Source of the DNA: Candidatus Poribacteria bacterium
GTDB lineage: Bacteria > Poribacteria > WGA-4E > WGA-3G
DNA: 64,000 nucleotides
Assembly (NCBI GenBank): GCA_965198235.1
Contig: OZ240248.1
Span: forward strand, 4,160,001-4,224,000
Direction of reading: 5' to 3'
The position numbers and the translations under genes were made by a program. Position 1 is the first letter of the stretch, and every line of letters starts with the position of its first letter. The notes under the pieces are model-generated. The model had not been told where the DNA came from and made no database searches. It saw only the letters and a list, made by a program, of their open reading frames with translations. Below are positions 1-64,000 of the stretch, one piece after another.

Positions 1-1119
1 TTGACGGCAGCAATTACTATGGTGCTCTCAAAACTCGCCAACGCAGATTACGTCATGGAGTATGACGAGATCGACAGGGCACCTGAAGAAAAAGAGCGTG
101 GTATTACCATTAACACAGCACACGTTGAGTATGAAACCGAGAACCGGCATTACGCACACGTAGATTGCCCCGGACACGCCGACTATATCAAGAATATGAT
201 TACCGGTGCGGCACAGATGGACGGTGCGATTCTCGTCGTATCCGCCGCTGATGGTCCTATGCCTCAGACACGTGAGCACGTGCTACTCGCGCGGCAGGTG
301 AACGTGCCATCTCTCGTCGTCTTCCTGAATAAGGCAGACATGGTTGATGACGAAGAACTGCTTGAACTCGTCGAATTAGAAGTTCGCGAATTACTCAGCG
401 ATTATGACTTCCCCGGTGACGACATTCCTGTCATCATAGGGTCTGCTCTTGACGCGATGGAATCCGGAGGCGATCCGGAAGGCGAAGCATGTCAGTCTAT
501 TCTCGAACTCATGGCAGCGGTTGATGAATACATTCCAGAACCCGTTCGCGATACCGATAGACCCTTCCTGATGCCGATCGAAGATATCTTCACCATCAGT
601 GGACGTGGGACCGTTGTTACCGGTAGGGTTGAACGTGGAACCGTTGAAATCGGAAACACCGTTGAAATCGTCGGGTTACGCGAAACACAAGACACCGTTG
701 TCACTGGTGTTGAAATGTTTAAGAAAAGCCTCAACGAAGGCCAAGCTGGCGACAACCTCGGTGCGCTACTACGTGGCGTCGAGCGCGATGAAGTCGAACG
801 CGGACAAGTTTTGGCTATCCCCGGGACCGTTACGCCACATACGCAATTTGAAGCCGAAGCCTACATTCTCACAAAAGAGGAAGGCGGACGCTGGAATCCA
901 TTCTTTAGCGGATACAGACCGCAGTTCTATTTCCGGACAACTGATGTAACCGGAGAGATGAACCTCCCTGAAGGCATCGAAATGATTATGCCTGGCGATA
1001 ATGCACAGATCACCGTAAGACTTGCTAAACCGATCGCGATGGAAGAACAACTCCGATTCGCAATTCGGGAAGGTGGACAAACCGTCGGTGCTGGTGTTGT
1101 CTCCAAAATTATTGAATAA
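1..1119 (+). CDS. tuf: Elongation factor Tu (5' part outside the window)
   Basis: [18 protein letters not shown] and GYRPQFY motifs; N-terminal GHVDHGKT missing at window edge. Confidence 0.99.
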
Positions 1120-1126
1120 AACGATT

Positions 1127-1152
1127 GGGCGGGGCTTATGCTCCGCCCTTTT
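1127..1152 (+). terminator. Probable intrinsic terminator/attenuator after tuf
   Basis: GGGCGGGGC-ttat-GCTCCGCCC hairpin followed by TTTT. Confidence 0.6.
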
Positions 1153-1237
1153 AAAGTAATCAACGCAGAGGATTCCCTACATCAGCATCAAGATGTAACC
1201 AACAAAACCCTCTGTTTGATGAAGGCGATACCAAAAG

Positions 1238-1549
1238 ATGGACAATCAAAAAATTCGCATCCGACTCAAGGCATTTGACTATCGGTTGTTAGACCTGTCG
1301 TCAAAGCAGATAGCAGATACTGCGAAACGCACAGGGGCAGCTGTCTCCGGCCCGATTCCATTGCCGACGAAAAAGCATATCTACACCGTTCAACGTTCTA
1401 CGTTTAAAGACAAGAAGTCGCGTGAACAATTTGAGATGCGGATTCATAAACGTCTGCTGGATATCTTAGAGACGACACCTAAAACTGTTGATGCCTTGAT
1501 GCGTTTGGACCTGCCCGCAGGTGTCGATGTCAAAATCACGCTTCTCTAA
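1238..1549 (+). CDS. rpsJ: 30S ribosomal protein S10
   Basis: [10 protein letters not shown]...GPIPLPT...[11 protein letters not shown]. Confidence 0.99.
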
Positions 1550-1847
1550 CTATGGGAATCTGTTAACCATCGAAGAAACACCCAAGCAAAAACACTCGTG
1601 CTTTAACATCTATAATGGAGTCGAGTTGATAGTTAAACTGCTCCACTATGTTTCGCACGCGTCCCCAGTATCCCTTTCCAGTAACGGATGGGAACCCTGG
1701 GTGGGGACCTATGTTTTCGGTGAATTTTCAACCTGTTCCAGGTACCCAAAGGTTTCTCAATTTACCGAACAGCCCTTTCGGAAACTCAACCCCGTAGGGG
1801 TGGCATGTTTATAGAGGAACGATGCACAGATTCAATCATCTAAAAAA
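1543..1847. mobile_element. MITE-like composite repeat (family A) with a nested palindrome B and a CCCAAGCAAAAAC insert
   Basis: First ~100 bp nearly identical to reverse complement of 10407-10507 and to 13762-13850; ends in GGAACGATGCACAG like other copies. Confidence 0.8.
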
Positions 1848-1858
1848 GGCGAAAGAAA

Positions 1859-2500
1859 ATGGTTAACGGAATTATCGGCCGCAAAGTCGGCATGACACAA
1901 GTCTTTGAGGATTCAGGTAAAGCGGTGCCTGTTACCGTCATCCAAGCAGGTCCCTGCCCTATTGTCCAACTCAAAACGCAAGAAAAAGATGGATATCAGG
2001 CAGTTCAATTGGGTTTCGGCGAGCAGAAAGAAAACCGTATGAATAATCCTAAACGAGGGCATTTCGCCAAAGCTGGCGTTGACCCGGCATTTGTGCTTCG
2101 GGAATTTCGAGTACAGAGCCTCGATGATGTGTCTGTAGGAAGTATTGTCGATGCAAGCGTCTTTTCAGAGGGTGAACTCGTTGATGTGACAGGCACCTCG
2201 AAAGGACGTGGTTTCTCCGGTGTGGTGAGACGTTGGAAATTCGCCGGTGGTAAGAAAACCCACGGCGGCGAGCAAGATTTGCGTCGTCCTGGCTCCATTG
2301 GTGCAAGCGCGACACCCTCCCGGGTCTTTAAAGGAAAACGGATGCCGGGACGTTATGGTGCCAAACGGCATACCATTCAAAACTTACCCGTGATCCAAGC
2401 CGATCCTGAGCGCAACTTATTGGTGGTTAAAGGTGCTGTTCCCGGACCACCCAAGGGTTTGCTGCTGATTAGAAAGGCATCTAAAGCACTGAGTGCATAG
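1859..2500 (+). CDS. rplC: 50S ribosomal protein L3
   Basis: [25 protein letters not shown] motifs; operon position. Confidence 0.99.
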
Positions 2501-2523
2501 GTAGGCAATCTTTACCAAATAGA

Positions 2524-2581
2524 TTTTAACCAGCAACTCGTGCTTTACAAAAATCTAATTGGTGCGAGTTGCTGGTTAAAA
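2524..2581. repeat. Palindromic repeat family B
   Basis: TTTTAACCAGCAACTCG...CGAGTTGCTGGTTAAAA inverted arms. Confidence 0.8.
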
Positions 2582-2590
2582 GAGGAAAAT

Positions 2591-3253
2591 ATGTCAACTT
2601 TAGACGTACACAACATATCCGGGGCTGTTCTCCGAGAAAAGGAATTAGCCGATGCATTCACCGAGGCTGAAGTGAATGGTCCTGTCATTCACCAGTGTGT
2701 CGTTGCTTACCTCGCGAATCAGAGGCAAGGGACCGCATCAACTAAAACCCGGAGTGAAGTAAAAGGGAGCGGGAGAAAACTGTACCGCCAAAAAGGAACC
2801 GGTAGAGCTCGGGTCGGACACGCCAAGTCCCCAATTCGAGTACACGGGGGTGTAGCCTTCGGTCCGAAACCGCGGAGTTACCGGCAGGCTACCCCGAAAC
2901 GGGTTCGCCAACTTGGACTTCACAGCGCACTTGCAGACAGGTTTCAGAACCAGCAGTGTACTCTCATTGAAGATTTCACGCTTGAAAAACCCCGCACCAA
3001 AGACATAGTTAACATGTTAAAGGCGGTGAATGCGGCAGGGAAAGTCCTGCTTGTTCTCGATGAACACAGCACGAATATTAATCTCTCTGTCCGGAATATT
3101 CCACAAGTTAACAACTGCACATGGGATACCCTCAACGTTTATCAGGTCATGTGGCATGACACGCTGATAATCACCGAGAACGCCGCTGAGAAGTTGGAAT
3201 CCAAATTTTTACCATCTACTCGTGCTGTACCAAAGGCTATTGAAGACGAGTAG
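2591..3253 (+). CDS. rplD: 50S ribosomal protein L4
   Basis: [13 protein letters not shown]...QKGTGRAR; ATG at 2591 after AGAGG. Confidence 0.98.
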
Positions 3254-3293
3254 ATGGTTAAAACATCAGTTCAGATACAGAAGGATAAAACTG

Positions 3294-3593
3294 ATGAAAG
3301 ATATATATCAGGTCATATTACAACCGCTGATAACGGAGAAGAGCACAATACTCCGTGAATCTAACAAGTACGCGTTCGTTGTCGATCGCAAGGCAACGAA
3401 ACCACAGATTCGTCAAGCTGCGGAAGAATTGTTTGACCTTCAAGGCGATATTCTTAAAATTCACACGATGCGCGTTCGAGGTAAGCCCAAAGGGAAAATG
3501 TTGCGTTATCAACGGGGCAGAAAACCACATTGGAAGAAAGCGATCATTACCTTGAGAGAAGGCGCGACCATCCAAGCGTTTGAAACTATATAG
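3294..3593 (+). CDS. rplW: 50S ribosomal protein L23
   Basis: PLITEKS...WKKAIITL. Confidence 0.97.
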   Translation: MKDIYQVILQPLITEKSTILRESNKYAFVVDRKATKPQIRQAAEELFDLQGDILKIHTMRVRGKPKGKMLRYQRGRKPHWKKAIITLREGATIQAFETI

Positions 3594-3596
3594 GAA

Positions 3597-3672
3597 TAGC
3601 CGTCAGGTGTCGGCTATCAGGTGTCGGAAACCATCAATAGTCAGCAATCTGACTACTGATGGCTGATTGCTA
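3597..3672. repeat. Heptamer-type (CTGAYRG / TCAGCNR) short repeat cluster
   Basis: TCAGGTGTCGG twice; CTGACTACTGATGGCTGATTGC also at 24572. Confidence 0.65.
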
Positions 3673-3688
3673 AAAAAAGGAAATCAGA

Positions 3689-4504
3689 GTGCCTAAAACT
3701 TATTCACCCATAACCCCAAGTCGCCGGTTCATGACTGGGTATACCTTTGAAGAGATTACGCGGAGCAAACCGGAAAAATCTCTTGTCAAAGGCGCGAAAC
3801 AGAAAGCCGGTCGGAACGCCAGTGGTCGCTTGACTGTGAGACGCCGCGGTGGGGGACATAAGCGCAGATACCGGGTCATCGACTTCAAAAGAGACAAGTT
3901 TGGCATCCCTGCCAAAGTTGCCGCAATTGAATATGATCCGAACCGGTCCGCGCATATCGCCCTATTACATTATGTTGACGGTGAAAAACGCTACATTCTC
4001 GCACCCGTCGGTGTTCAGGTTGGCGATATACTACAGTCAGGCGAAGATGCAGAAATCCGTGCCGGGAACGCCTTACCCCTTGAGAAAATTCCGCTCGGAT
4101 CGTCAATCCACAATATAGAGATGCGTCCCGGTAAAGGCGGGCAACTCGTACGGAGTGCTGGCGGTGCGGCGCAGTTGGTTGACAGAGAAGGGAAGTACGC
4201 GCGTATCCGACTCCCCTCAGGCGAGATTCGCCTCGTCCTCGTCAAAGCAATGGCAACACTCGGACAAATCGGTAACGTCAGCCAGATTGTTATCGGTAAA
4301 GCCGGACGTTCGAGATGGCTCGGAAAACGCCCGAAAGTTAGAGGCGTGGCTATGAATCCGATCGATCATCCGCATGGTGGTGGTGAAGGAAAGAGTTCCG
4401 GTGGTAGGCATCCAGTCACACCTTGGGGTGTTCCAACCAAAGGGTATAAGACCCGAAATCCGAAGAAGAAATCAAACCGATACATTGTTGGAAAACGGAA
4501 ATAG
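3689..4504 (+). CDS. rplB: 50S ribosomal protein L2
   Basis: [26 protein letters not shown]. Confidence 0.99.
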
Positions 4505-4509
4505 TTTTT

Positions 4510-4588
4510 TTAATTACCTTGCGGATACGTTTCATCATAAAAACCTTCACAGATTTAACTACGGTCACTTATCCGCAAGGAACATTAG
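4510..4588. repeat. Inverted repeat, CCGCAAGG family
   Basis: CCTTGCGGATA...TATCCGCAAGG; same core at 58637 and 58742. Confidence 0.65.
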
Positions 4589-4604
4589 AAAAAGGAGAAA
4601 CACA

Positions 4605-4877
4605 ATGGCGCGTTCTCTCAAAAAGGGACCTTACATAGACCCGAAACTTGCTAAGAAAATAGCCGCTATGGAACGTTCTGGCAGTAAACGGGTGGTGCGG
4701 ACCTGGTCCCGCCGTTCAATGATTACCCCTGAGTTGGTAGGACACACCTTGGCGATATACAACGGGAAAAAATTCTTTCCAGTGTATATAACCGAGAACA
4801 TGGTAGGACACAAACTCGGAGAATTTTCGCCAACTCGCACCTTTCGTTCACACTCAGCTGGTGCAAGCAGAAGATAA
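4605..4877 (+). CDS. rpsS: 30S ribosomal protein S19
   Basis: MARSLKKGP...[13 protein letters not shown]. Confidence 0.99.
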
Positions 4878-5003
4878 CTTTGTGATAGCTTTCATCGTAT
4901 ACCGAGGCTCGCCGCAACTCCATCTTTTTATGAAACGATGCGTTTGGATGCCCGGTCGCGAATCACAACGAAACCAGAAAATTGCTTTTATTAGGAGACA
5001 CTG

Positions 5004-5357
5004 ATGGAAGCCAGATCTAAGATTAGGAACGCGTCGGTTGCGCCGCGGAAAGCACGTTTAGTAGCCGATCTCGTCCGTAATCAGTACGTTGAGGATGCGT
5101 TAAGTCAGCTGCGCTTTACGCATAAAGCCGCGTCCCCTATAATTTACAAACTAATTCAGTCAGCAGCTGCGAACGCGCAATATCAAGATCCGAACATCGA
5201 TATGACAGGCTTATATGTTAAAGAGATTCGGATTGATGAAGGGATTACGCGGAAATGGATACGTCCCCGGGCACGAGGTATGGCGAACAGAATCCTAAAA
5301 CGGAGCAGCCATATCACCGTCGTCGTTGATGAGGAGAGTAGTGATAATGGTGAGTGA
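5004..5357 (+). CDS. rplV: 50S ribosomal protein L22
   Basis: PRKARLVAD...SAAANA...PRARG...SHITV. Confidence 0.98.
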   Translation: MEARSKIRNASVAPRKARLVADLVRNQYVEDALSQLRFTHKAASPIIYKLIQSAAANAQYQDPNIDMTGLYVKEIRIDEGITRKWIRPRARGMANRILKRSSHITVVVDEESSDNGE

Positions 5358-5436
5358 CACCGCGCACTTACAAAACACCAACAGCACTGCTTGCACTCCA
5401 CGTCGCGAACGGGGAAAAGTTCGATAGGAGGTTTGC

Positions 5437-6285
5437 GTGGGACAAAAAACTCACCCGCGGGGATTACGCTTAGGAATCATTGAGACGTGGGATTCAAAGT
5501 GGTACAGCGAGCGGGATTATGCCAAATGGCTCCATGAAGATTTTAAAATTCAGAAATTCGTCAAAGAGCAACTTGCGCGTGCTGGTATTTCGCGTGTTGA
5601 AGTCGAACGCGTAGCAGACCGTTGCAGTATTAACATCCATACAGCACGTCCAGGTATTGTGATCGGTCGTCGCGGTTCAGAAGCTGAGAAACTACAAGCG
5701 ATGCTCGAAAAAGAGGTCGGCTGCCCTGTACGGATTAATGTTTCGGAGATTAGAGAACCAGAACTGGATGCCCAACTCGTAGCAGAAGATGTCGCAACAC
5801 AAATAGAGCGTCGCGCAGGCTTTAAACAAGCAATGCGGCGGAAAATCTCTGGTTCAATACAAGCAGGGGCATTGGGTGTCAAAATCATGGTGAGTGGTAG
5901 ACTGGACGGCAAGGAAATCGCCCGCGCTGAATCCAGTATTGAGGGACGAGTCCCTCTTCACACCCTCAGAGCGAACGTTGACTACGGATTTACCGAAGCA
6001 AATACCCAATACGGTAAAATCGGGGTCAAGACATGGATCTTCAAAGGCGAAATTATCGGTGTCCCGGATAATTTGAAGGGTGCACCATCCGTCCGTCGTC
6101 AATCCGGACGACGTGAGGACACGGGTTCACAACGTCCTGAACGCAGACGCGGAGACAGACGTTCTGGCTCCCGGCAATCCGGGGAACAGGGTAGCGGAGA
6201 CAGACGTTCTGGCTCCCGGCAATCCGGGGAACAGGGTAGAGGAAGAGGCCGGCGCCGACAGCGTCGAAGTGACAGGGGTTCATAA
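5437..6285 (+). CDS. rpsC: 30S ribosomal protein S3 with Arg/Gly/Ser-rich tail
   Basis: MGQKTHP, RPGIVIG, GRVPLHTLRA. Confidence 0.99.
   Translation: MGQKTHPRGLRLGIIETWDSKWYSERDYAKWLHEDFKIQKFVKEQLARAGISRVEVERVADRCSINIHTARPGIVIGRRGSEAEKLQAMLEKEVGCPVRINVSEIREPELDAQLVAEDVATQIERRAGFKQAMRRKISGSIQAGALGVKIMVSGRLDGKEIARAESSIEGRVPLHTLRANVDYGFTEANTQYGKIGVKTWIFKGEIIGVPDNLKGAPSVRRQSGRREDTGSQRPERRRGDRRSGSRQSGEQGSGDRRSGSRQSGEQGRGRGRRRQRRSDRGS
6150..6239 (+). repeat. Perfect 45-bp in-frame tandem duplication in rpsC tail
   Basis: CGGAGACAGACGTTCTGGCTCCCGGCAATCCGGGGAACAGGGTAG x2. Confidence 0.95.
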
Positions 6286-6318
6286 CCGCACATATAGATT
6301 CTTAAGGAGGCATTTAAG

Positions 6319-6732
6319 GTGTTAATGCCGAAACGCGTGATGCGCCGCTACGTGCATCGTGGAAAACGCCGTGGAAAGCCACTTCGAGGTTCGCAGATTA
6401 ACTTCGGCGAATACGGCTTGCAAGCAATGGAAGCTGGCTGGATTACCAGCAATCAGATTGAATCGGCACGTGTCGCTATCACGCGATATGTACGCCGTGG
6501 TGGAAAAATTTGGATCAAAATTTTTCCACACAAGCCACTCAGTAAACAGCCTGCTGAAACGCGCATGGGTAAGGGCAAGAAGGGTCCCCCTGAACATTGG
6601 GTCGCCGTTGTTAAACCCGGCAGAATTCTCTATGAATTAAGCGGCGTTTCGCTTGAAGATGCAAAAGGGGCGATGAAACGAGCCGCCCACAAATTGCCAA
6701 TCAAAACTAAGTTCGTTGCACGGAATGAGTAA
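6319..6732 (+). CDS. rplP: 50S ribosomal protein L16
   Basis: [24 protein letters not shown]. Confidence 0.99.
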
Positions 6733-6819
6733 TTTCGTCTGCGGCTCCGATGTTGGAAAAATTACGAGCCTGCTGACGCAGCCTCTCGGTTTTGACAACA
6801 CGCATGGAGGTTCGGAAAA

Positions 6820-7008
6820 ATGAAAGCGGATGAACTACGAGGAAAAACGGCTGAAGAATTGGAAGGTGAACTGAAAGTTCTCAAAGAGAATCTGTTTAAC
6901 CAGAAATTCCGAAGTGTTTTAGGACAACAAGAGGATACAACAAATATCGGTAAGATTCGGAAGGACATCGCACGCGTGAAAACTGTCCTACGACTCCGTT
7001 CAGAGTAA
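6820..7008 (+). CDS. rpmC: 50S ribosomal protein L29
   Basis: MKADELR...IRKDIARVKT. Confidence 0.97.
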   Translation: MKADELRGKTAEELEGELKVLKENLFNQKFRSVLGQQEDTTNIGKIRKDIARVKTVLRLRSE

Positions 7009-7121
7009 ATGGAACTCACAAGGCAAGGTTGCGTGCCACAGCCCGATTCCGTCTCACCAAATTTGTAGTGTGTGCTCAAAAAACGTACTTTAATAAGTTT
7101 TGACTGGTTTGGAGGATAAAG

Positions 7122-7397
7122 TTGAGCGAGGAAAGACGAAGACATCACAAATTCCGGACAGGTTTTGTTACCAGTAACAGTATGGATAAAACTGTCACAG
7201 TGTCGCTTGTTCGACGCTTTCAACATCCCCTTTACAAAAAGGTAGTCCGGAAAACGAAAAAGATTCTGGCTCACGATGAACAGAACAGTTGTAACGTCGG
7301 TGACGTGGTGCAGGTTGTCGAAACCCGCCCGCTGAGTCGTCATAAACGGTGGCGGGTCCAAGCGATAGTAAACGCAGTACAGACCGCAAACGATTAA
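7122..7397 (+). CDS. rpsQ: 30S ribosomal protein S17
   Basis: MDKTVTV...HPLYKK...AHDE...ETRPLS. Confidence 0.98.
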   Translation: MSEERRRHHKFRTGFVTSNSMDKTVTVSLVRRFQHPLYKKVVRKTKKILAHDEQNSCNVGDVVQVVETRPLSRHKRWRVQAIVNAVQTAND

Positions 7398-7551
7398 AAA
7401 GTGTCACCAACAGCGCGCGTGGTTTTAACCCCTGTATAGGGTGAGAGACGCAGCAACGTGGCTCGTGCGGCACTTGAGAAGAAAGGGTTTCATCTCCACT
7501 CTGACGTTTCCAAAACAAGCCGTTTTGAAGACGGTAGAGGAGGATACAAAA

Positions 7552-7920
7552 ATGGTTCAATCATATACTCGATTAACCTGTGCTGATAATACTGGCGCAA
7601 GGAAGTTAATGTGCATTAGTGTGCTTGGAGGAACCCGTCGGCGCTACGCACGCGTAGGCGACGTGATTGTAGCAAGTATCAAGGAAGCGGCACCCAACAC
7701 GCAGGTAAAAGCCGGTGAAGTCGTTCGGGCAGTTGTCGTCCGCACTACTAAAGAATATCGACGCCCAGACGGTTCCTATATTAAATTCGACCAAAACGCT
7801 GCAGTTCTCATTGATCCGCAGAATCAACCGCGCGGCACTCGAATCTTTGGACCCGTTGCACGTGAACTTAGAGAAAAGGCGTTCACCCGAATTGTCTCGC
7901 TCGCACCCGAGGTTATTTAG
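7552..7920 (+). CDS. rplN: 50S ribosomal protein L14
   Basis: ADNTGA...[13 protein letters not shown]...SLAPEV; ATG at 7552 after GAGGAGG. Confidence 0.99.
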
Positions 7921-7930
7921 GAGGACAATT

Positions 7931-8164
7931 GTGGCACAGCGAAAACTACATATCAAAAGGAACGATACAGTCGTAGTCCTCAGTGGGCAAGATCGGGGGA
8001 AACAAGGAGTCGTTTTAGAGGTGTTCCCAAAGAAACAGCGAGCAATCGTTGAAGGTGTTCATATAGTCGTCTGTCACCTCCGGCCAAACCAAGCAGGACA
8101 AGGCGGTATCGTTGAACGTGAAGGCACCATCCACGTTTCTAACCTCAAAAAGATTGATGGCTAA
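7931..8164 (+). CDS. rplX: 50S ribosomal protein L24 (short, 77 aa)
   Basis: KOW-like DTVVVLSGQDRGKQG...IHVSN; GTG start after GGAGG. Confidence 0.95.
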   Translation: MAQRKLHIKRNDTVVVLSGQDRGKQGVVLEVFPKKQRAIVEGVHIVVCHLRPNQAGQGGIVEREGTIHVSNLKKIDG

Positions 8165-8252
8165 CCGGAACAGAGTGCCCCAGATACTGCTGAAGAAGCA
8201 CATTGCAAAGCATCTTTCACGGAATATGCAATCTCTATAGGATACAAGGCTT

Positions 8253-8816
8253 ATGAGCCCATTCAAAGAATTTTACCAAACGGAAGTCGTGCCCGCATTG
8301 CAACAGCATTTTAATTATCAAAATGTGATGCAGATTCCGAAAGTGGACAAGATTACACTGAATATCGGTGTTGGTATAGCAGTTCAGAATCCAAGCGCAT
8401 TGGAAGATGCCGTAGAAGAACTGACACTTATTGCGGGCCAACGCGCCGTGATCACCCGTGCGAAAAAGTCCATCTCCGCATTCAAAATCAGAGGTCCATC
8501 AAAGTTGGGACGTACGCCCGGCATGGCGATCGGATGTAAGGTTACACTGCGGCAGGAAAGGATGCATGAATTTCTCAATCGCTTAATCAACGTCGTCCTG
8601 CCCCAAATTCGGGACTTCCGCGGTATATCACCCGACGCTTTTGACGGTCGCGGCAACTATTCCCTTGGTCTCACGGAACAGTTAATCTTTCCCGAAATTG
8701 ATTACGACAAGGTTAACGATATTCGCGGACTGAATGTAACCATTGTTACCAGCGCCCCAACTGACGAAGAAGGCCACGAGTTGCTAAAACTCTTAGGGAT
8801 GCCCTTCCGGAGATAG
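8253..8816 (+). CDS. rplE: 50S ribosomal protein L5
   Basis: [28 protein letters not shown]. Confidence 0.99.
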
Positions 8817-8927
8817 ATGAGGTCTTTCGCTAAACTGCAGTAAAAAGATCTTACAGGCACCCTTTACCAGCAGCTAACCTCCAACACCCGTAGGTGTTAC
8901 GGGTAAACAAGAAAAGGAGTATCCAGG

Positions 8928-9113
8928 TTGGCAAGTAAATCATGGATTGCCAAACAGAAAAGAACCCCGCGGTTCCAAACCCGAGAATACAGTCGTTGTA
9001 AAACTTGTGGGAGGTCGCGTGGGTATCTTCGTAAGTTTGAGTTGTGTCGTATCTGTTTCCGTCTCTTTGCCCGCGCCGGTAAAATCCCCGGTGTCCGAAA
9101 GGCAAGTTGGTAG
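8928..9113 (+). CDS. rpsZ: 30S ribosomal protein S14, zinc-binding type Z
   Basis: CKTCGR...LCRICFR...IPGVRKASW. Confidence 0.97.
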
Positions 9114-9199
9114 AGGACTAGATGAGTTGTCCCTCTCTACACAAACATGACAGGCATAACAGCTATTCAAAAACGAGAAAAATATAAGGAGAATCTTTC

Positions 9200-9601
9200 A
9201 TGTCGATGACCGATCCGATTGCTGATATGCTAACACGTATCCGCAATGCCAACATGGCAGGACATGAACGCGTCGAAATCCCCTCTTCAAAAGTCAAAGC
9301 TGAGATCGCACGCGTCCTGGCAGAAGAAGGTTTCGTCAGAAATTATCGTTTAATCGAAGATGGGAAACAGGGGATTTTAAGAATCTATTTGAAATACGGA
9401 AATACGAAAAAAGAGAAGGTCATCACAAACCTAAGACGTATCAGCAAACCCGGCAGGAGGGTTTACGCCAAATCCGATAAATTGCCACGGGTTTACGGAG
9501 GACTCGGAGTCGCTATTTTGTCAACATCCAGTGGACTCAAAACGACCCCACAATGCCGTCAGGAAAAAATCGGCGGTGAAGTTCTCTGCTACGTCTGGTA
9601 A
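9200..9601 (+). CDS. rpsH: 30S ribosomal protein S8
   Basis: [13 protein letters not shown]...SKPGRRVY...GGEVLC. Confidence 0.99.
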
Positions 9602-9640
9602 CATCTTGCTGATGACGCTCAACGAGTAGGGAGAAACAGA

Positions 9641-10216
9641 ATGTCACGTATTGGACTAAAACCGATTCCAGTGCCCGACAAGGTGCAAGTCGCTTTAAAC
9701 AACAGCGACGTGCAGGTAGATGGACCCAAAGGGAGTCTCAATTGGAAACTCCCAGAAGGAATCAATGTGACGCTTGAGGAAAACGTCCTAATCGTCCAAA
9801 GAACGAGTGAACTAAAACAGTACAAAGCCCTGCACGGACTGGCGCGCAGCCTCATCGCCAATATGGTTACCGGTGTTTCAGAAGGCTTTGAGAAAAAACT
9901 ACGAGTCGTCGGGATGGGTTATCGTGCTGAGGTCAATCGTGAGAACAATTTGGTTCTCGATGTTGGCTATTCGCATTCCGTCACCTACGCTACACCTGAC
10001 GGCATAACACTGAGCATTGAACCCACTGAAACAGTAGATGGGCAGACACAGACACTTGTCATCGTCAGTGGCATCGACAAACAACTGGTCGGACAAGTGG
10101 CAGCTTCTATTCGTCAAATTAAGAAACCGGAGATTTATAAACCTTGTAAAGGTATCCGTTACGATGGCGAGCGCGTCCGAGATAAAGAAGGGAAAGCTGC
10201 TGCTGCTGCTGGTTAA
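9641..10216 (+). CDS. rplF: 50S ribosomal protein L6
   Basis: MSRIG...GPKG...GYSH...GIDKQLVGQVAA. Confidence 0.98.
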   Translation: MSRIGLKPIPVPDKVQVALNNSDVQVDGPKGSLNWKLPEGINVTLEENVLIVQRTSELKQYKALHGLARSLIANMVTGVSEGFEKKLRVVGMGYRAEVNRENNLVLDVGYSHSVTYATPDGITLSIEPTETVDGQTQTLVIVSGIDKQLVGQVAASIRQIKKPEIYKPCKGIRYDGERVRDKEGKAAAAAG

Positions 10217-10246
10217 CGTTGTTAGACTTTGCGCGCTGGCAAATAG

Positions 10247-10510
10247 TTTTTTAATGTATTGGCTTCTGGGCGTTGTTCCACTTCGTTTCACAACGATCCC
10301 CTTTCAACATTGAGAGGGCGTTCAACTTTACCGAAACCCACTGCGGAATGAAATTAGGTTTCCTTAAATAGCACAATTTTGCTTCGCAGTGAGAATGCTT
10401 TACATTTGGAGCAGTTTAACCATCAACTCGACTCCGTTATAAATGTTAAAGCACGAGTGTTTTTGCTTGGGTGTTTCTTCGATGGTTAACAGATTCCCAT
10501 AGTTAGAAAA
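10247..10510. mobile_element. MITE-like composite repeat (family A), inverted relative to the 1543 copy
   Basis: CTGGGCGTTGTTCCACTTCGTTTCAC at left; right ~100 bp is the reverse complement of 1545-1645. Confidence 0.8.
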
Positions 10511-10526
10511 GTGATAAGGAGATCCC

Positions 10527-10895
10527 TTGGTAATTACAAAAAAGAAACGGATGAGCCATTTACGGCGCCGCAAGCGAGTCCGCCAAAAAATTAGCGGCAC
10601 CGGGGACAGACCAAGACTCTCTGTTTTTCGAAGCACAAAACATATCTATGCGCAGCTCATTAATGATGAACTTGGCGTAACGGTTGCCGAAGCCTCTACT
10701 TTATCTCCCGAACTGAGAGAGAACCTCTCAAACGGTGGAAACGTTAAGGCAGCGGAGAGCGTTGGCGCGCTTATCGCGCAAAAAGCCAAGCAGCAGGAAA
10801 TTGAGGTAGTTGTCTTTGACCGGGGCGGGCATCTCTACCACGGGCGCATAAAAGCCCTTGCTGAAACTGCGAGGGTGGAAGGATTAAAGTTCTAA
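10527..10895 (+). CDS. rplR: 50S ribosomal protein L18
   Basis: [15 protein letters not shown]...VVFDRGG.LYHGR. Confidence 0.99.
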
Positions 10896-10896
10896 T

Positions 10897-11048
10897 CTTT
10901 TTAACTATTAAGTTTCTGCTCTGCCCTCCATTACATTTCGGGCAGGTTTTCAGTGTATCCTGTAGTCCTTTTTAAAGATGAACAGGAATTTCACCAGAAA
11001 CCCTCGCGAAACGAAGTGGAGCGAGGCCCAGGAGGCCATAGCCTAAAA
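10897..11048. mobile_element. MITE-like repeat (family A)
   Basis: TTTTTAACTAT...ATAGCCTAAAA ends; CTCCATTACATTTCG and CGAAACGAAGTGGAG internal inverted motifs. Confidence 0.65.
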
Positions 11049-11049
11049 C

Positions 11050-11562
11050 ATGCTGAAAGATAAAATCAACCCTGATGAATATGAATTTGAGGAACGCATG
11101 ATTACCATCAATCGCGTGATGCGAGTTGGTAAGGGGCGACGAACCCCCAGTTTTAACTCACTCACCGTTGTTGGAAATCGTGATGGTATTGTTGGTATCG
11201 GATTTGGTAGCGCAAGCGAAGTCGCTGGCGCGCTCCGAAAAAGTTTCGCAGATGCTCGAAAAAATCTTATTCGGGTTCCAATCACCAACGGTACGCTCCC
11301 ACATGAAATCATCAGCGAATTCAAATCTGCCAAAGTCTTGCTAAAACCGGCAAGCCCCGGGACAGGTATTATCGCAGGACATGCGACGCGTGCTATCCTT
11401 GAATTCGCAGGCGTTCGAGATGCCCTAACAAAATGCCTTTCCTCTCGAAATGTGAAAAATATCGCTGAAGCTACCATGCTTGGATTGAAGAACCTCAAAG
11501 ATATTAATGAAGTCGCTCGGTTACGAGACATACCTGTCGAAGAACTGCTCAAGAGACGCTAA
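11050..11562 (+). CDS. rpsE: 30S ribosomal protein S5
   Basis: VVGN..G.VGIG.G, LKPASPGTGIIAG. Confidence 0.98.
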   Translation: MLKDKINPDEYEFEERMITINRVMRVGKGRRTPSFNSLTVVGNRDGIVGIGFGSASEVAGALRKSFADARKNLIRVPITNGTLPHEIISEFKSAKVLLKPASPGTGIIAGHATRAILEFAGVRDALTKCLSSRNVKNIAEATMLGLKNLKDINEVARLRDIPVEELLKRR

Positions 11563-11576
11563 TACAACTTTTCAAA

Positions 11577-11752
11577 TTTTTTAATTATTAAGCACCTGGG
11601 CATCGTTCCAAATGTAAAGCAAAGACAAATTATGCCATTTAAGGCATAATTTCGTTTCACGAGGGTGTCTGGTGAATTTCAACGGAGTCTGAACCCCGTA
11701 GGGGTGAAATATCTGTAGAGGAACGGTGCCCAAGATTCAATTATTTAAAAAA
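11577..11752. mobile_element. MITE-like repeat (family A) at the usual rpmD position
   Basis: TTTTTTAATTATTAAGCACCTGGGCATCGTTCC...GGAACGGTGCCCAAG...TTATTTAAAAAA; 5' part matches 62847 copy. Confidence 0.8.
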
Positions 11753-11770
11753 GGAATGGAGTAAATCCTG

Positions 11771-12247
11771 ATGAAACTGAACGAACTTAAACCCGCACCG
11801 GGCGCAAATCGCTCAAGAAAGCGGGTAGGCAGAGGCGACGCTTCAGGTTGGGGCGGCACTTGTGGACGTGGCCACAAGGGTCAAAAATCCCGATCTGGTG
11901 CTTCAATCCCCGCATGGTTTGAAGGTGGACAGATGCCGCTGGTTCGACGGCTCCCCAAGCGAGGACCGCGGCGAACCGGACACAAACGACTTGAGTACGA
12001 CATCATCAACGTAGAAACCCTCAACATTTTTGAAGATGCCGCGGTTGTCAGCCCTGAAGCCCTTCGCGAAGCCGGAATAATCAAGCGGAAAAACGCCCTG
12101 ATAAAGATACTCGGCGACGGTGAACTCGAAAAACAGTTGAAAGTCCAAGCACATCGCTTCTCAAAATCTGCAATCCAGAAAATTGAATCCAAAGGCGGCA
12201 CAACCGAGGTACTCGGGATGCATGCGAACACTAACGACCCTGCTTAA
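11771..12247 (+). CDS. rplO: 50S ribosomal protein L15
   Basis: RVGRG...GRGHKGQKSR...FEGGQMPL.RRLPK. Confidence 0.99.
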   Translation: MKLNELKPAPGANRSRKRVGRGDASGWGGTCGRGHKGQKSRSGASIPAWFEGGQMPLVRRLPKRGPRRTGHKRLEYDIINVETLNIFEDAAVVSPEALREAGIIKRKNALIKILGDGELEKQLKVQAHRFSKSAIQKIESKGGTTEVLGMHANTNDPA

Positions 12248-12276
12248 GCATCCGCAGGCGAGGAGGAAAAAAATAA

Positions 12277-13608
12277 GTGATTAAGGCAGTTCAAAACGCT
12301 TTTAAAATACCCGAATTGCGGAAACGCATCATTTTTACAGCGTTGCTCTTGATTGTTTACCGCCTCGGTGCCCACATCACACTTCCGGGTATTGACGACC
12401 AAGCACTCGAAGCTTTTTTTCAGCAACTCATGGAGCGTGGTGGGAATGTCATTGGATTCATTGACCTGTTTTCTGGTGGCGCATTTAGTCAGATGACTAT
12501 TTTCGCACTCGGCATACAACCGTATATCAGTGCCTCAATCATTATGCAGCTCCTCGCCGTCATTGTGCCTTCATTGGAGAAACTCTCCAAAGAACCTGAC
12601 GGTCGGAAGAAAATTACACAGTATACCCGATACGGAACGGTTGTACTCAGTATCATTCAGGGTATAACGATTAGCATCGTCCTGCGGAACCCGGAAAACA
12701 TAACCGGACAAGCAGACGAAATCGTGAGAAACCCTGACCTCTGGTGGCATTTCCTTGTAGTGATAACACTCACTGCCGGAACCTCCTTTGTTATGTGGTT
12801 GGGTGAACAGATCACAGAGCGCGGTATTGGACAAGGTATTTCATTAATTATTACAGTCGGCATTATTGCTGGATTGCCTGGCGGTGTCACAACCGTTTTC
12901 AACAACCTCGTGACAAGACCGGAGTTCGGAATCCTACAACTCGCACTTTTAGTCGCGCTTGTCGTTGTAGCCGTTATGGGGACTGTGTTTATCACACTTT
13001 CTGTTCGGAGGATTCCGGTGCAATACGGCAGGCAGATTCGCGGACGAAGAGTGATTGGCGGGCAATCAACACATCTGCCGCTCCGCGTTAACGCAGCCGG
13101 CATGATTCCAATCATCTTCGCTGTGACACTGATCCAGTTCCCACCGACTGTCCTCGGTTTTCTACCACGGGACTGGGGATGGGTAACTGGTGTAGAAACA
13201 CTCATTGCTCCGGGGACACCGTTGTACCTCACCGTTTACGCGTTATTAATTATTGGTTTCACCTATTTCTACACAGCTGTGCAAATCAATCCAATACAAA
13301 TGGCAGAGGACTTACAGAAATACGGCGGTTTTATTCCCGGTATACGAGCAGGTAAACAGACCGCGGATTACATCAACACTACGCTTACACGCATCACACT
13401 CCCAGGCGCAGTTTTTCTCGCTGCTATTGCTGTGATTCCGATCATTATCACAAGCCAGCTTCAAGTTGGAAACATGGTGGAAGGTGCTTCTATTTTGATC
13501 GTTGTAGGTGTCGTGTTAGATACAGTGTCACAAATCGAATCCTATCTAACGGTCCGCCATTACGAAGGATTCTTAAAAGATCGAAAACTCAGAGGCAGAC
13601 GGCGTTAA
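12277..13608 (+). CDS. secY: Preprotein translocase subunit SecY
   Basis: [41 protein letters not shown]. Confidence 0.99.
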
Positions 13609-13633
13609 ACGCTTTCACCTGAAAGAGGATACT

Positions 13634-13750
13634 ATGAAAGTCAGACCTTCTGTTAAAAAGATGTGTAACCAGTGTAAAATTATTAAACGAAAAGGGATAG
13701 TCCGCGTCATTTGTTCTTCAAACCCGAAGCACAAACAACGCCAAGGCTAA
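13634..13750 (+). CDS. rpmJ: 50S ribosomal protein L36 (below the ORF-track length cutoff)
   Basis: Manual translation [38 protein letters not shown]. Confidence 0.98.
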
Positions 13751-13755
13751 TCCAC

Positions 13756-13951
13756 TTTTTAAACTATAGGAATCTGTTAACCATCAACTCGTGCTTTAAC
13801 ATCTATAATGGAGTCGAGTTGATGGTTAAACTGCTCCACTACGTTTCGCAGGGGTTCTCGGTGAATTCCAACCCACTTCAGGTGCTCAAAGGTTTCTGAG
13901 TTCACCAGAAGCCATTGTGGAACGATGTCCAGGATCCTATAGTAAAAAAAA
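13756..13951. mobile_element. MITE-like composite repeat (family A) with palindrome B and no CCCAAGC insert
   Basis: ACTATAGGA...TCCTATAGT terminal inverted repeat; matches the 1543 copy. Confidence 0.8.
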
Positions 13952-13963
13952 AGGAGGAAACCC

Positions 13964-14356
13964 ATGGCAAGGATCGCAGGGGTTGATTTACCCCGAAACA
14001 AACGGGTGGATATTGCCTTGACGGCAATTTATGGCGTTGGGCGTTACACCGCAGCGCAAATTGTCACCGATCTGGATCTCGATCCCGAGAAAAAAGTTGA
14101 CAGCCTCGCCGAAAACGAGATCGGTCAACTCCGAGACAAAGTTCAAGAGTATAAAATTGAAGGTGATTTGCGCCGTGAAGTCGATCAGAATATTAAACGG
14201 CTGATGGACATCAACAGTTATCGTGGTCTGCGACATCGTCGGCAGTTACCCGTCCGCGGGCAGCGCACGAATACTAACGCACGCACCCGTAAAGGGAAGG
14301 CACGAACCATCTCTGTCGGTAGAAAAGCCAAAGAGGCAGCACGCAAGAGCGGCTAA
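13964..14356 (+). CDS. rpsM: 30S ribosomal protein S13
   Basis: [10 protein letters not shown]...[17 protein letters not shown]. Confidence 0.99.
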
Positions 14357-14364
14357 TGAGAAAT

Positions 14365-14443
14365 GGTTTTGATCATCAACTCGTGCCTAAAATAGAATGT
14401 TAAAGCACGAGTTGATGGTTAAAACCGATAGCCGACTGCCGAA
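14365..14443. repeat. Palindromic repeat family B plus heptamer tail
   Basis: CATCAACTCGTGC...GCACGAGTTGATG. Confidence 0.75.
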
Positions 14444-14467
14444 GACTCATAAGAAAGGAGAACCGTT

Positions 14468-14839
14468 TTGCGTGGAAGAAGACGAGAACGCAAGAACGTT
14501 CCCGAAGGTATCGCACATATACAAGCTACCTTCAACAACACAATCATTACAATCACAGACTTAAACGGGAACACTGTTGCTTGGGCGAACGCAGGGATGA
14601 CTTTCACAGGTTCACGAAAGTCAACGCCTTTTGCCGCACAACAGACAGCGGAAGCATGCGCCCGCAGAGCAATGGATCACGGCATGAAACGCGTGGAGGT
14701 TAGAGTCAAAGGACCCGGATCCGGGAGAGAGTCTTCTATACGAGCACTCGCTGCAGCCGGACTCGACATTACCTTAATGAAGGACGTGACTCCTATCCCA
14801 CACAATGGATGTCGTCCCCCTAAGAGACGACGGGTTTAA
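14468..14839 (+). CDS. rpsK: 30S ribosomal protein S11
   Basis: [33 protein letters not shown]. Confidence 0.99.
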
Positions 14840-14840
14840 G

Positions 14841-14894
14841 TTGAGCCGCAACTCGACTCCGATACAAGACTTAAACGCACGAGTTGCGGGTCAA
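14841..14894. repeat. Palindromic repeat family B variant
   Basis: CCGCAACTCG...CGAGTTGCGG. Confidence 0.7.
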
Positions 14895-14915
14895 ATTCAC
14901 ATACAAGGAGAGGGA

Positions 14916-15551
14916 ATGAGTAGATACTTAGATTCAGTCTGTAAATTATGCCGACGGGAAGGTGAAAAACTCTTTCTGAAAGGGCGTCGATGCAACGGAC
15001 CTAAATGTTCTTTTGAACGCCGCAGTTACCCGCCTGGCGAACACGGTCAGACACCGCCACGCAGAAGTCGCGGGGACAATTTCCGACGACAGTTGCGCGC
15101 AAAACAGAAAGTCAAACGCACTTACGGTGTTTTTGAGAAACAATTCCGGAACTATTACTTCAAAGCAGCGCGCCAAACAGGTATCGCTGGCGAGAATTTA
15201 ATTAGCTTCCTTGAACGCAGGTTAGACAACGTCGTTTACCGACTCGGGTTCGCAACCTCCCGAAATCAGGCGCGTCAACTCGTGAAGCACAACCACTTCA
15301 CTGTCAACGGCAAGCGGGTTAATATCCCATCTTATATCGTGAAAGTTGGCGATGTCATTATACCTCGCGAACGGAGCCGGAACCTTGCGACTATTCAAGA
15401 GGCATTAGAATACTCACAGCATCGCGGCGCACCTGAATGGCTCGAAATTGATGCGGACAAAGCAGAAGGGCGTGTTCAAGGGACACCCGTGGTAGAGCAA
15501 ATCGCCATCGACCTTGAAACGCAACTTATCATTGAACTTTACTCCCGATAG
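14916..15551 (+). CDS. rpsD: 30S ribosomal protein S4
   Basis: CKLCRREG, LERRLDNVVYRLG, ARQLV.H, IIELYSR. Confidence 0.99.
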   Translation: MSRYLDSVCKLCRREGEKLFLKGRRCNGPKCSFERRSYPPGEHGQTPPRRSRGDNFRRQLRAKQKVKRTYGVFEKQFRNYYFKAARQTGIAGENLISFLERRLDNVVYRLGFATSRNQARQLVKHNHFTVNGKRVNIPSYIVKVGDVIIPRERSRNLATIQEALEYSQHRGAPEWLEIDADKAEGRVQGTPVVEQIAIDLETQLIIELYSR

Positions 15552-15794
15552 ACACATCCCCTATACCTGTGCGTTATCGAATACCGAGTGTTTCATTAAC
15601 ATGTATGCGACGCTATAGTACATCTACATAATAATTAAGAACAAATGGAAGCTTGCATCGTGCGAAGGAATCAGGGGATGGTAAAAAATACAATACAGGC
15701 ACAAAATTAAGAGTCCGTGCGCAACACAATAGCCCACTACCACTCAGTTTGTCCGTATTTTAACACTTAATTTAATTCTTATAGGAGGAAATTG

Positions 15795-16814
15795 ATGATA
15801 AGGTCCGAGCTAGAAATGCCCGAGCGGCTAAAAACTGATACAGATTCCTTACGCCCTGATTATGCAAAGTATACCGCTGAACCTTTTGAGCGCGGATTCG
15901 GAACAACCCTCGGCAATTCGCTACGCAGAGTCCTCCTTTCCTCAATTAAAGGCGCGGCGATTACAGCCATTCAGATTGAGCAAGTAAAGCATGAATACGC
16001 TACAATTCCCGGAGTCGTGGAAGATGTCGTACGGATCATTCTCAACCTCAAAGAGATCCGGCTAAGTATCGCAACCGACGACCCAATGCGACTCACATTG
16101 AAAGCGAAAGGATCTGGCGAAGTTACAGCCGCCGACATTCGTTCTAACGCATTCGTTGAGATTATAAACCCTGACCAGCATATCGCAACACTCGATGAAT
16201 GCGAAGGATTGGACATAGAAATTCACGTACAAACAGGTAGAGGATACTCACTCGCCGAAGAGCACAGAACCCAAGGACACGAGATCGGATTGATTCCCGT
16301 CGATGCGAAGTTCTCACCCGTTGAAAAAGTGAATTTCTGGGTAGAAGAAACCCGTGTCGGCGATATGACTAATTTCGATAAACTTAACCTCGAAGTCTGG
16401 ACGGATGCAACCATCACGGCAAAGGAAGCTGTCACACGCGCTGCCAACATTCTGCTACAACAACTCGAGATCTTCACAGAATTCGATGAAAGCTACGTTG
16501 AACCGGAACCTGAGATCGATGAGGCAAAACTCCGGCGCAATCGATACCTCGCCAAGCCCGTCTCTGAACTTGAACTCTCGGTCCGAGCCAGTAACTGCCT
16601 CGAAACGGCAAATATCAAAACTATACGAGAACTCGTCACAAAAGAGGAAAAGGATATGTTGGAATACAAGAATTTTGGGCGAACCTCGCTAAATGAAATC
16701 AAAGAGCAACTCGCCAACATGGGACTTGCCCTCGGAATGGAATTGGACGACTTAGACGACGCGGATATCGGCGAAGAAGATATGATGCAAGCACCTTTGC
16801 AACCCCCTATGTAA
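15795..16814 (+). CDS. rpoA: RNA polymerase subunit alpha
   Basis: EPFERGFGTTLGNSLRRVLLSS, LELSVRASNCL, NFGRTSLNEI. Confidence 0.99.
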   Translation: MIRSELEMPERLKTDTDSLRPDYAKYTAEPFERGFGTTLGNSLRRVLLSSIKGAAITAIQIEQVKHEYATIPGVVEDVVRIILNLKEIRLSIATDDPMRLTLKAKGSGEVTAADIRSNAFVEIINPDQHIATLDECEGLDIEIHVQTGRGYSLAEEHRTQGHEIGLIPVDAKFSPVEKVNFWVEETRVGDMTNFDKLNLEVWTDATITAKEAVTRAANILLQQLEIFTEFDESYVEPEPEIDEAKLRRNRYLAKPVSELELSVRASNCLETANIKTIRELVTKEEKDMLEYKNFGRTSLNEIKEQLANMGLALGMELDDLDDADIGEEDMMQAPLQPPM

Positions 16815-16847
16815 TTCTTCACGACAACGCGTAAATGGAGGAAGACG

Positions 16848-17252
16848 ATGCGTCACAGAAAACGCGGACGGAAATTGGGACGAACGACAAGCCATCGAAA
16901 AGCACTTTTCCGCAACCAAGCCACCGCGCTATTTGAACACGAACAAATTCGGACAACACTCCCAAAGTGTAAAGAACTTCGCCGTGTGGCTGAAAAGTTG
17001 ATTACGCTCGCTAAACGCGGTGACTTACCCTCACGCCGACAAGCCGCAAAAATGCTCTATGGGACCAATCTGCATTACACGCCCAGAAGAGGAGAAGAAG
17101 TGAGTGGCCTCAACAAACACGCCATCCTACGCAAACTGTTCGATGACCTCGGACCGCGGTATCAAGACCGGAGCGGGGGATATACACGTATTATACGAGG
17201 TGAACTCCGAAAAGGCGACGGGGCACAGATAGGCTACATTCAACTGGTTTAA
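16848..17252 (+). CDS. rplQ: 50S ribosomal protein L17
   Basis: [27 protein letters not shown]. Confidence 0.99.
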
Positions 17253-17253
17253 T

Positions 17254-17380
17254 GGCTGTCGGCTATCGGCTATCAGCAGTCGGTAAAGAGGTTCTCTTTC
17301 TCAGACTCTCCCACGCGCTTCAAAAGTTTTGTATCAGTAGGCGTGGGCGCGTCTGCGCTGAAAGCCGACTGCTGACAACC
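17254..17380. repeat. Heptamer-type inverted repeat cluster between convergent genes
   Basis: GGCTGTCGGCTATCGGCTATCAGCAGTCGG...CCGACTGCTGAC. Confidence 0.65.
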
Positions 17381-17382
17381 AA

Positions 17383-18663
17383 TTAAAACCGATACGCAGC
17401 GGATACAAACACTCGATGTGTAAGCCGTTCTGTGGTCAATTCATTTCTGCTCCGCTGCCAAGTTCCCAACATATACCCCACATCAAACTTTAGGGAATCT
17501 TCAAAGATCTTTCCGACACCTACTGTTAAGAAATCGCGTGCGTTGTTAACTTCAGTATCAGTGAACGGAATCGTATCCCGAAAATAACCGAAACGGACAT
17601 GTGTATCGATAGTAGGTATCCTATATTCCACACCAAGCCGTGCCTGAAGCGTTGTGGCATAGAACTCCTCAAAATTATCCTGCGAAATGTCATCTGCTGG
17701 AGCTGGATCGTAGCGGGTCTGCGTCCAATCCGTGAGTTGAACATCACCTGCCAAAATCAATTGCTTGTTCAACAATTTCACAGCAATTCCCGTTCCAATT
17801 TCAAAGGGTCTCTCAATATCAAACGCTTGCGCTCCGCTTACAGAATCCGACATCTCTTCTCCATCGTCATAAACTGCCCGAGTCGATTGATACCAACGTT
17901 CATCAACCCCCAATTCAACCGGGGCGACCAGGGTTAAACCGACGCTAACAGCATCCGTCAGGTGCGCCAGAAGCCCTATCCGAGCACCTAAACCCGAGTA
18001 CTCCCGACCGATTTCGTCATCGTATCTGAAACGCGACAACTCGCTATCCACCTTCAACAGATCAGTTGCTGTCGTATCCAACTCATTTAGACTTTTACCC
18101 TGCCAAAAGTCCAAGGAACCACCAATGAGAACGCGTTTTGAAACGTACACGCTCGTGCCGAAACTCCAAATCCCAATGCCACCACTGTTCACGTCAGTCT
18201 CGTCAACAGCCAGTCCACTGAATTCAGTGTCTGAACTCGGATCAATCCCCTGAATCGCAGTCTGATAGTCAAAGTTCTGTGGACGATTGTAGCCGAAAGC
18301 GATCGCCCAACCTCCCTGCCTCGCATGGAATGGATAAACAAACCCGATCGAATTCGGACGCATCTGCGAGCGGGTCGTCCCCGTGATCTCATCACCCGTG
18401 AAATACGCATCCGTACTCGCTGTGTTATGTGAAAAGCTACTAAACAGCTCAAACTTTTGGATCTGCGCCATCCCTGCCGGATTCCAATAAAGCGCGGTGA
18501 AATCATCAGCGAGTGCAAGTGAGGCACCCCCCATTCCCATCGTCCGAGCACCAACACCGAACATATTTCCGATCGCCATTTCTTCTACTTGCGCCATACT
18601 GACAGTCGTCCAGAACACTGCAGCAAATAGGAGAATAAAGATAGTATATATTGTTCGTTTCAT
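17383..18663 (-). CDS. FadL/OmpP1-like outer-membrane beta-barrel protein
   Basis: Signal peptide, GARTMGMGGA...ALYWNPAG, C-terminal YRF. Confidence 0.85.
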   Translation of the reverse strand: MKRTIYTIFILLFAAVFWTTVSMAQVEEMAIGNMFGVGARTMGMGGASLALADDFTALYWNPAGMAQIQKFELFSSFSHNTASTDAYFTGDEITGTTRSQMRPNSIGFVYPFHARQGGWAIAFGYNRPQNFDYQTAIQGIDPSSDTEFSGLAVDETDVNSGGIGIWSFGTSVYVSKRVLIGGSLDFWQGKSLNELDTTATDLLKVDSELSRFRYDDEIGREYSGLGARIGLLAHLTDAVSVGLTLVAPVELGVDERWYQSTRAVYDDGEEMSDSVSGAQAFDIERPFEIGTGIAVKLLNKQLILAGDVQLTDWTQTRYDPAPADDISQDNFEEFYATTLQARLGVEYRIPTIDTHVRFGYFRDTIPFTDTEVNNARDFLTVGVGKIFEDSLKFDVGYMLGTWQRSRNELTTERLTHRVFVSAAYRF

Positions 18664-18754
18664 CGTTCCGATCCCTCCATTCATTCTTTCTCATTGACGG
18701 TGTACTTTGCAAGCGCGTCCGTTCACAAAGATGCCGATTCCTCTATTACTAATT

Positions 18755-19339
18755 TTAGTTCCGATTTCTCGTCCGTCGCTGCGGCCGTTCCGATCTTGAC
18801 TTTGGTGAAGTCACACTCCGTGAACTCCGAGAACGTCGGTTTTCAGGTCGCCAGTCGCGTCTGTTGTAAGTCCGCCGTGAGAGGGGAACATACCGGCTCC
18901 TACCGTAATACCGCCGATAGACGTTCGTATACGGATAATATCCCCCGTAATAGCGGGAGTACGGCGCGTAACCGTAATATCCGTATCTGTAAAACCAAGG
19001 GTGTGAATAATACGGCATAACGGGCAGATAATAGCCATACGGATACGGTGCATAAGGTCCCCAATAGCTGCCGTAGTCCCTGCGTGGATAAACGTACGTG
19101 TCACGACGGGTATACTTCCGTCGTCCGTAATAGCCTTCCGACTCTTCAGCATCGGTATGCTCTGGCTCCAATTCCTCCGATTCTGCTGCAGAGTGCTCTT
19201 CCGTTTTCTCTTCCTCCAAAACCGTCCGGTATTTCCGATCGAAATCCGAAGACGCATAATAACCGAGTTGCGTATAACACCCGGCAAATGCCACCATTGC
19301 CAAAAGCAACGATAATACGAAAGTTACTTGCAACTTCAT
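18755..19339 (-). CDS. Tyr/Arg-rich lipoprotein
   Basis: Lipobox FAGC followed by YTQL; low-complexity Y/G/P region then R/S tail. Confidence 0.8.
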   Translation of the reverse strand: MKLQVTFVLSLLLAMVAFAGCYTQLGYYASSDFDRKYRTVLEEEKTEEHSAAESEELEPEHTDAEESEGYYGRRKYTRRDTYVYPRRDYGSYWGPYAPYPYGYYLPVMPYYSHPWFYRYGYYGYAPYSRYYGGYYPYTNVYRRYYGRSRYVPLSRRTYNRRDWRPENRRSRSSRSVTSPKSRSERPQRRTRNRN

Positions 19340-19601
19340 GTCTCTTTCTCCTTTAGATTTATCCGTCAGTCCCGACTATTATAACATATTATACGAGAGA
19401 CCCCTAAAAAAAGTTTACATCTGTTCTCGAAACGCGTGATAAAGCAGTGAAAGAAATCAAAAGATCCTTTCGGCACCCTCGATGCTCTTGACTGCGTAAC
19501 TTCTGTAGAGAAAAAAATTAGTCAGTAATTTCTCCAGCAGAGTCGCCCCCTACTTCCTCAGAAATTCATCTTCCTGTCTTCTTAACACCAACCCCTTTTT
19601 C

Positions 19602-19630
19602 TTGACCTCATCCTACCCTCGTGCTAAACT
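19602..19630 (+). promoter_or_regulatory. Sigma70-type promoter, probably leaderless transcript
   Basis: TTGACC-17-TAAACT with TG extension; ATG begins 7 nt after the -10 box. Confidence 0.55.
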
Positions 19631-19636
19631 GAAACC

Positions 19637-20542
19637 ATGAAGGTTTTCATTCAAATCGGACACGGCATCATCGGTGCTGCTGTTATTTCAGGTCTATGTA
19701 TATGGCAAGCAGGCAGTTTCGGTGAAGCGAGACACACGCTTAGCATCATCGGTGCGATCGCCATTGTCATTGCCAGTCTCTATCTTCTGCGAAGCCGCTG
19801 GATTCGGTGGGGCAATCGTCAAACATGGCTCAAATACCATCAACGGCTTGCCTCCTTAGGTTTGTGCTTGGTGCTACTGCACTCTGCATTCCAACCGCTC
19901 GCGTGGCACTCGTGGCTTACATTTCTGCTCGCCTTGTCGAACTTAGGCACCGGCATCGCCGTGAGCCTGACCTCTCGCGGAGCGCGACGCATTCTGCTCC
20001 GATGCCATCTCATCCTTGCACCAATCCTACTCGTCAGCATTGTATTCCATGGACAAAAAAAACTGGAGCATGACGAATTCTTCCCCCTCACGGAAGTTCA
20101 CGATGTGCCTTGCGCAAGATGCCATACACCCGATCGCCTTCTGTTCCATGTCGATTTAATCCTTCAGCAGGAATTGGACACATCAGAAACTGTTCCCGAC
20201 GATCTACACTGGTGGTTCTCCCAACACGAACTCAAAGTGCCGCCAACCGCTTCTGTCGCTATCCGAGAAACAGGAAACGCGTGGACAATTGCGGATAGCA
20301 AAAACAACCGCACCTATCACGCCCGGAAGGTAGCAGATAACATTGCCATCTACGCTGATTCCGATTATGGAAGTTACACCTGTCTCAAATGCCACGAACA
20401 CAATACAGAAGAAATTCGTTTAGCGCATGAGCTGCACGGTGTCGCTGATTTCCATAGATGTTTCGTCTGCCACCAGACCGAAATTGACGGCATAACTTAC
20501 GGGCGACAACGCGTCAATTGGGAATACGATCCGAACTGGTAG
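19637..20542 (+). CDS. Membrane protein with three c-type heme motifs
   Basis: About 5 TM helices with His residues; CARCH, CLKCH, CFVCH. Confidence 0.8.
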   Translation: MKVFIQIGHGIIGAAVISGLCIWQAGSFGEARHTLSIIGAIAIVIASLYLLRSRWIRWGNRQTWLKYHQRLASLGLCLVLLHSAFQPLAWHSWLTFLLALSNLGTGIAVSLTSRGARRILLRCHLILAPILLVSIVFHGQKKLEHDEFFPLTEVHDVPCARCHTPDRLLFHVDLILQQELDTSETVPDDLHWWFSQHELKVPPTASVAIRETGNAWTIADSKNNRTYHARKVADNIAIYADSDYGSYTCLKCHEHNTEEIRLAHELHGVADFHRCFVCHQTEIDGITYGRQRVNWEYDPNW

Positions 20543-20543
20543 G

Positions 20544-22487
20544 ATGAAACGAGAAACCCCAAAAATGCCAAACAGAAACGTCAGCTTCCGCGCTGTCCTA
20601 CTTGCACTCCTCATCACTATCCCGAACTCCTACTGGCTCATGATCAACTGGGGTCCCAGCGGTTATGGCACAGGTCAGAGTTTCCCAACTGTCTCCACCG
20701 TTTACTTCAACGTCATTTTCGTTGTACTAATCTTGATGGCGGTAAATCCCTTGCTCCGAGCAATCGGGAAAAATGCAAGCCTCACCGATGCCGAGTTGAT
20801 GGTGGTCTACCTACTCGTATCCATCGCTTCCTCCATCGCAGGACACGACACACTCCAGATATTGTGGCCCCTGCTCACCTATCCCATCTGGTTCGCGAGT
20901 CCAGAGAATGAATGGGGTGAACTGTTTCATCGTCACATGCCAGATTGGCTCACCATCAAAGAACGGAACGTGCTGGCAACCTTCTATCAAGGGGACTCCT
21001 CACTTCACACTGTCCAACATTTAGAACTCTGGCTACCGCCTGTGCTCTGGTGGTCCGCCCTCATCATCGTGCTAACGGGCATGATGCTCTGCATAACAAT
21101 CCTCATCCGACACCAATGGGTGAACCACGAAAAACTCAGCTACCCCGTCATTCAGATTCCACTTCACTTGACAGAAAACGGCGGACGCGTCCTCCTGACC
21201 AATCGGCTGTTTCTGTTAGGGGTTGTACTCGCTGGTGGGATAAACCTCCTTAACGGTCTCCACTTTCTATTCCCCGTCGTGCCGGGATTAGGAGGGAGTC
21301 TCTACAACTTAGGGCAGTATTTTCAGACAAAACCACTAAACGCCATCGGCAGGCTGCCCATCGCCGTCTATCCATTTGCTATCGGGATGAGTTTTTTTAT
21401 TCCGTTGGAACTCTCGTTCTCTATCTGGTTTTTTTACCTCTTCCACAAAACGACGCGCGTATGGGGCACGATGGCAGGTATCGGACATCTACCGGGATTC
21501 CCATTTCTCGATGCGCAATCCTTCGGTGCCTGGTTCTGCTTAGGGATCTCCGCGATATGGCTTACCCGAAAGTTCATCGTACGGCAGGTAAAAAACGCCT
21601 TCCGAGGCGGCAATGTCGAACCAGACACAATGGGTACACCTTCAGCACATACCCGATACGCGATCATCGGGTTGATAGTCGGTAGCATCTTCATCCTTGT
21701 GTTCTTCAAAAGCGCAGGCACACCGATCTTCAGCACTCTCGGCTATTTTACACTCTTCTTTGCGTTAGCCATCGCCATTACCCGTATTCGTGCTGAAGTC
21801 GGACCCCCCGCACACGATGTGCCGTGGAGACCGGATAAGGTCCTTGTCTCCTTTCTCGGCACTCGCCGCATTGGCGCAGAGGGATTAACCACGTTTAGTA
21901 TGTTTCACGGTTTCAACCGATCCTATCGCTCCCATCCGATGCCGATTATGTTGGAGGGCTTCAAGGTGGCACAGGTCCGTGGGTTATCGCACAATCGTTT
22001 TATCGTTGCCATCATCTTGGTGACTATCGTCGGAACGATCTCATCAGCGTGGGCATATTACGCACAAGGCTATCATTACGGGGCGGCAGTCTATGGTGAG
22101 CAGGCACAATGCCGCTGGACCTACGAGCAGCTGAAGCAGTGGCTCATTAACCCGCAATCCATAGATGTCGGTGCGGTCTCCGCCTCTGGTGGCGCGATCA
22201 CCTTAACAACGCTCCTGATGGTGCTACGCCGCCGTTTCATCTGGTGGCCCTTCCATCCTGCAGGCTACGCCTTGTCACTCAGCTTTTGGAACACAAGTTG
22301 GTATTGGTTCTCGATCTTCTTGTCATGGGGAATAAAAGCGATTCTCTTTCAGGCGGGAGGACTACGCACCTATCGTCGTGCGATGCCGTTCTTCATAGGT
22401 TTAGTCATTGGTGAGTTTCTCCTTGGAGCCATCTGGACATTAATCGGCATCGCCTTAGAACGTCCGATGTATCGGTTCATGTTCTAA
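20544..22487 (+). CDS. Polytopic membrane protein, putative OPT-like peptide transporter (DUF6785/DUF6784-like)
   Basis: Many TM segments; QW..HEKLSYP, RIRAEVG, WWPFHPAGY motifs. Confidence 0.7.
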   Translation: MKRETPKMPNRNVSFRAVLLALLITIPNSYWLMINWGPSGYGTGQSFPTVSTVYFNVIFVVLILMAVNPLLRAIGKNASLTDAELMVVYLLVSIASSIAGHDTLQILWPLLTYPIWFASPENEWGELFHRHMPDWLTIKERNVLATFYQGDSSLHTVQHLELWLPPVLWWSALIIVLTGMMLCITILIRHQWVNHEKLSYPVIQIPLHLTENGGRVLLTNRLFLLGVVLAGGINLLNGLHFLFPVVPGLGGSLYNLGQYFQTKPLNAIGRLPIAVYPFAIGMSFFIPLELSFSIWFFYLFHKTTRVWGTMAGIGHLPGFPFLDAQSFGAWFCLGISAIWLTRKFIVRQVKNAFRGGNVEPDTMGTPSAHTRYAIIGLIVGSIFILVFFKSAGTPIFSTLGYFTLFFALAIAITRIRAEVGPPAHDVPWRPDKVLVSFLGTRRIGAEGLTTFSMFHGFNRSYRSHPMPIMLEGFKVAQVRGLSHNRFIVAIILVTIVGTISSAWAYYAQGYHYGAAVYGEQAQCRWTYEQLKQWLINPQSIDVGAVSASGGAITLTTLLMVLRRRFIWWPFHPAGYALSLSFWNTSWYWFSIFLSWGIKAILFQAGGLRTYRRAMPFFIGLVIGEFLLGAIWTLIGIALERPMYRFMF

Positions 22488-22545
22488 TTTTTAATTGATG
22501 GGCATCTTATCTGCGCTCCATTACATTACGCGCAGGTTTCCGATC
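22488..22545. repeat. Partial family A repeat
   Basis: TTTTTAATTGATGGG...GCTCCATTACATTACGC as at 60708. Confidence 0.5.
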
Positions 22546-22604
22546 ATCCTATGCCGCTTCTTTAAAATCAAGCAGTTTCTTTAACAATATCTGAGGAACA
22601 CACA

Positions 22605-23435
22605 ATGAGACTTAGTTGCCTCCCCGTCTCCCTTTACGATGACATCTTCACAGGAAAAAGCACCGTCGCCGATTGGATTCAGTTCGGTGCAGAATTAGGA
22701 CTGGATGCAGTCGATTTCAGTATCAAATTCTTCCCAAAGCGCGACGCAGAAACGGTAAAAAACACACGCACCGCTCTCGAAAGGTTCAGTATAGAACCGT
22801 GTATGCTCGCCTGTTATTGCGACTTCACACACCCCGACGCAGCACAACGCGCACAGGAGTTAACCGACCTGAAGGCGGACATCGAACTGGCAAAAGCGTT
22901 GGGAGCAAAATTCATTCGGGTGACAGCAGGACAAAACCATCCCGGCACCGGACGTGAAGCAGGCGTGCGTTGGGTAACAGACGGATTTCGTCGTGCCCTT
23001 GACGAAGCGGAAAAGCACGGTATCACCCTCGCCTACGAGAATCATACCAAAGGCGCACCTTGGGATTATTGGGATTTCTCACAACCCACAGAGATTTTCT
23101 TAGAAATCTTAGACGCGCTTTCCGACACACCCCTCGGCGTTTGCTTCGACACCGCAAACCCGCTCGTCCTCGGTGAAGATGTACTCGCACTTCTGGATAA
23201 CGTTATCCACCGGGTCGTCGTGCTACATATTTTCGATCTGCGTGCAGTTAGGGTGTTTGAACCTGTCCGCGTCGGCACTGGTGCCTCACCGATTCCGCAA
23301 ATTTTTTCGCGCCTGAGACAAATAGGCTACGACAACTGGCTTAGCATCGAGGAAGCCAGCCGTTCAGGACAGGAAGGGTTTGAACAGTCAATCGCCTATG
23401 TCCAAAACGCTTGGGAACAGGCATTATCCGCGTGA
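22605..23435 (+). CDS. Sugar phosphate isomerase/epimerase (xylose isomerase-like TIM barrel)
   Basis: LAYENH, CFDTAN, H.FD, WLSIE. Confidence 0.9.
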   Translation: MRLSCLPVSLYDDIFTGKSTVADWIQFGAELGLDAVDFSIKFFPKRDAETVKNTRTALERFSIEPCMLACYCDFTHPDAAQRAQELTDLKADIELAKALGAKFIRVTAGQNHPGTGREAGVRWVTDGFRRALDEAEKHGITLAYENHTKGAPWDYWDFSQPTEIFLEILDALSDTPLGVCFDTANPLVLGEDVLALLDNVIHRVVVLHIFDLRAVRVFEPVRVGTGASPIPQIFSRLRQIGYDNWLSIEEASRSGQEGFEQSIAYVQNAWEQALSA

Positions 23436-24275
23436 AGGTTCACTCATCCGCTCTTGTGCTTGGCGCGAGAGTTCAGCGAGATGCCCATCGTTTGCCCGCA
23501 CCTGTTCAAGATGTATCCACCGTTCCGGTGTCGCTGTGCGCACCATCTTCTCGCCGTACTTCCGATCGATCCAAAAGCGGGCAGACCCCGCGATATAGGC
23601 TTGCAGCGCGTCGAGTTTGCCATCAGGATACCGTTGACAGAGATTCATCGTAAACATACGCCGTCGTTTGCCACCCCCGAATGCCGCATGCTTGGTATTA
23701 TGGTTAAACAACACCAGATCGCCGGGAGTTGTCTCAAAGACCGTCGCTGGAACATCCTTCCCGTGCAACTCCCAAAAATCCTGGCTCTTCCCAGCCTGCT
23801 TAGAGAGTGCATCCGCATAGTTATCACCGAAGAGATGACTTCCGGGAATAACGCGAAGCGCGCCAGTATCGCGAGTCAGTGGATCGAGATAGAGCGCAAT
23901 CTTGATGTGCATCGGATCCTCTAACTTATGCCCACCATCTGAGTGCCACCCCGTACTGCCGACGTAAAAATTGCCGTCGCTCCCCATGTAGTTGAAATCA
24001 TCACCGAGCAACGCCTTCGCGATCCCCAAAATTCTTGGGTCATCCAGCAGTGACGACAACTCCTCACTCTGATCAATGAACGGCACGATGCAGGAACGTG
24101 CAGTGCCTTCGTGCGGTTTACCGTCATGTCCTCCGCCTCTCTCCTCCCAAACCGCTTCAAAAGCGTCCTGAATTGCGGTAATCCGATCTGCCATCAGTTG
24201 TGGGAAACTGAGATAACCGAACGTTTTGAAAAAATTAAGCTCCGAATCGGTGATGCTGAAATCGTGCTGATTCAT
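23424..24275 (-). CDS. Phytanoyl-CoA dioxygenase (PhyH) family protein
   Basis: FFKTFGYL, WHSD, GALRVIPGSH, PGDLVLF...H. Confidence 0.92.
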   Translation of the reverse strand: MNQHDFSITDSELNFFKTFGYLSFPQLMADRITAIQDAFEAVWEERGGGHDGKPHEGTARSCIVPFIDQSEELSSLLDDPRILGIAKALLGDDFNYMGSDGNFYVGSTGWHSDGGHKLEDPMHIKIALYLDPLTRDTGALRVIPGSHLFGDNYADALSKQAGKSQDFWELHGKDVPATVFETTPGDLVLFNHNTKHAAFGGGKRRRMFTMNLCQRYPDGKLDALQAYIAGSARFWIDRKYGEKMVRTATPERWIHLEQVRANDGHLAELSRQAQERMSEPSRG

Positions 24276-24442
24276 CTCTACATCCTCCAGTGTGATACAA
24301 TGGAAACCTACATTCGGTTCCCTTAACGCCAGAAAACCTCATTACTGATACGCTATGATAGCATATTTTTCCATAATTTTGCAATCTGAACTGTGATCGA
24401 GACTCAATAGTAGGAACAACCCCCGAATCGCTACAATCTCCT

Positions 24443-24566
24443 GTAGGAGCGAGTGTTTTTGCTTGGGTCTTTGCTTAAGAAATCCGCAGGGAAATACCCT
24501 ATCAAAAACCCCAAGCAAAAACCCCAAGCAAAAACGGTATTTCTGCGGATTTCCCCATGCTCGCGA
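24443..24566. repeat. GTAG-type palindrome carrying nested CCCAAGCAAAAAC / GAAATCCGCAG inserts in both orientations
   Basis: GTAGGAGCGAG[...]ATGCTCGCGA interrupted by GTTTTTGCTTGGG...AAAAACCCCAAGCAAAAACCCCAAGCAAAAAC...GGTATTTCTGCGGATTTCCCC. Confidence 0.85.
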
Positions 24567-24618
24567 TCTTACTGACTACTGATGGCTGATTGCCAACGAC
24601 TATAACCCCAAAGAAGAC

Positions 24619-24647
24619 TTGCAAAATCCACGAATTAATGGTAATCT
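24619..24647 (+). promoter_or_regulatory. Sigma70-type promoter
   Basis: TTGCAA-17-TAATCT with TG extension upstream of the ABC permease. Confidence 0.5.
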
Positions 24648-24680
24648 AATTTAAGGTTAACATCCACTGAAAGGTTATAG

Positions 24681-25475
24681 ATGGCTCTCAATACGAATTC
24701 TTTTCCCGCCTATTTCTCACTCTTTAAAGTGACACTCCGCCAGATGTTTTGGAGTAAACGAACCGTCCTGATTCTGCTCGGATGTCTGCTATCACTCGCC
24801 ATAGCACTCGCATTCCGGTTCATAGCACGAGGCGGCGGAAGCGTCAACCGTTTCATCCCACAGATAACGTTGGCACTTTACGGGCTCTTGGTGAACCTAT
24901 CCGCAATTTTCTACGGCACCGCAATCATCTCTGATGAAATCGACGGAAAAGGCTTGACGTATCTCCAGATGCGACCGCTCCGCAAATCAACGATACTCCT
25001 TAGCAAATTCGCTGCATACCTCGTCGGGACTGTTACGCTTATCGGAACATCTCATCTGATTCTGACCGGCATTATGGTAACACATCCGAAACTACAGAAT
25101 GGCGTGTTTTTTCAGTTGGGTATGAGTCTACGCTACACTGCATCAATGACATTGGGCTTGTTAGTCTACGGGGCACTCGCTACAGTTTTGGCAGTCAAAT
25201 TCAAGAATCCAGTACTGTGGGGTCTGCTATTCGTAATGGGATGGGAAAAAATTACGTTGAGCCCAGTGATGGCGACAGGTATCAAGCGGTTATCTATATC
25301 ACACTATCTTTTTACGCTATTTCCACGCTATAAACTACCTCGAAGCGGTTTCAATGAACTTTTGGGAACATCACCACCATCAGCGTGGGTAGCACTTCTG
25401 GTAATCTTCATATTGACAGCGGTGCTGCTGTGGCTCGCCATCCGAATTTTCCGGGGACGAGAATATTTGATGTAA
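24681..25475 (+). CDS. ABC-2 type transporter permease
   Basis: About 6 TM helices; IISDEIDGKGLTYLQMRPL.K..ILLSKF. Confidence 0.85.
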   Translation: MALNTNSFPAYFSLFKVTLRQMFWSKRTVLILLGCLLSLAIALAFRFIARGGGSVNRFIPQITLALYGLLVNLSAIFYGTAIISDEIDGKGLTYLQMRPLRKSTILLSKFAAYLVGTVTLIGTSHLILTGIMVTHPKLQNGVFFQLGMSLRYTASMTLGLLVYGALATVLAVKFKNPVLWGLLFVMGWEKITLSPVMATGIKRLSISHYLFTLFPRYKLPRSGFNELLGTSPPSAWVALLVIFILTAVLLWLAIRIFRGREYLM

Positions 25476-25482
25476 GCGATCC

Positions 25483-25559
25483 TCAACCGCGCGCCTTGAG
25501 AACCTATTTTTAATCAATACAAGGGTAGGTGTGGTTTTCAACCGCGCGCCTTGAGAACC
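25483..25559. repeat. 22-bp direct repeat duplicating the ackA 3' end
   Basis: TCAACCGCGCGCCTTGAGAACC at 25483 and 25538. Confidence 0.9.
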
Positions 25560-26740
25560 CGCGCAGTCTCACGTGAGACAATCAACTCCTCATTCGTGGC
25601 AACAACCAGAATTTTGGCACGGCTGTCATTCGCCGAGAGGTCTACTTCGCCAGTAAGTTGCTCATTCTTCACAGCATCTAAGTGAATACCACACCATTCA
25701 AGCCCCTCACAGATCTTCGCTCGCGTTATTGGGCTTTTCTCACCGATACCACCAGCAAAAGCGATAACATCTACTCCCCCAAGTGCAGTGATATACGCAC
25801 CAATATATTTTTTCACACCGTAAGCGTAAGTATCCAGTGCCAATCGGGCATCATCGTTGCCTGCATCAATCGCCGCCTCTACATCACGCATATCGCCACT
25901 CGTGCCAGAGATCCCTTTCAACCCGGAATCCTCAATCAGCTGACGACGAATCTCATCAGTAGAGAACCCCTCTTTGTCGATCATATACAGCACCGCAAAC
26001 GCATCTAACTCGCCGCAACGGGTAGACTGAATCATCCCATATTGCGTAGATGTTCCCATCGATGTATCGATAGATTCCCCGTCTTTGATGGCACAGAGAG
26101 ATGAACTGCCACCGAGATGGCAAGAGATAATGCGTAACCCTTCCCCTGTCTCCTGTCCGAGCAACTGCGGCACGCGTTCAGAGATGTATCGGTGCGAAGC
26201 CCCATGGTAGCCGTAACGACGGATATCGTGCTGTTCCACCCAGAAGCGAGGCACACCGAATTCGGCGGCGTAATCCGGGATCGTCTGATGGAACCACGTC
26301 TCAAAGACTGCAACGAGTGGAGTTGTGGGAAGCAACTCCTGAAAGGCACGGATAGAGGCGATATATGCGGGGTTATGCATCGGCGCGAGCGGTGTAGATG
26401 TCTCCAACGCATCTATCACGTCTTCGGTGATTCGTGCAGAACGCCAGTACCCTCTGGCAAGAATGGTTTTGAATCCGACACCGTCCAAGTGCCCCAAGTC
26501 TTCAAGGCATCCGACTTCAGTATCAGTGATCAGATCCATCGCGTGCGCAATAGCCGCAGTATGTGTTGGTGCATCGATTTCGCCTTCGCGAGACGGTTTA
26601 CCGGGCACCGCATGTGCGAAGGCAGACGGCGAATTGCCGATACGTTCCACCCCTCCCTTGACAAGAGAGGTCGTGGTTTCCATATCAATAATTTGGTATT
26701 TGAACGAGGTACTCCCTACGTTCGCACAGAGTATACGCAT
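25538..26740 (-). CDS. ackA: Acetate/propionate kinase
   Basis: NVGSTSFKY, PLAPMHNP, RRYGYHGASH, CHLGG, GGIGE, TNEEL. Confidence 0.93.
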   Translation of the reverse strand: MRILCANVGSTSFKYQIIDMETTTSLVKGGVERIGNSPSAFAHAVPGKPSREGEIDAPTHTAAIAHAMDLITDTEVGCLEDLGHLDGVGFKTILARGYWRSARITEDVIDALETSTPLAPMHNPAYIASIRAFQELLPTTPLVAVFETWFHQTIPDYAAEFGVPRFWVEQHDIRRYGYHGASHRYISERVPQLLGQETGEGLRIISCHLGGSSSLCAIKDGESIDTSMGTSTQYGMIQSTRCGELDAFAVLYMIDKEGFSTDEIRRQLIEDSGLKGISGTSGDMRDVEAAIDAGNDDARLALDTYAYGVKKYIGAYITALGGVDVIAFAGGIGEKSPITRAKICEGLEWCGIHLDAVKNEQLTGEVDLSANDSRAKILVVATNEELIVSRETARVLKARG

Positions 26741-26778
26741 AGTGGCTTTTCGTCTCTCTTCTCAAACAAAGATACATT

Positions 26779-27038
26779 TAATGCGAGTTCAATATTAGAA
26801 TTCTCCGTAGGTTGGGTTGAGCGGTAAAAGACCAAGAACTCGCCAGTTTATACGGAGCATTCTGATTTTCGGTGAACCGTCCGTTTAGATAGAGATAGCG
26901 AAACCCAACAACCCAAACGCTACCGGTGTGAGAATACGTTGGGTTTCACTCGGGCTTTAGTAATTTCAGGTCTCTCGATGAATTTGACAGTCATCTTTTA
27001 TGTGAGTTTTCAATAAAATACCGTTCAACCCAACCTAC
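26779..27038. mobile_element. MITE/REPIN-like element family C (inverted homolog of 45865-46149)
   Basis: GTAGGTTGGGTTGA...TCAACCCAACCTAC outer arms; GAAACCCAAC...GTTGGGTTTC inner arms. Confidence 0.85.
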
Positions 27039-27336
27039 GTGCTTCATCGTCCTTGCTATTCAAAACCTTCAGAGCAGTCTCGACTTCAGCATCAATATCT
27101 TTAGCACTGAGTTCAGCAAAAGGAGAAATTCCAGCTGCAGACATCAAGTCTGAGAGATCCCATCGGGAAATGTTGAGGAGTTTCGCAGCTCTATCGGCAC
27201 TAATATCCCCATGCCGAAGAAGTTCAAGTACAAAAGCCGCTTTCGCTTTACACTCCGCATCGGTTTTGTGTTGCAAAAAACTTTCGTCAATAGGAAGTGT
27301 AAATGTGAATTGAACTTCAACTTCTGTCTTTGCCAT
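27025..27336 (-). CDS. UPF0175-like small protein (putative antitoxin)
   Basis: L.RHGDISADRAAKLLNISRWD HTH-like segment. Confidence 0.7.
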   Translation of the reverse strand: MAKTEVEVQFTFTLPIDESFLQHKTDAECKAKAAFVLELLRHGDISADRAAKLLNISRWDLSDLMSAAGISPFAELSAKDIDAEVETALKVLNSKDDEARRLG

Positions 27337-27424
27337 AGAGATTACCTCACTTACCTGTTTTGCTTTTACAAACAATTGCATTTGCCTCTAACAAGAAAAA
27401 ATTTACTTGAACTATCGGCTTAAA

Positions 27425-27832
27425 TCAAGACAGATGTGGTTCAACTACTTGCTCTACGCTTTTCTCCACAGCCGGGTTTACGTCTGTTCCGCCTTCGCGC
27501 TTAGGTTCAAAACAGTGGTCCGTGTCTGCTATTGGTTCAATCAAGAGCCGACATCCTAGCGCGCTGAGGATGGTGCCGAACGTGTCAATCCGCGGTGCTT
27601 CGTCGCTGGACAGAATGCCGGAGAGGGATTCTGGGGCGATTCCGGTTTGCTTGGCGAGTGCGGAAATCCCGCCCTGTGATTCTACGACGGTCCGCAATGC
27701 CAGCAGCAGCAAAGGTGTGTCACCGTCAACTTGGTATTCTTCAAGTGAGAATTTGAGATACCGAATTGCCGCTTCTTGATTGGCAGCAAATCGTTCAGTT
27801 AGATATGCGCGCCATGTTCTCAGCTTTCTCAT
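27425..27832 (-). CDS. Addiction module antidote protein (HigA/HI1420-like HTH)
   Basis: LLLALRTVVESQGGISALAKQTG...PRIDTFGTILSALG; ATGA overlap with toxin remnant. Confidence 0.88.
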   Translation of the reverse strand: MRKLRTWRAYLTERFAANQEAAIRYLKFSLEEYQVDGDTPLLLLALRTVVESQGGISALAKQTGIAPESLSGILSSDEAPRIDTFGTILSALGCRLLIEPIADTDHCFEPKREGGTDVNPAVEKSVEQVVEPHLS

Positions 27833-28002
27833 TGTTGTGTCTCCTTGTATTCTAACCAATAGTTTTTTGCGCGTTCAATATCCCGTGTCTGCGATGATTT
27901 ATCACCACCACAAAGCAAAAGTACAATTGTGTTATCCACTTCTCCAAAATAAACACGATAGCCTGCTCCGAAATGGATACGGAGTTCAAAAACCCCACCA
28001 CT
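27829..28002 (-). pseudogene. 5'-truncated addiction module killer (RelE/HigB, HI1419-like) toxin
   Basis: Manual translation GGVFELRIHFGAGYRVYFGEVDNTIVLLLCGGDKSSQTRDIERAKNYW; no N-terminal half or start. Confidence 0.85.
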
Positions 28003-28430
28003 GATGCTGCTAATCCTTCAAATAATGCATCAAAGCCAAATGAACCGCCTAAAAAGATAACTTGGATATTGTCGTTGTCTCCAAACATTAACCTATCTTT
28101 ATTCGGGAGGTCGTTTTCAAGAAGATCAATGTTTGTATACTCTTTTAATTTTTTCTTTCCTTGGACAACAGATATATTGACCTCTCCAATCTGTTTAAGG
28201 TCAATAGAAAACGTTTTGGGTCCATAGCGATGTTTTATTATTTGCTCACGGTAATAATTCTGTGTGTCAATCATTACGGTTGCATAGATGTTCAGTTCGT
28301 TATCTGTAGGTTTATCAATATCAGTTGCCTAAAAATAAACAACTTTTACAACAGGATTTACATTCTCAACCCCTGAATGTGCTCTTGACATAGATAAGGC
28401 TGCAAGTAGTAGAATTGTGATAAACTTCAT
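28003..28430 (-). pseudogene. Truncated secreted-protein gene with internal TAG
   Basis: MKFITILLLAALSMSRAHSG...VVKVVYF*ATD...QNYYREQIIKHRYGPKTF; AT-rich; runs into toxin remnant. Confidence 0.6.
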
Positions 28431-28643
28431 CTATGGTTCCTTCTCTTGTTTGTAAGTGTTTTGGAGGCTGTGTCGTCGCTGACCTCTCCGCTAGTGATAG
28501 TAGAAATGGCTACGTAACCGCTATTGAATTTTAACTTCTATCTTTGCCATACAGATTACCCCACTTATCATCTCCTTTTTCAAACAGCGGAATGTGTCCG
28601 GAACAGACACATCTTTCCAACCGAACACATTACGCATATCATA

Positions 28644-31600
28644 TCACATCTTTGGCAGTGTGGGCAAGGTCAAGCGCGGACGTTCACCGAAATCGGGGAC
28701 TTCGGGCGGATTCTCTTCCATCTGTCGGAGGAGTTCTTCAATCGCGCGGTCAAGTTGCGGGTCATCTTCTGTCGCATAGTCTTGCGGACGATAGTCCACC
28801 TCAATATCCGGATCCGTCCCGTAGTTCTCAACGCTCCAACCAACATCAACGAACCAGAAAGAATACTCCGGCTGCGTTGTGCCACCTCTATCCACAAACG
28901 CCTGATGCGGTGAGATACCGATAACGCCACCCCATGTCCGTTTCCCGATGAGCAATCCCAACTCCATCAGCTTGAAGCAGTGCGAGAAAATATCGCCATC
29001 GGAACCAGCGTTTTCGTTCGTGACAGCCACCATCGGACCCAAAACGGAAGCGTCTGGATACGGATGCGGCGTGCCCCAACGCGGAACGTCATACCCAATG
29101 CGCCGGCGAGATAACTTCTCTAAAAGCAGTTGCGAAACATGTCCACCGCCATTGTAGCGCACATCGACCAGCAGACCGGGATAACTCACCTCGGCGAGAA
29201 AACCGCGGTGAAATTCCGCATACCCGCGCCGCCCCATGTCAGGAATATGGACATACCCGACTTTACCATCCGTCTTTTCATGGACATACCGCCGATTTTT
29301 GGAGACCCATTCTCGATACCAAAGTTCGCTTTCGCTTCCGAGCACCTTGAGTGTAACGACGCGTTCCTCACCATCGTCCGCACTTTGGAACGTCGCTTGA
29401 ACCTCCTGATTTGCGAGACTCACGAGCAGTTCACCCGGCGAAACCGTTTCACTGACACGTTGTCCAGCAATAGCAAGCAAAATATCGCCTTCGCGGATAT
29501 TAATCCCCGGGGCATTGAGCGGCGAATCCTTCGTCGCCTCCCAGCCATCGCCGCGCGGGATGTGCGTGATACGATAACCATTGATCTCGGCATCGTAAGC
29601 AAAATCCGCACCGAGAAACCCCTGGGCGTAATTCGGCGAACTCCGATAATCCCCACCCATTTCATACGCATGCGAGGTACCGAGTTCTCCCTGCATCTCC
29701 CACATCAAGTCCGAAAATTCACCGCGCGTCGCAATCCGTTCAAGGAGCGGCAGATAGCGTTGATACACATGCTCCCAATCCACGCCAGACATATCCTCTG
29801 TCCAGAAGTATTCCCGCTGGAGCCGCCATGCCTCCCGATACATCTGATGCCACTCAGCCGTCGGAACGACGGAGGCTTTGATACGATTAAGGTCGATCCA
29901 ACCGGTCTGTCGGCTCGGACCACCTCTGCTCTCAGACTTGGAGTCCCCCTCAGCCTTTTTGCCCGCCCTGATAACACGCAATCGATTTCCAGTGGAATAG
30001 ACGAGCGTTTTCGCATCGCGCGAAAGTTGAAAGTCATTAATGCCGGAGACAAGCGTCTCCTTTTTCTGCTCTTTGAAGTCGTAGGCGTGAAGTACACCTC
30101 TCGGTCTGCTACTACTTTCATCATCATCCGGGGGTGTATCTTGTACCGGAAACGACGTAAAAATCGCTTTGCCCTCAATACCAGCGATCTGTCCATAACG
30201 TCCGTGCGGATACGGGAACGCGACGACGCGCTGCGTAATGCCTTCCAGATCTATCGTGATCAGTTTCTCCACCTTCTGCTCAGATTTCTCGTCAGATGCC
30301 TTATCCTCGTCATCCTGTTTCTTCTCGTCCTCATCCTTGTCTCCGTCTCCCTTCTCCTCCTCAAACGGACGGGGTTCAGGGATGAACGGATCGCCCAACG
30401 CCTTCTGCAAAGTTACCAACAACGGACGCATCGCCGTAGGAAACCCAAGATCAAAGTGGAGCGCATCATAGACAGGATTGAACTCGCGATAGGAGAGAAA
30501 ATAGAGATATTTCCCCTCGGGATCCCACGATGGACCAAAATCGTTGAATTCTGGATCCGTGACGAACCACGTCTCACCCGTCTCAATCTTGCAGAGTTTG
30601 ATTGAACGAGTGGTTTCCGTAGATGCAAAACTATAGGCACACCATTTACCATCAGGCGACCACGCTACATCTCGGATATTCTGATAATGCCCCTTCTCAA
30701 GCACCCGCATCTCTTGTGTCTCTAAATCGATGTGCAAAAGTTCAAGACGATTATTGATAAGAAGCAACCGATTCTTCTCGTCGCCTTCGGTTTGCGGAGC
30801 AACCGCAAGTTGCCGAACGTGTCCGATGTCAAGAGCATCAAGGCGGACAACGTCAGCACTCCCATCGCGTGTATGGATCTCAAGTGCCTCTTCACCCTCA
30901 GCATCGGAGAGAGTGACGAGACGTTTACCATCGTTGAGCCATTCAGTAAAGCGGTAACGTGTCCCACTACGCTCGCCGTGCTGGAGAACCGCGCCCTCCC
31001 AATTCGCCATTGTAAAGGATTTTCCTCGGACCGTCACTGCCAATGCGTGACCGTCTGGGGTCGGGGCATAATCTTGGAGGTAGCGCGACGAACTGACAAA
31101 CTTTCGTTGCCGCTGGGCACGCGGGCTGCGGAATTCGACTTCAACACGGGTTTCAGTGTCGCTCTCAATTTCATAAACAAACAGGTCGGCACCTGCATGA
31201 TAGACAATACGTGTGCCATCCGTCTGAGCAGAACGACAGTAGTAGGTATCCTGATGCGTATGGCGTTGAATGTCCTCACCCGTCGGGAGGCAGGAGTAGA
31301 TATTGCCAACACCTTCATGGTCGGAAATAAAATAGATACGTTCGCCGACCCACATCGGTGTCGTGAAATTACTGTCCACGGGTGCGAGAGGCTGAAATTG
31401 CCCATCCCCCTCCGGGTCCACCCAGATTTGCCCTGCAGTGCCGCCGCGGTAGCGTTTCCAGCGCGCCGGTTCACGGGTCAATCTACCGAGTACAACGCCG
31501 CCAGTACCGCCGAAATCAATATGGTTCGCGGGACCGTAGGAAAGACGTTGCGGTTCGCCTCCGTCTGAGCAGATTTTCCATATCCATGGATCAAATGCCA

Positions 31601-31922
31601 GACCGGCACCACTCGAATAGAGAATCGTCTTGCTATCGGCATCCCAGTCGACGATAGCAGCGTTGCTCCCCTGATAGGTGAGCCGCTTCGCTTCACCGCC
31701 AAGCGCAGGCATAACATAAACCTCTGACGGACCCTCTTCACGCCCTGTGAACGCAAGTAGTTCACCATCCGGTGATAAGCGCGGAGAACTTGCTGCGCCG
31801 AGATTCGACGTGAGTCGCCTCGCAACCCCGCCTTCGACTGAAACCGTCCACAAATCATCTTCACACACAAAAACAATGGTATCCTGACAAATTGTCGGAA
31901 ATCTATAATATCCTGACATCAA
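28644..31922 (-). CDS. Tricorn protease (S41 family)
   Basis: Propeller repeats, WKRYRGG, GELGTSHAY, PDZ, DVRYNGGG, AGSDGD, GKRTWGG. Confidence 0.96.
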   Translation of the reverse strand: MMSGYYRFPTICQDTIVFVCEDDLWTVSVEGGVARRLTSNLGAASSPRLSPDGELLAFTGREEGPSEVYVMPALGGEAKRLTYQGSNAAIVDWDADSKTILYSSGAGLAFDPWIWKICSDGGEPQRLSYGPANHIDFGGTGGVVLGRLTREPARWKRYRGGTAGQIWVDPEGDGQFQPLAPVDSNFTTPMWVGERIYFISDHEGVGNIYSCLPTGEDIQRHTHQDTYYCRSAQTDGTRIVYHAGADLFVYEIESDTETRVEVEFRSPRAQRQRKFVSSSRYLQDYAPTPDGHALAVTVRGKSFTMANWEGAVLQHGERSGTRYRFTEWLNDGKRLVTLSDAEGEEALEIHTRDGSADVVRLDALDIGHVRQLAVAPQTEGDEKNRLLLINNRLELLHIDLETQEMRVLEKGHYQNIRDVAWSPDGKWCAYSFASTETTRSIKLCKIETGETWFVTDPEFNDFGPSWDPEGKYLYFLSYREFNPVYDALHFDLGFPTAMRPLLVTLQKALGDPFIPEPRPFEEEKGDGDKDEDEKKQDDEDKASDEKSEQKVEKLITIDLEGITQRVVAFPYPHGRYGQIAGIEGKAIFTSFPVQDTPPDDDESSSRPRGVLHAYDFKEQKKETLVSGINDFQLSRDAKTLVYSTGNRLRVIRAGKKAEGDSKSESRGGPSRQTGWIDLNRIKASVVPTAEWHQMYREAWRLQREYFWTEDMSGVDWEHVYQRYLPLLERIATRGEFSDLMWEMQGELGTSHAYEMGGDYRSSPNYAQGFLGADFAYDAEINGYRITHIPRGDGWEATKDSPLNAPGINIREGDILLAIAGQRVSETVSPGELLVSLANQEVQATFQSADDGEERVVTLKVLGSESELWYREWVSKNRRYVHEKTDGKVGYVHIPDMGRRGYAEFHRGFLAEVSYPGLLVDVRYNGGGHVSQLLLEKLSRRRIGYDVPRWGTPHPYPDASVLGPMVAVTNENAGSDGDIFSHCFKLMELGLLIGKRTWGGVIGISPHQAFVDRGGTTQPEYSFWFVDVGWSVENYGTDPDIEVDYRPQDYATEDDPQLDRAIEELLRQMEENPPEVPDFGERPRLTLPTLPKM

Positions 31923-32000
31923 CTCCTCCGTGATAACTTAATGAAATACAAACACAAATAAACGTAGATTGCGTTGAACTGGAAGTGAAACCCAATCCAG

Positions 32001-32807
32001 TTACCCACTTCTTTTAAGCCTGCCGACGCGTTTCGCATACTTTTCACCCAAATGGAAAATCCAAAATCCAAGTGGAATAAGTAGGACACCAATGATGAGT
32101 AGTAAAGACAGATTGCCCACTTGGCTCTCAACGGACGCGTTATCAAGCATCGCCGCACGAATCGATCTGAGTGTATACGTGGCAGGCGAAATTTTGGAAA
32201 TCGGTTGAAGCCATACCGGTAACACTTCGATTTCATAATAGATACCGGAGACCAAGAGTAGCATTGATTGAATGATACCCGTTGCGGCTTGTCCCTTCTC
32301 CGGCGAGAGCAACGGAAAGATCGCCGCCATCAGACCGATCCCGATGAAAGAGAGACTGGAGATAAGAACAGTGATCCCCATTGTTAGCCAATTCGCGTTG
32401 CCTAAGTCAATGTGTTCCCCAAAAAAGAAAGGTATTATTGCCAAAACCAAACCCGTCCGCAGCAACCCGTACAGAATCGCAAATAGACACGAACCAACAA
32501 GGTGTGTGATGCGGTAAATCGGTGCCATAAAGGTATATTCAATCGTCCCTTCCCATCTCTCCCATGTAATGGCATCGCTCACCTCACGCATCATAATGGA
32601 GAGAAACCCCCAGATTAATGCGCCAATGACGAGGTAAAGCACATCTTCACTGCTGCCGCGTCCTACCATAATCAAGCCAATCGTTAGTGCATTGACGATG
32701 GAATAACTGAAAAAGAGGATTTCCCAACTCAGATACCGCTTCAGCAGATTGAAGTTCCGTTCAATGAACGCGTAAGAGACAATCGTTTCCCGGACAAGAT
32801 TCAGCAT
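32001..32807 (-). CDS. ABC-2 type transporter permease
   Basis: WERWEGTIEY..MAP, SGIYY...LP.WLQ. Confidence 0.9.
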   Translation of the reverse strand: MLNLVRETIVSYAFIERNFNLLKRYLSWEILFFSYSIVNALTIGLIMVGRGSSEDVLYLVIGALIWGFLSIMMREVSDAITWERWEGTIEYTFMAPIYRITHLVGSCLFAILYGLLRTGLVLAIIPFFFGEHIDLGNANWLTMGITVLISSLSFIGIGLMAAIFPLLSPEKGQAATGIIQSMLLLVSGIYYEIEVLPVWLQPISKISPATYTLRSIRAAMLDNASVESQVGNLSLLLIIGVLLIPLGFWIFHLGEKYAKRVGRLKRSG

Positions 32808-32811
32808 GGCT

Positions 32812-33657
32812 TTACTCTTCCTCCTCAATCCCTTTACCTGTTAGCGCGATAAACACGTCTTCCAACGTCGCGGGCACCCCGTTTTGTAATGGGGCATTAG
32901 CGATGAGCTCCTCTACCGTCCCTTCTGCGATAAATCGTCCTTTATCGATAATTGCGATCTTATCGCACAACCTCTCTGCCTCCACCATATCGTGTGTCGT
33001 TAGGACAATAACAGCATTCCGCTCTTGACGGATCTCCTCAATAAATGTTTGCACATCACGCTTGGATTTCGGATCAAGTCCTGTTGTTGGTTCATCAAGC
33101 AGAAGAAGCATAGGGGTGGTGAGTAGGGCGCGTGCAATAGCGACTTTCTGTTGCATCCCACGCGACAGATGTTCCATTTCTTCGTTCATCCGATCTACAT
33201 CAAAACCGAGTCTTTCCAAAATCTGCTTTGATTTCCGCTCGGCTTCGGTAGCCGAAATACCGTAGAGACGGGCGGCGTAAATTAGGTTCTCTTCCGAAGA
33301 GAGACGTTTAAAGAAAGAGGCCTCAACAGAGACGCGGTTCATCACTCGTCGGACCTTCAGACTATTTGTCACTACGTCGTCCCCGAAGACATGAATACTC
33401 CCAGCATCGGGGAGTAGCAGCGTCGAAATGAGACGAATCAGCGTCGACTTTCCCGAACCATTTGCACCGAGAATACCGTAGATTTCTCCGATGTTTACTT
33501 CTAAGGAGATGTCGTCAACTGCGCGGATGACTTCCCTCTCGCGCCTGAATATATGTTGAATCTTCTGATGAAAACGCAGTTTATCATTCGTCCGCTTGGT
33601 CCGATGGAAATGCTTCGTTACCCCGCGAACAGTCAATCCATAGATAGGTTGTTCCAC
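32812..33657 (-). CDS. ABC transporter ATP-binding protein
   Basis: GANGSGKS, LSRGM, LLLDEPT, THDM. Confidence 0.95.
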   Translation of the reverse strand: MEQPIYGLTVRGVTKHFHRTKRTNDKLRFHQKIQHIFRREREVIRAVDDISLEVNIGEIYGILGANGSGKSTLIRLISTLLLPDAGSIHVFGDDVVTNSLKVRRVMNRVSVEASFFKRLSSEENLIYAARLYGISATEAERKSKQILERLGFDVDRMNEEMEHLSRGMQQKVAIARALLTTPMLLLLDEPTTGLDPKSKRDVQTFIEEIRQERNAVIVLTTHDMVEAERLCDKIAIIDKGRFIAEGTVEELIANAPLQNGVPATLEDVFIALTGKGIEEEE

Positions 33658-33696
33658 TCTTTTTCCTTTCACGAAACTGAACTGCCTCCAAAACCC

Positions 33697-33725
33697 TTGA
33701 CATTGCACACGGACTTTTATATATT
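33697..33725 (+). promoter_or_regulatory. Sigma70-type promoter
   Basis: TTGACA-17-TATATT upstream of the isomerase/oxidoreductase genes. Confidence 0.6.
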
Positions 33726-33853
33726 ATACCTAAAGTTTGTGATGATTTGGTAATTATTTTTCACTGATTTGAAACTGAGTGGTGTGCCTAACAACGACAT
33801 CCACATCTCTTACATTGTTAGGGTTTATACACAAACACAGGAGCACAGGAACA

Positions 33854-34903
33854 ATGCCGAAAATCAAAGGTCCAGCTATCTTCCTCGCCCAATTCATGCG
33901 GGACGAGGCACCATACGATACGATGGAAAATATCGGGAAATGGGTTGCAGGCTTGGGGTACAAAGGTGTCCAAATCCCCGGGTGGGACGACCGCGTCATT
34001 GACCTCGGAAAAGCTGCCGAATCCAAAACCTATTGCGATGAATTTAAAGGGACGCTTAACGAAATGGGGCTTGAAGCGACGGAGGTCGCCGGCTACCTTG
34101 CTGGACAGATCCTTGCTGTGCACCCCGCGTATGAAGTTATGTTTGAGGCGTTCCATCCTCCCGGCTTGCGAGGCACCGAAAGGACAGCGTGGGCAGCAGG
34201 CGAATTGACGAAATGTATCCACGCTTCAGTGAATATGGGACTGGATGTCATTCCTGTGCTTTCAGGCGGTTTCGCGTGGCACACCGTCTACCCGTGGCCC
34301 CAACGTCCCGATGGAATTATTGAACAGGCGTTCAAAGAACTCTCCGCACGGTGGCTGCCGCTCCTGGATCTGGCACACGATAACGGTCAGGTCTTCGCCT
34401 ACGAACTCCACCCAGGTTCGGACATCTATGACGGTGCGACCTACGAGATGTTCTTAGATTATACAAACGACCATCCCGCTGCCTGTCTCAACTACGATCC
34501 AAGCCATTTTCTCCTTCAACAACTCGACTATATCGACTTTATCAGACTTTACGCCGAACGCATCAAGGGATTTCACGTTAAAGATGCCGAATTCCGCCCG
34601 ACAGGTCGGGTTGGGGTTTACGGCGGCTATCAGTCATGGGATGGACGTGCAGCGAGATTCCGTTCACTCGGCGACGGACAAGTGGATTTCACACAAGTAT
34701 TCACACGCCTCACCGAAGCAGGTTACGACAGTTGGGCAGTCCTGGAATGGGAATGCTGCGTCAAAAGTCCAGAGCAAGGCGCGGCAGAGGGTGCGCCGTT
34801 TATCGCCAAACACATCATCGAAACGACCGATGTCACCTTTGATGACTTCGCAGGCGGAGAGACCGACACGGCACGGAATCGGGACATTCTCGGTTTGGAT
34901 TAA
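33854..34903 (+). CDS. Sugar phosphate isomerase/epimerase (IolE/AP endonuclease 2-like)
   Basis: KGPAIFLAQF, YELHPG, YDPSH, FHVKDAEF, VLEWEC. Confidence 0.92.
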   Translation: MPKIKGPAIFLAQFMRDEAPYDTMENIGKWVAGLGYKGVQIPGWDDRVIDLGKAAESKTYCDEFKGTLNEMGLEATEVAGYLAGQILAVHPAYEVMFEAFHPPGLRGTERTAWAAGELTKCIHASVNMGLDVIPVLSGGFAWHTVYPWPQRPDGIIEQAFKELSARWLPLLDLAHDNGQVFAYELHPGSDIYDGATYEMFLDYTNDHPAACLNYDPSHFLLQQLDYIDFIRLYAERIKGFHVKDAEFRPTGRVGVYGGYQSWDGRAARFRSLGDGQVDFTQVFTRLTEAGYDSWAVLEWECCVKSPEQGAAEGAPFIAKHIIETTDVTFDDFAGGETDTARNRDILGLD

Positions 34904-34984
34904 AGAGGGGTGCCGGTTTCCGGGCTGACACTCATCAGAAGGCTCTTTAACTGAATACTGACAACCGAATTGGAGTAAAGCATT

Positions 34985-36145
34985 ATGGAATCTTGGAATC
35001 GGAAATTACGAATGGGTATGGTAGGTGGGGGGCAGGGCGCGTTTATTGGTGGTGTCCATCGAATCGCTGCCACACTCGACCAGCAAATTGAAGTCGTCGC
35101 CGGGTGTTTCTCACGCGATCCAGAAAATACACGAATCACCGGGGCAGAGTTGTATCTCGATCCAAATCGCTGCTACAACAATTACGCAGAGATGGCGACA
35201 GCTGAAGCCGCACTCCCCGAAAATGAACGTATCGACTTTGTGAGCATCGTCACACCAAACATCTCTCACTTTGAGATCGCAAAGACGTTTTTGGACACCG
35301 GTTTCCACGTCGTCTGTGATAAACCGATGACTTACAGTCTCGATGAAGCCGAAGCTCTTGTAAAACTCGTCGAAGAGTCAGGTCTTGTCTTTGCATTGAC
35401 ACACAATTATACTGGGCACCCCCTCGTGCGGCATGCGCGAGCACTGTTCACTGAAGGTTCAATGGGACAAATCCGTAAGGTCATCGTCGAATACCTTCAG
35501 GAATTCCTGATGGTCCCACACGAGAAACTCGGTCAGAAACAAGCCGCGTGGCGTGTTGACCCGACGCAATCAGGTATCGGCGGCACGATGGGCGATGTCG
35601 GCACCCACTGTGTGAACCTGCTTGAATACGTCACCGGCGACCCGATCGTCGAACTTTGTGCCGACAAGAGTACTTTCCTTCCTGACAGAGTACTGGATGA
35701 GGATGTCAACGCCTTGCTCCGTTTCAAAGGTGGCGGTAAAGGCGTTTTAAGCATAAGTCAGGTCGCCACCGGAGAAGAAAATGGGCTCACACTCCGCGTT
35801 TACGCCGAACAGGGCGCAGTGAAATGGGCGCAAGAGAATCCGAACTATCTTGAACTCTATCGTTACGGTGAACCGAGACAAACACTTACCCGCGGCCAGG
35901 GCTACCTATCCGAAGTCGCGGCAGCAGGCGCACGTATTCCGACCGGGCATCCCGAAGGGTACTTGGAGGCGTTTGCAACGATTTACGTTGGCGTTGTCGA
36001 AGCCATCCGGCGATATATTGACGGCAATCCCATGGAAACCGAGGCATACGATTTTCCGACGGTCCATGATGGATTGCGAGGCATGCAGTTCATTTACAAA
36101 GCGGTTGAGTCTTGTGAGAACGGCTCGACGTGGGTTTCAATGTAA
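34985..36145 (+). CDS. Gfo/Idh/MocA oxidoreductase
   Basis: GMVGGG, VTPN, CDKP, DVGTH, GHPEGYLEAF. Confidence 0.95.
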   Translation: MESWNRKLRMGMVGGGQGAFIGGVHRIAATLDQQIEVVAGCFSRDPENTRITGAELYLDPNRCYNNYAEMATAEAALPENERIDFVSIVTPNISHFEIAKTFLDTGFHVVCDKPMTYSLDEAEALVKLVEESGLVFALTHNYTGHPLVRHARALFTEGSMGQIRKVIVEYLQEFLMVPHEKLGQKQAAWRVDPTQSGIGGTMGDVGTHCVNLLEYVTGDPIVELCADKSTFLPDRVLDEDVNALLRFKGGGKGVLSISQVATGEENGLTLRVYAEQGAVKWAQENPNYLELYRYGEPRQTLTRGQGYLSEVAAAGARIPTGHPEGYLEAFATIYVGVVEAIRRYIDGNPMETEAYDFPTVHDGLRGMQFIYKAVESCENGSTWVSM

Positions 36146-36146
36146 A

Positions 36147-36226
36147 TAGCCATCAGTGGTCAGCAATCAGCAGTCAGTTATAAGAGGTGTTAGGAATATC
36201 ATATTCTTCTTTTAACTGACAACTGA
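36147..36226. repeat. Heptamer-type repeat cluster
   Basis: CATCAGTGGTCAGCAATCAGCAGTCAGTTA...TAACTGACAACTGA. Confidence 0.6.
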
Positions 36227-36248
36227 GTACGAATAAAAGGAGACAGTC

Positions 36249-37283
36249 ATGCAAGCATCTAACTCTGAACCTTTTCGCGTCGGATTTCTGAACGTAGATT
36301 CATATTCACACATGCCGTTGTGGGCACCGCACATCAATCCGCGTGTTGGTGAGAAAGATACCGCGTTCACAGGGATGCGGATCACCCACTGTTGGGATAT
36401 TGAATACGAAAAGGCAAAAGCGGTTGCTGAACCTTACGGTTGCGAAGTCGTCAAGAATTTTGACGATATGTTAGGGAAGGTAGACGGCGTGATCTCCGGT
36501 GGCTATTATAATCATCCATGGAACCACATTCTCCATGAACCGTATCTCGAAGCGGGCTTGCCGAACCTAATCAACCGTCCCTTTGCAAACTCCCTTGCAA
36601 AAGCACGACAAATGATTGAACTCGCGCAAAAGAACGGGGCGACCATCCTTGCACCATCGAGTCATGAGCACAACGACGCCATCTCACGCGCTAAGGCGTG
36701 GGCAAGCGATAAACAAATCGTCTGCTACACGGCGACCAATTCGTTCGACGACTATCCGACACACGGAATCCACGGTCTCTATATGGTCTGTAAAGCGGTT
36801 GCAGAGGCGGGAAATCCGGTCGTGTCCGTCGCGTATCAAACGGATAGCTGGCACAGCCCGCCCGGTGTCCTCACTTTCGAGCATGTTGATAGCGACGGTC
36901 GTCAATTCTATGGGACACTCCATCAAGTGGGCGGTTCGTGGGGAACGGTGCAGATTCACACGCAGGAAGCCTATGGCGGCGAGAATTTCAGAATCTATAC
37001 CGGCACCGGTTATCCGTTCGATAAGACGGAGATTTGGTTGCCGACGATTTGGGCGTTTCAGAACATGGCACTACATAACGAGATGCCACAGACGTTTGAT
37101 CAGATTTTTCAGAAGACCAACGTCTTCCTCGCGGGCTGGAAATCGGTACTGGAAAACGATGGCAAACCTGTGAAACTAACGGATGTCGCCGAAGAATGGG
37201 AAGCCCCCGCTGAGCTGCCGAATCACCCTGATCACGACACGGTCCCACTATTTCGGAAAAAGTTCGGGGAGGCATCAGTATAA
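36249..37283 (+). CDS. Gfo/Idh/MocA-like oxidoreductase (divergent)
   Basis: DMLGKVDGVI, PYLEAG...INRPFA, YPTHGIH. Confidence 0.75.
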   Translation: MQASNSEPFRVGFLNVDSYSHMPLWAPHINPRVGEKDTAFTGMRITHCWDIEYEKAKAVAEPYGCEVVKNFDDMLGKVDGVISGGYYNHPWNHILHEPYLEAGLPNLINRPFANSLAKARQMIELAQKNGATILAPSSHEHNDAISRAKAWASDKQIVCYTATNSFDDYPTHGIHGLYMVCKAVAEAGNPVVSVAYQTDSWHSPPGVLTFEHVDSDGRQFYGTLHQVGGSWGTVQIHTQEAYGGENFRIYTGTGYPFDKTEIWLPTIWAFQNMALHNEMPQTFDQIFQKTNVFLAGWKSVLENDGKPVKLTDVAEEWEAPAELPNHPDHDTVPLFRKKFGEASV

Positions 37284-37286
37284 AGA

Positions 37287-37411
37287 TAGGACTTACGCAA
37301 CGCGCAATGAATTGCGCTACTACAAACCACACAGATTTTGAGAAACGGACATATTTCCAAGGTGTATCTATTGGTAGTAAGGCGATTTATCGCCTGTCTG
37401 CGTAAGCCCTA
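37287..37411. mobile_element. MITE family D with 13-bp TIR and 5-bp flanking duplication
   Basis: AAAGA|TAGGACTTACGCA...TGCGTAAGCCCTA|AAAGA; contains two GTAGTA-palindromes. Confidence 0.8.
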
Positions 37412-37518
37412 AAAGATATGGATAGCATCACAGATCAAGCAGGACGTGGGAAGTGCAGCTTATAATGCAGGCAAAATCGTATTGCGTTTGTGCCGTTATC
37501 CACTCAATTTAGCTATAA

Positions 37519-37559
37519 TTAAGGCGTAGTGGTGCAATTGCTGCACCACTACGCCTTAA
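37519..37559. terminator. Strong hairpin between convergent genes
   Basis: TTAAGGCGTAGTGGTGCA-attgc-TGCACCACTACGCCTTAA (18-bp stem). Confidence 0.7.
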
Positions 37560-37601
37560 CATATTTTGGAACACTATAGATGCATCAGAGAAGACTGAGA
37601 T

Positions 37602-38369
37602 CTAACGCCACGCTTTAACATTTGCCCAAGTGGTTGCAAGCTTATCAGCAGGATCTACAGGGGCAGCACTTAAGTCTTCCATACTCTTTTTAATATCATC
37701 TTCCGACAAAGCGCGATCCCATACCATGACTTCGTCAATGATACCGTTGAACTTTTGCCCCGTCGCACCCCACGAACCGACCATGGTATCACCTGCATTT
37801 CCAAGGTACTCAATCCCAGCCTTGCCAGCATCTTCAGCCACTGACTTACCGTTAATGTAAACCTGCCGGGACTTACCTTTTACATCCAGCCAGAAACAGA
37901 TATGCGCCCACTTGTCAGCCTTAACCGCATTGGGAGCGTCAAGGTCATTGCCATAAAACCCCATACGGACGGTGCCACTGTTGTAGATACGGTAGTGCAG
38001 GCTCGTATTTACGGCATTGACCTGCGTCTGTGTGAAAACACACTGTTGATCGTTTCCGCTCAACGCCGGATTGACCCACATCGTTACAGTAAAACTCTTT
38101 TCATTGAGTTCAATATAGGGTGCTTTAACCTCGCCTTGTTCACCGAACTCTAACGCTTTTCCGAATTTACCATCAACCCAATCAGCGTCTCCGACGAGTT
38201 CTCCGTCGTTCCCATGTGGGGACAGATCTTCTATCGCATCCCCCTTGCCCTCGTTGAAAGAAAGGTAGAGCAGTAACTCTTTATCCTTTATATCCAACGC
38301 TGTGGCACTGAAAGGCATCAGCACCAATCCAGCAAGAATAAAGAGAGAAAGTAACATTCGATACATCAT
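37602..38369 (-). CDS. Secreted LamG-like jellyroll protein with C-terminal VDPADKLATTWANVK motif
   Basis: Signal peptide; YLSFNEG, WVDGKFGKALEF, FNGIIDEV.VWDRALS. Confidence 0.92.
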   Translation of the reverse strand: MMYRMLLSLFILAGLVLMPFSATALDIKDKELLLYLSFNEGKGDAIEDLSPHGNDGELVGDADWVDGKFGKALEFGEQGEVKAPYIELNEKSFTVTMWVNPALSGNDQQCVFTQTQVNAVNTSLHYRIYNSGTVRMGFYGNDLDAPNAVKADKWAHICFWLDVKGKSRQVYINGKSVAEDAGKAGIEYLGNAGDTMVGSWGATGQKFNGIIDEVMVWDRALSEDDIKKSMEDLSAAPVDPADKLATTWANVKAWR

Positions 38370-38526
38370 AATAAGTTACCCCCTTTAAGATGGGCGTAAG
38401 TGATGTTCTTTTGGCTAATTTCATACATCTTAGAGTAACACAAAAATTTGGGAATATCAAGATTTTTCTTGACCGTGCAAAGTGTTTCTGTCCAAAAAAC
38501 TTCGCGGATAATACGTTAGGGTGCTA

Positions 38527-39429
38527 TTAGTTTGACGTGAATTGCCGATTCCAGTCGTGATGGGACTTGGCAATACTCTCAGGATTTACCCGACTCCGAG
38601 CGATAAATCCAGGAACATTTTCTCGGCCCGTTGGCAACCCGATTTGGCTATAGCGCGTATCAACACTCCAACGCACTATGTCAGCGCGGTTCGGAAGCCC
38701 ACGGTGAACGACACGTTCACTCGTTAGCAAAACGTCACCCACATCCAGTTCAGCAGTGACGATGTCGCCGGGTGGCAATTCCTGATCGCTGATACCTCTA
38801 CCCCCCGTATGCCCAAGGGTCTGATCCTGGTAGTTGTGTTCAATCAGATTGTAGCGGTGTGAACCTCGGATGACTTGCATGCACCCATTTTCTTCGGTTG
38901 CTCGAACGAGCGGAAGCCAGACATTCACAACCAACGTATCACCTGCCTCTTCAGGGATGAGATACGCCAAATCTTGATGCCACGGGATGACGGTAATTGC
39001 TTGATCCGGCAACTTGGCACGGTAATTAAACTGCGGATGTGCAAAGATCTCCTCACCGATGAGAGAACCAACGACATCAAGCAGCGCGTGTGCCGTTCTA
39101 AGCGTGAACATCCCAGCGGTTCGGATTTTCTGATCTCGGAAATAGTTGCTCCAAATCCAGTTCGGGTCGGAGCAGGCATTCGAGACTCGTGCCAACCTCG
39201 TTTCAAACGACTCGTCATCATAAGTATCCGACGCGTCAAGGATTCCCTGTTTGACCGCCGCCTGAGTGCCTTCATCAACCAACTGCGATAACTCATCAAT
39301 CAACGGCTGAAGTGCTTGGTTTGGTAGCACGTCTTGAACAAACAGAAAGCCGTCGTCGTGAAATTGCTGCTTCTGCTGAGATGTAAGTCCATCCTGCTGA
39401 GGTGTTTCCGAATTGCGTTGTGTAGACAT
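38527..39429 (-). CDS. Phytanoyl-CoA dioxygenase (PhyH) family protein
   Basis: FHDDGFL, PWHQD, ENGCMQVIRGSH, HRGLPN...RWSVD.RY. Confidence 0.92.
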   Translation of the reverse strand: MSTQRNSETPQQDGLTSQQKQQFHDDGFLFVQDVLPNQALQPLIDELSQLVDEGTQAAVKQGILDASDTYDDESFETRLARVSNACSDPNWIWSNYFRDQKIRTAGMFTLRTAHALLDVVGSLIGEEIFAHPQFNYRAKLPDQAITVIPWHQDLAYLIPEEAGDTLVVNVWLPLVRATEENGCMQVIRGSHRYNLIEHNYQDQTLGHTGGRGISDQELPPGDIVTAELDVGDVLLTSERVVHRGLPNRADIVRWSVDTRYSQIGLPTGRENVPGFIARSRVNPESIAKSHHDWNRQFTSN

Positions 39430-39520
39430 TGCGAATCTCCGTCCTTCTTGTAGAGGCGATGCCTCAATGTTTGCCCATTGCGAAGTCTGTTTCTGCGTAG
39501 ATCCTAAATTGAAAATTTGG

Positions 39521-40582
39521 TCATGAACGAATCCGTTGAATCGCAACAGCACTGCCGATTTCACTGGATTTCATCGCCCCATCGAGCATTTGCATCAGCA
39601 TCACTGCCTGCGAACCGGAATTAAGGGGTTCATCCCCCTCTCGAATTGCCCGAATGAATTCTCGTGCCTGAAGCGTTATATTATCTGCCTTTTGGGGCGG
39701 TGCTTTTAGCGGTTTGACCTTAACACCGTCCGGTGTCCCAACCAGTAGTTTTCCGCTTTCGAGTCCTGCCTTCGTGCCGTAAAGTTGAAACTCCTGAGTC
39801 TCGCTTTTGACCAGATCGCTTCCGGTTGCTGGCGCGTGTCGGTTTGTGGTATTCAGCGAAAACGCGACAGCAAAATGTAGCGTGCATCCGTTCTCAAATC
39901 GCACAAACCCGCAGGCAGCATCGTCTGCGGTATAAATTTGTTCAGGAGGTGCGAGATCGGAAAATGTACAGTAGAGCCCAGCCATAACCTCTGTAGGGCG
40001 CGGATTACCCATCATAAACCAGACGTTATCAATCGCGTGAATACCGAGATCAAGGAGTACTCCGCCCCCCTTCGCTTTGTCGTGCCGCCATCCCCGTGCT
40101 GAACACCACCGTGTGCGTATCCACCGAGTCTCCGCGTAATACACCTCACCGAGTTCTCCAGCCTGCACAAGCCTACGACCTTCCATCAACTGGGACGTGA
40201 AGCGCGATTGGCGAACAAACATATAAACAAGACCTTTGGTTGCCGCGAGTTGGGTGACCGGTATTAACTCCGTCGCATTGTTTGAGGGTGGTTTTTCGCA
40301 GAGCACATGTAATCCAAGCTGCACTGCTTCCTGTGAGACAGGAGCGTGCATCCAAGTTGGAAGCCCGATGCAGATCGCGTCTAAATCGCATGCGTCGAAC
40401 ATCTGTTTATAATCATCGAAAACACGTACACCCTTAATCCCGTCCAAAACCCTCTTCCTACGGTTGGGATCCGGGTCTGCCAAAGCCACGAGTTCTACAT
40501 TCGGCTCTGCGGCGAGAACCGCGGTCGTGCTACCGATCGTCCCACCGACACCAATGATCCCAACCCTAATTGCATCTTTCAT
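39521..40582 (-). CDS. Gfo/Idh/MocA oxidoreductase
   Basis: GIIGVG, VLCEKP, GGGVLLDLGIH. Confidence 0.95.
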   Translation of the reverse strand: MKDAIRVGIIGVGGTIGSTTAVLAAEPNVELVALADPDPNRRKRVLDGIKGVRVFDDYKQMFDACDLDAICIGLPTWMHAPVSQEAVQLGLHVLCEKPPSNNATELIPVTQLAATKGLVYMFVRQSRFTSQLMEGRRLVQAGELGEVYYAETRWIRTRWCSARGWRHDKAKGGGVLLDLGIHAIDNVWFMMGNPRPTEVMAGLYCTFSDLAPPEQIYTADDAACGFVRFENGCTLHFAVAFSLNTTNRHAPATGSDLVKSETQEFQLYGTKAGLESGKLLVGTPDGVKVKPLKAPPQKADNITLQAREFIRAIREGDEPLNSGSQAVMLMQMLDGAMKSSEIGSAVAIQRIRS

Positions 40583-40614
40583 TCACACCCTCCATTTCCA
40601 CCAACGCGGTTTGA

Positions 40615-40689
40615 ACACACTTTCCATTCGATGTCGCACCAGAAAACAAACTCGCTGTCATCTGGGGACAGATTAAAGCAGCGCGTTAG
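40615..40689 (+). pseudogene. Orphan 3' gene remnant encoding the KLxxxWG.IK C-terminal motif
   Basis: FPFDVAPENKLAVIWGQIKAAR* preceded by in-frame TGA at 40612. Confidence 0.65.
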
Positions 40690-40716
40690 ATGCCGGTGGC
40701 AGATTTTTACCACTTT

Positions 40717-41448
40717 CTATAATAAAGATGCCGACCCCGCGTCCAGAAATACCGCACAATCTGGGTGCGTCTGTAAAATCGAAGCAGGGTGCATTGGCGT
40801 TATCTCGCCGTGTAAGCAATTCCGTACTGCCTCCGCTTTTCGTTCATCTGGCACAGTGCAAACAATTGCTTTCGCCTTCATGATTTGGCAAATGGACATT
40901 GAAATCGCTTGGGTTGGCACGTCATCAATTCCAGTGAACCAGCCCTCGCCGACCTGCTGAAGGCGGCATGCCTCATCTAACTCGACAAGAATATACGGAT
41001 CTTCTGTCTCAAAATCCGCTGGTGGATCGTTGAAAGCGAGGTGTCCATTCTCGCCGATGCCGACGAACGCCACGTCAATCTGATGCTGCGAGATAATCCG
41101 ATTCAACCGATCACACTCGGCTTGAGGTTCATTCGCTTCACCGTCCAAAAAATGCACCGTCCCAGGATGAACGATGTCCACGAGACGTTCTCGCAGATAC
41201 TTGCGAAAACTGGCGGGATGTGTCTCAGGAATGCCGATGTACTCGTCGAGATGAAACATCGTTGTGTTGTCCCAATCAATCGCTTTATCGGCAGTGAGCG
41301 CGGCAAGGAAGTCAAATTGAGACGCACCTGTCGCAACGATGAACCTGGCATTTCCATTTACATCCAATGCCTCGCGAAGCTTTTTACTTGCGAGATGCGC
41401 CGCTGCTTCGCTCGTTTCACGTTTAGTTGTTGCTTTAAAAATATTCAT
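40717..41448 (-). CDS. nagB: Glucosamine-6-phosphate deaminase family protein
   Basis: [32 protein letters not shown]. Confidence 0.88.
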
Positions 41449-41471
41449 TTTGCTAAAATCTTCGTACTTTT

Positions 41472-42125
41472 TCACAGCAAGTTTTTGGCTTGCAAGCTAC
41501 GCCAAAAATCCCGTTTCCAACTCGGCGAGAGGGCAGGTAGTTTTCTGGCTCGTGCGATTGCATCGTGATTGTCTGTATCAAAATAGCGTAGATTGAGTAT
41601 TTCTGTAACACTCATCGGTTCCAGTGCAACGTCAATGCGTGCAATCGCATCACCGGCAGTGATTTCGCCTTCTTCAAGCACCCGGAAATAGAAGCCGACG
41701 CGTCGACTCTCTAAAAACTGTTTGGCGAACTCCGGCAGTCCCATCTTGTATGCAAGCTTGAAACACGGCACGCGGGGTTGCGTAATCTGTAATTTTACCG
41801 TTGAACCTATTTGAAAGACATCACCAATATGAACAGACGTTTCCATCAGACCTTCAACCGTGAGATTTTCGCCGAACTGCCCGTAAGCCAAGTCGTCTCT
41901 TTGTAATTCTTGCTGCCAGTGGGCATAATGCTCAAACGGATACCCGTAGATAGCTTTATAGGTACCGCCATGCACCCGCAAATCGCCTTGCCTATCACCG
42001 TCAATGTTTTTCTCTCTGAGCATGACAGTGCCTGACACGGGTTCTTTGAAAATCCCTGTCTGGATAGTTTTACCACCGTATTGAATAGGCTTTGGCTTTG
42101 AGACGTTTATAGATAAAAGCTTCAT
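41472..42125 (-). CDS. MOSC domain protein (YiiM-like)
   Basis: [36 protein letters not shown]. Confidence 0.93.
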
Positions 42126-42133
42126 ATGCGTTT

Positions 42134-42162
42134 AATATAATAGTTTTTCTATGTTATGTCAA
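42134..42162 (-). promoter_or_regulatory. Sigma70-type promoter with near-leaderless start
   Basis: TTGACA-17-TATATT on minus strand, 8 nt before ATG, no SD. Confidence 0.6.
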
Positions 42163-42220
42163 GTGAAACATTTCAGTAGTGATAGGCGTTTAAGCAACGA
42201 TTCTCTCCACGTGCCTCCAG

Positions 42221-42260
42221 TAGAGTGGTGATTTTACCTATAAAATCACCACTCTCTTTT
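42221..42260. terminator. Hairpin with T-tract
   Basis: AGAGTGGTGATTTTA-ccta-TAAAATCACCACTCT then CTTTTT. Confidence 0.65.
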
Positions 42261-42379
42261 TGAAGAAACTTATCGCGAAATTCAACAAAGAAGACGATGC
42301 CATTGTTCATCAGATAACTTGGCAATCCCGCTGTGCTCTGGAATGGACCAACAGCATCTTTTTTCCACCTAAAGCATAG
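42257..42379 (+). pseudogene. Internally deleted remnant paralogous to 45027-45794
   Basis: FLKKLIAKFNKEDDAIVHQITWQSRCA/LEWTNSIFFPPKA* versus FLKEFINKPNEEDIAIVHQMTLRYRCA...QEWVNGIFFLPKP*. Confidence 0.8.
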
Positions 42380-42413
42380 GAGAGAAATCAGGACCTTACC
42401 CTTTGCATCGCGC

Positions 42414-42827
42414 ATGATGCTCACCTGCCCGGTAATATTTGCCATCCTATCGGCAGATATATCAATCGCCACACCTACCACAGAAACAAATGATTCCTTC
42501 ACTCGCGAAAAAAGCAACCCTCTCATTGGACTCCCAACTCTCGTTGTAATGGGCGTTACCTCCTTTGGACGTTGGCTAACCCCCTTAGATGAATGGCAAG
42601 CAGAGATCCACAAACTTAATGGGGATGAACTGTTTATTCAACGTTGGATGTTGGTTAACAATGATACTGTCTCTCGTGAAAAAGGAAAAAGAGCAATTAT
42701 GAGAATTCAAAAACGAAGGAATGCCATCGAGAAAAGACGTAACCGCTTCCTATGGTGGTATTATCCGAGTATCATTGTCGTTGGAGCGGGTGCTGGGATG
42801 TTAACTCTCTGGCTGCAAAAGGATTAA
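42414..42827 (+). CDS. Hypothetical membrane protein (start uncertain)
   Basis: ORF with hydrophobic segments; paralog of the disrupted copy at 45805. Confidence 0.6.
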   Translation: MMLTCPVIFAILSADISIATPTTETNDSFTREKSNPLIGLPTLVVMGVTSFGRWLTPLDEWQAEIHKLNGDELFIQRWMLVNNDTVSREKGKRAIMRIQKRRNAIEKRRNRFLWWYYPSIIVVGAGAGMLTLWLQKD

Positions 42828-42929
42828 CCTTGTTTGAAATGCGACAGAAAAGCGCGGGATGTTTCAGATCTAGCTTGAAGAGGTAAACTACTGATGCAAT
42901 ATAAAATCTCTGTCTTTGGAGGAATCAAA

Positions 42930-44936
42930 GTGAAACGTATTCTCGTTTTTGTCAGCATCGCCATCACGATGCTATATCAACTCGGTTGTTCTCCTGATGA
43001 AGAGCAAACACAACTTGAGAATCCCACAGTTAGCGATTCAACAGCAGTTCTTAACGCCCCACCCTTTGTCGGAGACGTTGTACTGGAAAACATGTACGAG
43101 GATGAAGTTCGGAAACTGACGAGCAAAACACCACTGGAGATCATTACCGTGCTTGAAGGCACCAGCAAAGTCATTCTTCAGGCTCGATTCCGATCCGTCC
43201 GAGATGGACCCTTTGGATCCCCCGTCTATGAGTGCGAACTGGTTGATGAATCAGCAGAGGCATTAGGGGGTATTGCACGAGGAATGTCTGGCAGTCCTGT
43301 CGGTCCACCGGGTCGTGTTATGGGGGCTCTCGCCTTTACGTATGCGTTTAGTAAACCGCCGTATCGGTTCTTGGTCACACCTATTGATTATATGGAGGCG
43401 GCAATAGACCACCCAACGTTTGGTGAGTTTCTGGAGGAAGAAGCGGCACCTGCGGCACCGGCACTGGCGATTAATTCCTTGTACACACCCGTTAAAGCAC
43501 CCGTGATGATTACTGGGACTCAGCCCCACAGAATTCAAGAACTTTCTTCATATTTCTCTGACTCAAGATTCAATTTTGTTGAATTGCTTGGTAATATTGG
43601 AGGTGCTCCAGCAGCACCGCCTGCGGGTGCTACAACAAAACTCTCTGCAGGGGATATGATTGGTGCTGCTGTCGCTACAGGGGATGTTACGAGCCTCATT
43701 GGCTTTGGGACAGTGACACAGGTGTATGACGATACATTTGTAGCGTTCGGTCATCCATTCTTTGCCGATGGAAAGTCCGAATTACCGGTATACAGAGCCG
43801 TAACGCATGGAATCGTGCCGAGCCTGGTGGTATCAACCAAATCTGTCTCCGCGTATGGAAATCCGATCGGGACAATAACTAAAGACTTACATCCCGCAGT
43901 TGTAGGGAAACTCGGTCCGGGACCTGCAATGATTCCGGTGAAACTCTCTTACCGTCCCGTTAATAACACAGTAATAGAGAAACACCACGTTGTGGCTTAT
44001 GGACAAGAGTGGGCGATTTCGTTTGTTACGGCAGTGACGATGGATGCAATTCGGATGGAAAGGAATGCTGCAACAGTTGAAGGGACTGTGACACTTCACT
44101 TCCAAGAAACTGAAACTGTCTATACAGAAACGTTCCGGACTGCCTCTTCAAATCCATTTTTCGATGTGTTCATAGGAACGGTTTCAATTATTGATTCGTT
44201 CACTAATACACTTACAAACAGCGCTGGCAAAGCGACCTTGAAAGAGGTGTCGATTGCTATTGTGGACAAACCTCAAATTGCCAAAGCCGAGATTGACGAA
44301 ATTATTGCGCCAATTGAAGTGATGCCTGGCGAAAGCCTTACGGTTTCGGTTGTGCTACTTCCACACTGGAGTACTGCCGGCGCCGAGCGTACGATTCAAA
44401 GAGAAGTTATACTGGACATCCCTGACGACTTCCCTACGGGTAAAGCGATCCTCACGGTTTCCGCCGATGCATCGGCTGGCGACACAGAATTTGAACGGCT
44501 TTTCGGTGACATTTTGGATGAAATCCTGGATATGGAAGAAGATGATGATGAAAAACCGTTGCCCAGAAATCTGGACGAACTCATCCGTCAGAAGGAAGAA
44601 GATCAGATGGATGCAGGGTTAATCACAATAACCCTCACACCATCGGGCTTTGGTGGATTCCCATTACCCGGAGACTTCCCGCTGCCAGAGGGCTTCCCAC
44701 TCCCAGAAAATGACGAAGAGGGTGAAGAAATTCCAGAAGGCTTTCCACTCCCAGAAGGTCTCCTATTGCAGGAAGGCTTCCCACTTCCAAACGATTCTGA
44801 GGAACAGAGCATAGAAACTGAACTCATTATTGAAGGCTTTATCGTAACAGGGTCTAAAGAGAAACAGATTACGATTAAAGTGGGAAATATAGGGCAAGAT
44901 GTGTTGCCAATAGAAGGCTTAGAAGGCGCAGAATAA
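42930..44936 (+). CDS. SpoIVB-like peptidase S55 domain lipoprotein
   Basis: Lipobox-like QLGC; GIARGMSGSPV; GTVT...AFGHPF; acidic FPLPEG repeats. Confidence 0.85.
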   Translation: MKRILVFVSIAITMLYQLGCSPDEEQTQLENPTVSDSTAVLNAPPFVGDVVLENMYEDEVRKLTSKTPLEIITVLEGTSKVILQARFRSVRDGPFGSPVYECELVDESAEALGGIARGMSGSPVGPPGRVMGALAFTYAFSKPPYRFLVTPIDYMEAAIDHPTFGEFLEEEAAPAAPALAINSLYTPVKAPVMITGTQPHRIQELSSYFSDSRFNFVELLGNIGGAPAAPPAGATTKLSAGDMIGAAVATGDVTSLIGFGTVTQVYDDTFVAFGHPFFADGKSELPVYRAVTHGIVPSLVVSTKSVSAYGNPIGTITKDLHPAVVGKLGPGPAMIPVKLSYRPVNNTVIEKHHVVAYGQEWAISFVTAVTMDAIRMERNAATVEGTVTLHFQETETVYTETFRTASSNPFFDVFIGTVSIIDSFTNTLTNSAGKATLKEVSIAIVDKPQIAKAEIDEIIAPIEVMPGESLTVSVVLLPHWSTAGAERTIQREVILDIPDDFPTGKAILTVSADASAGDTEFERLFGDILDEILDMEEDDDEKPLPRNLDELIRQKEEDQMDAGLITITLTPSGFGGFPLPGDFPLPEGFPLPENDEEGEEIPEGFPLPEGLLLQEGFPLPNDSEEQSIETELIIEGFIVTGSKEKQITIKVGNIGQDVLPIEGLEGAE

Positions 44937-45026
44937 TAATTTCGGAACCCTGTTGTATGGACAGGTATTCGTGCCTGTCCATACAGCATCAAATACCTAT
45001 CACTGATAACACGAAAAGGACAAACA

Positions 45027-45794
45027 ATGCAGCATTCTCTATGTTTCACAGTTTTTATACTTTTTGCGATCGCTTTTCAATTGCTGGGTTGCTCAGAAGA
45101 CACCGACAACGATACAGCACCAGTCGAAACCTTTATTGCCGAACCTATACCATCCAAACCCACACCAGAAGACACCTTCGCGAAACTAAAGATGTTGTTT
45201 CCAAACCCCATTTTAGATGGAGACTTCTCAACGCTCGGTGAGGTGACAGACTCTAAAACATATTTGGACTTTCTCGCCCAAGAATATCGGACGGAAAAAC
45301 CGTTTAAAACGCTGGCAGAATATCTCAGTGTAGCTCCACCACCTGATCCAGAAAGATACAAACCCTTTTTGAAGGAATTCATTAACAAGCCCAATGAAGA
45401 AGATATAGCCATCGTTCATCAGATGACGTTGCGGTACCGTTGTGCGAATGCGAGAATGTATCAGATGATGCACGATGGAAATGTTGTCAAGGCGATACTT
45501 GCCGCGCTCGGAAAAAAGTTTGGGATTCGTGACAAAGAACCAATAAAGGCTTGGTTAGAATTACATTTTCCAAAACAAGGCTTTTTTATCACTTTCGACA
45601 ATTTCGTCACGGAAACCGAAAGAGAAGACGTCCACTTAATACAAGAACAGTTTAAGGTACACGGCAAAGATAACGGACTTTTATGGCTTGCCATCCGCAA
45701 CCCTGCATTAACCGCAGAGATTCTCAATAATTTCACCAATACGGTTGTGTTTCAGGAATGGGTTAACGGCATCTTTTTTCTCCCAAAACCATAG
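45027..45794 (+). CDS. Hypothetical lipoprotein
   Basis: LLGC lipobox; paralogous to 49232-50041. Confidence 0.8.
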   Translation: MQHSLCFTVFILFAIAFQLLGCSEDTDNDTAPVETFIAEPIPSKPTPEDTFAKLKMLFPNPILDGDFSTLGEVTDSKTYLDFLAQEYRTEKPFKTLAEYLSVAPPPDPERYKPFLKEFINKPNEEDIAIVHQMTLRYRCANARMYQMMHDGNVVKAILAALGKKFGIRDKEPIKAWLELHFPKQGFFITFDNFVTETEREDVHLIQEQFKVHGKDNGLLWLAIRNPALTAEILNNFTNTVVFQEWVNGIFFLPKP

Positions 45795-45804
45795 GAGAAA
45801 GATT

Positions 45805-46294
45805 ATGACCTTCACCTGCGCATCGCGTCACGTGCTAATCGGGACGTTAATATTTGCTATCCTAACGTGAGTTCGACATTAGGCGCGTAGGTTGGGTTGA
45901 ACGGGAACTTCCTAAAAACCGTACACAGAAGATGCCCTTCAAGTTCACCGGGAACCTGAAATCCCCAAAATCCGAGTGAAACCCAACACAGTATCATACC
46001 GCCAGTTTGGATTGTTGGGTTTCGCTATATCTCTCTATGTGAACGGGTCATCGAAAAGTGGAATTCTCCGTATAAATAAGATGGGTCTGGAGTTTCACCG
46101 CTCAACCCAACCTACATTTACACTTGCATTTTTATTATCGAACTGACGTTATCCTACTAACAAATATTTCAGTCGCCACACCAACCAAAACAGCACATAA
46201 TTCGCACACCCACAAAGAAAACAGACCATTTATCGGGATCCCAACCCTCGTCGTAATGAGCGTTACCTCCTTTGGATACTGACTAACCCCTTTA
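45805..46294 (+). pseudogene. Paralog of 42414-42827 disrupted by a MITE and a nonsense codon
   Basis: MTFTCASRHVLIGTLIFAIL[MITE]LTNISVATPT...FIGIPTLVVMSVTSFGY*LTP. Confidence 0.85.
45865..46149. mobile_element. 285-bp MITE family C with 7-bp target-site duplication
   Basis: TATCCTA|ACGTGAGTTCGA...TCGAACTGACGT|TATCCTA; internal GTAGGTTGGGTTGA/TCAACCCAACCTAC arms. Confidence 0.92.
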
Positions 46295-46449
46295 CAATCA
46301 CAGCCAAGCCATTGTTGGAATTGAAGGATTCCTCATAGACTTGGCTGTTCTGCGTTCTGCTGATAAACTCAATCTCTGTGTCAACTGGAACATTTAATTT
46401 AGCGTTAAAGCCTACAATTCAGATTCCAAAGGGAGATTAAAACCTCTTT

Positions 46450-49146
46450 ATGAAATTTTGTTTATATCCAGTTCTGTTTGTGGTGCTCATAGGGCTGTTC
46501 TCTGTTTCCGCTGAAACGGACAACAAAGAAGACAAGATCCCAAAAACCAAAAGAAGCCTCTGGCAGCGAATCTTTCCACGCACAGGTGATATGGAAGGCA
46601 CCGCCTACCAGCACGACACCGACACACCATTAGTTGAAGCAGAAGTGCATATCGTTGAAACCGACCAACATCAAAAAACGGGTAAAGATGGAACGTTTCG
46701 GTTTACTGAAATTCCTGTCGGAACATACACGCTCTCCATATCCCATTCCTCCTATAGCAGCCCCACAGAGATCACTATCGAAATTCGCGCAGGCGAGACA
46801 CTCAGCGGAAAATTTTATCTCGGCGCGGAGGTCCCATTTGTCAAAACTACCGACAACGGGGACATAAATGGGCAGGTCTATAGCCAAATGACAGGGAAAC
46901 CCCTCGCTGAGGCAGAGGTGCGATTCGTTGAAATCGACGTGTCAAGAAAAACGGATGCATCTGGAAATTTTCAGTTTACAGGTATCGCGCCCGGCACTTA
47001 TACACTGTTAATTACGCATACAACATACAAAACACCGACGGCTACAAAAATAGAAGTAACGGCAGGTGATACTACGCGGGTGAAAATCTATCTCGGTACA
47101 GCGGTCCAACTCGAAACAGTCGTCGTAGAAGGGCAACGTCTATCCCCGACGATTAGCCGCAAAGAGATTCAAGGTAGCGAGTTGATACGGATTCCTGGTA
47201 CTGGACGTGACGCACTCAAGGGGCTAACGACTTTGCCGAGCATTGGTATTCCCAACGATCTCTTTGGCATCCTCTATATCCGCGGGAGTGCACCGGGGGA
47301 GACGCTCCTCTATCTCGACAGAACTCCGCTCGGCTATCCGTTCCACTTTGGCGGCCTTATTTCAACGATTAACTCAGATAGTATTGAGGACATCCGTATC
47401 TATGCTGGTGGCTACGGTGCTGAATTTGGATTGGATTCACAATCGGTGATTGACATCCGTTCGCGTGAACGCTTGAAAAAGAACTGGGCAGGCGCGATTG
47501 ATCTGAATATTTTATCGCCCTCCGGTTTCGTTGAAGCCAAAATCGGGGACAAGGGTTACGTGTCCGCCGCAGGGCGATTTACCACCCTTAATCTCATTTT
47601 AGGACACTTCTTTGATTCGACGTTTCCGAACTGGTCGAACTATCAACTCAAATTTGCATATCAACTTACGCCACAGCATCACCTAACGCTCAACGGCTTA
47701 GGAGCGACAGATAGCTTTGACTTCTCCGATGCTGGATCAGAAGAGATCGAGGACGCAGTTAATTTTTCTGCCTACTTCAAAAATGGGTTTGACGCGGAAG
47801 GCATTCACCTCCGCTCCCATTTCACTGACAAACTCACATCCTATCTCTCCCTGACGCGTTCCCACAATTTTCTCAATATCAACTTCGGCAACACCTCAAA
47901 CCAAGACGCTCAAACTGAAAATGAAGGATTCATCTACGACCTAAAGATCAACACCCCCGTGTATACCCTTCGCCAGGACGTGTCCTACAAGTTAACATCA
48001 AGACTTCAATTGGAACCTGGATTCCTTCTCGCGTTTAGTCCATCTAAAAGCCATACACATACCTCTTCTCCAGAAAACATAGATTTTGATGAGGAGCCGT
48101 CATGGACACGGAAGCTTGACGAATTTAATTACCCATTTCGGCGCGCCGAGGGGTACCTCCAAGCCCGCTATGATCCGCTCTCATTTTTATCTGTCGCCCT
48201 CGGTGTGCGATTCGACTATCTCAATCTGACAGAGGAACTTTCTATTCAGCCTCGCGGAAGTCTGAGTTTCACACTGCCGACGACTTCTACCCTTCGGCTC
48301 GCCTACGGCAGATATGAACAAAGCCCCTTAGCGTACCAGGTACTAAAGGCGGACGGAAATAGAAATCTAAAACCGAGTCTGACGGAGCATTACATCATGG
48401 AATTAGAACATGAATTGTCTGCACAAACCGAGCTCAAATTCGCTGTTTATTACAAAGACATGCAGAAATTAGTCACGAGATCTGTCAATCTTGACGCGTT
48501 TTTTGATGACTCGGACGATGCGGTTACAACAGGTTATTTCAATCAAGGTGTAGGATTTGTGACGGGTGCGGAGATATTCCTTCGGCACCGCGTTAGCGAA
48601 AAATTTTTTGGATGGGTATCTTATGCCTATACCCACGCCGAGCGGCGCGAGACACCGGACGCTGCCTACACGCCGTTCCTTTTTGATAACACACACATTG
48701 TTAGTATTGTTGCCAACTATAGCCCAACAACAAAAACTGAGATCGGAGCGAAATGGCAATACGCAAGCGGCACTTCAGCTGTCCCTCTAAGCACACTTCT
48801 GATGATTCAAGACCCTGTGACCCTTGGCATGCATCCAGTCCTCTCTGATGTTGCGGGCTCGATTGTCCCAACGGAATTTCCGGCGTATCACCGCTTGGAT
48901 CTCCGCTTTACACGCAAAAGGGAGTGGTGGGGTCTTCCTGTGACGATGTTTACCGAAATCTGGAACATCTACAATAGCAAAAACAAGATAAGGTTCAATT
49001 TCGTCAACAAATTCGTGGAGGAAATCAACGCAGCAGAGATTGAGAATGCGGAAGATTTCCCCTTGGACTTGGATTCGCCCTTTGAATATACGAGTCCTGT
49101 GCGACTCCCTTTTAGTATCAATGTTGGAATCATATATGAATTTTAA
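46450..49146 (+). CDS. TonB-dependent receptor with two N-terminal carboxypeptidase-regulatory-like domains
   Basis: Signal peptide, two repeated G.F.FT.I..GTYTL domains, YIRGS plug, YHRLDLR, terminal YEF. Confidence 0.92.
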   Translation: MKFCLYPVLFVVLIGLFSVSAETDNKEDKIPKTKRSLWQRIFPRTGDMEGTAYQHDTDTPLVEAEVHIVETDQHQKTGKDGTFRFTEIPVGTYTLSISHSSYSSPTEITIEIRAGETLSGKFYLGAEVPFVKTTDNGDINGQVYSQMTGKPLAEAEVRFVEIDVSRKTDASGNFQFTGIAPGTYTLLITHTTYKTPTATKIEVTAGDTTRVKIYLGTAVQLETVVVEGQRLSPTISRKEIQGSELIRIPGTGRDALKGLTTLPSIGIPNDLFGILYIRGSAPGETLLYLDRTPLGYPFHFGGLISTINSDSIEDIRIYAGGYGAEFGLDSQSVIDIRSRERLKKNWAGAIDLNILSPSGFVEAKIGDKGYVSAAGRFTTLNLILGHFFDSTFPNWSNYQLKFAYQLTPQHHLTLNGLGATDSFDFSDAGSEEIEDAVNFSAYFKNGFDAEGIHLRSHFTDKLTSYLSLTRSHNFLNINFGNTSNQDAQTENEGFIYDLKINTPVYTLRQDVSYKLTSRLQLEPGFLLAFSPSKSHTHTSSPENIDFDEEPSWTRKLDEFNYPFRRAEGYLQARYDPLSFLSVALGVRFDYLNLTEELSIQPRGSLSFTLPTTSTLRLAYGRYEQSPLAYQVLKADGNRNLKPSLTEHYIMELEHELSAQTELKFAVYYKDMQKLVTRSVNLDAFFDDSDDAVTTGYFNQGVGFVTGAEIFLRHRVSEKFFGWVSYAYTHAERRETPDAAYTPFLFDNTHIVSIVANYSPTTKTEIGAKWQYASGTSAVPLSTLLMIQDPVTLGMHPVLSDVAGSIVPTEFPAYHRLDLRFTRKREWWGLPVTMFTEIWNIYNSKNKIRFNFVNKFVEEINAAEIENAEDFPLDLDSPFEYTSPVRLPFSINVGIIYEF

Positions 49147-49231
49147 CGCAAGTGCGCCGCTTACTTAAGAGTTGCAATCCACTTCAAAAGATGCTATGAT
49201 GCGGTTATAATATTCAACCGGAGGACAAAAA

Positions 49232-50041
49232 ATGAAAAAACCTGTCTTTCTAATTCTTATCGGTATAGGCGTTGCCCTTCTTGTTGTTGGGGTCGTCTTT
49301 GTCGTCCCATGGTTCGGAAAGATATTAGACGAAATGGAGCAGATAACCGAACAGCATAGGCAACACAGGCGCGCATTAAAAATGTCTGCCCGCGAACCGT
49401 TGACTGAAGAACAGGAAAACCTTTTGTCCCAACTCCTTGAAATCACAGATGAAACACAAGCATCACAAAACCCAAACGATTTAGAAGAGGTCTTGTCAAG
49501 CGAACCCTATCTGACATATTTAAGAGGGCAGGAAGGAGAAGACTCCGAAGATTTTTCGGCGTACGTCAACGCAATGCCGACAGAAAATATGAAAGCTATC
49601 GCCCTCTCCAGAATCAAAGCCACACTCGGAACGGATAAAGGAGATACAGAATTAGACGTATGGACGAACTACTATTTCATCGTCCGAGAGTGGGGAATCA
49701 CGGTTGAAGACCCGCGTGACAACATAAAAGAACTTAATGAACTCCAACAGACCCACCTGATAGCACCGCTAATGGAGATCGATTCAGAGGTATCCGACTT
49801 GCATACCAAAATCGTCCAAATCGGTATGTCCTCCATATTCATGACAGAGGACACCAACGTGTTCAAGGAGTCGTGGCGTGAATGCTTGGAGATACACGGG
49901 GAACAAGAAGGTCTTTTGCGGTGTGCGATTGCCGCTCCCGATGAATTCGCACTCATGCGATCGTTTTTTGCGGATATGGCAGCCTTCCAAGAATGGATAC
50001 TCACACGTCCAGAACCTGAAGAACAAGAATCAGAACAATAG
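49232..50041 (+). CDS. Hypothetical membrane-anchored protein
   Basis: N-terminal TM; SEPYLTYL / HGEQEGLL / FQEWI match 45027 protein. Confidence 0.75.
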   Translation: MKKPVFLILIGIGVALLVVGVVFVVPWFGKILDEMEQITEQHRQHRRALKMSAREPLTEEQENLLSQLLEITDETQASQNPNDLEEVLSSEPYLTYLRGQEGEDSEDFSAYVNAMPTENMKAIALSRIKATLGTDKGDTELDVWTNYYFIVREWGITVEDPRDNIKELNELQQTHLIAPLMEIDSEVSDLHTKIVQIGMSSIFMTEDTNVFKESWRECLEIHGEQEGLLRCAIAAPDEFALMRSFFADMAAFQEWILTRPEPEEQESEQ

Positions 50042-50144
50042 CATCTACGACAACCTGACTATGAAACAACAACCCTTCCCATCGCTGATGGACTTCCTAA
50101 CCCCCACTATCCAAAACCGTCACGTCATAACCCCTACCATCGCT

Positions 50145-50224
50145 GGCGAGGTTTCTTAAGGGAAATCCGCAGAAATCCGCAGAAATACCCAAGCAAAAAC
50201 ACCCCAAACAAAAACACCTCGCCC
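50145..50224. repeat. GGCGAGGT...ACCTCGCC palindrome with reiterated GAAATCCGCA / CCCAAGCAAAAAC insert
   Basis: GGCGAGGTTTCTTAA-GGGAAATCCGCAGAAATCCGCAGAAATACCCAAGCAAAAACACCCCAAACAAAAAC-ACCTCGCC. Confidence 0.85.
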
Positions 50225-50308
50225 CGTAATGCCCAAGTCATTGTAGATTTCCCTATAATTTCAAGCAATTCTGTTATTTCTTAGATGAAAATCCAGATTT
50301 CTCGTTTT

Positions 50309-50353
50309 ATGCACCCTTTTTTGCGCAAGACGGTATCATTAATTATAAAAGGG
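50309..50353 (+). promoter_or_regulatory. Putative ECF sigma promoter, copy 1
   Basis: TGCACC-16-GGTATC..TTAATTATAAAAGGG shared with 53211. Confidence 0.65.
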
Positions 50354-50457
50354 GATCATATACCACTTCACGAAAATTGGTTCTACAAAAACCTGACTCT
50401 CTGGATAGTGAGTGAAAGAGCATCCATATCGTAATATAGAATTATAGGAGAATTCAA

Positions 50458-51870
50458 ATGCTAATGACGTTGATTCAGAAAGAGGTTATGCATCATATCT
50501 TGAGCGTCCGATTCGTCGCGCTTCTTCTGATGTGTCTCTTACTCGTTCCCCTCACACTTTCTATCAATCATCGCAACTATCGCCAAAACCTCGTCGACTA
50601 CCAAGAAGCCATTAAATTGGCGAACATTGAAGAAACGACAGTAAATTTGAAGATGCCATTGGAACCGGATTTGGAGGTTTCCAAGCTCATCCTCAAACCG
50701 ACACCACTGAGCGTGTTTGCAAACGGATTAGCCGACGCACTGCCAAGCTACCTTGGAATAACACGAAATGGCGTTACACAGGGACCACCGGCACTGGTCT
50801 CGGCATCCCTTTCCTATCTCTTAGGACACCTCGACTTTCTATTTCTAGTAGGCACGGTTTTCAGTCTGCTGGCACTTCTGTTTACGTTCGATGCCGTTGC
50901 CGGAGAAAGAGAGGCAGGCACCCTTCGGATTACTTTAGCAAATTCCTTGCCTCGCGATGTCTTTCTTTGGAGTAAGTTGATTGGCGGATACCTCGTGTTC
51001 GTGGTTCCGTTCTTGATTTCGCTTCTATTCGGCTTACTCGTGCTCGTCTGGCAAGGATTTCCCCTCGGGGAACCCGATATTTTTCCACGAGTGCTCACAC
51101 TATCTCTTGTTTCACTACTCTATATTGCGGTGTTTTTTGCGATCGGGACAGTCATTTCCACCTATTTAGATAATTCTAAAACAGCACTTATCGTCGCCTT
51201 CACGGTTTGGGTGTTCGCTGTGCTGATTACACCACGCGTCGGTTTTCTTGCAGCGAAAATCATTGCACCGACACGAACTTCGCAGAGTGTGTATATGGAA
51301 AAGAAAGCCATGCGAGACGATTTCAATGCTGAACTTGAAAAGGAAAAAATGAAAATGATTATGGAGGTCCCCCCAGATGAGCGGGGACGCAGACACATAG
51401 GTGGGGAGATTGCGAAAAAAATTGAAGAACGCATGAAACCCGTGGAAGTGGAGTATCGACTGAAATTCCAGGACCACGCTAACGAACTTGACCGGAACTA
51501 CCAACGTGAAACAGAACGGCAAGAACAGATGGGTGAGACACTTTCCCGAATTTCACCAACCTCTTCGCTCATCTACCTCGCTACAAATTTAACACAGACG
51601 GGAAAGGGGACAAGAAACAACTACTCTCAAGCAGGTAATCGCTATTACGATATGCTCCATACAGATGTGTTTAGTAAAATTATAGATCATGCCACCGCAA
51701 GAATAATCAGACCAGAGGATACTGTCACAATCACGCAACCCCCTCGCGTGGAGATCGCAACCTTAGATGAGACCTTCCGTGAATCGGTGGTGGATGTGCT
51801 ACTCCTCTGTTTCTTTATAGTGGTATTGACAACAGTCGCATTTATGAAATTCTTCCGTTCCGATATTTGA
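50458..51870 (+). CDS. ABC transporter permease subunit
   Basis: FTFDAVAGEREAGTLRITLANS.PR...KLIG. Confidence 0.88.
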   Translation: MLMTLIQKEVMHHILSVRFVALLLMCLLLVPLTLSINHRNYRQNLVDYQEAIKLANIEETTVNLKMPLEPDLEVSKLILKPTPLSVFANGLADALPSYLGITRNGVTQGPPALVSASLSYLLGHLDFLFLVGTVFSLLALLFTFDAVAGEREAGTLRITLANSLPRDVFLWSKLIGGYLVFVVPFLISLLFGLLVLVWQGFPLGEPDIFPRVLTLSLVSLLYIAVFFAIGTVISTYLDNSKTALIVAFTVWVFAVLITPRVGFLAAKIIAPTRTSQSVYMEKKAMRDDFNAELEKEKMKMIMEVPPDERGRRHIGGEIAKKIEERMKPVEVEYRLKFQDHANELDRNYQRETERQEQMGETLSRISPTSSLIYLATNLTQTGKGTRNNYSQAGNRYYDMLHTDVFSKIIDHATARIIRPEDTVTITQPPRVEIATLDETFRESVVDVLLLCFFIVVLTTVAFMKFFRSDI

Positions 51871-51987
51871 TGTCAGTGATAGCCGAATTGCCGGCAACAT
51901 TTGAAACGCGTTATTTGAATACAGACGCATATTGTCAAAGGTTAAACTTCAAACACGAGGCAACATAACGCCTCTGGAGGACGAAAA

Positions 51988-53040
51988 ATGAAAAGCATTT
52001 TTCACGGGAAAAAAGCTTTCGTAAGGCTTACACTCTTCGTAACTTTAGGACTCGCCGTTTTTTGGGGTGTCTTTACCTATTTATCCGCACACAGTCATGA
52101 AATTGGATCATCGAATATGCAGTTACGTGAACACACTGAATTCGACTCAAAAGCACCGCCCGGTTATAAAAAGTATACCGGTCCCCAAAACGCGCAGGAA
52201 TTGATGAAAGCGTTAGATGCGGATTATAATAAGAGCCTGGCAAAGACCAGAGTGAGTGTATCAGGTAAATTCACTGCAAAAACCACGAGAGCTGGTAAGG
52301 TCACAGGTCCAAAAACCACGACTTATAGTAGCGACCTCACAATCAGTCAGATAGATGCAAGGTATCCACGGGCGGAATGGCTTCAGTTGCTTTTGGATAA
52401 AGGCATCACTATAGATGATTCCCTCGAGTATGCGTCCTTGCTGTCAAAGCGTTACACTTTGGCACTCTTGGAAGACAATCCAGATTTGCAGCAGTGGGGG
52501 TTTCTGGGTATTCCACCAACGGATGATTGGGAAACTTATAAAGTCGCTTACATCAATAAGTTGGTAAACGATCACACCAAGATCCAAGAAGCTGCAGAAC
52601 AGATTGAACGCGGTAAGAAAGCAGTTGAACGTGCGAAAGCGCAGATTGAACAGAGTAAAGAGAACGTTAAACTCGCCATCGAACGCAGTAAAGAAGCAGG
52701 CGAACGTGCCAAAGTTCAACTCGAACGCGGCACAGAGCGACTCGAACGTGTGAAAGCACAGATTGAGCAGAGTAAAAAGCACGCCAAACTTGCCATTGAA
52801 CGCAGTAAGGAAGCGGTTAAACGTGCCGAGACTCAGATTCAACACAGCAAAGAGCAGATTGAACGCGCCATAGCTCAACTCGAGCGTAGCATGGAACAGC
52901 TCAAAGGTGCTCAGAAAGAGTTGAATTTACAACAACTCGGACACATCAAGAAGCAGATTGAGGGCATACAGGAGACTTTAACCGCACCCAAAAAACCGAC
53001 TCCTCCACAGGAACCGATTCTTCCTCGGGTGTCAAACTAA
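51988..53040 (+). CDS. Hypothetical membrane-anchored protein with repetitive coiled coil
   Basis: N-terminal TM; repeated (A/Q)IE(R/Q)SK units. Confidence 0.8.
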   Translation: MKSIFHGKKAFVRLTLFVTLGLAVFWGVFTYLSAHSHEIGSSNMQLREHTEFDSKAPPGYKKYTGPQNAQELMKALDADYNKSLAKTRVSVSGKFTAKTTRAGKVTGPKTTTYSSDLTISQIDARYPRAEWLQLLLDKGITIDDSLEYASLLSKRYTLALLEDNPDLQQWGFLGIPPTDDWETYKVAYINKLVNDHTKIQEAAEQIERGKKAVERAKAQIEQSKENVKLAIERSKEAGERAKVQLERGTERLERVKAQIEQSKKHAKLAIERSKEAVKRAETQIQHSKEQIERAIAQLERSMEQLKGAQKELNLQQLGHIKKQIEGIQETLTAPKKPTPPQEPILPRVSN

Positions 53041-53061
53041 AATATTTTGTTCCGTCGATAG

Positions 53062-53142
53062 CGCGAGGCTTACGCACCGCACGCTTCCCTGGTGCGCTGT
53101 TTAAGTGAACAGTAGAGGCACAGTCTTAGCGTAAGTCTCGCT
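53062..53142. repeat. Family D-like inverted repeat
   Basis: GCGAGGCTTACGC...GCGTAAGTCTCGC. Confidence 0.55.
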
Positions 53143-53210
53143 TAAAACGCCTTAAGAGATTTCGCCGTTTTTCAGGTAAAAATTCGTTTGTTCGCATTTT
53201 TTCTGGGACC

Positions 53211-53255
53211 ATGCACCCTTTCTGCCTAAAAATGGTATCTTTAATTATAAAAGGG
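53211..53255 (+). promoter_or_regulatory. Putative ECF sigma promoter, copy 2 (autoregulatory)
   Basis: TGCACC-16-GGTATC..TTAATTATAAAAGGG. Confidence 0.65.
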
Positions 53256-53524
53256 TAAAACTATGTCCCGAATTTAAGAGTTGCTGCCCACTATCGTGTT
53301 TGGTATACTCTTTTTAGAAAACGAAAGGCAGTTTTACATAGATAAAACCTCAGTCTATCGGTAACCTTCACGATGCGTCAGATAGAGTACGCGGAACTGC
53401 TACAAATTCTTCTCGTTGATGGCTGATGGTTAACATTCGACTGCTAATATCTGGCTGTGTGTCTGTTTAAACTCGGTGGAACATAATCGTAACCCAATCT
53501 ATTTCTTAATCACGGAGTACTCCA

Positions 53525-56512
53525 ATGGAAACAAAAGACGATGTTCAACTGATTCATAGGATATTGTCCGGCGACGACGCGGCATTCAATGCCTTAGTCC
53601 GAAAGCACCAAAAGGGTATTCACGCCCTTGCATGGCGGAAGGTTGGTGATTTCCACATCGCTGAAGAGATTGTACAAGACACTTTCCTTCAGGTCTACAA
53701 GAACCTCGCGCAGCTCAAGAATCCGAATCAGTTTTCCGGATGGATGTATGTCATCGCCAGTCGACTCTGCCTTAAATGGCTTCAAAAGAACAAGAACACA
53801 TCTGTGATGCAATCGTTGGAGGACACACCTGTGGAAGAAATTGAAGAATCCTCTTACACACATTACGTATCGGAACAACGACTGACAGAAAGGACTGAGC
53901 GTCGTCACGAACTCGTCAAAAAACTTTTGGCAAAGCTACCGGAGAGTGAGCGTACAGTGGTAACACTCCACTTTCTCGGAGAAATGACAGCAAAGGAAAT
54001 TGGAAAATTCTTAGGTGTGTCGGTGAACACGATTAAGAGTCGACTTCGCCGCGGGCGGAAACGTTTACAGGAACAACGAGAGGAACTCCTGGTGAGCGAA
54101 ACACTCGGGAGCATCCCATTCCCTGCCCACGTGACCGAGCGTATCATGGAACAAGTGGCTAACATGAAACCGATACCTGCGCCGGTTGGAAAGCCATTGA
54201 TACCGTGGATGGCTTTCGGGACAGCTGTGGTTTTCGTTATTTTGATGCTCGGCGTGAGTAATCAGTATCTTGCCAGATTTCAGAAGCCGTATAGTTTCGA
54301 GGCGGAATCTGAACCCACAATTGAAATTGTCGATACTCCTATCGTCCTTGACATTGTATCAAAGCCATCGATACGCAATCAGTTTGGACGGGCTGCCACC
54401 CCGGGTAAAAGCAGCAGTGCAGGTATTCAGGTCTCTGAAGCAGTTTTGAGATCCAGTGCGCTGGAGGATTCTCTTAAGCTTGGGACTTCCTCGCAGTGGA
54501 CGCAGGGAAACGCGCCGCCAGGGGGACGTGTACAGGATATGTTCGCTACATCTGAAGGAACTGTCTATGCTGTTGCACCAACAGGAATGTACAGATTAGC
54601 GGCAGACGCAACCGTATGGACGCGCGTCAACGCAAGCGTTCCTATTGGCAACTCTCGAATGCCGATGGCAGAGCATAATGGAAGCCTTTATATCGCCTCT
54701 GTGGATGAAATATTCACTTCAGTTGATCGCGGTGAGTCATGGCACACGTTGGGTCTCCGACCAAATGGACACACAGTTGGACTCATCATTACAGACGCAC
54801 CCCAAGATGCCGATTCACAAGCAGATCTCACGATGTATCTTGCGCTTAGAGATGAAGGCATTTTCCGATCCACAGACGGCGGAACACAATGGCATCCGCT
54901 TAACGATGGATTGACAGGCGAAATAATTTCCGTAGTCGCTGCTGTTGGAGAAACGATATTTATAGGTACAGGGCGCGGTCTCTATCGTCTCGATTCAGAT
55001 GTTTGGAAAAAGTTGCCGGTGGAAACATCAAGAGCCATCTATTCTTTGACAGTATCCGGGAATAACCTCTATGTTGGAACCGGTCCCGATTTATTGGGAT
55101 TAACGTCAATAAAAACAGGACAAGTGGTGCCAAAAGTTGAGTCGCATGTACTCAAGATTTTCCATTCAGCTGACCTGGGAGCGTCGTGGACTGAAATAAC
55201 ACCAAGCTATAAATCTGATGACCAAGTGATACCATCTGGCATAACAGTTTTGGCTGCCGGTAAGACGCTCTTCGCGTCAAGTGTCAAGCACCAATATCGT
55301 TCAACAGATGGTGGACAAACCTGGACAAAACTGCCAGGAGACACAAATATGATCATGATCAACAGTCTTCCAGCCGTGGCGGCGAACGAGAGGACATTTT
55401 ACAGAACGGGTCCATACGGCATTTTTCGGACAACGGACGGTGGTAAGTCGTGGGGTCTATTTGTAGATGGGATGGCAGGCACACGCCTAAAGGATGTGGT
55501 TGTCCTCAACAACAGATTATACGCGCATACAGGCTATGAGGTTTATCAATCAACCGATGAAGGTGTGTCTTGGAAAAAACTTGTGATTGACGGGAGCTTT
55601 TCGGTGGAGTCTACTGAGTTTGAATGGTCAGAAAAAGATAAGAACAAGGCTCGCGTCTATATCTTTTTTTATTCAAAACTGATAGTGGATGGCAACCGTC
55701 TTTATTTTCTTACACGTCAAGACAACAAATTGAAAATTTTCCGCTTATCTACAGATGGCAATACGCTCAGTCTCGTTCAAGGCATACCTACCTTCGATGA
55801 TAAAGCATTATCTCCCGAATTGTGGATAAGTGGCACGGTGGTGAAGACAACACACGCAGCCGACAGCTCCAAAAAAGACGATGAGTCAATCACTACATCT
55901 TTTGTTCCTGGAGGTGTGGCAGTCAAAACGGTTGCAGTCAGTAGTGATGTGTTCTACGTGGAATACAAACGCGGTCTTTTCAAATGGAGACTTGGAGATC
56001 CAGAGTGGATAAATACTGGATTGATAGATACGAGTGACATGTTCGATGGTGATTCCAGAAAGGGACTCAAGATAGCGGTTTCGGGAGAAACCGTCTATGT
56101 AGGTAAGCGAGATGGTAAATTGTTTCAGTCACTTGATGGAGGGAACAGTTGGAGAGACATCACACCAAACCTGCCTCTTCGCTTTACCCACTTCAAAGAG
56201 ATAGCCTTTGCAGCAATGACCGTCTATGTGTCAACAGATGCAGGAGTCTTGAGTTCACAAACCGGCGAACATTGGAATGTGCTAACCAATAGCATGAGGG
56301 CACACACTATTATAGACAGATTTGCAGTGGAGGGCACACAGGTTTATGGTATCGGCGATGCAGGAATCTATCATTTGGACGCTGGTAGTCAATGGAAACA
56401 GGTTGCTTCAGATGTGCCAGATGAAATCAATGCTCTCGCCATCGCTAACAATAAACTCTATAGTGCTACTGAAGATCGTGGGATATTGCACATCTCGCTT
56501 GAAGAGGAATAG
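53525..56512 (+). CDS. ECF sigma-70 factor fused via a TM helix to a BNR/beta-propeller domain
   Basis: Region 2 (AEEIVQDTFL...FSGWMY), region 4 (EIGKFLGVSVNTIKSRL), TM, repeated S.DGG..W. Confidence 0.93.
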   Translation: METKDDVQLIHRILSGDDAAFNALVRKHQKGIHALAWRKVGDFHIAEEIVQDTFLQVYKNLAQLKNPNQFSGWMYVIASRLCLKWLQKNKNTSVMQSLEDTPVEEIEESSYTHYVSEQRLTERTERRHELVKKLLAKLPESERTVVTLHFLGEMTAKEIGKFLGVSVNTIKSRLRRGRKRLQEQREELLVSETLGSIPFPAHVTERIMEQVANMKPIPAPVGKPLIPWMAFGTAVVFVILMLGVSNQYLARFQKPYSFEAESEPTIEIVDTPIVLDIVSKPSIRNQFGRAATPGKSSSAGIQVSEAVLRSSALEDSLKLGTSSQWTQGNAPPGGRVQDMFATSEGTVYAVAPTGMYRLAADATVWTRVNASVPIGNSRMPMAEHNGSLYIASVDEIFTSVDRGESWHTLGLRPNGHTVGLIITDAPQDADSQADLTMYLALRDEGIFRSTDGGTQWHPLNDGLTGEIISVVAAVGETIFIGTGRGLYRLDSDVWKKLPVETSRAIYSLTVSGNNLYVGTGPDLLGLTSIKTGQVVPKVESHVLKIFHSADLGASWTEITPSYKSDDQVIPSGITVLAAGKTLFASSVKHQYRSTDGGQTWTKLPGDTNMIMINSLPAVAANERTFYRTGPYGIFRTTDGGKSWGLFVDGMAGTRLKDVVVLNNRLYAHTGYEVYQSTDEGVSWKKLVIDGSFSVESTEFEWSEKDKNKARVYIFFYSKLIVDGNRLYFLTRQDNKLKIFRLSTDGNTLSLVQGIPTFDDKALSPELWISGTVVKTTHAADSSKKDDESITTSFVPGGVAVKTVAVSSDVFYVEYKRGLFKWRLGDPEWINTGLIDTSDMFDGDSRKGLKIAVSGETVYVGKRDGKLFQSLDGGNSWRDITPNLPLRFTHFKEIAFAAMTVYVSTDAGVLSSQTGEHWNVLTNSMRAHTIIDRFAVEGTQVYGIGDAGIYHLDAGSQWKQVASDVPDEINALAIANNKLYSATEDRGILHISLEEE

Positions 56513-56764
56513 TAGTGTCCCGAGGAGAACAATACCTTTTTCCAAGCATATTTGGAAAGTGCACCTACTGGCTACACATGTCCAGTTCCTGAAGAGAAGA
56601 CTCAGAACAATAAAACCTACTACACAACCGGCACCGGACGAGTCCTGAAAAACTCACTTGGTGCCAGTTCTTTTGCAGGACACAATTTGTCCCGATAATT
56701 TTAAGTGATTTTTTCCAAAACCTTCGGATTAAACCCCGTAGATTATTTTTATTCGAGAGAAAAA

Positions 56765-58606
56765 ATGGTTAGCGACAACACACATCTCCCCAATACAGAA
56801 TCAGAATCTCGTCCTTCCGCCGTCCAGACGTTGCGCCGTTTTTTCTTTGTCGCGTGGCGAGTGAGTCCATTCGGAGCAATTGCACAGGCATTTCTGACAC
56901 TCGTCCACGGGTGTATCCCGATTGGCATCCTCTGGGCAAGTCGGGGGCTGGTGAACCTCATCACAGCGATTCTCGCCAAGGAAACGGAACCAAGTTTAGA
57001 GACCGCCACACCGTGGTTGATTGCCCTCGTCCTTTTGGCGACGCTCAGAAATATAAGTGGCACTTATGACGGCTACTTGCGATGGAAGATGCAGAACCGT
57101 ATTAAAGTTCATCAACAGCACGCCTTACTTGAAGCTGCGACACATATCGACTTCGCCCTCTTCGATCAGCCACAAACCTACGATCTGATACAACGAGCGC
57201 GACAGGCATTGGACCATCGACTCACTAATTTTCTGCGATTTCTAACAGAGATTGGACAGCTCTGCGTAACGCTTGTGGGATACGGTGTTCTCCTCTGGAT
57301 CGCGGATCCGCTCCTCGTGCTTGTGGTGGTGTTACCCGCAGTCCCTTCCGCTTGGCTCAAAGTTAAGGCAGCCAAGAGGGGGTACCTCTACGATTACTAT
57401 GCGACACCCGTACGTCGTATGATGGATTACATGCTCGGTCTACTCCTCGGTTCATCATCTGGACAGGAGGTCCGACTCTATGGACTTTTCGATCGCTTTT
57501 TTGGACGTTGGCGAACGAACCATCGTAAATGGCGGAAAGAATCCCTTGCAATGATTTGGACGGAAATAAGGGCTTCTATCGGCACAACTATCGCTGAAAT
57601 TGTTGCTTATGCCACAGCAATCGGCATACTTGCGGCGCGCATTGTAGACGGCGATCTCACGCTCGGAGATTACGTCGTGCTTACCGGTGCAGCGGCAACC
57701 TTTCAAGGAAATATGGAAGGATTGCTTTCACAAATACAAAACGTCCTTGAAGACTTACCCCTGCTTCGGGACTTGCATCTCTTCTTGGAACGAGCGAAAA
57801 ATGCCCGCATGCAAGCAGGAACAAATACATTTCCGAAGCCCCTACAACAAGGCATCGAAGTTCGTAATCTACGCTTCCGGTACCCGGAGGCAACCGACGA
57901 TGTACTACAGGACCTAAACTTTCACGTGCGTCCCGGGGAAGTCGTGAGTATTGTAGGGGTTAACGGCGCAGGAAAATCGACACTCATCAAATTGTTGCTC
58001 GGTCTCTACCAACCCAATGACGGAACAATCCACTATGATGGCGTAGATGCCGCGTCAATTGCACCGGAACAGATAGCCCTTAACTGTGCCGCCGTTTTCC
58101 AAGATTTTACGCGATTCCGCCGACGTGTGCGAGAAGAACTCGTACCGGGACCGCCAGGTCTCCACATTGACGACGATACGCTCTGGCGCGTTATCAACGC
58201 CGTTGGTATCAAGGATCGTTTTCAAACGCTTCCACACGGTTTAGATACATATCTGGATCCTTCACTCGGCGAAGATGGAGAAGGTGCTGAGTTATCTGGC
58301 GGAGAGTGGCAAAAAGTCGCGCTTGCGCGGGCTTTGGCACGAAATCCTCAAGTTCTCGTCCTTGATGAACCGACCGCTGCTCTGGACCCGCAAGCCGAAG
58401 TCGAACTCTACCAGCGTTTTGTCAAACTTGCGACTGGACGAATGACCTTTCTGATCTCACACCGAATCGGGTCTGCCCGTCTCGCGGACCGAATCTTGGT
58501 ATTAGATGCAGGTCGTATTGTCGAAGATGGCACACATGAGACGTTGCTTGCCAGAGATGGACTCTATGCCCAATTCTTTAGAGCGCAGGCACACTGGTAT
58601 CAGTAG
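56765..58606 (+). CDS. ABC exporter, fused permease/ATPase
   Basis: TMD; GVNGAGKS, LSGGEWQK, LDEPT, ISHR. Confidence 0.95.
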   Translation: MVSDNTHLPNTESESRPSAVQTLRRFFFVAWRVSPFGAIAQAFLTLVHGCIPIGILWASRGLVNLITAILAKETEPSLETATPWLIALVLLATLRNISGTYDGYLRWKMQNRIKVHQQHALLEAATHIDFALFDQPQTYDLIQRARQALDHRLTNFLRFLTEIGQLCVTLVGYGVLLWIADPLLVLVVVLPAVPSAWLKVKAAKRGYLYDYYATPVRRMMDYMLGLLLGSSSGQEVRLYGLFDRFFGRWRTNHRKWRKESLAMIWTEIRASIGTTIAEIVAYATAIGILAARIVDGDLTLGDYVVLTGAAATFQGNMEGLLSQIQNVLEDLPLLRDLHLFLERAKNARMQAGTNTFPKPLQQGIEVRNLRFRYPEATDDVLQDLNFHVRPGEVVSIVGVNGAGKSTLIKLLLGLYQPNDGTIHYDGVDAASIAPEQIALNCAAVFQDFTRFRRRVREELVPGPPGLHIDDDTLWRVINAVGIKDRFQTLPHGLDTYLDPSLGEDGEGAELSGGEWQKVALARALARNPQVLVLDEPTAALDPQAEVELYQRFVKLATGRMTFLISHRIGSARLADRILVLDAGRIVEDGTHETLLARDGLYAQFFRAQAHWYQ

Positions 58607-58636
58607 AAACTGCTCACAAGAATGGAAACCGTCTGT

Positions 58637-58768
58637 CTTGACCGAACCGCAAGGAATAATTAATCAGGATAATTCCAAAAACTGAGTTCGGAATGAAATG
58701 GAGAACGGCTCTACGGAGGTGGATGGCAAATGCCAATCCGACTTGATCGAACCGCAAGGAGCAATTAA
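58637..58768. repeat. 27-bp imperfect direct repeat, CCGCAAGG family
   Basis: CTTGACCGAACCGCAAGGAATAATTAA and CTTGATCGAACCGCAAGGAGCAATTAA. Confidence 0.8.
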
Positions 58769-58771
58769 AGA

Positions 58772-60619
58772 ATGCGAAATGTAAAAGAAACATTGAAGAC
58801 ATGGGGATCCATAGTTAAAGAAAGCCTCGTCGCCTATATCCGAACCTTTTCGATCACTTGGCAGAACGGTTCATTGGCACTTTTGGGTGTACTGCTTCTC
58901 ACGCTGTTGCTCGGTGTTGTGCCTGCCGGTCAGTTTTTTGTGACGGAACACTTAGTCAACGCAATCACCGCCGCTATAGGAGACACCGATTGGTGGAAGC
59001 TAGTTGTTCCGTGGTTGATAGGTTTGATCGGTTTACGAATTCTTAGCATCCTTGTCGATCTGTTACGGGAGCCACTGCGTCTTCACGTCGGAGAAAACAT
59101 CGAGGCATGGATGAATGAGAGTATCGTTCGGAAATCCAATACAATAGAGTTAACTGAATTCCAGACACCAGAATTTCAAAACGCGCTGGCGCGAGCACGT
59201 GCAATGTCGGGTATAGAACTTGATGAGATTGTCTGGTGGATCTTTGACAGCCTCCAACAATTAATCAGTGCCATTACACTTGGTATCGTGCTCTGGCGTT
59301 ATCATCCGTTGTTGGCACTGCTCCCTATGGTCACAGGTTTAGCTTCTTGGTGGAGCGGTTCACGTTTCGCTGCCAGTGTTTACAATCTTGATGTAGAACA
59401 AACACCACAACGACGAGAGCGAGATGCATTAGAAGGAATTCTGACGGATCGTGGAGCAGGCAAAGAAGTTCGGTTATACCAAGCGCAGGATTTATGGATA
59501 ACGCGCTGGAGAAAGTTATGGACGGAGTTAATAGAAGAACAACAAGTAATTGAACGGCGTAAATTTTTCGCACATCTTATGATCGACATAGCACGCGGTA
59601 TGTTATACGCTTGCTCGCTAATCTTCTTACTGCTGGAAGTCTTCCGTGGTGGCTTGACTGTTGGAACTTATATCGCCGCTGCTGCCGCACTCGTTCAATT
59701 GGATGGTATTTGGAACGAGGTTACCGGTTATTTTCAGTGGATAGGAAACGAGATGCGCCGTTTGTCAGGAGACCTGTACCCGTTTTTGGATCGCGACTCA
59801 GACACAATCAAAGCAAAGACAGGAGGCGAATACCCTTCAGAATCTCACAATAATTCATTCCAGACCACTGAAGAACCTCCATATCTTCGGATAGAAAATG
59901 TTTCATTCCTCTATCCAAATACGCAAGTACCCGTGTTAAATCACATAAACGTGACTTTAAAAAAAGGGGAGCGAGTCGCACTGGTAGGACCCAACGGGGC
60001 AGGGAAAACGACACTGGCACGTGTACTGTTGGGACTCTATCGCCCACAGACAGGCACAATTCACGTAGGGGATGTCCCATTAAACGAAGAGAATCGTCAA
60101 GAGTGGTTGACGCATTGCAGTGCCGTTTTTCAGGACTTCACCAGCTACCACCTCACTGCACGCGAAAACATTATCTTCGGCGACTTAGAACACCCCGAAC
60201 GTATGGAAGCGGCCTCAATTGCTGGGGGCGCAGCTTCGGTTGTTGACGGACTCACCGCAGGTTACGAGACGACACTGGGTCCCACCTTTGGAGGACGCGA
60301 TCTCTCCGGTGGCGAATGGCAACGCCTCGCAACAGCCCGGAGTTTCATGCGGGAAACCCCATGGCTGGTTGTCCTCGATGAACCGACTGCCGCACTCGAC
60401 CCTCTCGCTGAACAAGCGATCTACGAACGATTTATTGAACGGAGCGCAGGACGGACATCGGTATTAATTTCACACCGTCTCTCCTCTGTACGCACCTGTG
60501 ATCGGATTCTTGTAATTGATAACGGAACAATCATTGAGGATGGGGACCATGAGACGTTATTGGCGAAAGATGGGCTTTACGCCCAGTTTTTCAGAGCACA
60601 GGCGCAATGGTACGTTTGA
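58772..60619 (+). CDS. ABC exporter, fused permease/ATPase (paralog of upstream gene)
   Basis: GPNGAGKT, LSGGEWQR, LDEPT; near-identical C-terminus. Confidence 0.95.
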   Translation: MRNVKETLKTWGSIVKESLVAYIRTFSITWQNGSLALLGVLLLTLLLGVVPAGQFFVTEHLVNAITAAIGDTDWWKLVVPWLIGLIGLRILSILVDLLREPLRLHVGENIEAWMNESIVRKSNTIELTEFQTPEFQNALARARAMSGIELDEIVWWIFDSLQQLISAITLGIVLWRYHPLLALLPMVTGLASWWSGSRFAASVYNLDVEQTPQRRERDALEGILTDRGAGKEVRLYQAQDLWITRWRKLWTELIEEQQVIERRKFFAHLMIDIARGMLYACSLIFLLLEVFRGGLTVGTYIAAAAALVQLDGIWNEVTGYFQWIGNEMRRLSGDLYPFLDRDSDTIKAKTGGEYPSESHNNSFQTTEEPPYLRIENVSFLYPNTQVPVLNHINVTLKKGERVALVGPNGAGKTTLARVLLGLYRPQTGTIHVGDVPLNEENRQEWLTHCSAVFQDFTSYHLTARENIIFGDLEHPERMEAASIAGGAASVVDGLTAGYETTLGPTFGGRDLSGGEWQRLATARSFMRETPWLVVLDEPTAALDPLAEQAIYERFIERSAGRTSVLISHRLSSVRTCDRILVIDNGTIIEDGDHETLLAKDGLYAQFFRAQAQWYV

Positions 60620-60681
60620 TCGTTCTTGTAGGAGCGATCTCCTGGTCGCGACTTACCCCACAGAACTGGCAGAAAAATGAT

Positions 60682-60834
60682 TTTCTAACTATGGGAATAT
60701 CAGCGTTGCTCCATTACATTACGCAACGGTCTCCGGTAAAGTGAGGAACCTTTGAAACCTAAAGTAGGCTCTCTACTTCTCCAGAAACCATCGTGGAACG
60801 TAGTGGAACGATGCCCAGAGTTAATAGTTAAGAA
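60682..60834. mobile_element. MITE-like repeat (family A)
   Basis: TTTCTAACTATGGGAAT...GGAACGATGCCCAG...ATAGTTAAGAAA. Confidence 0.78.
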
Positions 60835-61703
60835 AGGTTCTCCGCCAAGATCTTAATCAACTCAGCCAAAGTTGGAAACTCGTCACGTGCTTCAGGTGGG
60901 AGATCCGCGAGGTGTGTGTCTCCAACAAACCGATACATGTCCGCCGCACCTGTCAAGATATTCGGTGTCAACCCGACATGCGCAAAGGTTGCCGAAATCT
61001 CTTCCATCTCACCGATCCAACGTCGCGCTTTCGGGGGCATACTCGGCAGCCCTCTTTCCATCCGCTCAAAAAGTGCCGATTGACTCAATTGAAACTCCGC
61101 TGTGAGTGCCTCTGAAACCCCTAAAACGGATGCCGCTGTGAGCAATTCTGTGCAGAGCGCGGTTAACCCTTTTGTCAAGGAGGCATAGCACATCTTAATC
61201 GCAGAGGCAAGTCCTATCTCTGCGCCGAGAGCCCGCACATCTAATCCATAATTGTTGAGTTCTGAAAACAGGTCAAGGTCGGGTCCCGATGCGTAGAATC
61301 GCGTCGCCCCCGGAGTCCGAGGAGGTGGACCGATGATGGACGCATCGACGAAGGTTCCACCCGCCGAGGTGATAATGTCCCCTAATTTACGAACCGTTTG
61401 CGGGGCAATAGCGTTGCAATCGGTGTATGTTAACGTCGTGTCCACCTGCTGTAGTGCTTCTGCGACTACAGACGCAGCAGATATCGCCTGTGCAGGCACC
61501 ATGATTGAGAGGATAAGATCGGCTTCAGTGACGAATTGTGGATATGTCGGTACGCCCACAATGCCTGCTTTCTCAGCAAGCTGCCGAGTGCGTTGACTCC
61601 TTCCCTCCAAGCAGGCGATGACGCGCAAACCGTTTTGACGGAGAACACCACCGACAGTGTGTCCCATATCACCGGGACTTAAAATTCCAACAGTGCTAAG
61701 CAT
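60828..61703 (-). CDS. NAD(P)-dependent oxidoreductase (6PGDH/HIBADH-like, DUF1932)
   Basis: GILSPGDMG, DASIIG.PP, ASAIKMCYA..TKG, RWIGEMEEI. Confidence 0.9.
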   Translation of the reverse strand: MLSTVGILSPGDMGHTVGGVLRQNGLRVIACLEGRSQRTRQLAEKAGIVGVPTYPQFVTEADLILSIMVPAQAISAASVVAEALQQVDTTLTYTDCNAIAPQTVRKLGDIITSAGGTFVDASIIGPPPRTPGATRFYASGPDLDLFSELNNYGLDVRALGAEIGLASAIKMCYASLTKGLTALCTELLTAASVLGVSEALTAEFQLSQSALFERMERGLPSMPPKARRWIGEMEEISATFAHVGLTPNILTGAADMYRFVGDTHLADLPPEARDEFPTLAELIKILAENLS

Positions 61704-61747
61704 AGATTACATCTCCTCTCTTTTTCAAGGTAACTTACACAAATTTG

Positions 61748-61773
61748 GTAGGCGCGCTTTCAAAGCGCGCCTA
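61748..61773. repeat. GTAG-type REP-like palindrome
   Basis: GTAGGCGCGCTT-tc-AAAGCGCGCCTA. Confidence 0.6.
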
Positions 61774-61811
61774 AGGAGAAAGGTTACCCGACAAATTGCA
61801 CAAAATCTATC

Positions 61812-62834
61812 TTAAATCTGAACGCCTACATCGCTGAGTGCCTTGAATGCCAATATGGCACCGAGCAGAATGACGACAGCAGCACTCATAACAGGCAGAC
61901 GCTGTAGCCAGATGCCTTCGCCCGTAAAACGCTCAATCAACGGTTTTGCCAGCACCATCAGAATACCGATAGCAACCAACACGGCGGCAAGCCCTAACGA
62001 GAAAGCGCACAGGATAATCAGCCCCCAAGCAAGCTTATTGAGACTAATGGCAAATAGGAGCCCGATAAGCGCATCAACACACGGCACGATACCACCGGAG
62101 ATACCGAGCGATAGTAAACCCCAAAAACCGGTCCGTTCCGGCGGCGCATGGCTATGTGTACGTCCACCATGACTGTGTGAATGATCATGGTCATGCGAAT
62201 GATCGTGGTCATGGTCATCGTCGTGTGAATGATCGTGGTCATGGTCATGATCGTCTGAATGATCATGGTCATCGTCGTGCGAATGATCATGGTCGTGATC
62301 GTGGTCATGCGGATGCTGATGCGCATGCCCGTGTCCATGATTGGGACTGTGTCCACCATCGCTGTAATACTGTTTCATGTTTCTGGCGAACAGCCACGCG
62401 CCGATGCCAACAATCAAAATACCAGAGAACAGACTCAACCACGGAACGATATCCTCCGGGGCAAACCCTTGTGCTACCAGCATTATAACACCAAGTACTA
62501 TGACGCTAAAGGTGTGTGTAAAGGTAACGACAAGCCCAAGGAAAACTGCGTCAATTACCCTGCCTTTAGAACCGACGAGGTAAGCAGCAACTATGGCTTT
62601 TCCGTGTCCCGGTGTCAATGCGTGCAAGCCGCCAAGCACGAATGAGATAACGAGCGCAGCAATTATAAATCGGAGGGTAAGCGGTTGGGTCATAAACTCC
62701 TTTATCCGGTCGCCTGAATGCTCATGCCCCTCATCAGCAAAAGCCAACGCGCACGCTATAACGCCGATAAAAATGATACTGATCTGCAATATACGCTTAC
62801 AAGCTGCATTGCCAAAACAAAGATGTTGAAGCAT
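61812..62834 (-). CDS. RcnA-like nickel/cobalt efflux transporter with His/Asp-rich loop
   Basis: [25 protein letters not shown]; long (HD)n tract. Confidence 0.9.
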
Positions 62835-62846
62835 AAAAAAATCCAA

Positions 62847-63007
62847 TTTTTAAATTATTAAGCTCCTGGGCATCGTTCCACTTCGTTTCACGATGGTGTC
62901 TGGTGAATCGCGACCAGGTTGCGAATATGTACGCTCTTAATTCTGTCCGATCCCATTAGAAACCGATGATCAGATCGTAACGATGCCCCACAATTAAATA
63001 ATTAAAA
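62847..63007. mobile_element. MITE-like repeat (family A), empty at the AATGTAAAGCA site
   Basis: TTTTTAAATTATTAAGCTCCTGGGCATCGTTCCACTTCGTTTCACGA...AATAATTAAAA. Confidence 0.78.
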
Positions 63008-63011
63008 CTAA

Positions 63012-63860
63012 CTAAACCCTCGCGAATTTCTGGAAACGTCTGTCAGCGACGACTTCACTGACATAGATGTCCCCGTTTGAATCGAGCCAGATGCCGTGTG
63101 GGGAATCACTGAATTGTCCGGGAGCATCTCCCTTCTCGCCCCACCGTCCGATGACTTCACCCTCAAGCGTCATGATGCTGATGCGCTGCCCACCTTCAGC
63201 GATGTGAATGATGTTATCACTATCAATGAAGAGATCATTCGGGGAACGGAGGTCTGTCCACTCAGTCAAGTATTCGCCGTTGTTGTTAAAAATCTGACAG
63301 CGAAGGTTCCCACGATCGAGAATATAGACGCGGTCATTATGGTCCACGGTAACATCGTGCGGGAGATTAAATTCTCCAGGTCCCGTGCCGGGTGCACCCC
63401 ATGAAACGATAACTTCGCCATCGGCAGTCATTCGGTGCACCCGCGACTGTCCATAGCCATCAGAGACGTACATCTCCCCAGATGTTGAAAGCACAGCACG
63501 CGTCGGTTGATTAAAAGGTCCCCCCGGTGCGCCCGGTTGGTTGACGGTGCCGAACGTCTCTAACAATTCCCCATCAAGCGAAAATTTTCGTACAGTGTGA
63601 TCGACGGTGTCTGTGGTATAGATTTCATCGTCGGGACTCATCCAGATACCGTGCGGTTTCTGAAAGATATCCTTGCCCCATTCAGTGACAAACGTGCCGT
63701 CAGCCTCAAAAACGAGCATAGCAGGTTGTGGACTACGATTATAGACATAGACTCTGTCATTTGAGTCACACGCCACGCCGGAAACGAGCCCGAGCTGCGG
63801 AATCATACCCCAACCTTCCACGACTTCATACTGATAATCACCTGTCCCAAAAGATGCCAT
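63012..63860 (-). CDS. NHL-repeat protein (peptidyl-alpha-hydroxyglycine lyase-like)
   Basis: Repeated PHGI/FN.P, YVSDGYG, GTGPGEFNLPH. Confidence 0.9.
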   Translation of the reverse strand: MASFGTGDYQYEVVEGWGMIPQLGLVSGVACDSNDRVYVYNRSPQPAMLVFEADGTFVTEWGKDIFQKPHGIWMSPDDEIYTTDTVDHTVRKFSLDGELLETFGTVNQPGAPGGPFNQPTRAVLSTSGEMYVSDGYGQSRVHRMTADGEVIVSWGAPGTGPGEFNLPHDVTVDHNDRVYILDRGNLRCQIFNNNGEYLTEWTDLRSPNDLFIDSDNIIHIAEGGQRISIMTLEGEVIGRWGEKGDAPGQFSDSPHGIWLDSNGDIYVSEVVADRRFQKFARV

Positions 63861-64000
63861 AGCGATGCCTCCTGTTAGGTGCTAACATTTACGTGCTTAG
63901 CAACAATAGACTTTAGAATTTGGACGATGCGCTCTGCTTCCAAAACACCGTTATAAGTTTTCGAAAGTTCAATAGTAAACGCCGGTTTTTCGGTTTCAAT

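Follow-up and report, generated by a model that had tools for sequence, protein, structure and literature searches.

What places one and the same short sequence inside unrelated palindromic repeats is the question raised by a 64,000-nt stretch of DNA from a Candidatus Poribacteria bacterium (GCA_965198235.1, contig OZ240248.1, positions 4,160,001-4,224,000 of the forward strand; hereafter the window). The genome under study (G000), that of a sponge symbiont, is 5.17 Mb in size, 96% complete and near-closed in 2 contigs. A first-pass annotation of the window had described a short, reiterated unit with a constant 3' end, and had suggested that it represents an undescribed system in which a short template is copied at a nick.

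A Short Unit Interrupts Three Palindrome Families

The sites named at 1572, 10460, 24455 and 50160 are all present, and they place the unit in three palindrome families, here called H1, H2 and H3. A minimal unit (GAA, GAAACA and CCCAAGCAAAAAC) occupies 1572-1593 of the plus strand within the left arm of an H1 palindromic element, whose interrupted arm lies at 1562-1571 and 1594-1598 and whose partner arm lies at 1622-1637, and the same minimal unit is found at 10459-10480 of the minus strand in an inverted copy of the H1 element. The interruption of the palindrome that had been claimed for these two sites is real, although it is the arm of the palindrome and not its loop that is hit. Empty H1 paralogues carry the sequence ccatc-a-actcg.

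Within the H2 hairpin, an outer minus-strand array is split in two. Its 3' part, consisting of two B-type modules, spans 24455-24476 and adjoins the arm GCGAG (24449-24453), and its 5' part, the reverse complement of GGGGAAATCCGCAGAAATACC, spans 24536-24556 and is followed by a loop remnant and the arm CTCGC (24560-24564). Between the two parts lies an inner plus-strand array (24477-24535), made of AAG, one 10-nt A1 module, GG, GAAATA and three 13-nt B modules (TAT, AAG and AAG) and inserted at CTT^G^GG of the outer unit, in agreement with the opposite-orientation nesting reported at 24443. A nested site of this kind with an empty counterpart was found elsewhere in the genome and also in another genome (L013).

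The H3 hairpin, with arms GGCGAGG (50145-50151) and CCTCGCC (50217-50223), holds a plus-strand array at 50156-50215 that is composed of a TTAAGG linker, two A1 modules, GAAATA, B(AAG), AC and B(AAA variant); empty H3 hairpins have loops of 7-8 nt, e.g. TTTCTAA. The 3' flank AC(C)TCG described for the four sites was recovered as ACTCG (at 1594, and at 10458 on the minus strand), ACTCGC (24454, minus strand) and ACCTCG (50216). The tandem reiteration was recovered as well, with GAAATCCGCA and CCCAARCAAAAAC each present twice at 50163-50215 and CCCNNNCAAAAAC present three times at 24497-24535. Seven matches to the 13-base core CCCAAGCAAAAAC with at most 1 mismatch were counted in the window (1581+, 10459-, 24455-, 24510+, 24523+, 50188+ and 50203+) against a mean of 0.16 after shuffling, and none of 100 shuffles of the window (0/100) gave seven.

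The Unit Belongs to a Modular Family Found Throughout One Genus

The whole 5.17-Mb genome contains 256 exact 13-base cores, and a search with the 19-mer gave 94 perfect copies, 85 with one mismatch and 64 with two, compared with 0, 0 and 0 for the reversed 19-mer used as a control. The discrete insert can be written as (T), three purines (RRR), GAAAYR and then CCCNNNCAAAAAC; its core is 19 nt long and reaches 22-23 nt with the linker, as compared with about 20-27 nt for the small dispersed repeats (SDRs) of cyanobacteria. It is non-coding, the top strand of the 19-mer contains no T at all, it has neither self-complementarity nor a hairpin of its own, and its ends, GAAAYR... and ...CAAAAAC, are not inverted repeats of each other. 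In a long form of the insert, the two ends stay the same and about 55 nt of other sequence separates them.

One small grammar, built of 10-nt modules (GAAATCCGCA) and 13/15-nt modules (CCCNNNCAAAAAC with or without AC), was sufficient to parse 211 of 218 arrays, 128 of which are exactly 19 nt long. The annotation had described a variable 5' truncation with a constant 3' end. The 3' end is indeed constant, but the 5' ends proved to be discrete and modular rather than graded, since suffix lengths peak at 13, 20 and 22 nt (123, 89 and 130 copies), with just 12 copies in the range of 14-19 nt. AAG and TAT modules occur intermixed in 56 arrays, a pattern that in situ duplication alone cannot make. 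Moreover, every combination of the GAAAYR variants with the triplets AAG, TAT and CAG was seen, in unrelated hosts, and variant positions only 3 nt apart are shuffled.

A degenerate 19-mer was detected in 54 of 56 genomes of the genus, at 3-241 copies each, and the dominant unit variant differs by species. Five of 38 genomes of the sister genus have 1-5 copies, and 5 of the 56 searched genomes from the rest of the phylum have at most one copy per genome. Two genus-mates, G048 and G128, are free of the unit (0 copies), and a de novo k-mer search of 400 kb of G048 revealed no substitute small repeat, only LRR-coding repeats. Viral contigs gave 5 matches, 2 with the junctions of the family and 3 that look like chance, none of them beside a candidate enzyme. 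A match in a Treponema record (L057) was treated as chance because it lacks both the purine linker and the (A)CYY flank.

These data also bear on whether the unit might be a library, adapter or assembly artefact, a reading for which nothing was found and whose probability is negligible; short-read contigs do break inside the array, as expected of a repeat. The unit is not an artefact, because 54/56 genus genomes have it, in assemblies made from short as well as long reads by many projects and with a consistent junction rule, and because unitigs of the DNA run X2 span both junctions of the array at 24443 with 0 differences. An artefactual origin or an absence from relatives, either of which would have undermined the annotation, has thus already been refuted.

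The Unit Is Inserted next to a (A)CYY Motif

The unit goes in directly 5' of (A)CYY, in place of 1-8 target bases and with no target duplication. Empty paralogues were found for 29 of 272 arrays, across about 10 host families, and all of them showed a replacement of 1-8 nt and no TSD. These filled/empty comparisons confirm that TIRs and TSDs are lacking, which had been the grounds for considering that a short reiterated unit with a constant 3' end does not fit DDE transposition, and they bear out the claim that several unrelated families of palindromic repeats receive the unit. In addition, G036, G018 and G014 have the unit at one orthologous site that stands empty in G004, G013 and G040, and 64 REPs have a plain 4-nt spacer where other copies carry the unit at exactly that position.

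Target and end statistics were calculated from one representative of each of 77 flank clusters. Base +1 is A or C in 75 of the 77, and once a leading A is removed C occupies the following position in 71 and C/T the two after it in 74 and 72, while purines occupy positions -3, -2 and -1 in 68, 71 and 75 clusters, respectively. The 5' junction is C followed by T or T followed by T in 45 of the 77 clusters, and the 3' junction is C followed by A or by C; the purine linker at the 5' junction varies, and extra purines occur there. The same junction rule was observed in 128 arrays from 111 loci of other Poribacteria records. Exact stems of at least 6 bp span 58 of 218 arrays (27%) versus 12% of 2000 control positions, and the constant genome-wide feature is the flanking (A)CYY motif, not the palindrome. 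Eight of the 218 arrays are nested insertions at GGTG flanks. No covariation was seen between the 5' pentamer and the first module, TAGGG standing before 8 TAT-first and 5 AAG-first arrays and TTGGG before 6 and 5, respectively.

The Unit Spreads by Two Routes

As many as 170 of the 218 arrays lie in 29 repeated host families, and of the 77 flank clusters 48 are singletons. When syntenic regions of six genomes were compared, whole host elements with the unit were present or absent, and most differences were of this kind. Loci turn over almost completely between species. One old orthologous copy has drifted as its flanks have in four species, and the 19-mer is identical between species whose flanking genes share only 70-91% identity. 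Of 268 arrays, 201 are intergenic, even though ORFs, crudely called, take up 87% of the chromosome; by the same crude call, 63 are co-directional with genes and 84 opposite, with no clear bias. The orientation of the unit along the chromosome has no positional pattern, in a genome whose cumulative GC skew shows neither an origin nor a terminus clearly, and 3 arrays were found close to 2 of the 48 tRNA/tmRNA genes. The unit spreads by two routes, by insertion of the unit itself, as seen in 77 flank contexts, and by riding on mobile palindromic hosts (REP-, REPIN- or MITE-like); for many copies, independent insertion may never have taken place.

Search for an Enzyme and a Template

In agreement with the annotation, no enzyme for the unit is encoded within the 64-kb window. 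In the whole genome RVT_1 gave 0 matches, and it was not found in 25 of 61 genus genomes, G000 included; the genomes lacking it include the unit-rich, single-contig G006, G014, G018 and G036, and the unit-free G128 has 2 RT matches. Likewise, PF09250 (Prim-Pol) and PF01548 (IS110) gave 0 matches in G000. The Y1 genes of G000 comprise three RAYT-like genes and three of IS200/605, the latter being copies with tnpB. The RAYT-like genes are flanked by their own REP family, in some members of which the unit sits at a fixed position, and 42 of 268 arrays (16%) lie within 400 nt of a RAYT-type REP head, as compared with 7.5% of random intergenic points. Y1 genes are present in 60/61 genus genomes and missing from the unit-free G128, but the equally unit-free G048 has 5 Y1 matches, RAYT-like ones included, which counts against a link. 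The HUH Y1 (RAYT/IS200) genes are the sole enzyme candidates that emerged, and weakly linked ones.

The annotation had also proposed that a master template be sought. When the 5' end of the unit was searched for on its own, without the 3' part, 279 sites came up but no long element that recurs. Neither a master copy nor a template locus appeared in the genome searches, the tRNA/tmRNA neighbourhoods or the viral contigs, and Rfam returned no family at gathering score in the window. The depth of the unit relative to its flanks was similar in RNA-library and DNA contigs, a depth that is no sign of expression.

How the Unit Might Be Written

The main reading of the annotation was the copying of a short RNA template at a nick, by TPRT or in a telomerase-like manner. 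The constant 3' end does adjoin a short C/T-rich motif able to pair with a G-rich primer, the irregular repeats resemble realignment at CCC and GAAA, and extra purines stand at the 5' junction. Nevertheless, the lack of RVT_1 in G000 and other genomes, unit-rich closed ones included, its presence in a unit-free one, the discrete, modular 5' ends and the searches that yielded neither a master or template locus nor an Rfam family in the window leave reverse transcription strongly disfavoured and, in our estimate, highly improbable; the similar depth in RNA-library and DNA contigs is a further, weak point against it. It is very unlikely that the unit is a selected functional motif (a protein-binding site, an uptake signal or an RNA element) that does not move: its identity between diverged flanks and its intergenic location would suit such a role, but it arises by insertion and deletion rather than by substitution, it has no orientation bias to genes, its loci turn over almost completely and two genus-mates do without it.

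A few ancient insertions, multiplied by transposition of their palindromic hosts and grown into arrays by replication slippage, would need no dedicated mobility at all. The large share of arrays in repeated hosts, the predominance of whole host elements among the syntenic differences, the old copy that drifts with its flanks and the slippage-favouring direct repeats that flank the modules all speak for such passive spread. This account is unlikely in view of the 77 flank clusters with their singletons, the roughly 10 unrelated host families with empty copies and one junction rule, the recurrence of target motif and purine linker across hosts and genomes, the interleaving of AAG and TAT in 56 arrays, the occurrence of all combinations of GAAAYR variants and triplets in unrelated hosts and the species-dependent dominant variant. 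Unlikely, too, is microhomology-primed template switching in replication or repair, which would use genomic copies as donors and no specific enzyme and would make the family a self-perpetuating "microhomology sink." Here the target (A)CYY resembles the (A)CCC that opens the next module, the replaced target bases and variable linker resemble those at polymerase or end-joining junctions, and the shuffled variant positions and the long form are in keeping with it; against it, the 5' end is discrete and donor flanks are not obviously carried over, the nested insertions at GGTG flanks break the microhomology rule, and the restriction of the family to one genus, together with its absence in two genus-mates, argues for a specific factor.

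The explanation that we favour, and to which we give about an even chance, is that the unit forms a lineage-specific family of modular, non-coding dispersed repeats of very small size, written at the DNA level independently of RT. Writing would take place at a single-strand break beside (A)CYY, either by HUH-type (Y1, RAYT/IS200-like) cleavage with strand transfer of short segments between recurrent junctions or by extension of the freed 3' end on another copy, realigning at the GAAA and CCC direct repeats, and both forms may act together. Stuttered modules would be expected from either form, and ordinary replication slippage and host-element transposition would afterwards alter array length and copy number. 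HUH/RAYT cleavage followed by synthesis, the alternative offered by the annotation, or by strand transfer is a possible route; transposition by HUH enzymes is normally seamless, yet here 1-8 bases are replaced and the purine linker is variable. The strong species difference in the ratio of A1 modules to units, 134 to 241 in G000 and 5 to 219 in G014, counts against the favoured explanation, as do the missing hairpin in the unit, the searches that gave no master copy or template locus, the lack of a strand bias along the chromosome or relative to genes and the small share of arrays near a RAYT-type REP head. A bolder and doubtful possibility is that an undescribed, RT-independent "DNA-writing" operates in this one Poribacteria genus, in which a lineage-specific factor would nick single-stranded DNA next to (A)CYY and lay down a defined module of roughly 20 nt, stuttering in the manner of telomerase at two realignment zones, and that this would be a second independent case of the mechanism behind the SDRs of cyanobacteria. 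If so, that mechanism, unexplained since 2008, would become tractable, since the two genus-mates that lack the element are among dozens of closed genomes.

Mobile-behaving elements of about 20 nt have so far been described only in Nostocaceae, and a second case in an unrelated phylum suggests a general phenomenon rather than a cyanobacterial oddity. The one-sided target, the discrete ends, the module grammar and the independence of RT are sharper constraints than those available before. With more than 50 genus genomes that carry from 0 to about 240 copies and stutter to widely differing extents, the responsible gene can be sought by comparison. On the practical side, short-read assemblies break at the arrays, which also make the intergenic regions of sponge-symbiont MAGs look more divergent than they are.

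Comparison with Known Systems

Several classes of element were considered and rejected. A MITE of a DDE transposon does not match, as the ends of the unit are not inverted repeats and the target is replaced, not duplicated, and neither does a non-LTR/TPRT element, given the missing RVT_1 in G000 and in 25/61 genomes and the ungraded truncation. IS200/IS605 elements depend on subterminal hairpins, and their insertion is seamless and lies 3' of a fixed target of four or five nucleotides. Like them and like PATEs, the unit has neither TIR nor TSD and a one-sided target, and the single-stranded DNA chemistry of Y1 HUH enzymes is a feature of IS200/IS605; as an IS200/IS605 miniature, however, the unit was rejected for having no hairpin, 1-8 nt replaced, a variable purine linker and a one-sided (A)CYY target that is degenerate. 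Pneumococcal BOX is a single composite element whose modules of 45-59 nt keep a fixed order with a variable repeat number, and minisatellites are single-locus. The unit shares with BOX and with variant-repeat minisatellites the repetition of modules in variable number and fixed order, and it differs from both in its 19-23 nt and at least 77 contexts; a minisatellite or VNTR of one or few loci, made by slippage only, was rejected on those contexts and on the 56 mixed arrays, tandem though the arrays are.

The unit is not itself a REP or REPIN, having no self-complementarity, and the RAYT genes are flanked by a different REP. According to work on E. coli TnpA-REP (RAYT), the enzyme cuts single-stranded DNA at low-specificity sites round REPs and exchanges strands (PMC3333891, Ton-Hoang et al. 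2012), models of its action include primed synthesis that adds units (PMC3333891; PMC8266576, Corneloup et al. 2021), and REP/BIME mosaics combine short extra-palindromic "linker" motifs variably with palindromes (PMC3333891, PMC8266576). The Poribacteria unit resembles REP/BIME in joining palindromes in variable mosaics, in a genome that has 3 RAYT-like genes with their own REPs. In contrast with REP/BIME, it also occupies many palindromes, and unique sites as well, that have no relation to the RAYT-flanking REP, its junctions are not C followed by T on both sides, and a unit-free genus-mate keeps RAYT-like genes.

The unit is a genuine family in one Candidatus Poribacteria genus and an analogue of the small dispersed repeats (SDR1-8, notably SDR5) of Nostocaceae cyanobacteria, reportedly described by Elhai et al. 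in 2008 (Genome Res 18:1484), and the mechanism of that known kind is poorly understood. SDRs can be nested. According to papers on them (PMC4390886, PMC2884548, PMC13756078, PMC5861425), SDRs are repeats of about 20 nt with many dispersed copies, tandemly reiterated in varying number and presumed mobile, they encode no protein, and SDR5 is inserted precisely in the palindromic HIP1, between bases 3 and 4. Their mechanism and function are still called unknown in 2026 (PMC13756078), and they are reported as not found outside Nostocaceae (PMC5861425). The novelty claimed in the annotation, an undescribed system, does not hold to the extent that SDRs are a described analogue, and a literature search found nothing like the unit in print for Poribacteria. 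Like SDRs, the unit is about 20 nt long, dispersed, reiterated, non-coding and precisely placed in palindromic repeats, and the mobility presumed for SDRs is indicated here by empty paralogues, an orthologous site that is empty or filled and a fixed REP position. This likeness is to the description of SDRs rather than to SDR sequences, and the unit stands outside the taxon of the SDRs because its organism is a Poribacterium. It belongs to another phylum and to a sponge symbiont, and its target is (A)CYY, not HIP1, of which the genome has 139 copies with no enrichment. The two-zone module grammar and the long form with the same ends are features of the Poribacteria unit.

Distribution of the Unit in the Window and in the Genus

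In the window, the 13-base core CCCAAGCAAAAAC (at most one mismatch) occurs seven times, whereas 100 shuffles that preserved dinucleotides averaged 0.16 and never reached seven. The sequences named in the first-pass annotation are present as it stated, and its description was largely correct. The minimal unit (GAA, GAAACA, and the core) is located at 1572-1593 on the + strand within one copy of the H1 palindromic element and at 10459-10480 on the - strand within a second, inverted copy. At 50156-50215, two 10-nt GAAATCCGCA modules are followed by GAAATA and two core modules, with the arms GGCGAGG and CCTCGCC on either side. The nesting in opposite orientation noticed at 24443 was also observed, one 10-nt and three 13-nt modules at 24477-24535 (+ strand) lying inside a - strand array at 24455-24556; the joint fold of this nested pair was -23.8 kcal/mol (z = -3.84). 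The sequence AC(C)TCG directly follows the 3' end of the unit at 4 of 4 window sites.

The source genome (G000; 5.17 Mb in two contigs, 48% G+C), in which the window corresponds to C1:4160001-4224000, carries 256 exact copies of the core. Genome-wide, the 19-mer GAAACACCCAAGCAAAAAC was found 94 times without a mismatch, 85 times with one, and 64 times with two, and the reversed 19-mer used as a control gave 0, 0, and 0. When 185,579 species genomes were scanned, Candidatus Poribacteria (MAGs of sponge symbionts) accounted for 78 of the 80 matches listed. A degenerate 19-mer was detected in 54 of 56 same-genus genomes (3 to 241 copies each), with no matches in G048 (5.1 Mb, a single contig) and G128; in 5 of 38 sister-genus genomes (one to five copies); and, among 56 genomes searched from the rest of the phylum, with one or two matches in 5 and none in 51. 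Four genus-mates (G016, G104, G133, and G043) had fewer than 20 units each. The core triplet varied with species, AAG and TAT being dominant in G000 and CAG in the listed matches of G155, G003, and G005. This distribution rules out an adapter or assembly artefact. In addition, the 24443 array is matched across both of its junctions by unitigs of a DNA run, with 0 differences.

Two viral-classified IMG/VR records (L187 and L188) contain one unit each, with the junctions of the family (purine linker and an ACCCC or ACTTCC flank), and they may represent Poribacteria phages or prophages whose DNA is exposed to the same process. In the unit-free G048, 66-nt leucine-rich-repeat-like repeats lead the k-mer spectrum of 400 kb sampled, and a cluster of long genes with such coding repeats is located at C1:1,189,000-1,209,000 (L176-L177).

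Module Grammar and Discrete Ends

Seed-motif clustering in the source genome yielded 447 clusters, 272 with a core-type module and 218 with both ends recognisable, and one small grammar parses 211 of these 218 arrays. Arrays start with zero or more 10-nt A1 modules, GAAAT(C/A)C(G/A)CA, at times preceded by GG or GAG; a single GAAAYR then follows this A zone and leads to at least one B (core) module, CCCNNNCAAAAAC, joined directly or via AC, and a return path runs from CCCNNNCAA through TACGCA to the A zone again. Array length is exactly 19 nt in 128 of the 218 and reaches a maximum of 166 nt. The variable truncation previously ascribed to the 5' end was not sustained, since this end is discrete: the consensus match from the constant 3' end stops at 13 nt in 123 copies (a B module upstream), at 20 nt in 89 (an A1 module upstream), and at 22 nt in 130 (full unit and linker), and only 12 copies stop at 14-19 nt.

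The B-module triplets were AAG (264), TAT (107), and CAG (13), and every combination with the GAAAYR variants was seen. AAG and TAT are mixed within 56 arrays and differ at three positions, so that the mixture could not be made by in-situ duplication. The ratio of A1 modules to units was 134 to 241 in G000, 79 to 70 in G132, 5 to 219 in G014, and 5 to 147 in G006, and this strong dependence on species argues for a lineage-specific factor over generic replication slippage. The share of arrays with A1 modules spread more than 20-fold among unit-rich species.

A long form (10 copies) keeps the GAAAYACC and GCAAAAAC ends around about 55 nt of other hairpin-containing sequence, itself stuttered in some copies. 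A diverged copy of this internal hairpin, on the minus strand of G000 C1 at about 539,380-539,480, is preceded by a strong sigma-70-like promoter (TTGACA, 17 nt, TATAAT) and followed by the start codon of a membrane-protein gene, and it is possibly an old insertion now in a 5' UTR.

Insertion Next to an (A)CYY Motif

To limit non-independence, one array was taken per right-flank cluster (77 clusters, 48 of them singletons). The base after ...AAAAAC was A in 54 and C in 21; without this leading A, the next three bases were C in 71, C/T in 74, and C/T in 72 of the 77. Purines occupied the three positions ahead of the first GAAA in 68, 71, and 75 clusters, respectively; this purine run was exactly three bases long in 42, and the base in front of it was T in 52 and C in 25. 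Other Poribacteria records (128 arrays at 111 loci) gave an identical profile of ends and target.

Empty paralogous host copies were found for 29 of 272 arrays, in about 10 unrelated host families, and in every comparison the unfilled copy already contains (A)CYY, while the unit takes the place of 1-8 bases with no duplication. Written as left flank, replaced bases, and right flank, such sites include ccatc/a/actcg, gtagatc/cg/ccctcc, cctgggc/tg/ccctcc, cgcgaag/gttgaggt/cttcaaag, gagcggttac/aaa/ccgctc, gtgaacga/a/cccacc, and the nested site tttgctt/g/ggtgtttc. One orthologous intergenic site is filled in G036, G018, and G014 and empty in G004, G013, and G040 (...gaatc-g-ccttcc...). The unit is an insertion.

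Palindromic Hosts and Routes of Spread

Insertion into palindromes, as described in the first-pass annotation, stands at the window sites but not as a rule, an exact stem of at least 6 bp bridging only 58 of 218 arrays (27%) versus 12% of 2000 control positions. In H1 (1572, 10460) the unit splits a palindrome arm, in the REP family it occupies the 5' foot of the stem, and in the hairpin family of the 50160 site, where empty loops are mostly 3 or 7-8 nt, filled copies carry it at the 3' end of the loop. Palindromes are thus common hosts, and the flanking motif is the invariant feature. The REP family beside RAYT-like genes includes 64 copies with a plain 4-nt spacer, and in some other copies of the family the unit stands exactly between spacer and stem (a minimal 25-nt filling in 4).

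The two H1 copies (1562-1637 and 10415-10490) are inverted copies of one palindromic element of about 200 nt, enclose about 9 kb of genes (ORFs 1859 to 10216), and are missing from relatives. GGCGAGG-loop-CCTCGCC hairpins (50145-50223 in the window) gave 268 regex matches genome-wide, both strands counted; their loops are, e.g., TTTCAAA or TTTCCTAA, and many sit within longer repeated elements.

Altogether, 29 repeated host families hold 170 of the 218 arrays. When the window was set against the 70-kb syntenic regions of five genus-mates, 0 of 4 window loci were common and the length differences corresponded to whole host elements, which indicates that much of the copy number comes from mobile hosts bearing the unit. 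That the unit can also move into new sites on its own is shown by the empty sites together with the 77 flank contexts. On C1, 201 of 268 arrays were intergenic, although the crude ORF call spans 87% of the chromosome, and no orientation bias with respect to genes or chromosome position was seen. In the G014 orthologue (L123) of 24276-24680, the intergenic region is expanded to about 1 kb with six tandem copies of a repeat of about 50 nt from another host palindrome (...cgggaatcggagttccctcctacagg...), and at the corresponding place in G004 (L126) the tandem repeat is another one, (g)ggcaggcacacgctacaag.

Candidate Enzymes and Proposed Mechanism

The pattern had originally been likened to reverse transcription or telomerase-like copying, or to repair synthesis after HUH/RAYT cleavage. 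RVT_1 gave no match in G000 and was found in 36 of 61 genomes of the genus and not in 25; the genomes without it include four that are single contigs and rich in the unit (G006, G014, G018, and G036). The unit-free G128, by contrast, gave two RT matches. The reverse-transcription or telomerase reading is not supported. Prim-Pol and IS110 families also gave no match in G000, where the Y1 HUH family was the only candidate enzyme family found. Its members are three IS200/IS605-type copies, with tnpA followed by a tnpB-like ORF (C1:119838-120191, 4381488-4381841, and 4792784-4793137; two have nearly identical upstream regions), and three RAYT-like genes outside the window (C1:3853757-3854101, 606918-607262, and 1898775-1899119) with copies of one REP family on either side, which by their arrangement look like REPtrons. 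These REPs have a conserved TCTAYANANAT head (230 genome-wide), a 4-nt spacer, and a CCCC/CTCC stem with a 3-nt loop.

The E. coli TnpA-REP is described as cleaving single-stranded DNA, both near REPs and within linkers, at a minimal C|T site and as exchanging strands between cleavage sites, and in one model synthesis proceeds from the freed 3'-OH and a unit is added upon a second cleavage (PMC3333891, PMC8266576); this chemistry could shuffle and reiterate short modules. Y1 genes were found in 60 of 61 genomes of the genus, being missing from the unit-free G128 and giving 5 matches in the unit-free G048, and only 42 of 268 arrays lay within 400 nt of a REP head versus 7.5% of random intergenic points. 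Against a pure HUH route, target bases are replaced, the purine linker is variable, and the unit has no hairpin.

We propose an RT-independent process in which a discrete module would be written at the DNA level at a single-strand break next to (A)CYY. Either HUH-type cleavage with strand transfer might do the writing, or the freed end might be extended on another copy and realign at the GAAA and CCC direct repeats; the two might also act together. The data establish the insertion, its target motif, the discrete ends, the module grammar, the lack of an RT, and hitch-hiking on mobile hosts, whereas in this scheme we infer the break, the enzyme, the donor, and the direction in which synthesis runs.

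Comparison with Known Elements

The Poribacteria micro-repeat is real, abundant, and genus-specific, with a clear insertion signature, and no description of the family was found among the listed matches of a full-text search on palindromic repeats in Poribacteria, all of which concerned CRISPR or general genomics. Its mechanism is now testable via comparative genomics inside the genus. The closest described counterpart, compared by description, is provided by the small dispersed repeats (SDRs) of Nostocaceae, in which nested SDRs also occur. SDR5 is described as a 21-nt element of unknown function (PMC13756078) whose insertion point falls exactly between bases three and four of the HIP1 palindrome (PMC4390886), and according to one report (PMC5861425) SDRs were not found outside Nostocaceae. 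The element type is already known but unexplained, and the Poribacteria family adds a new form to it.
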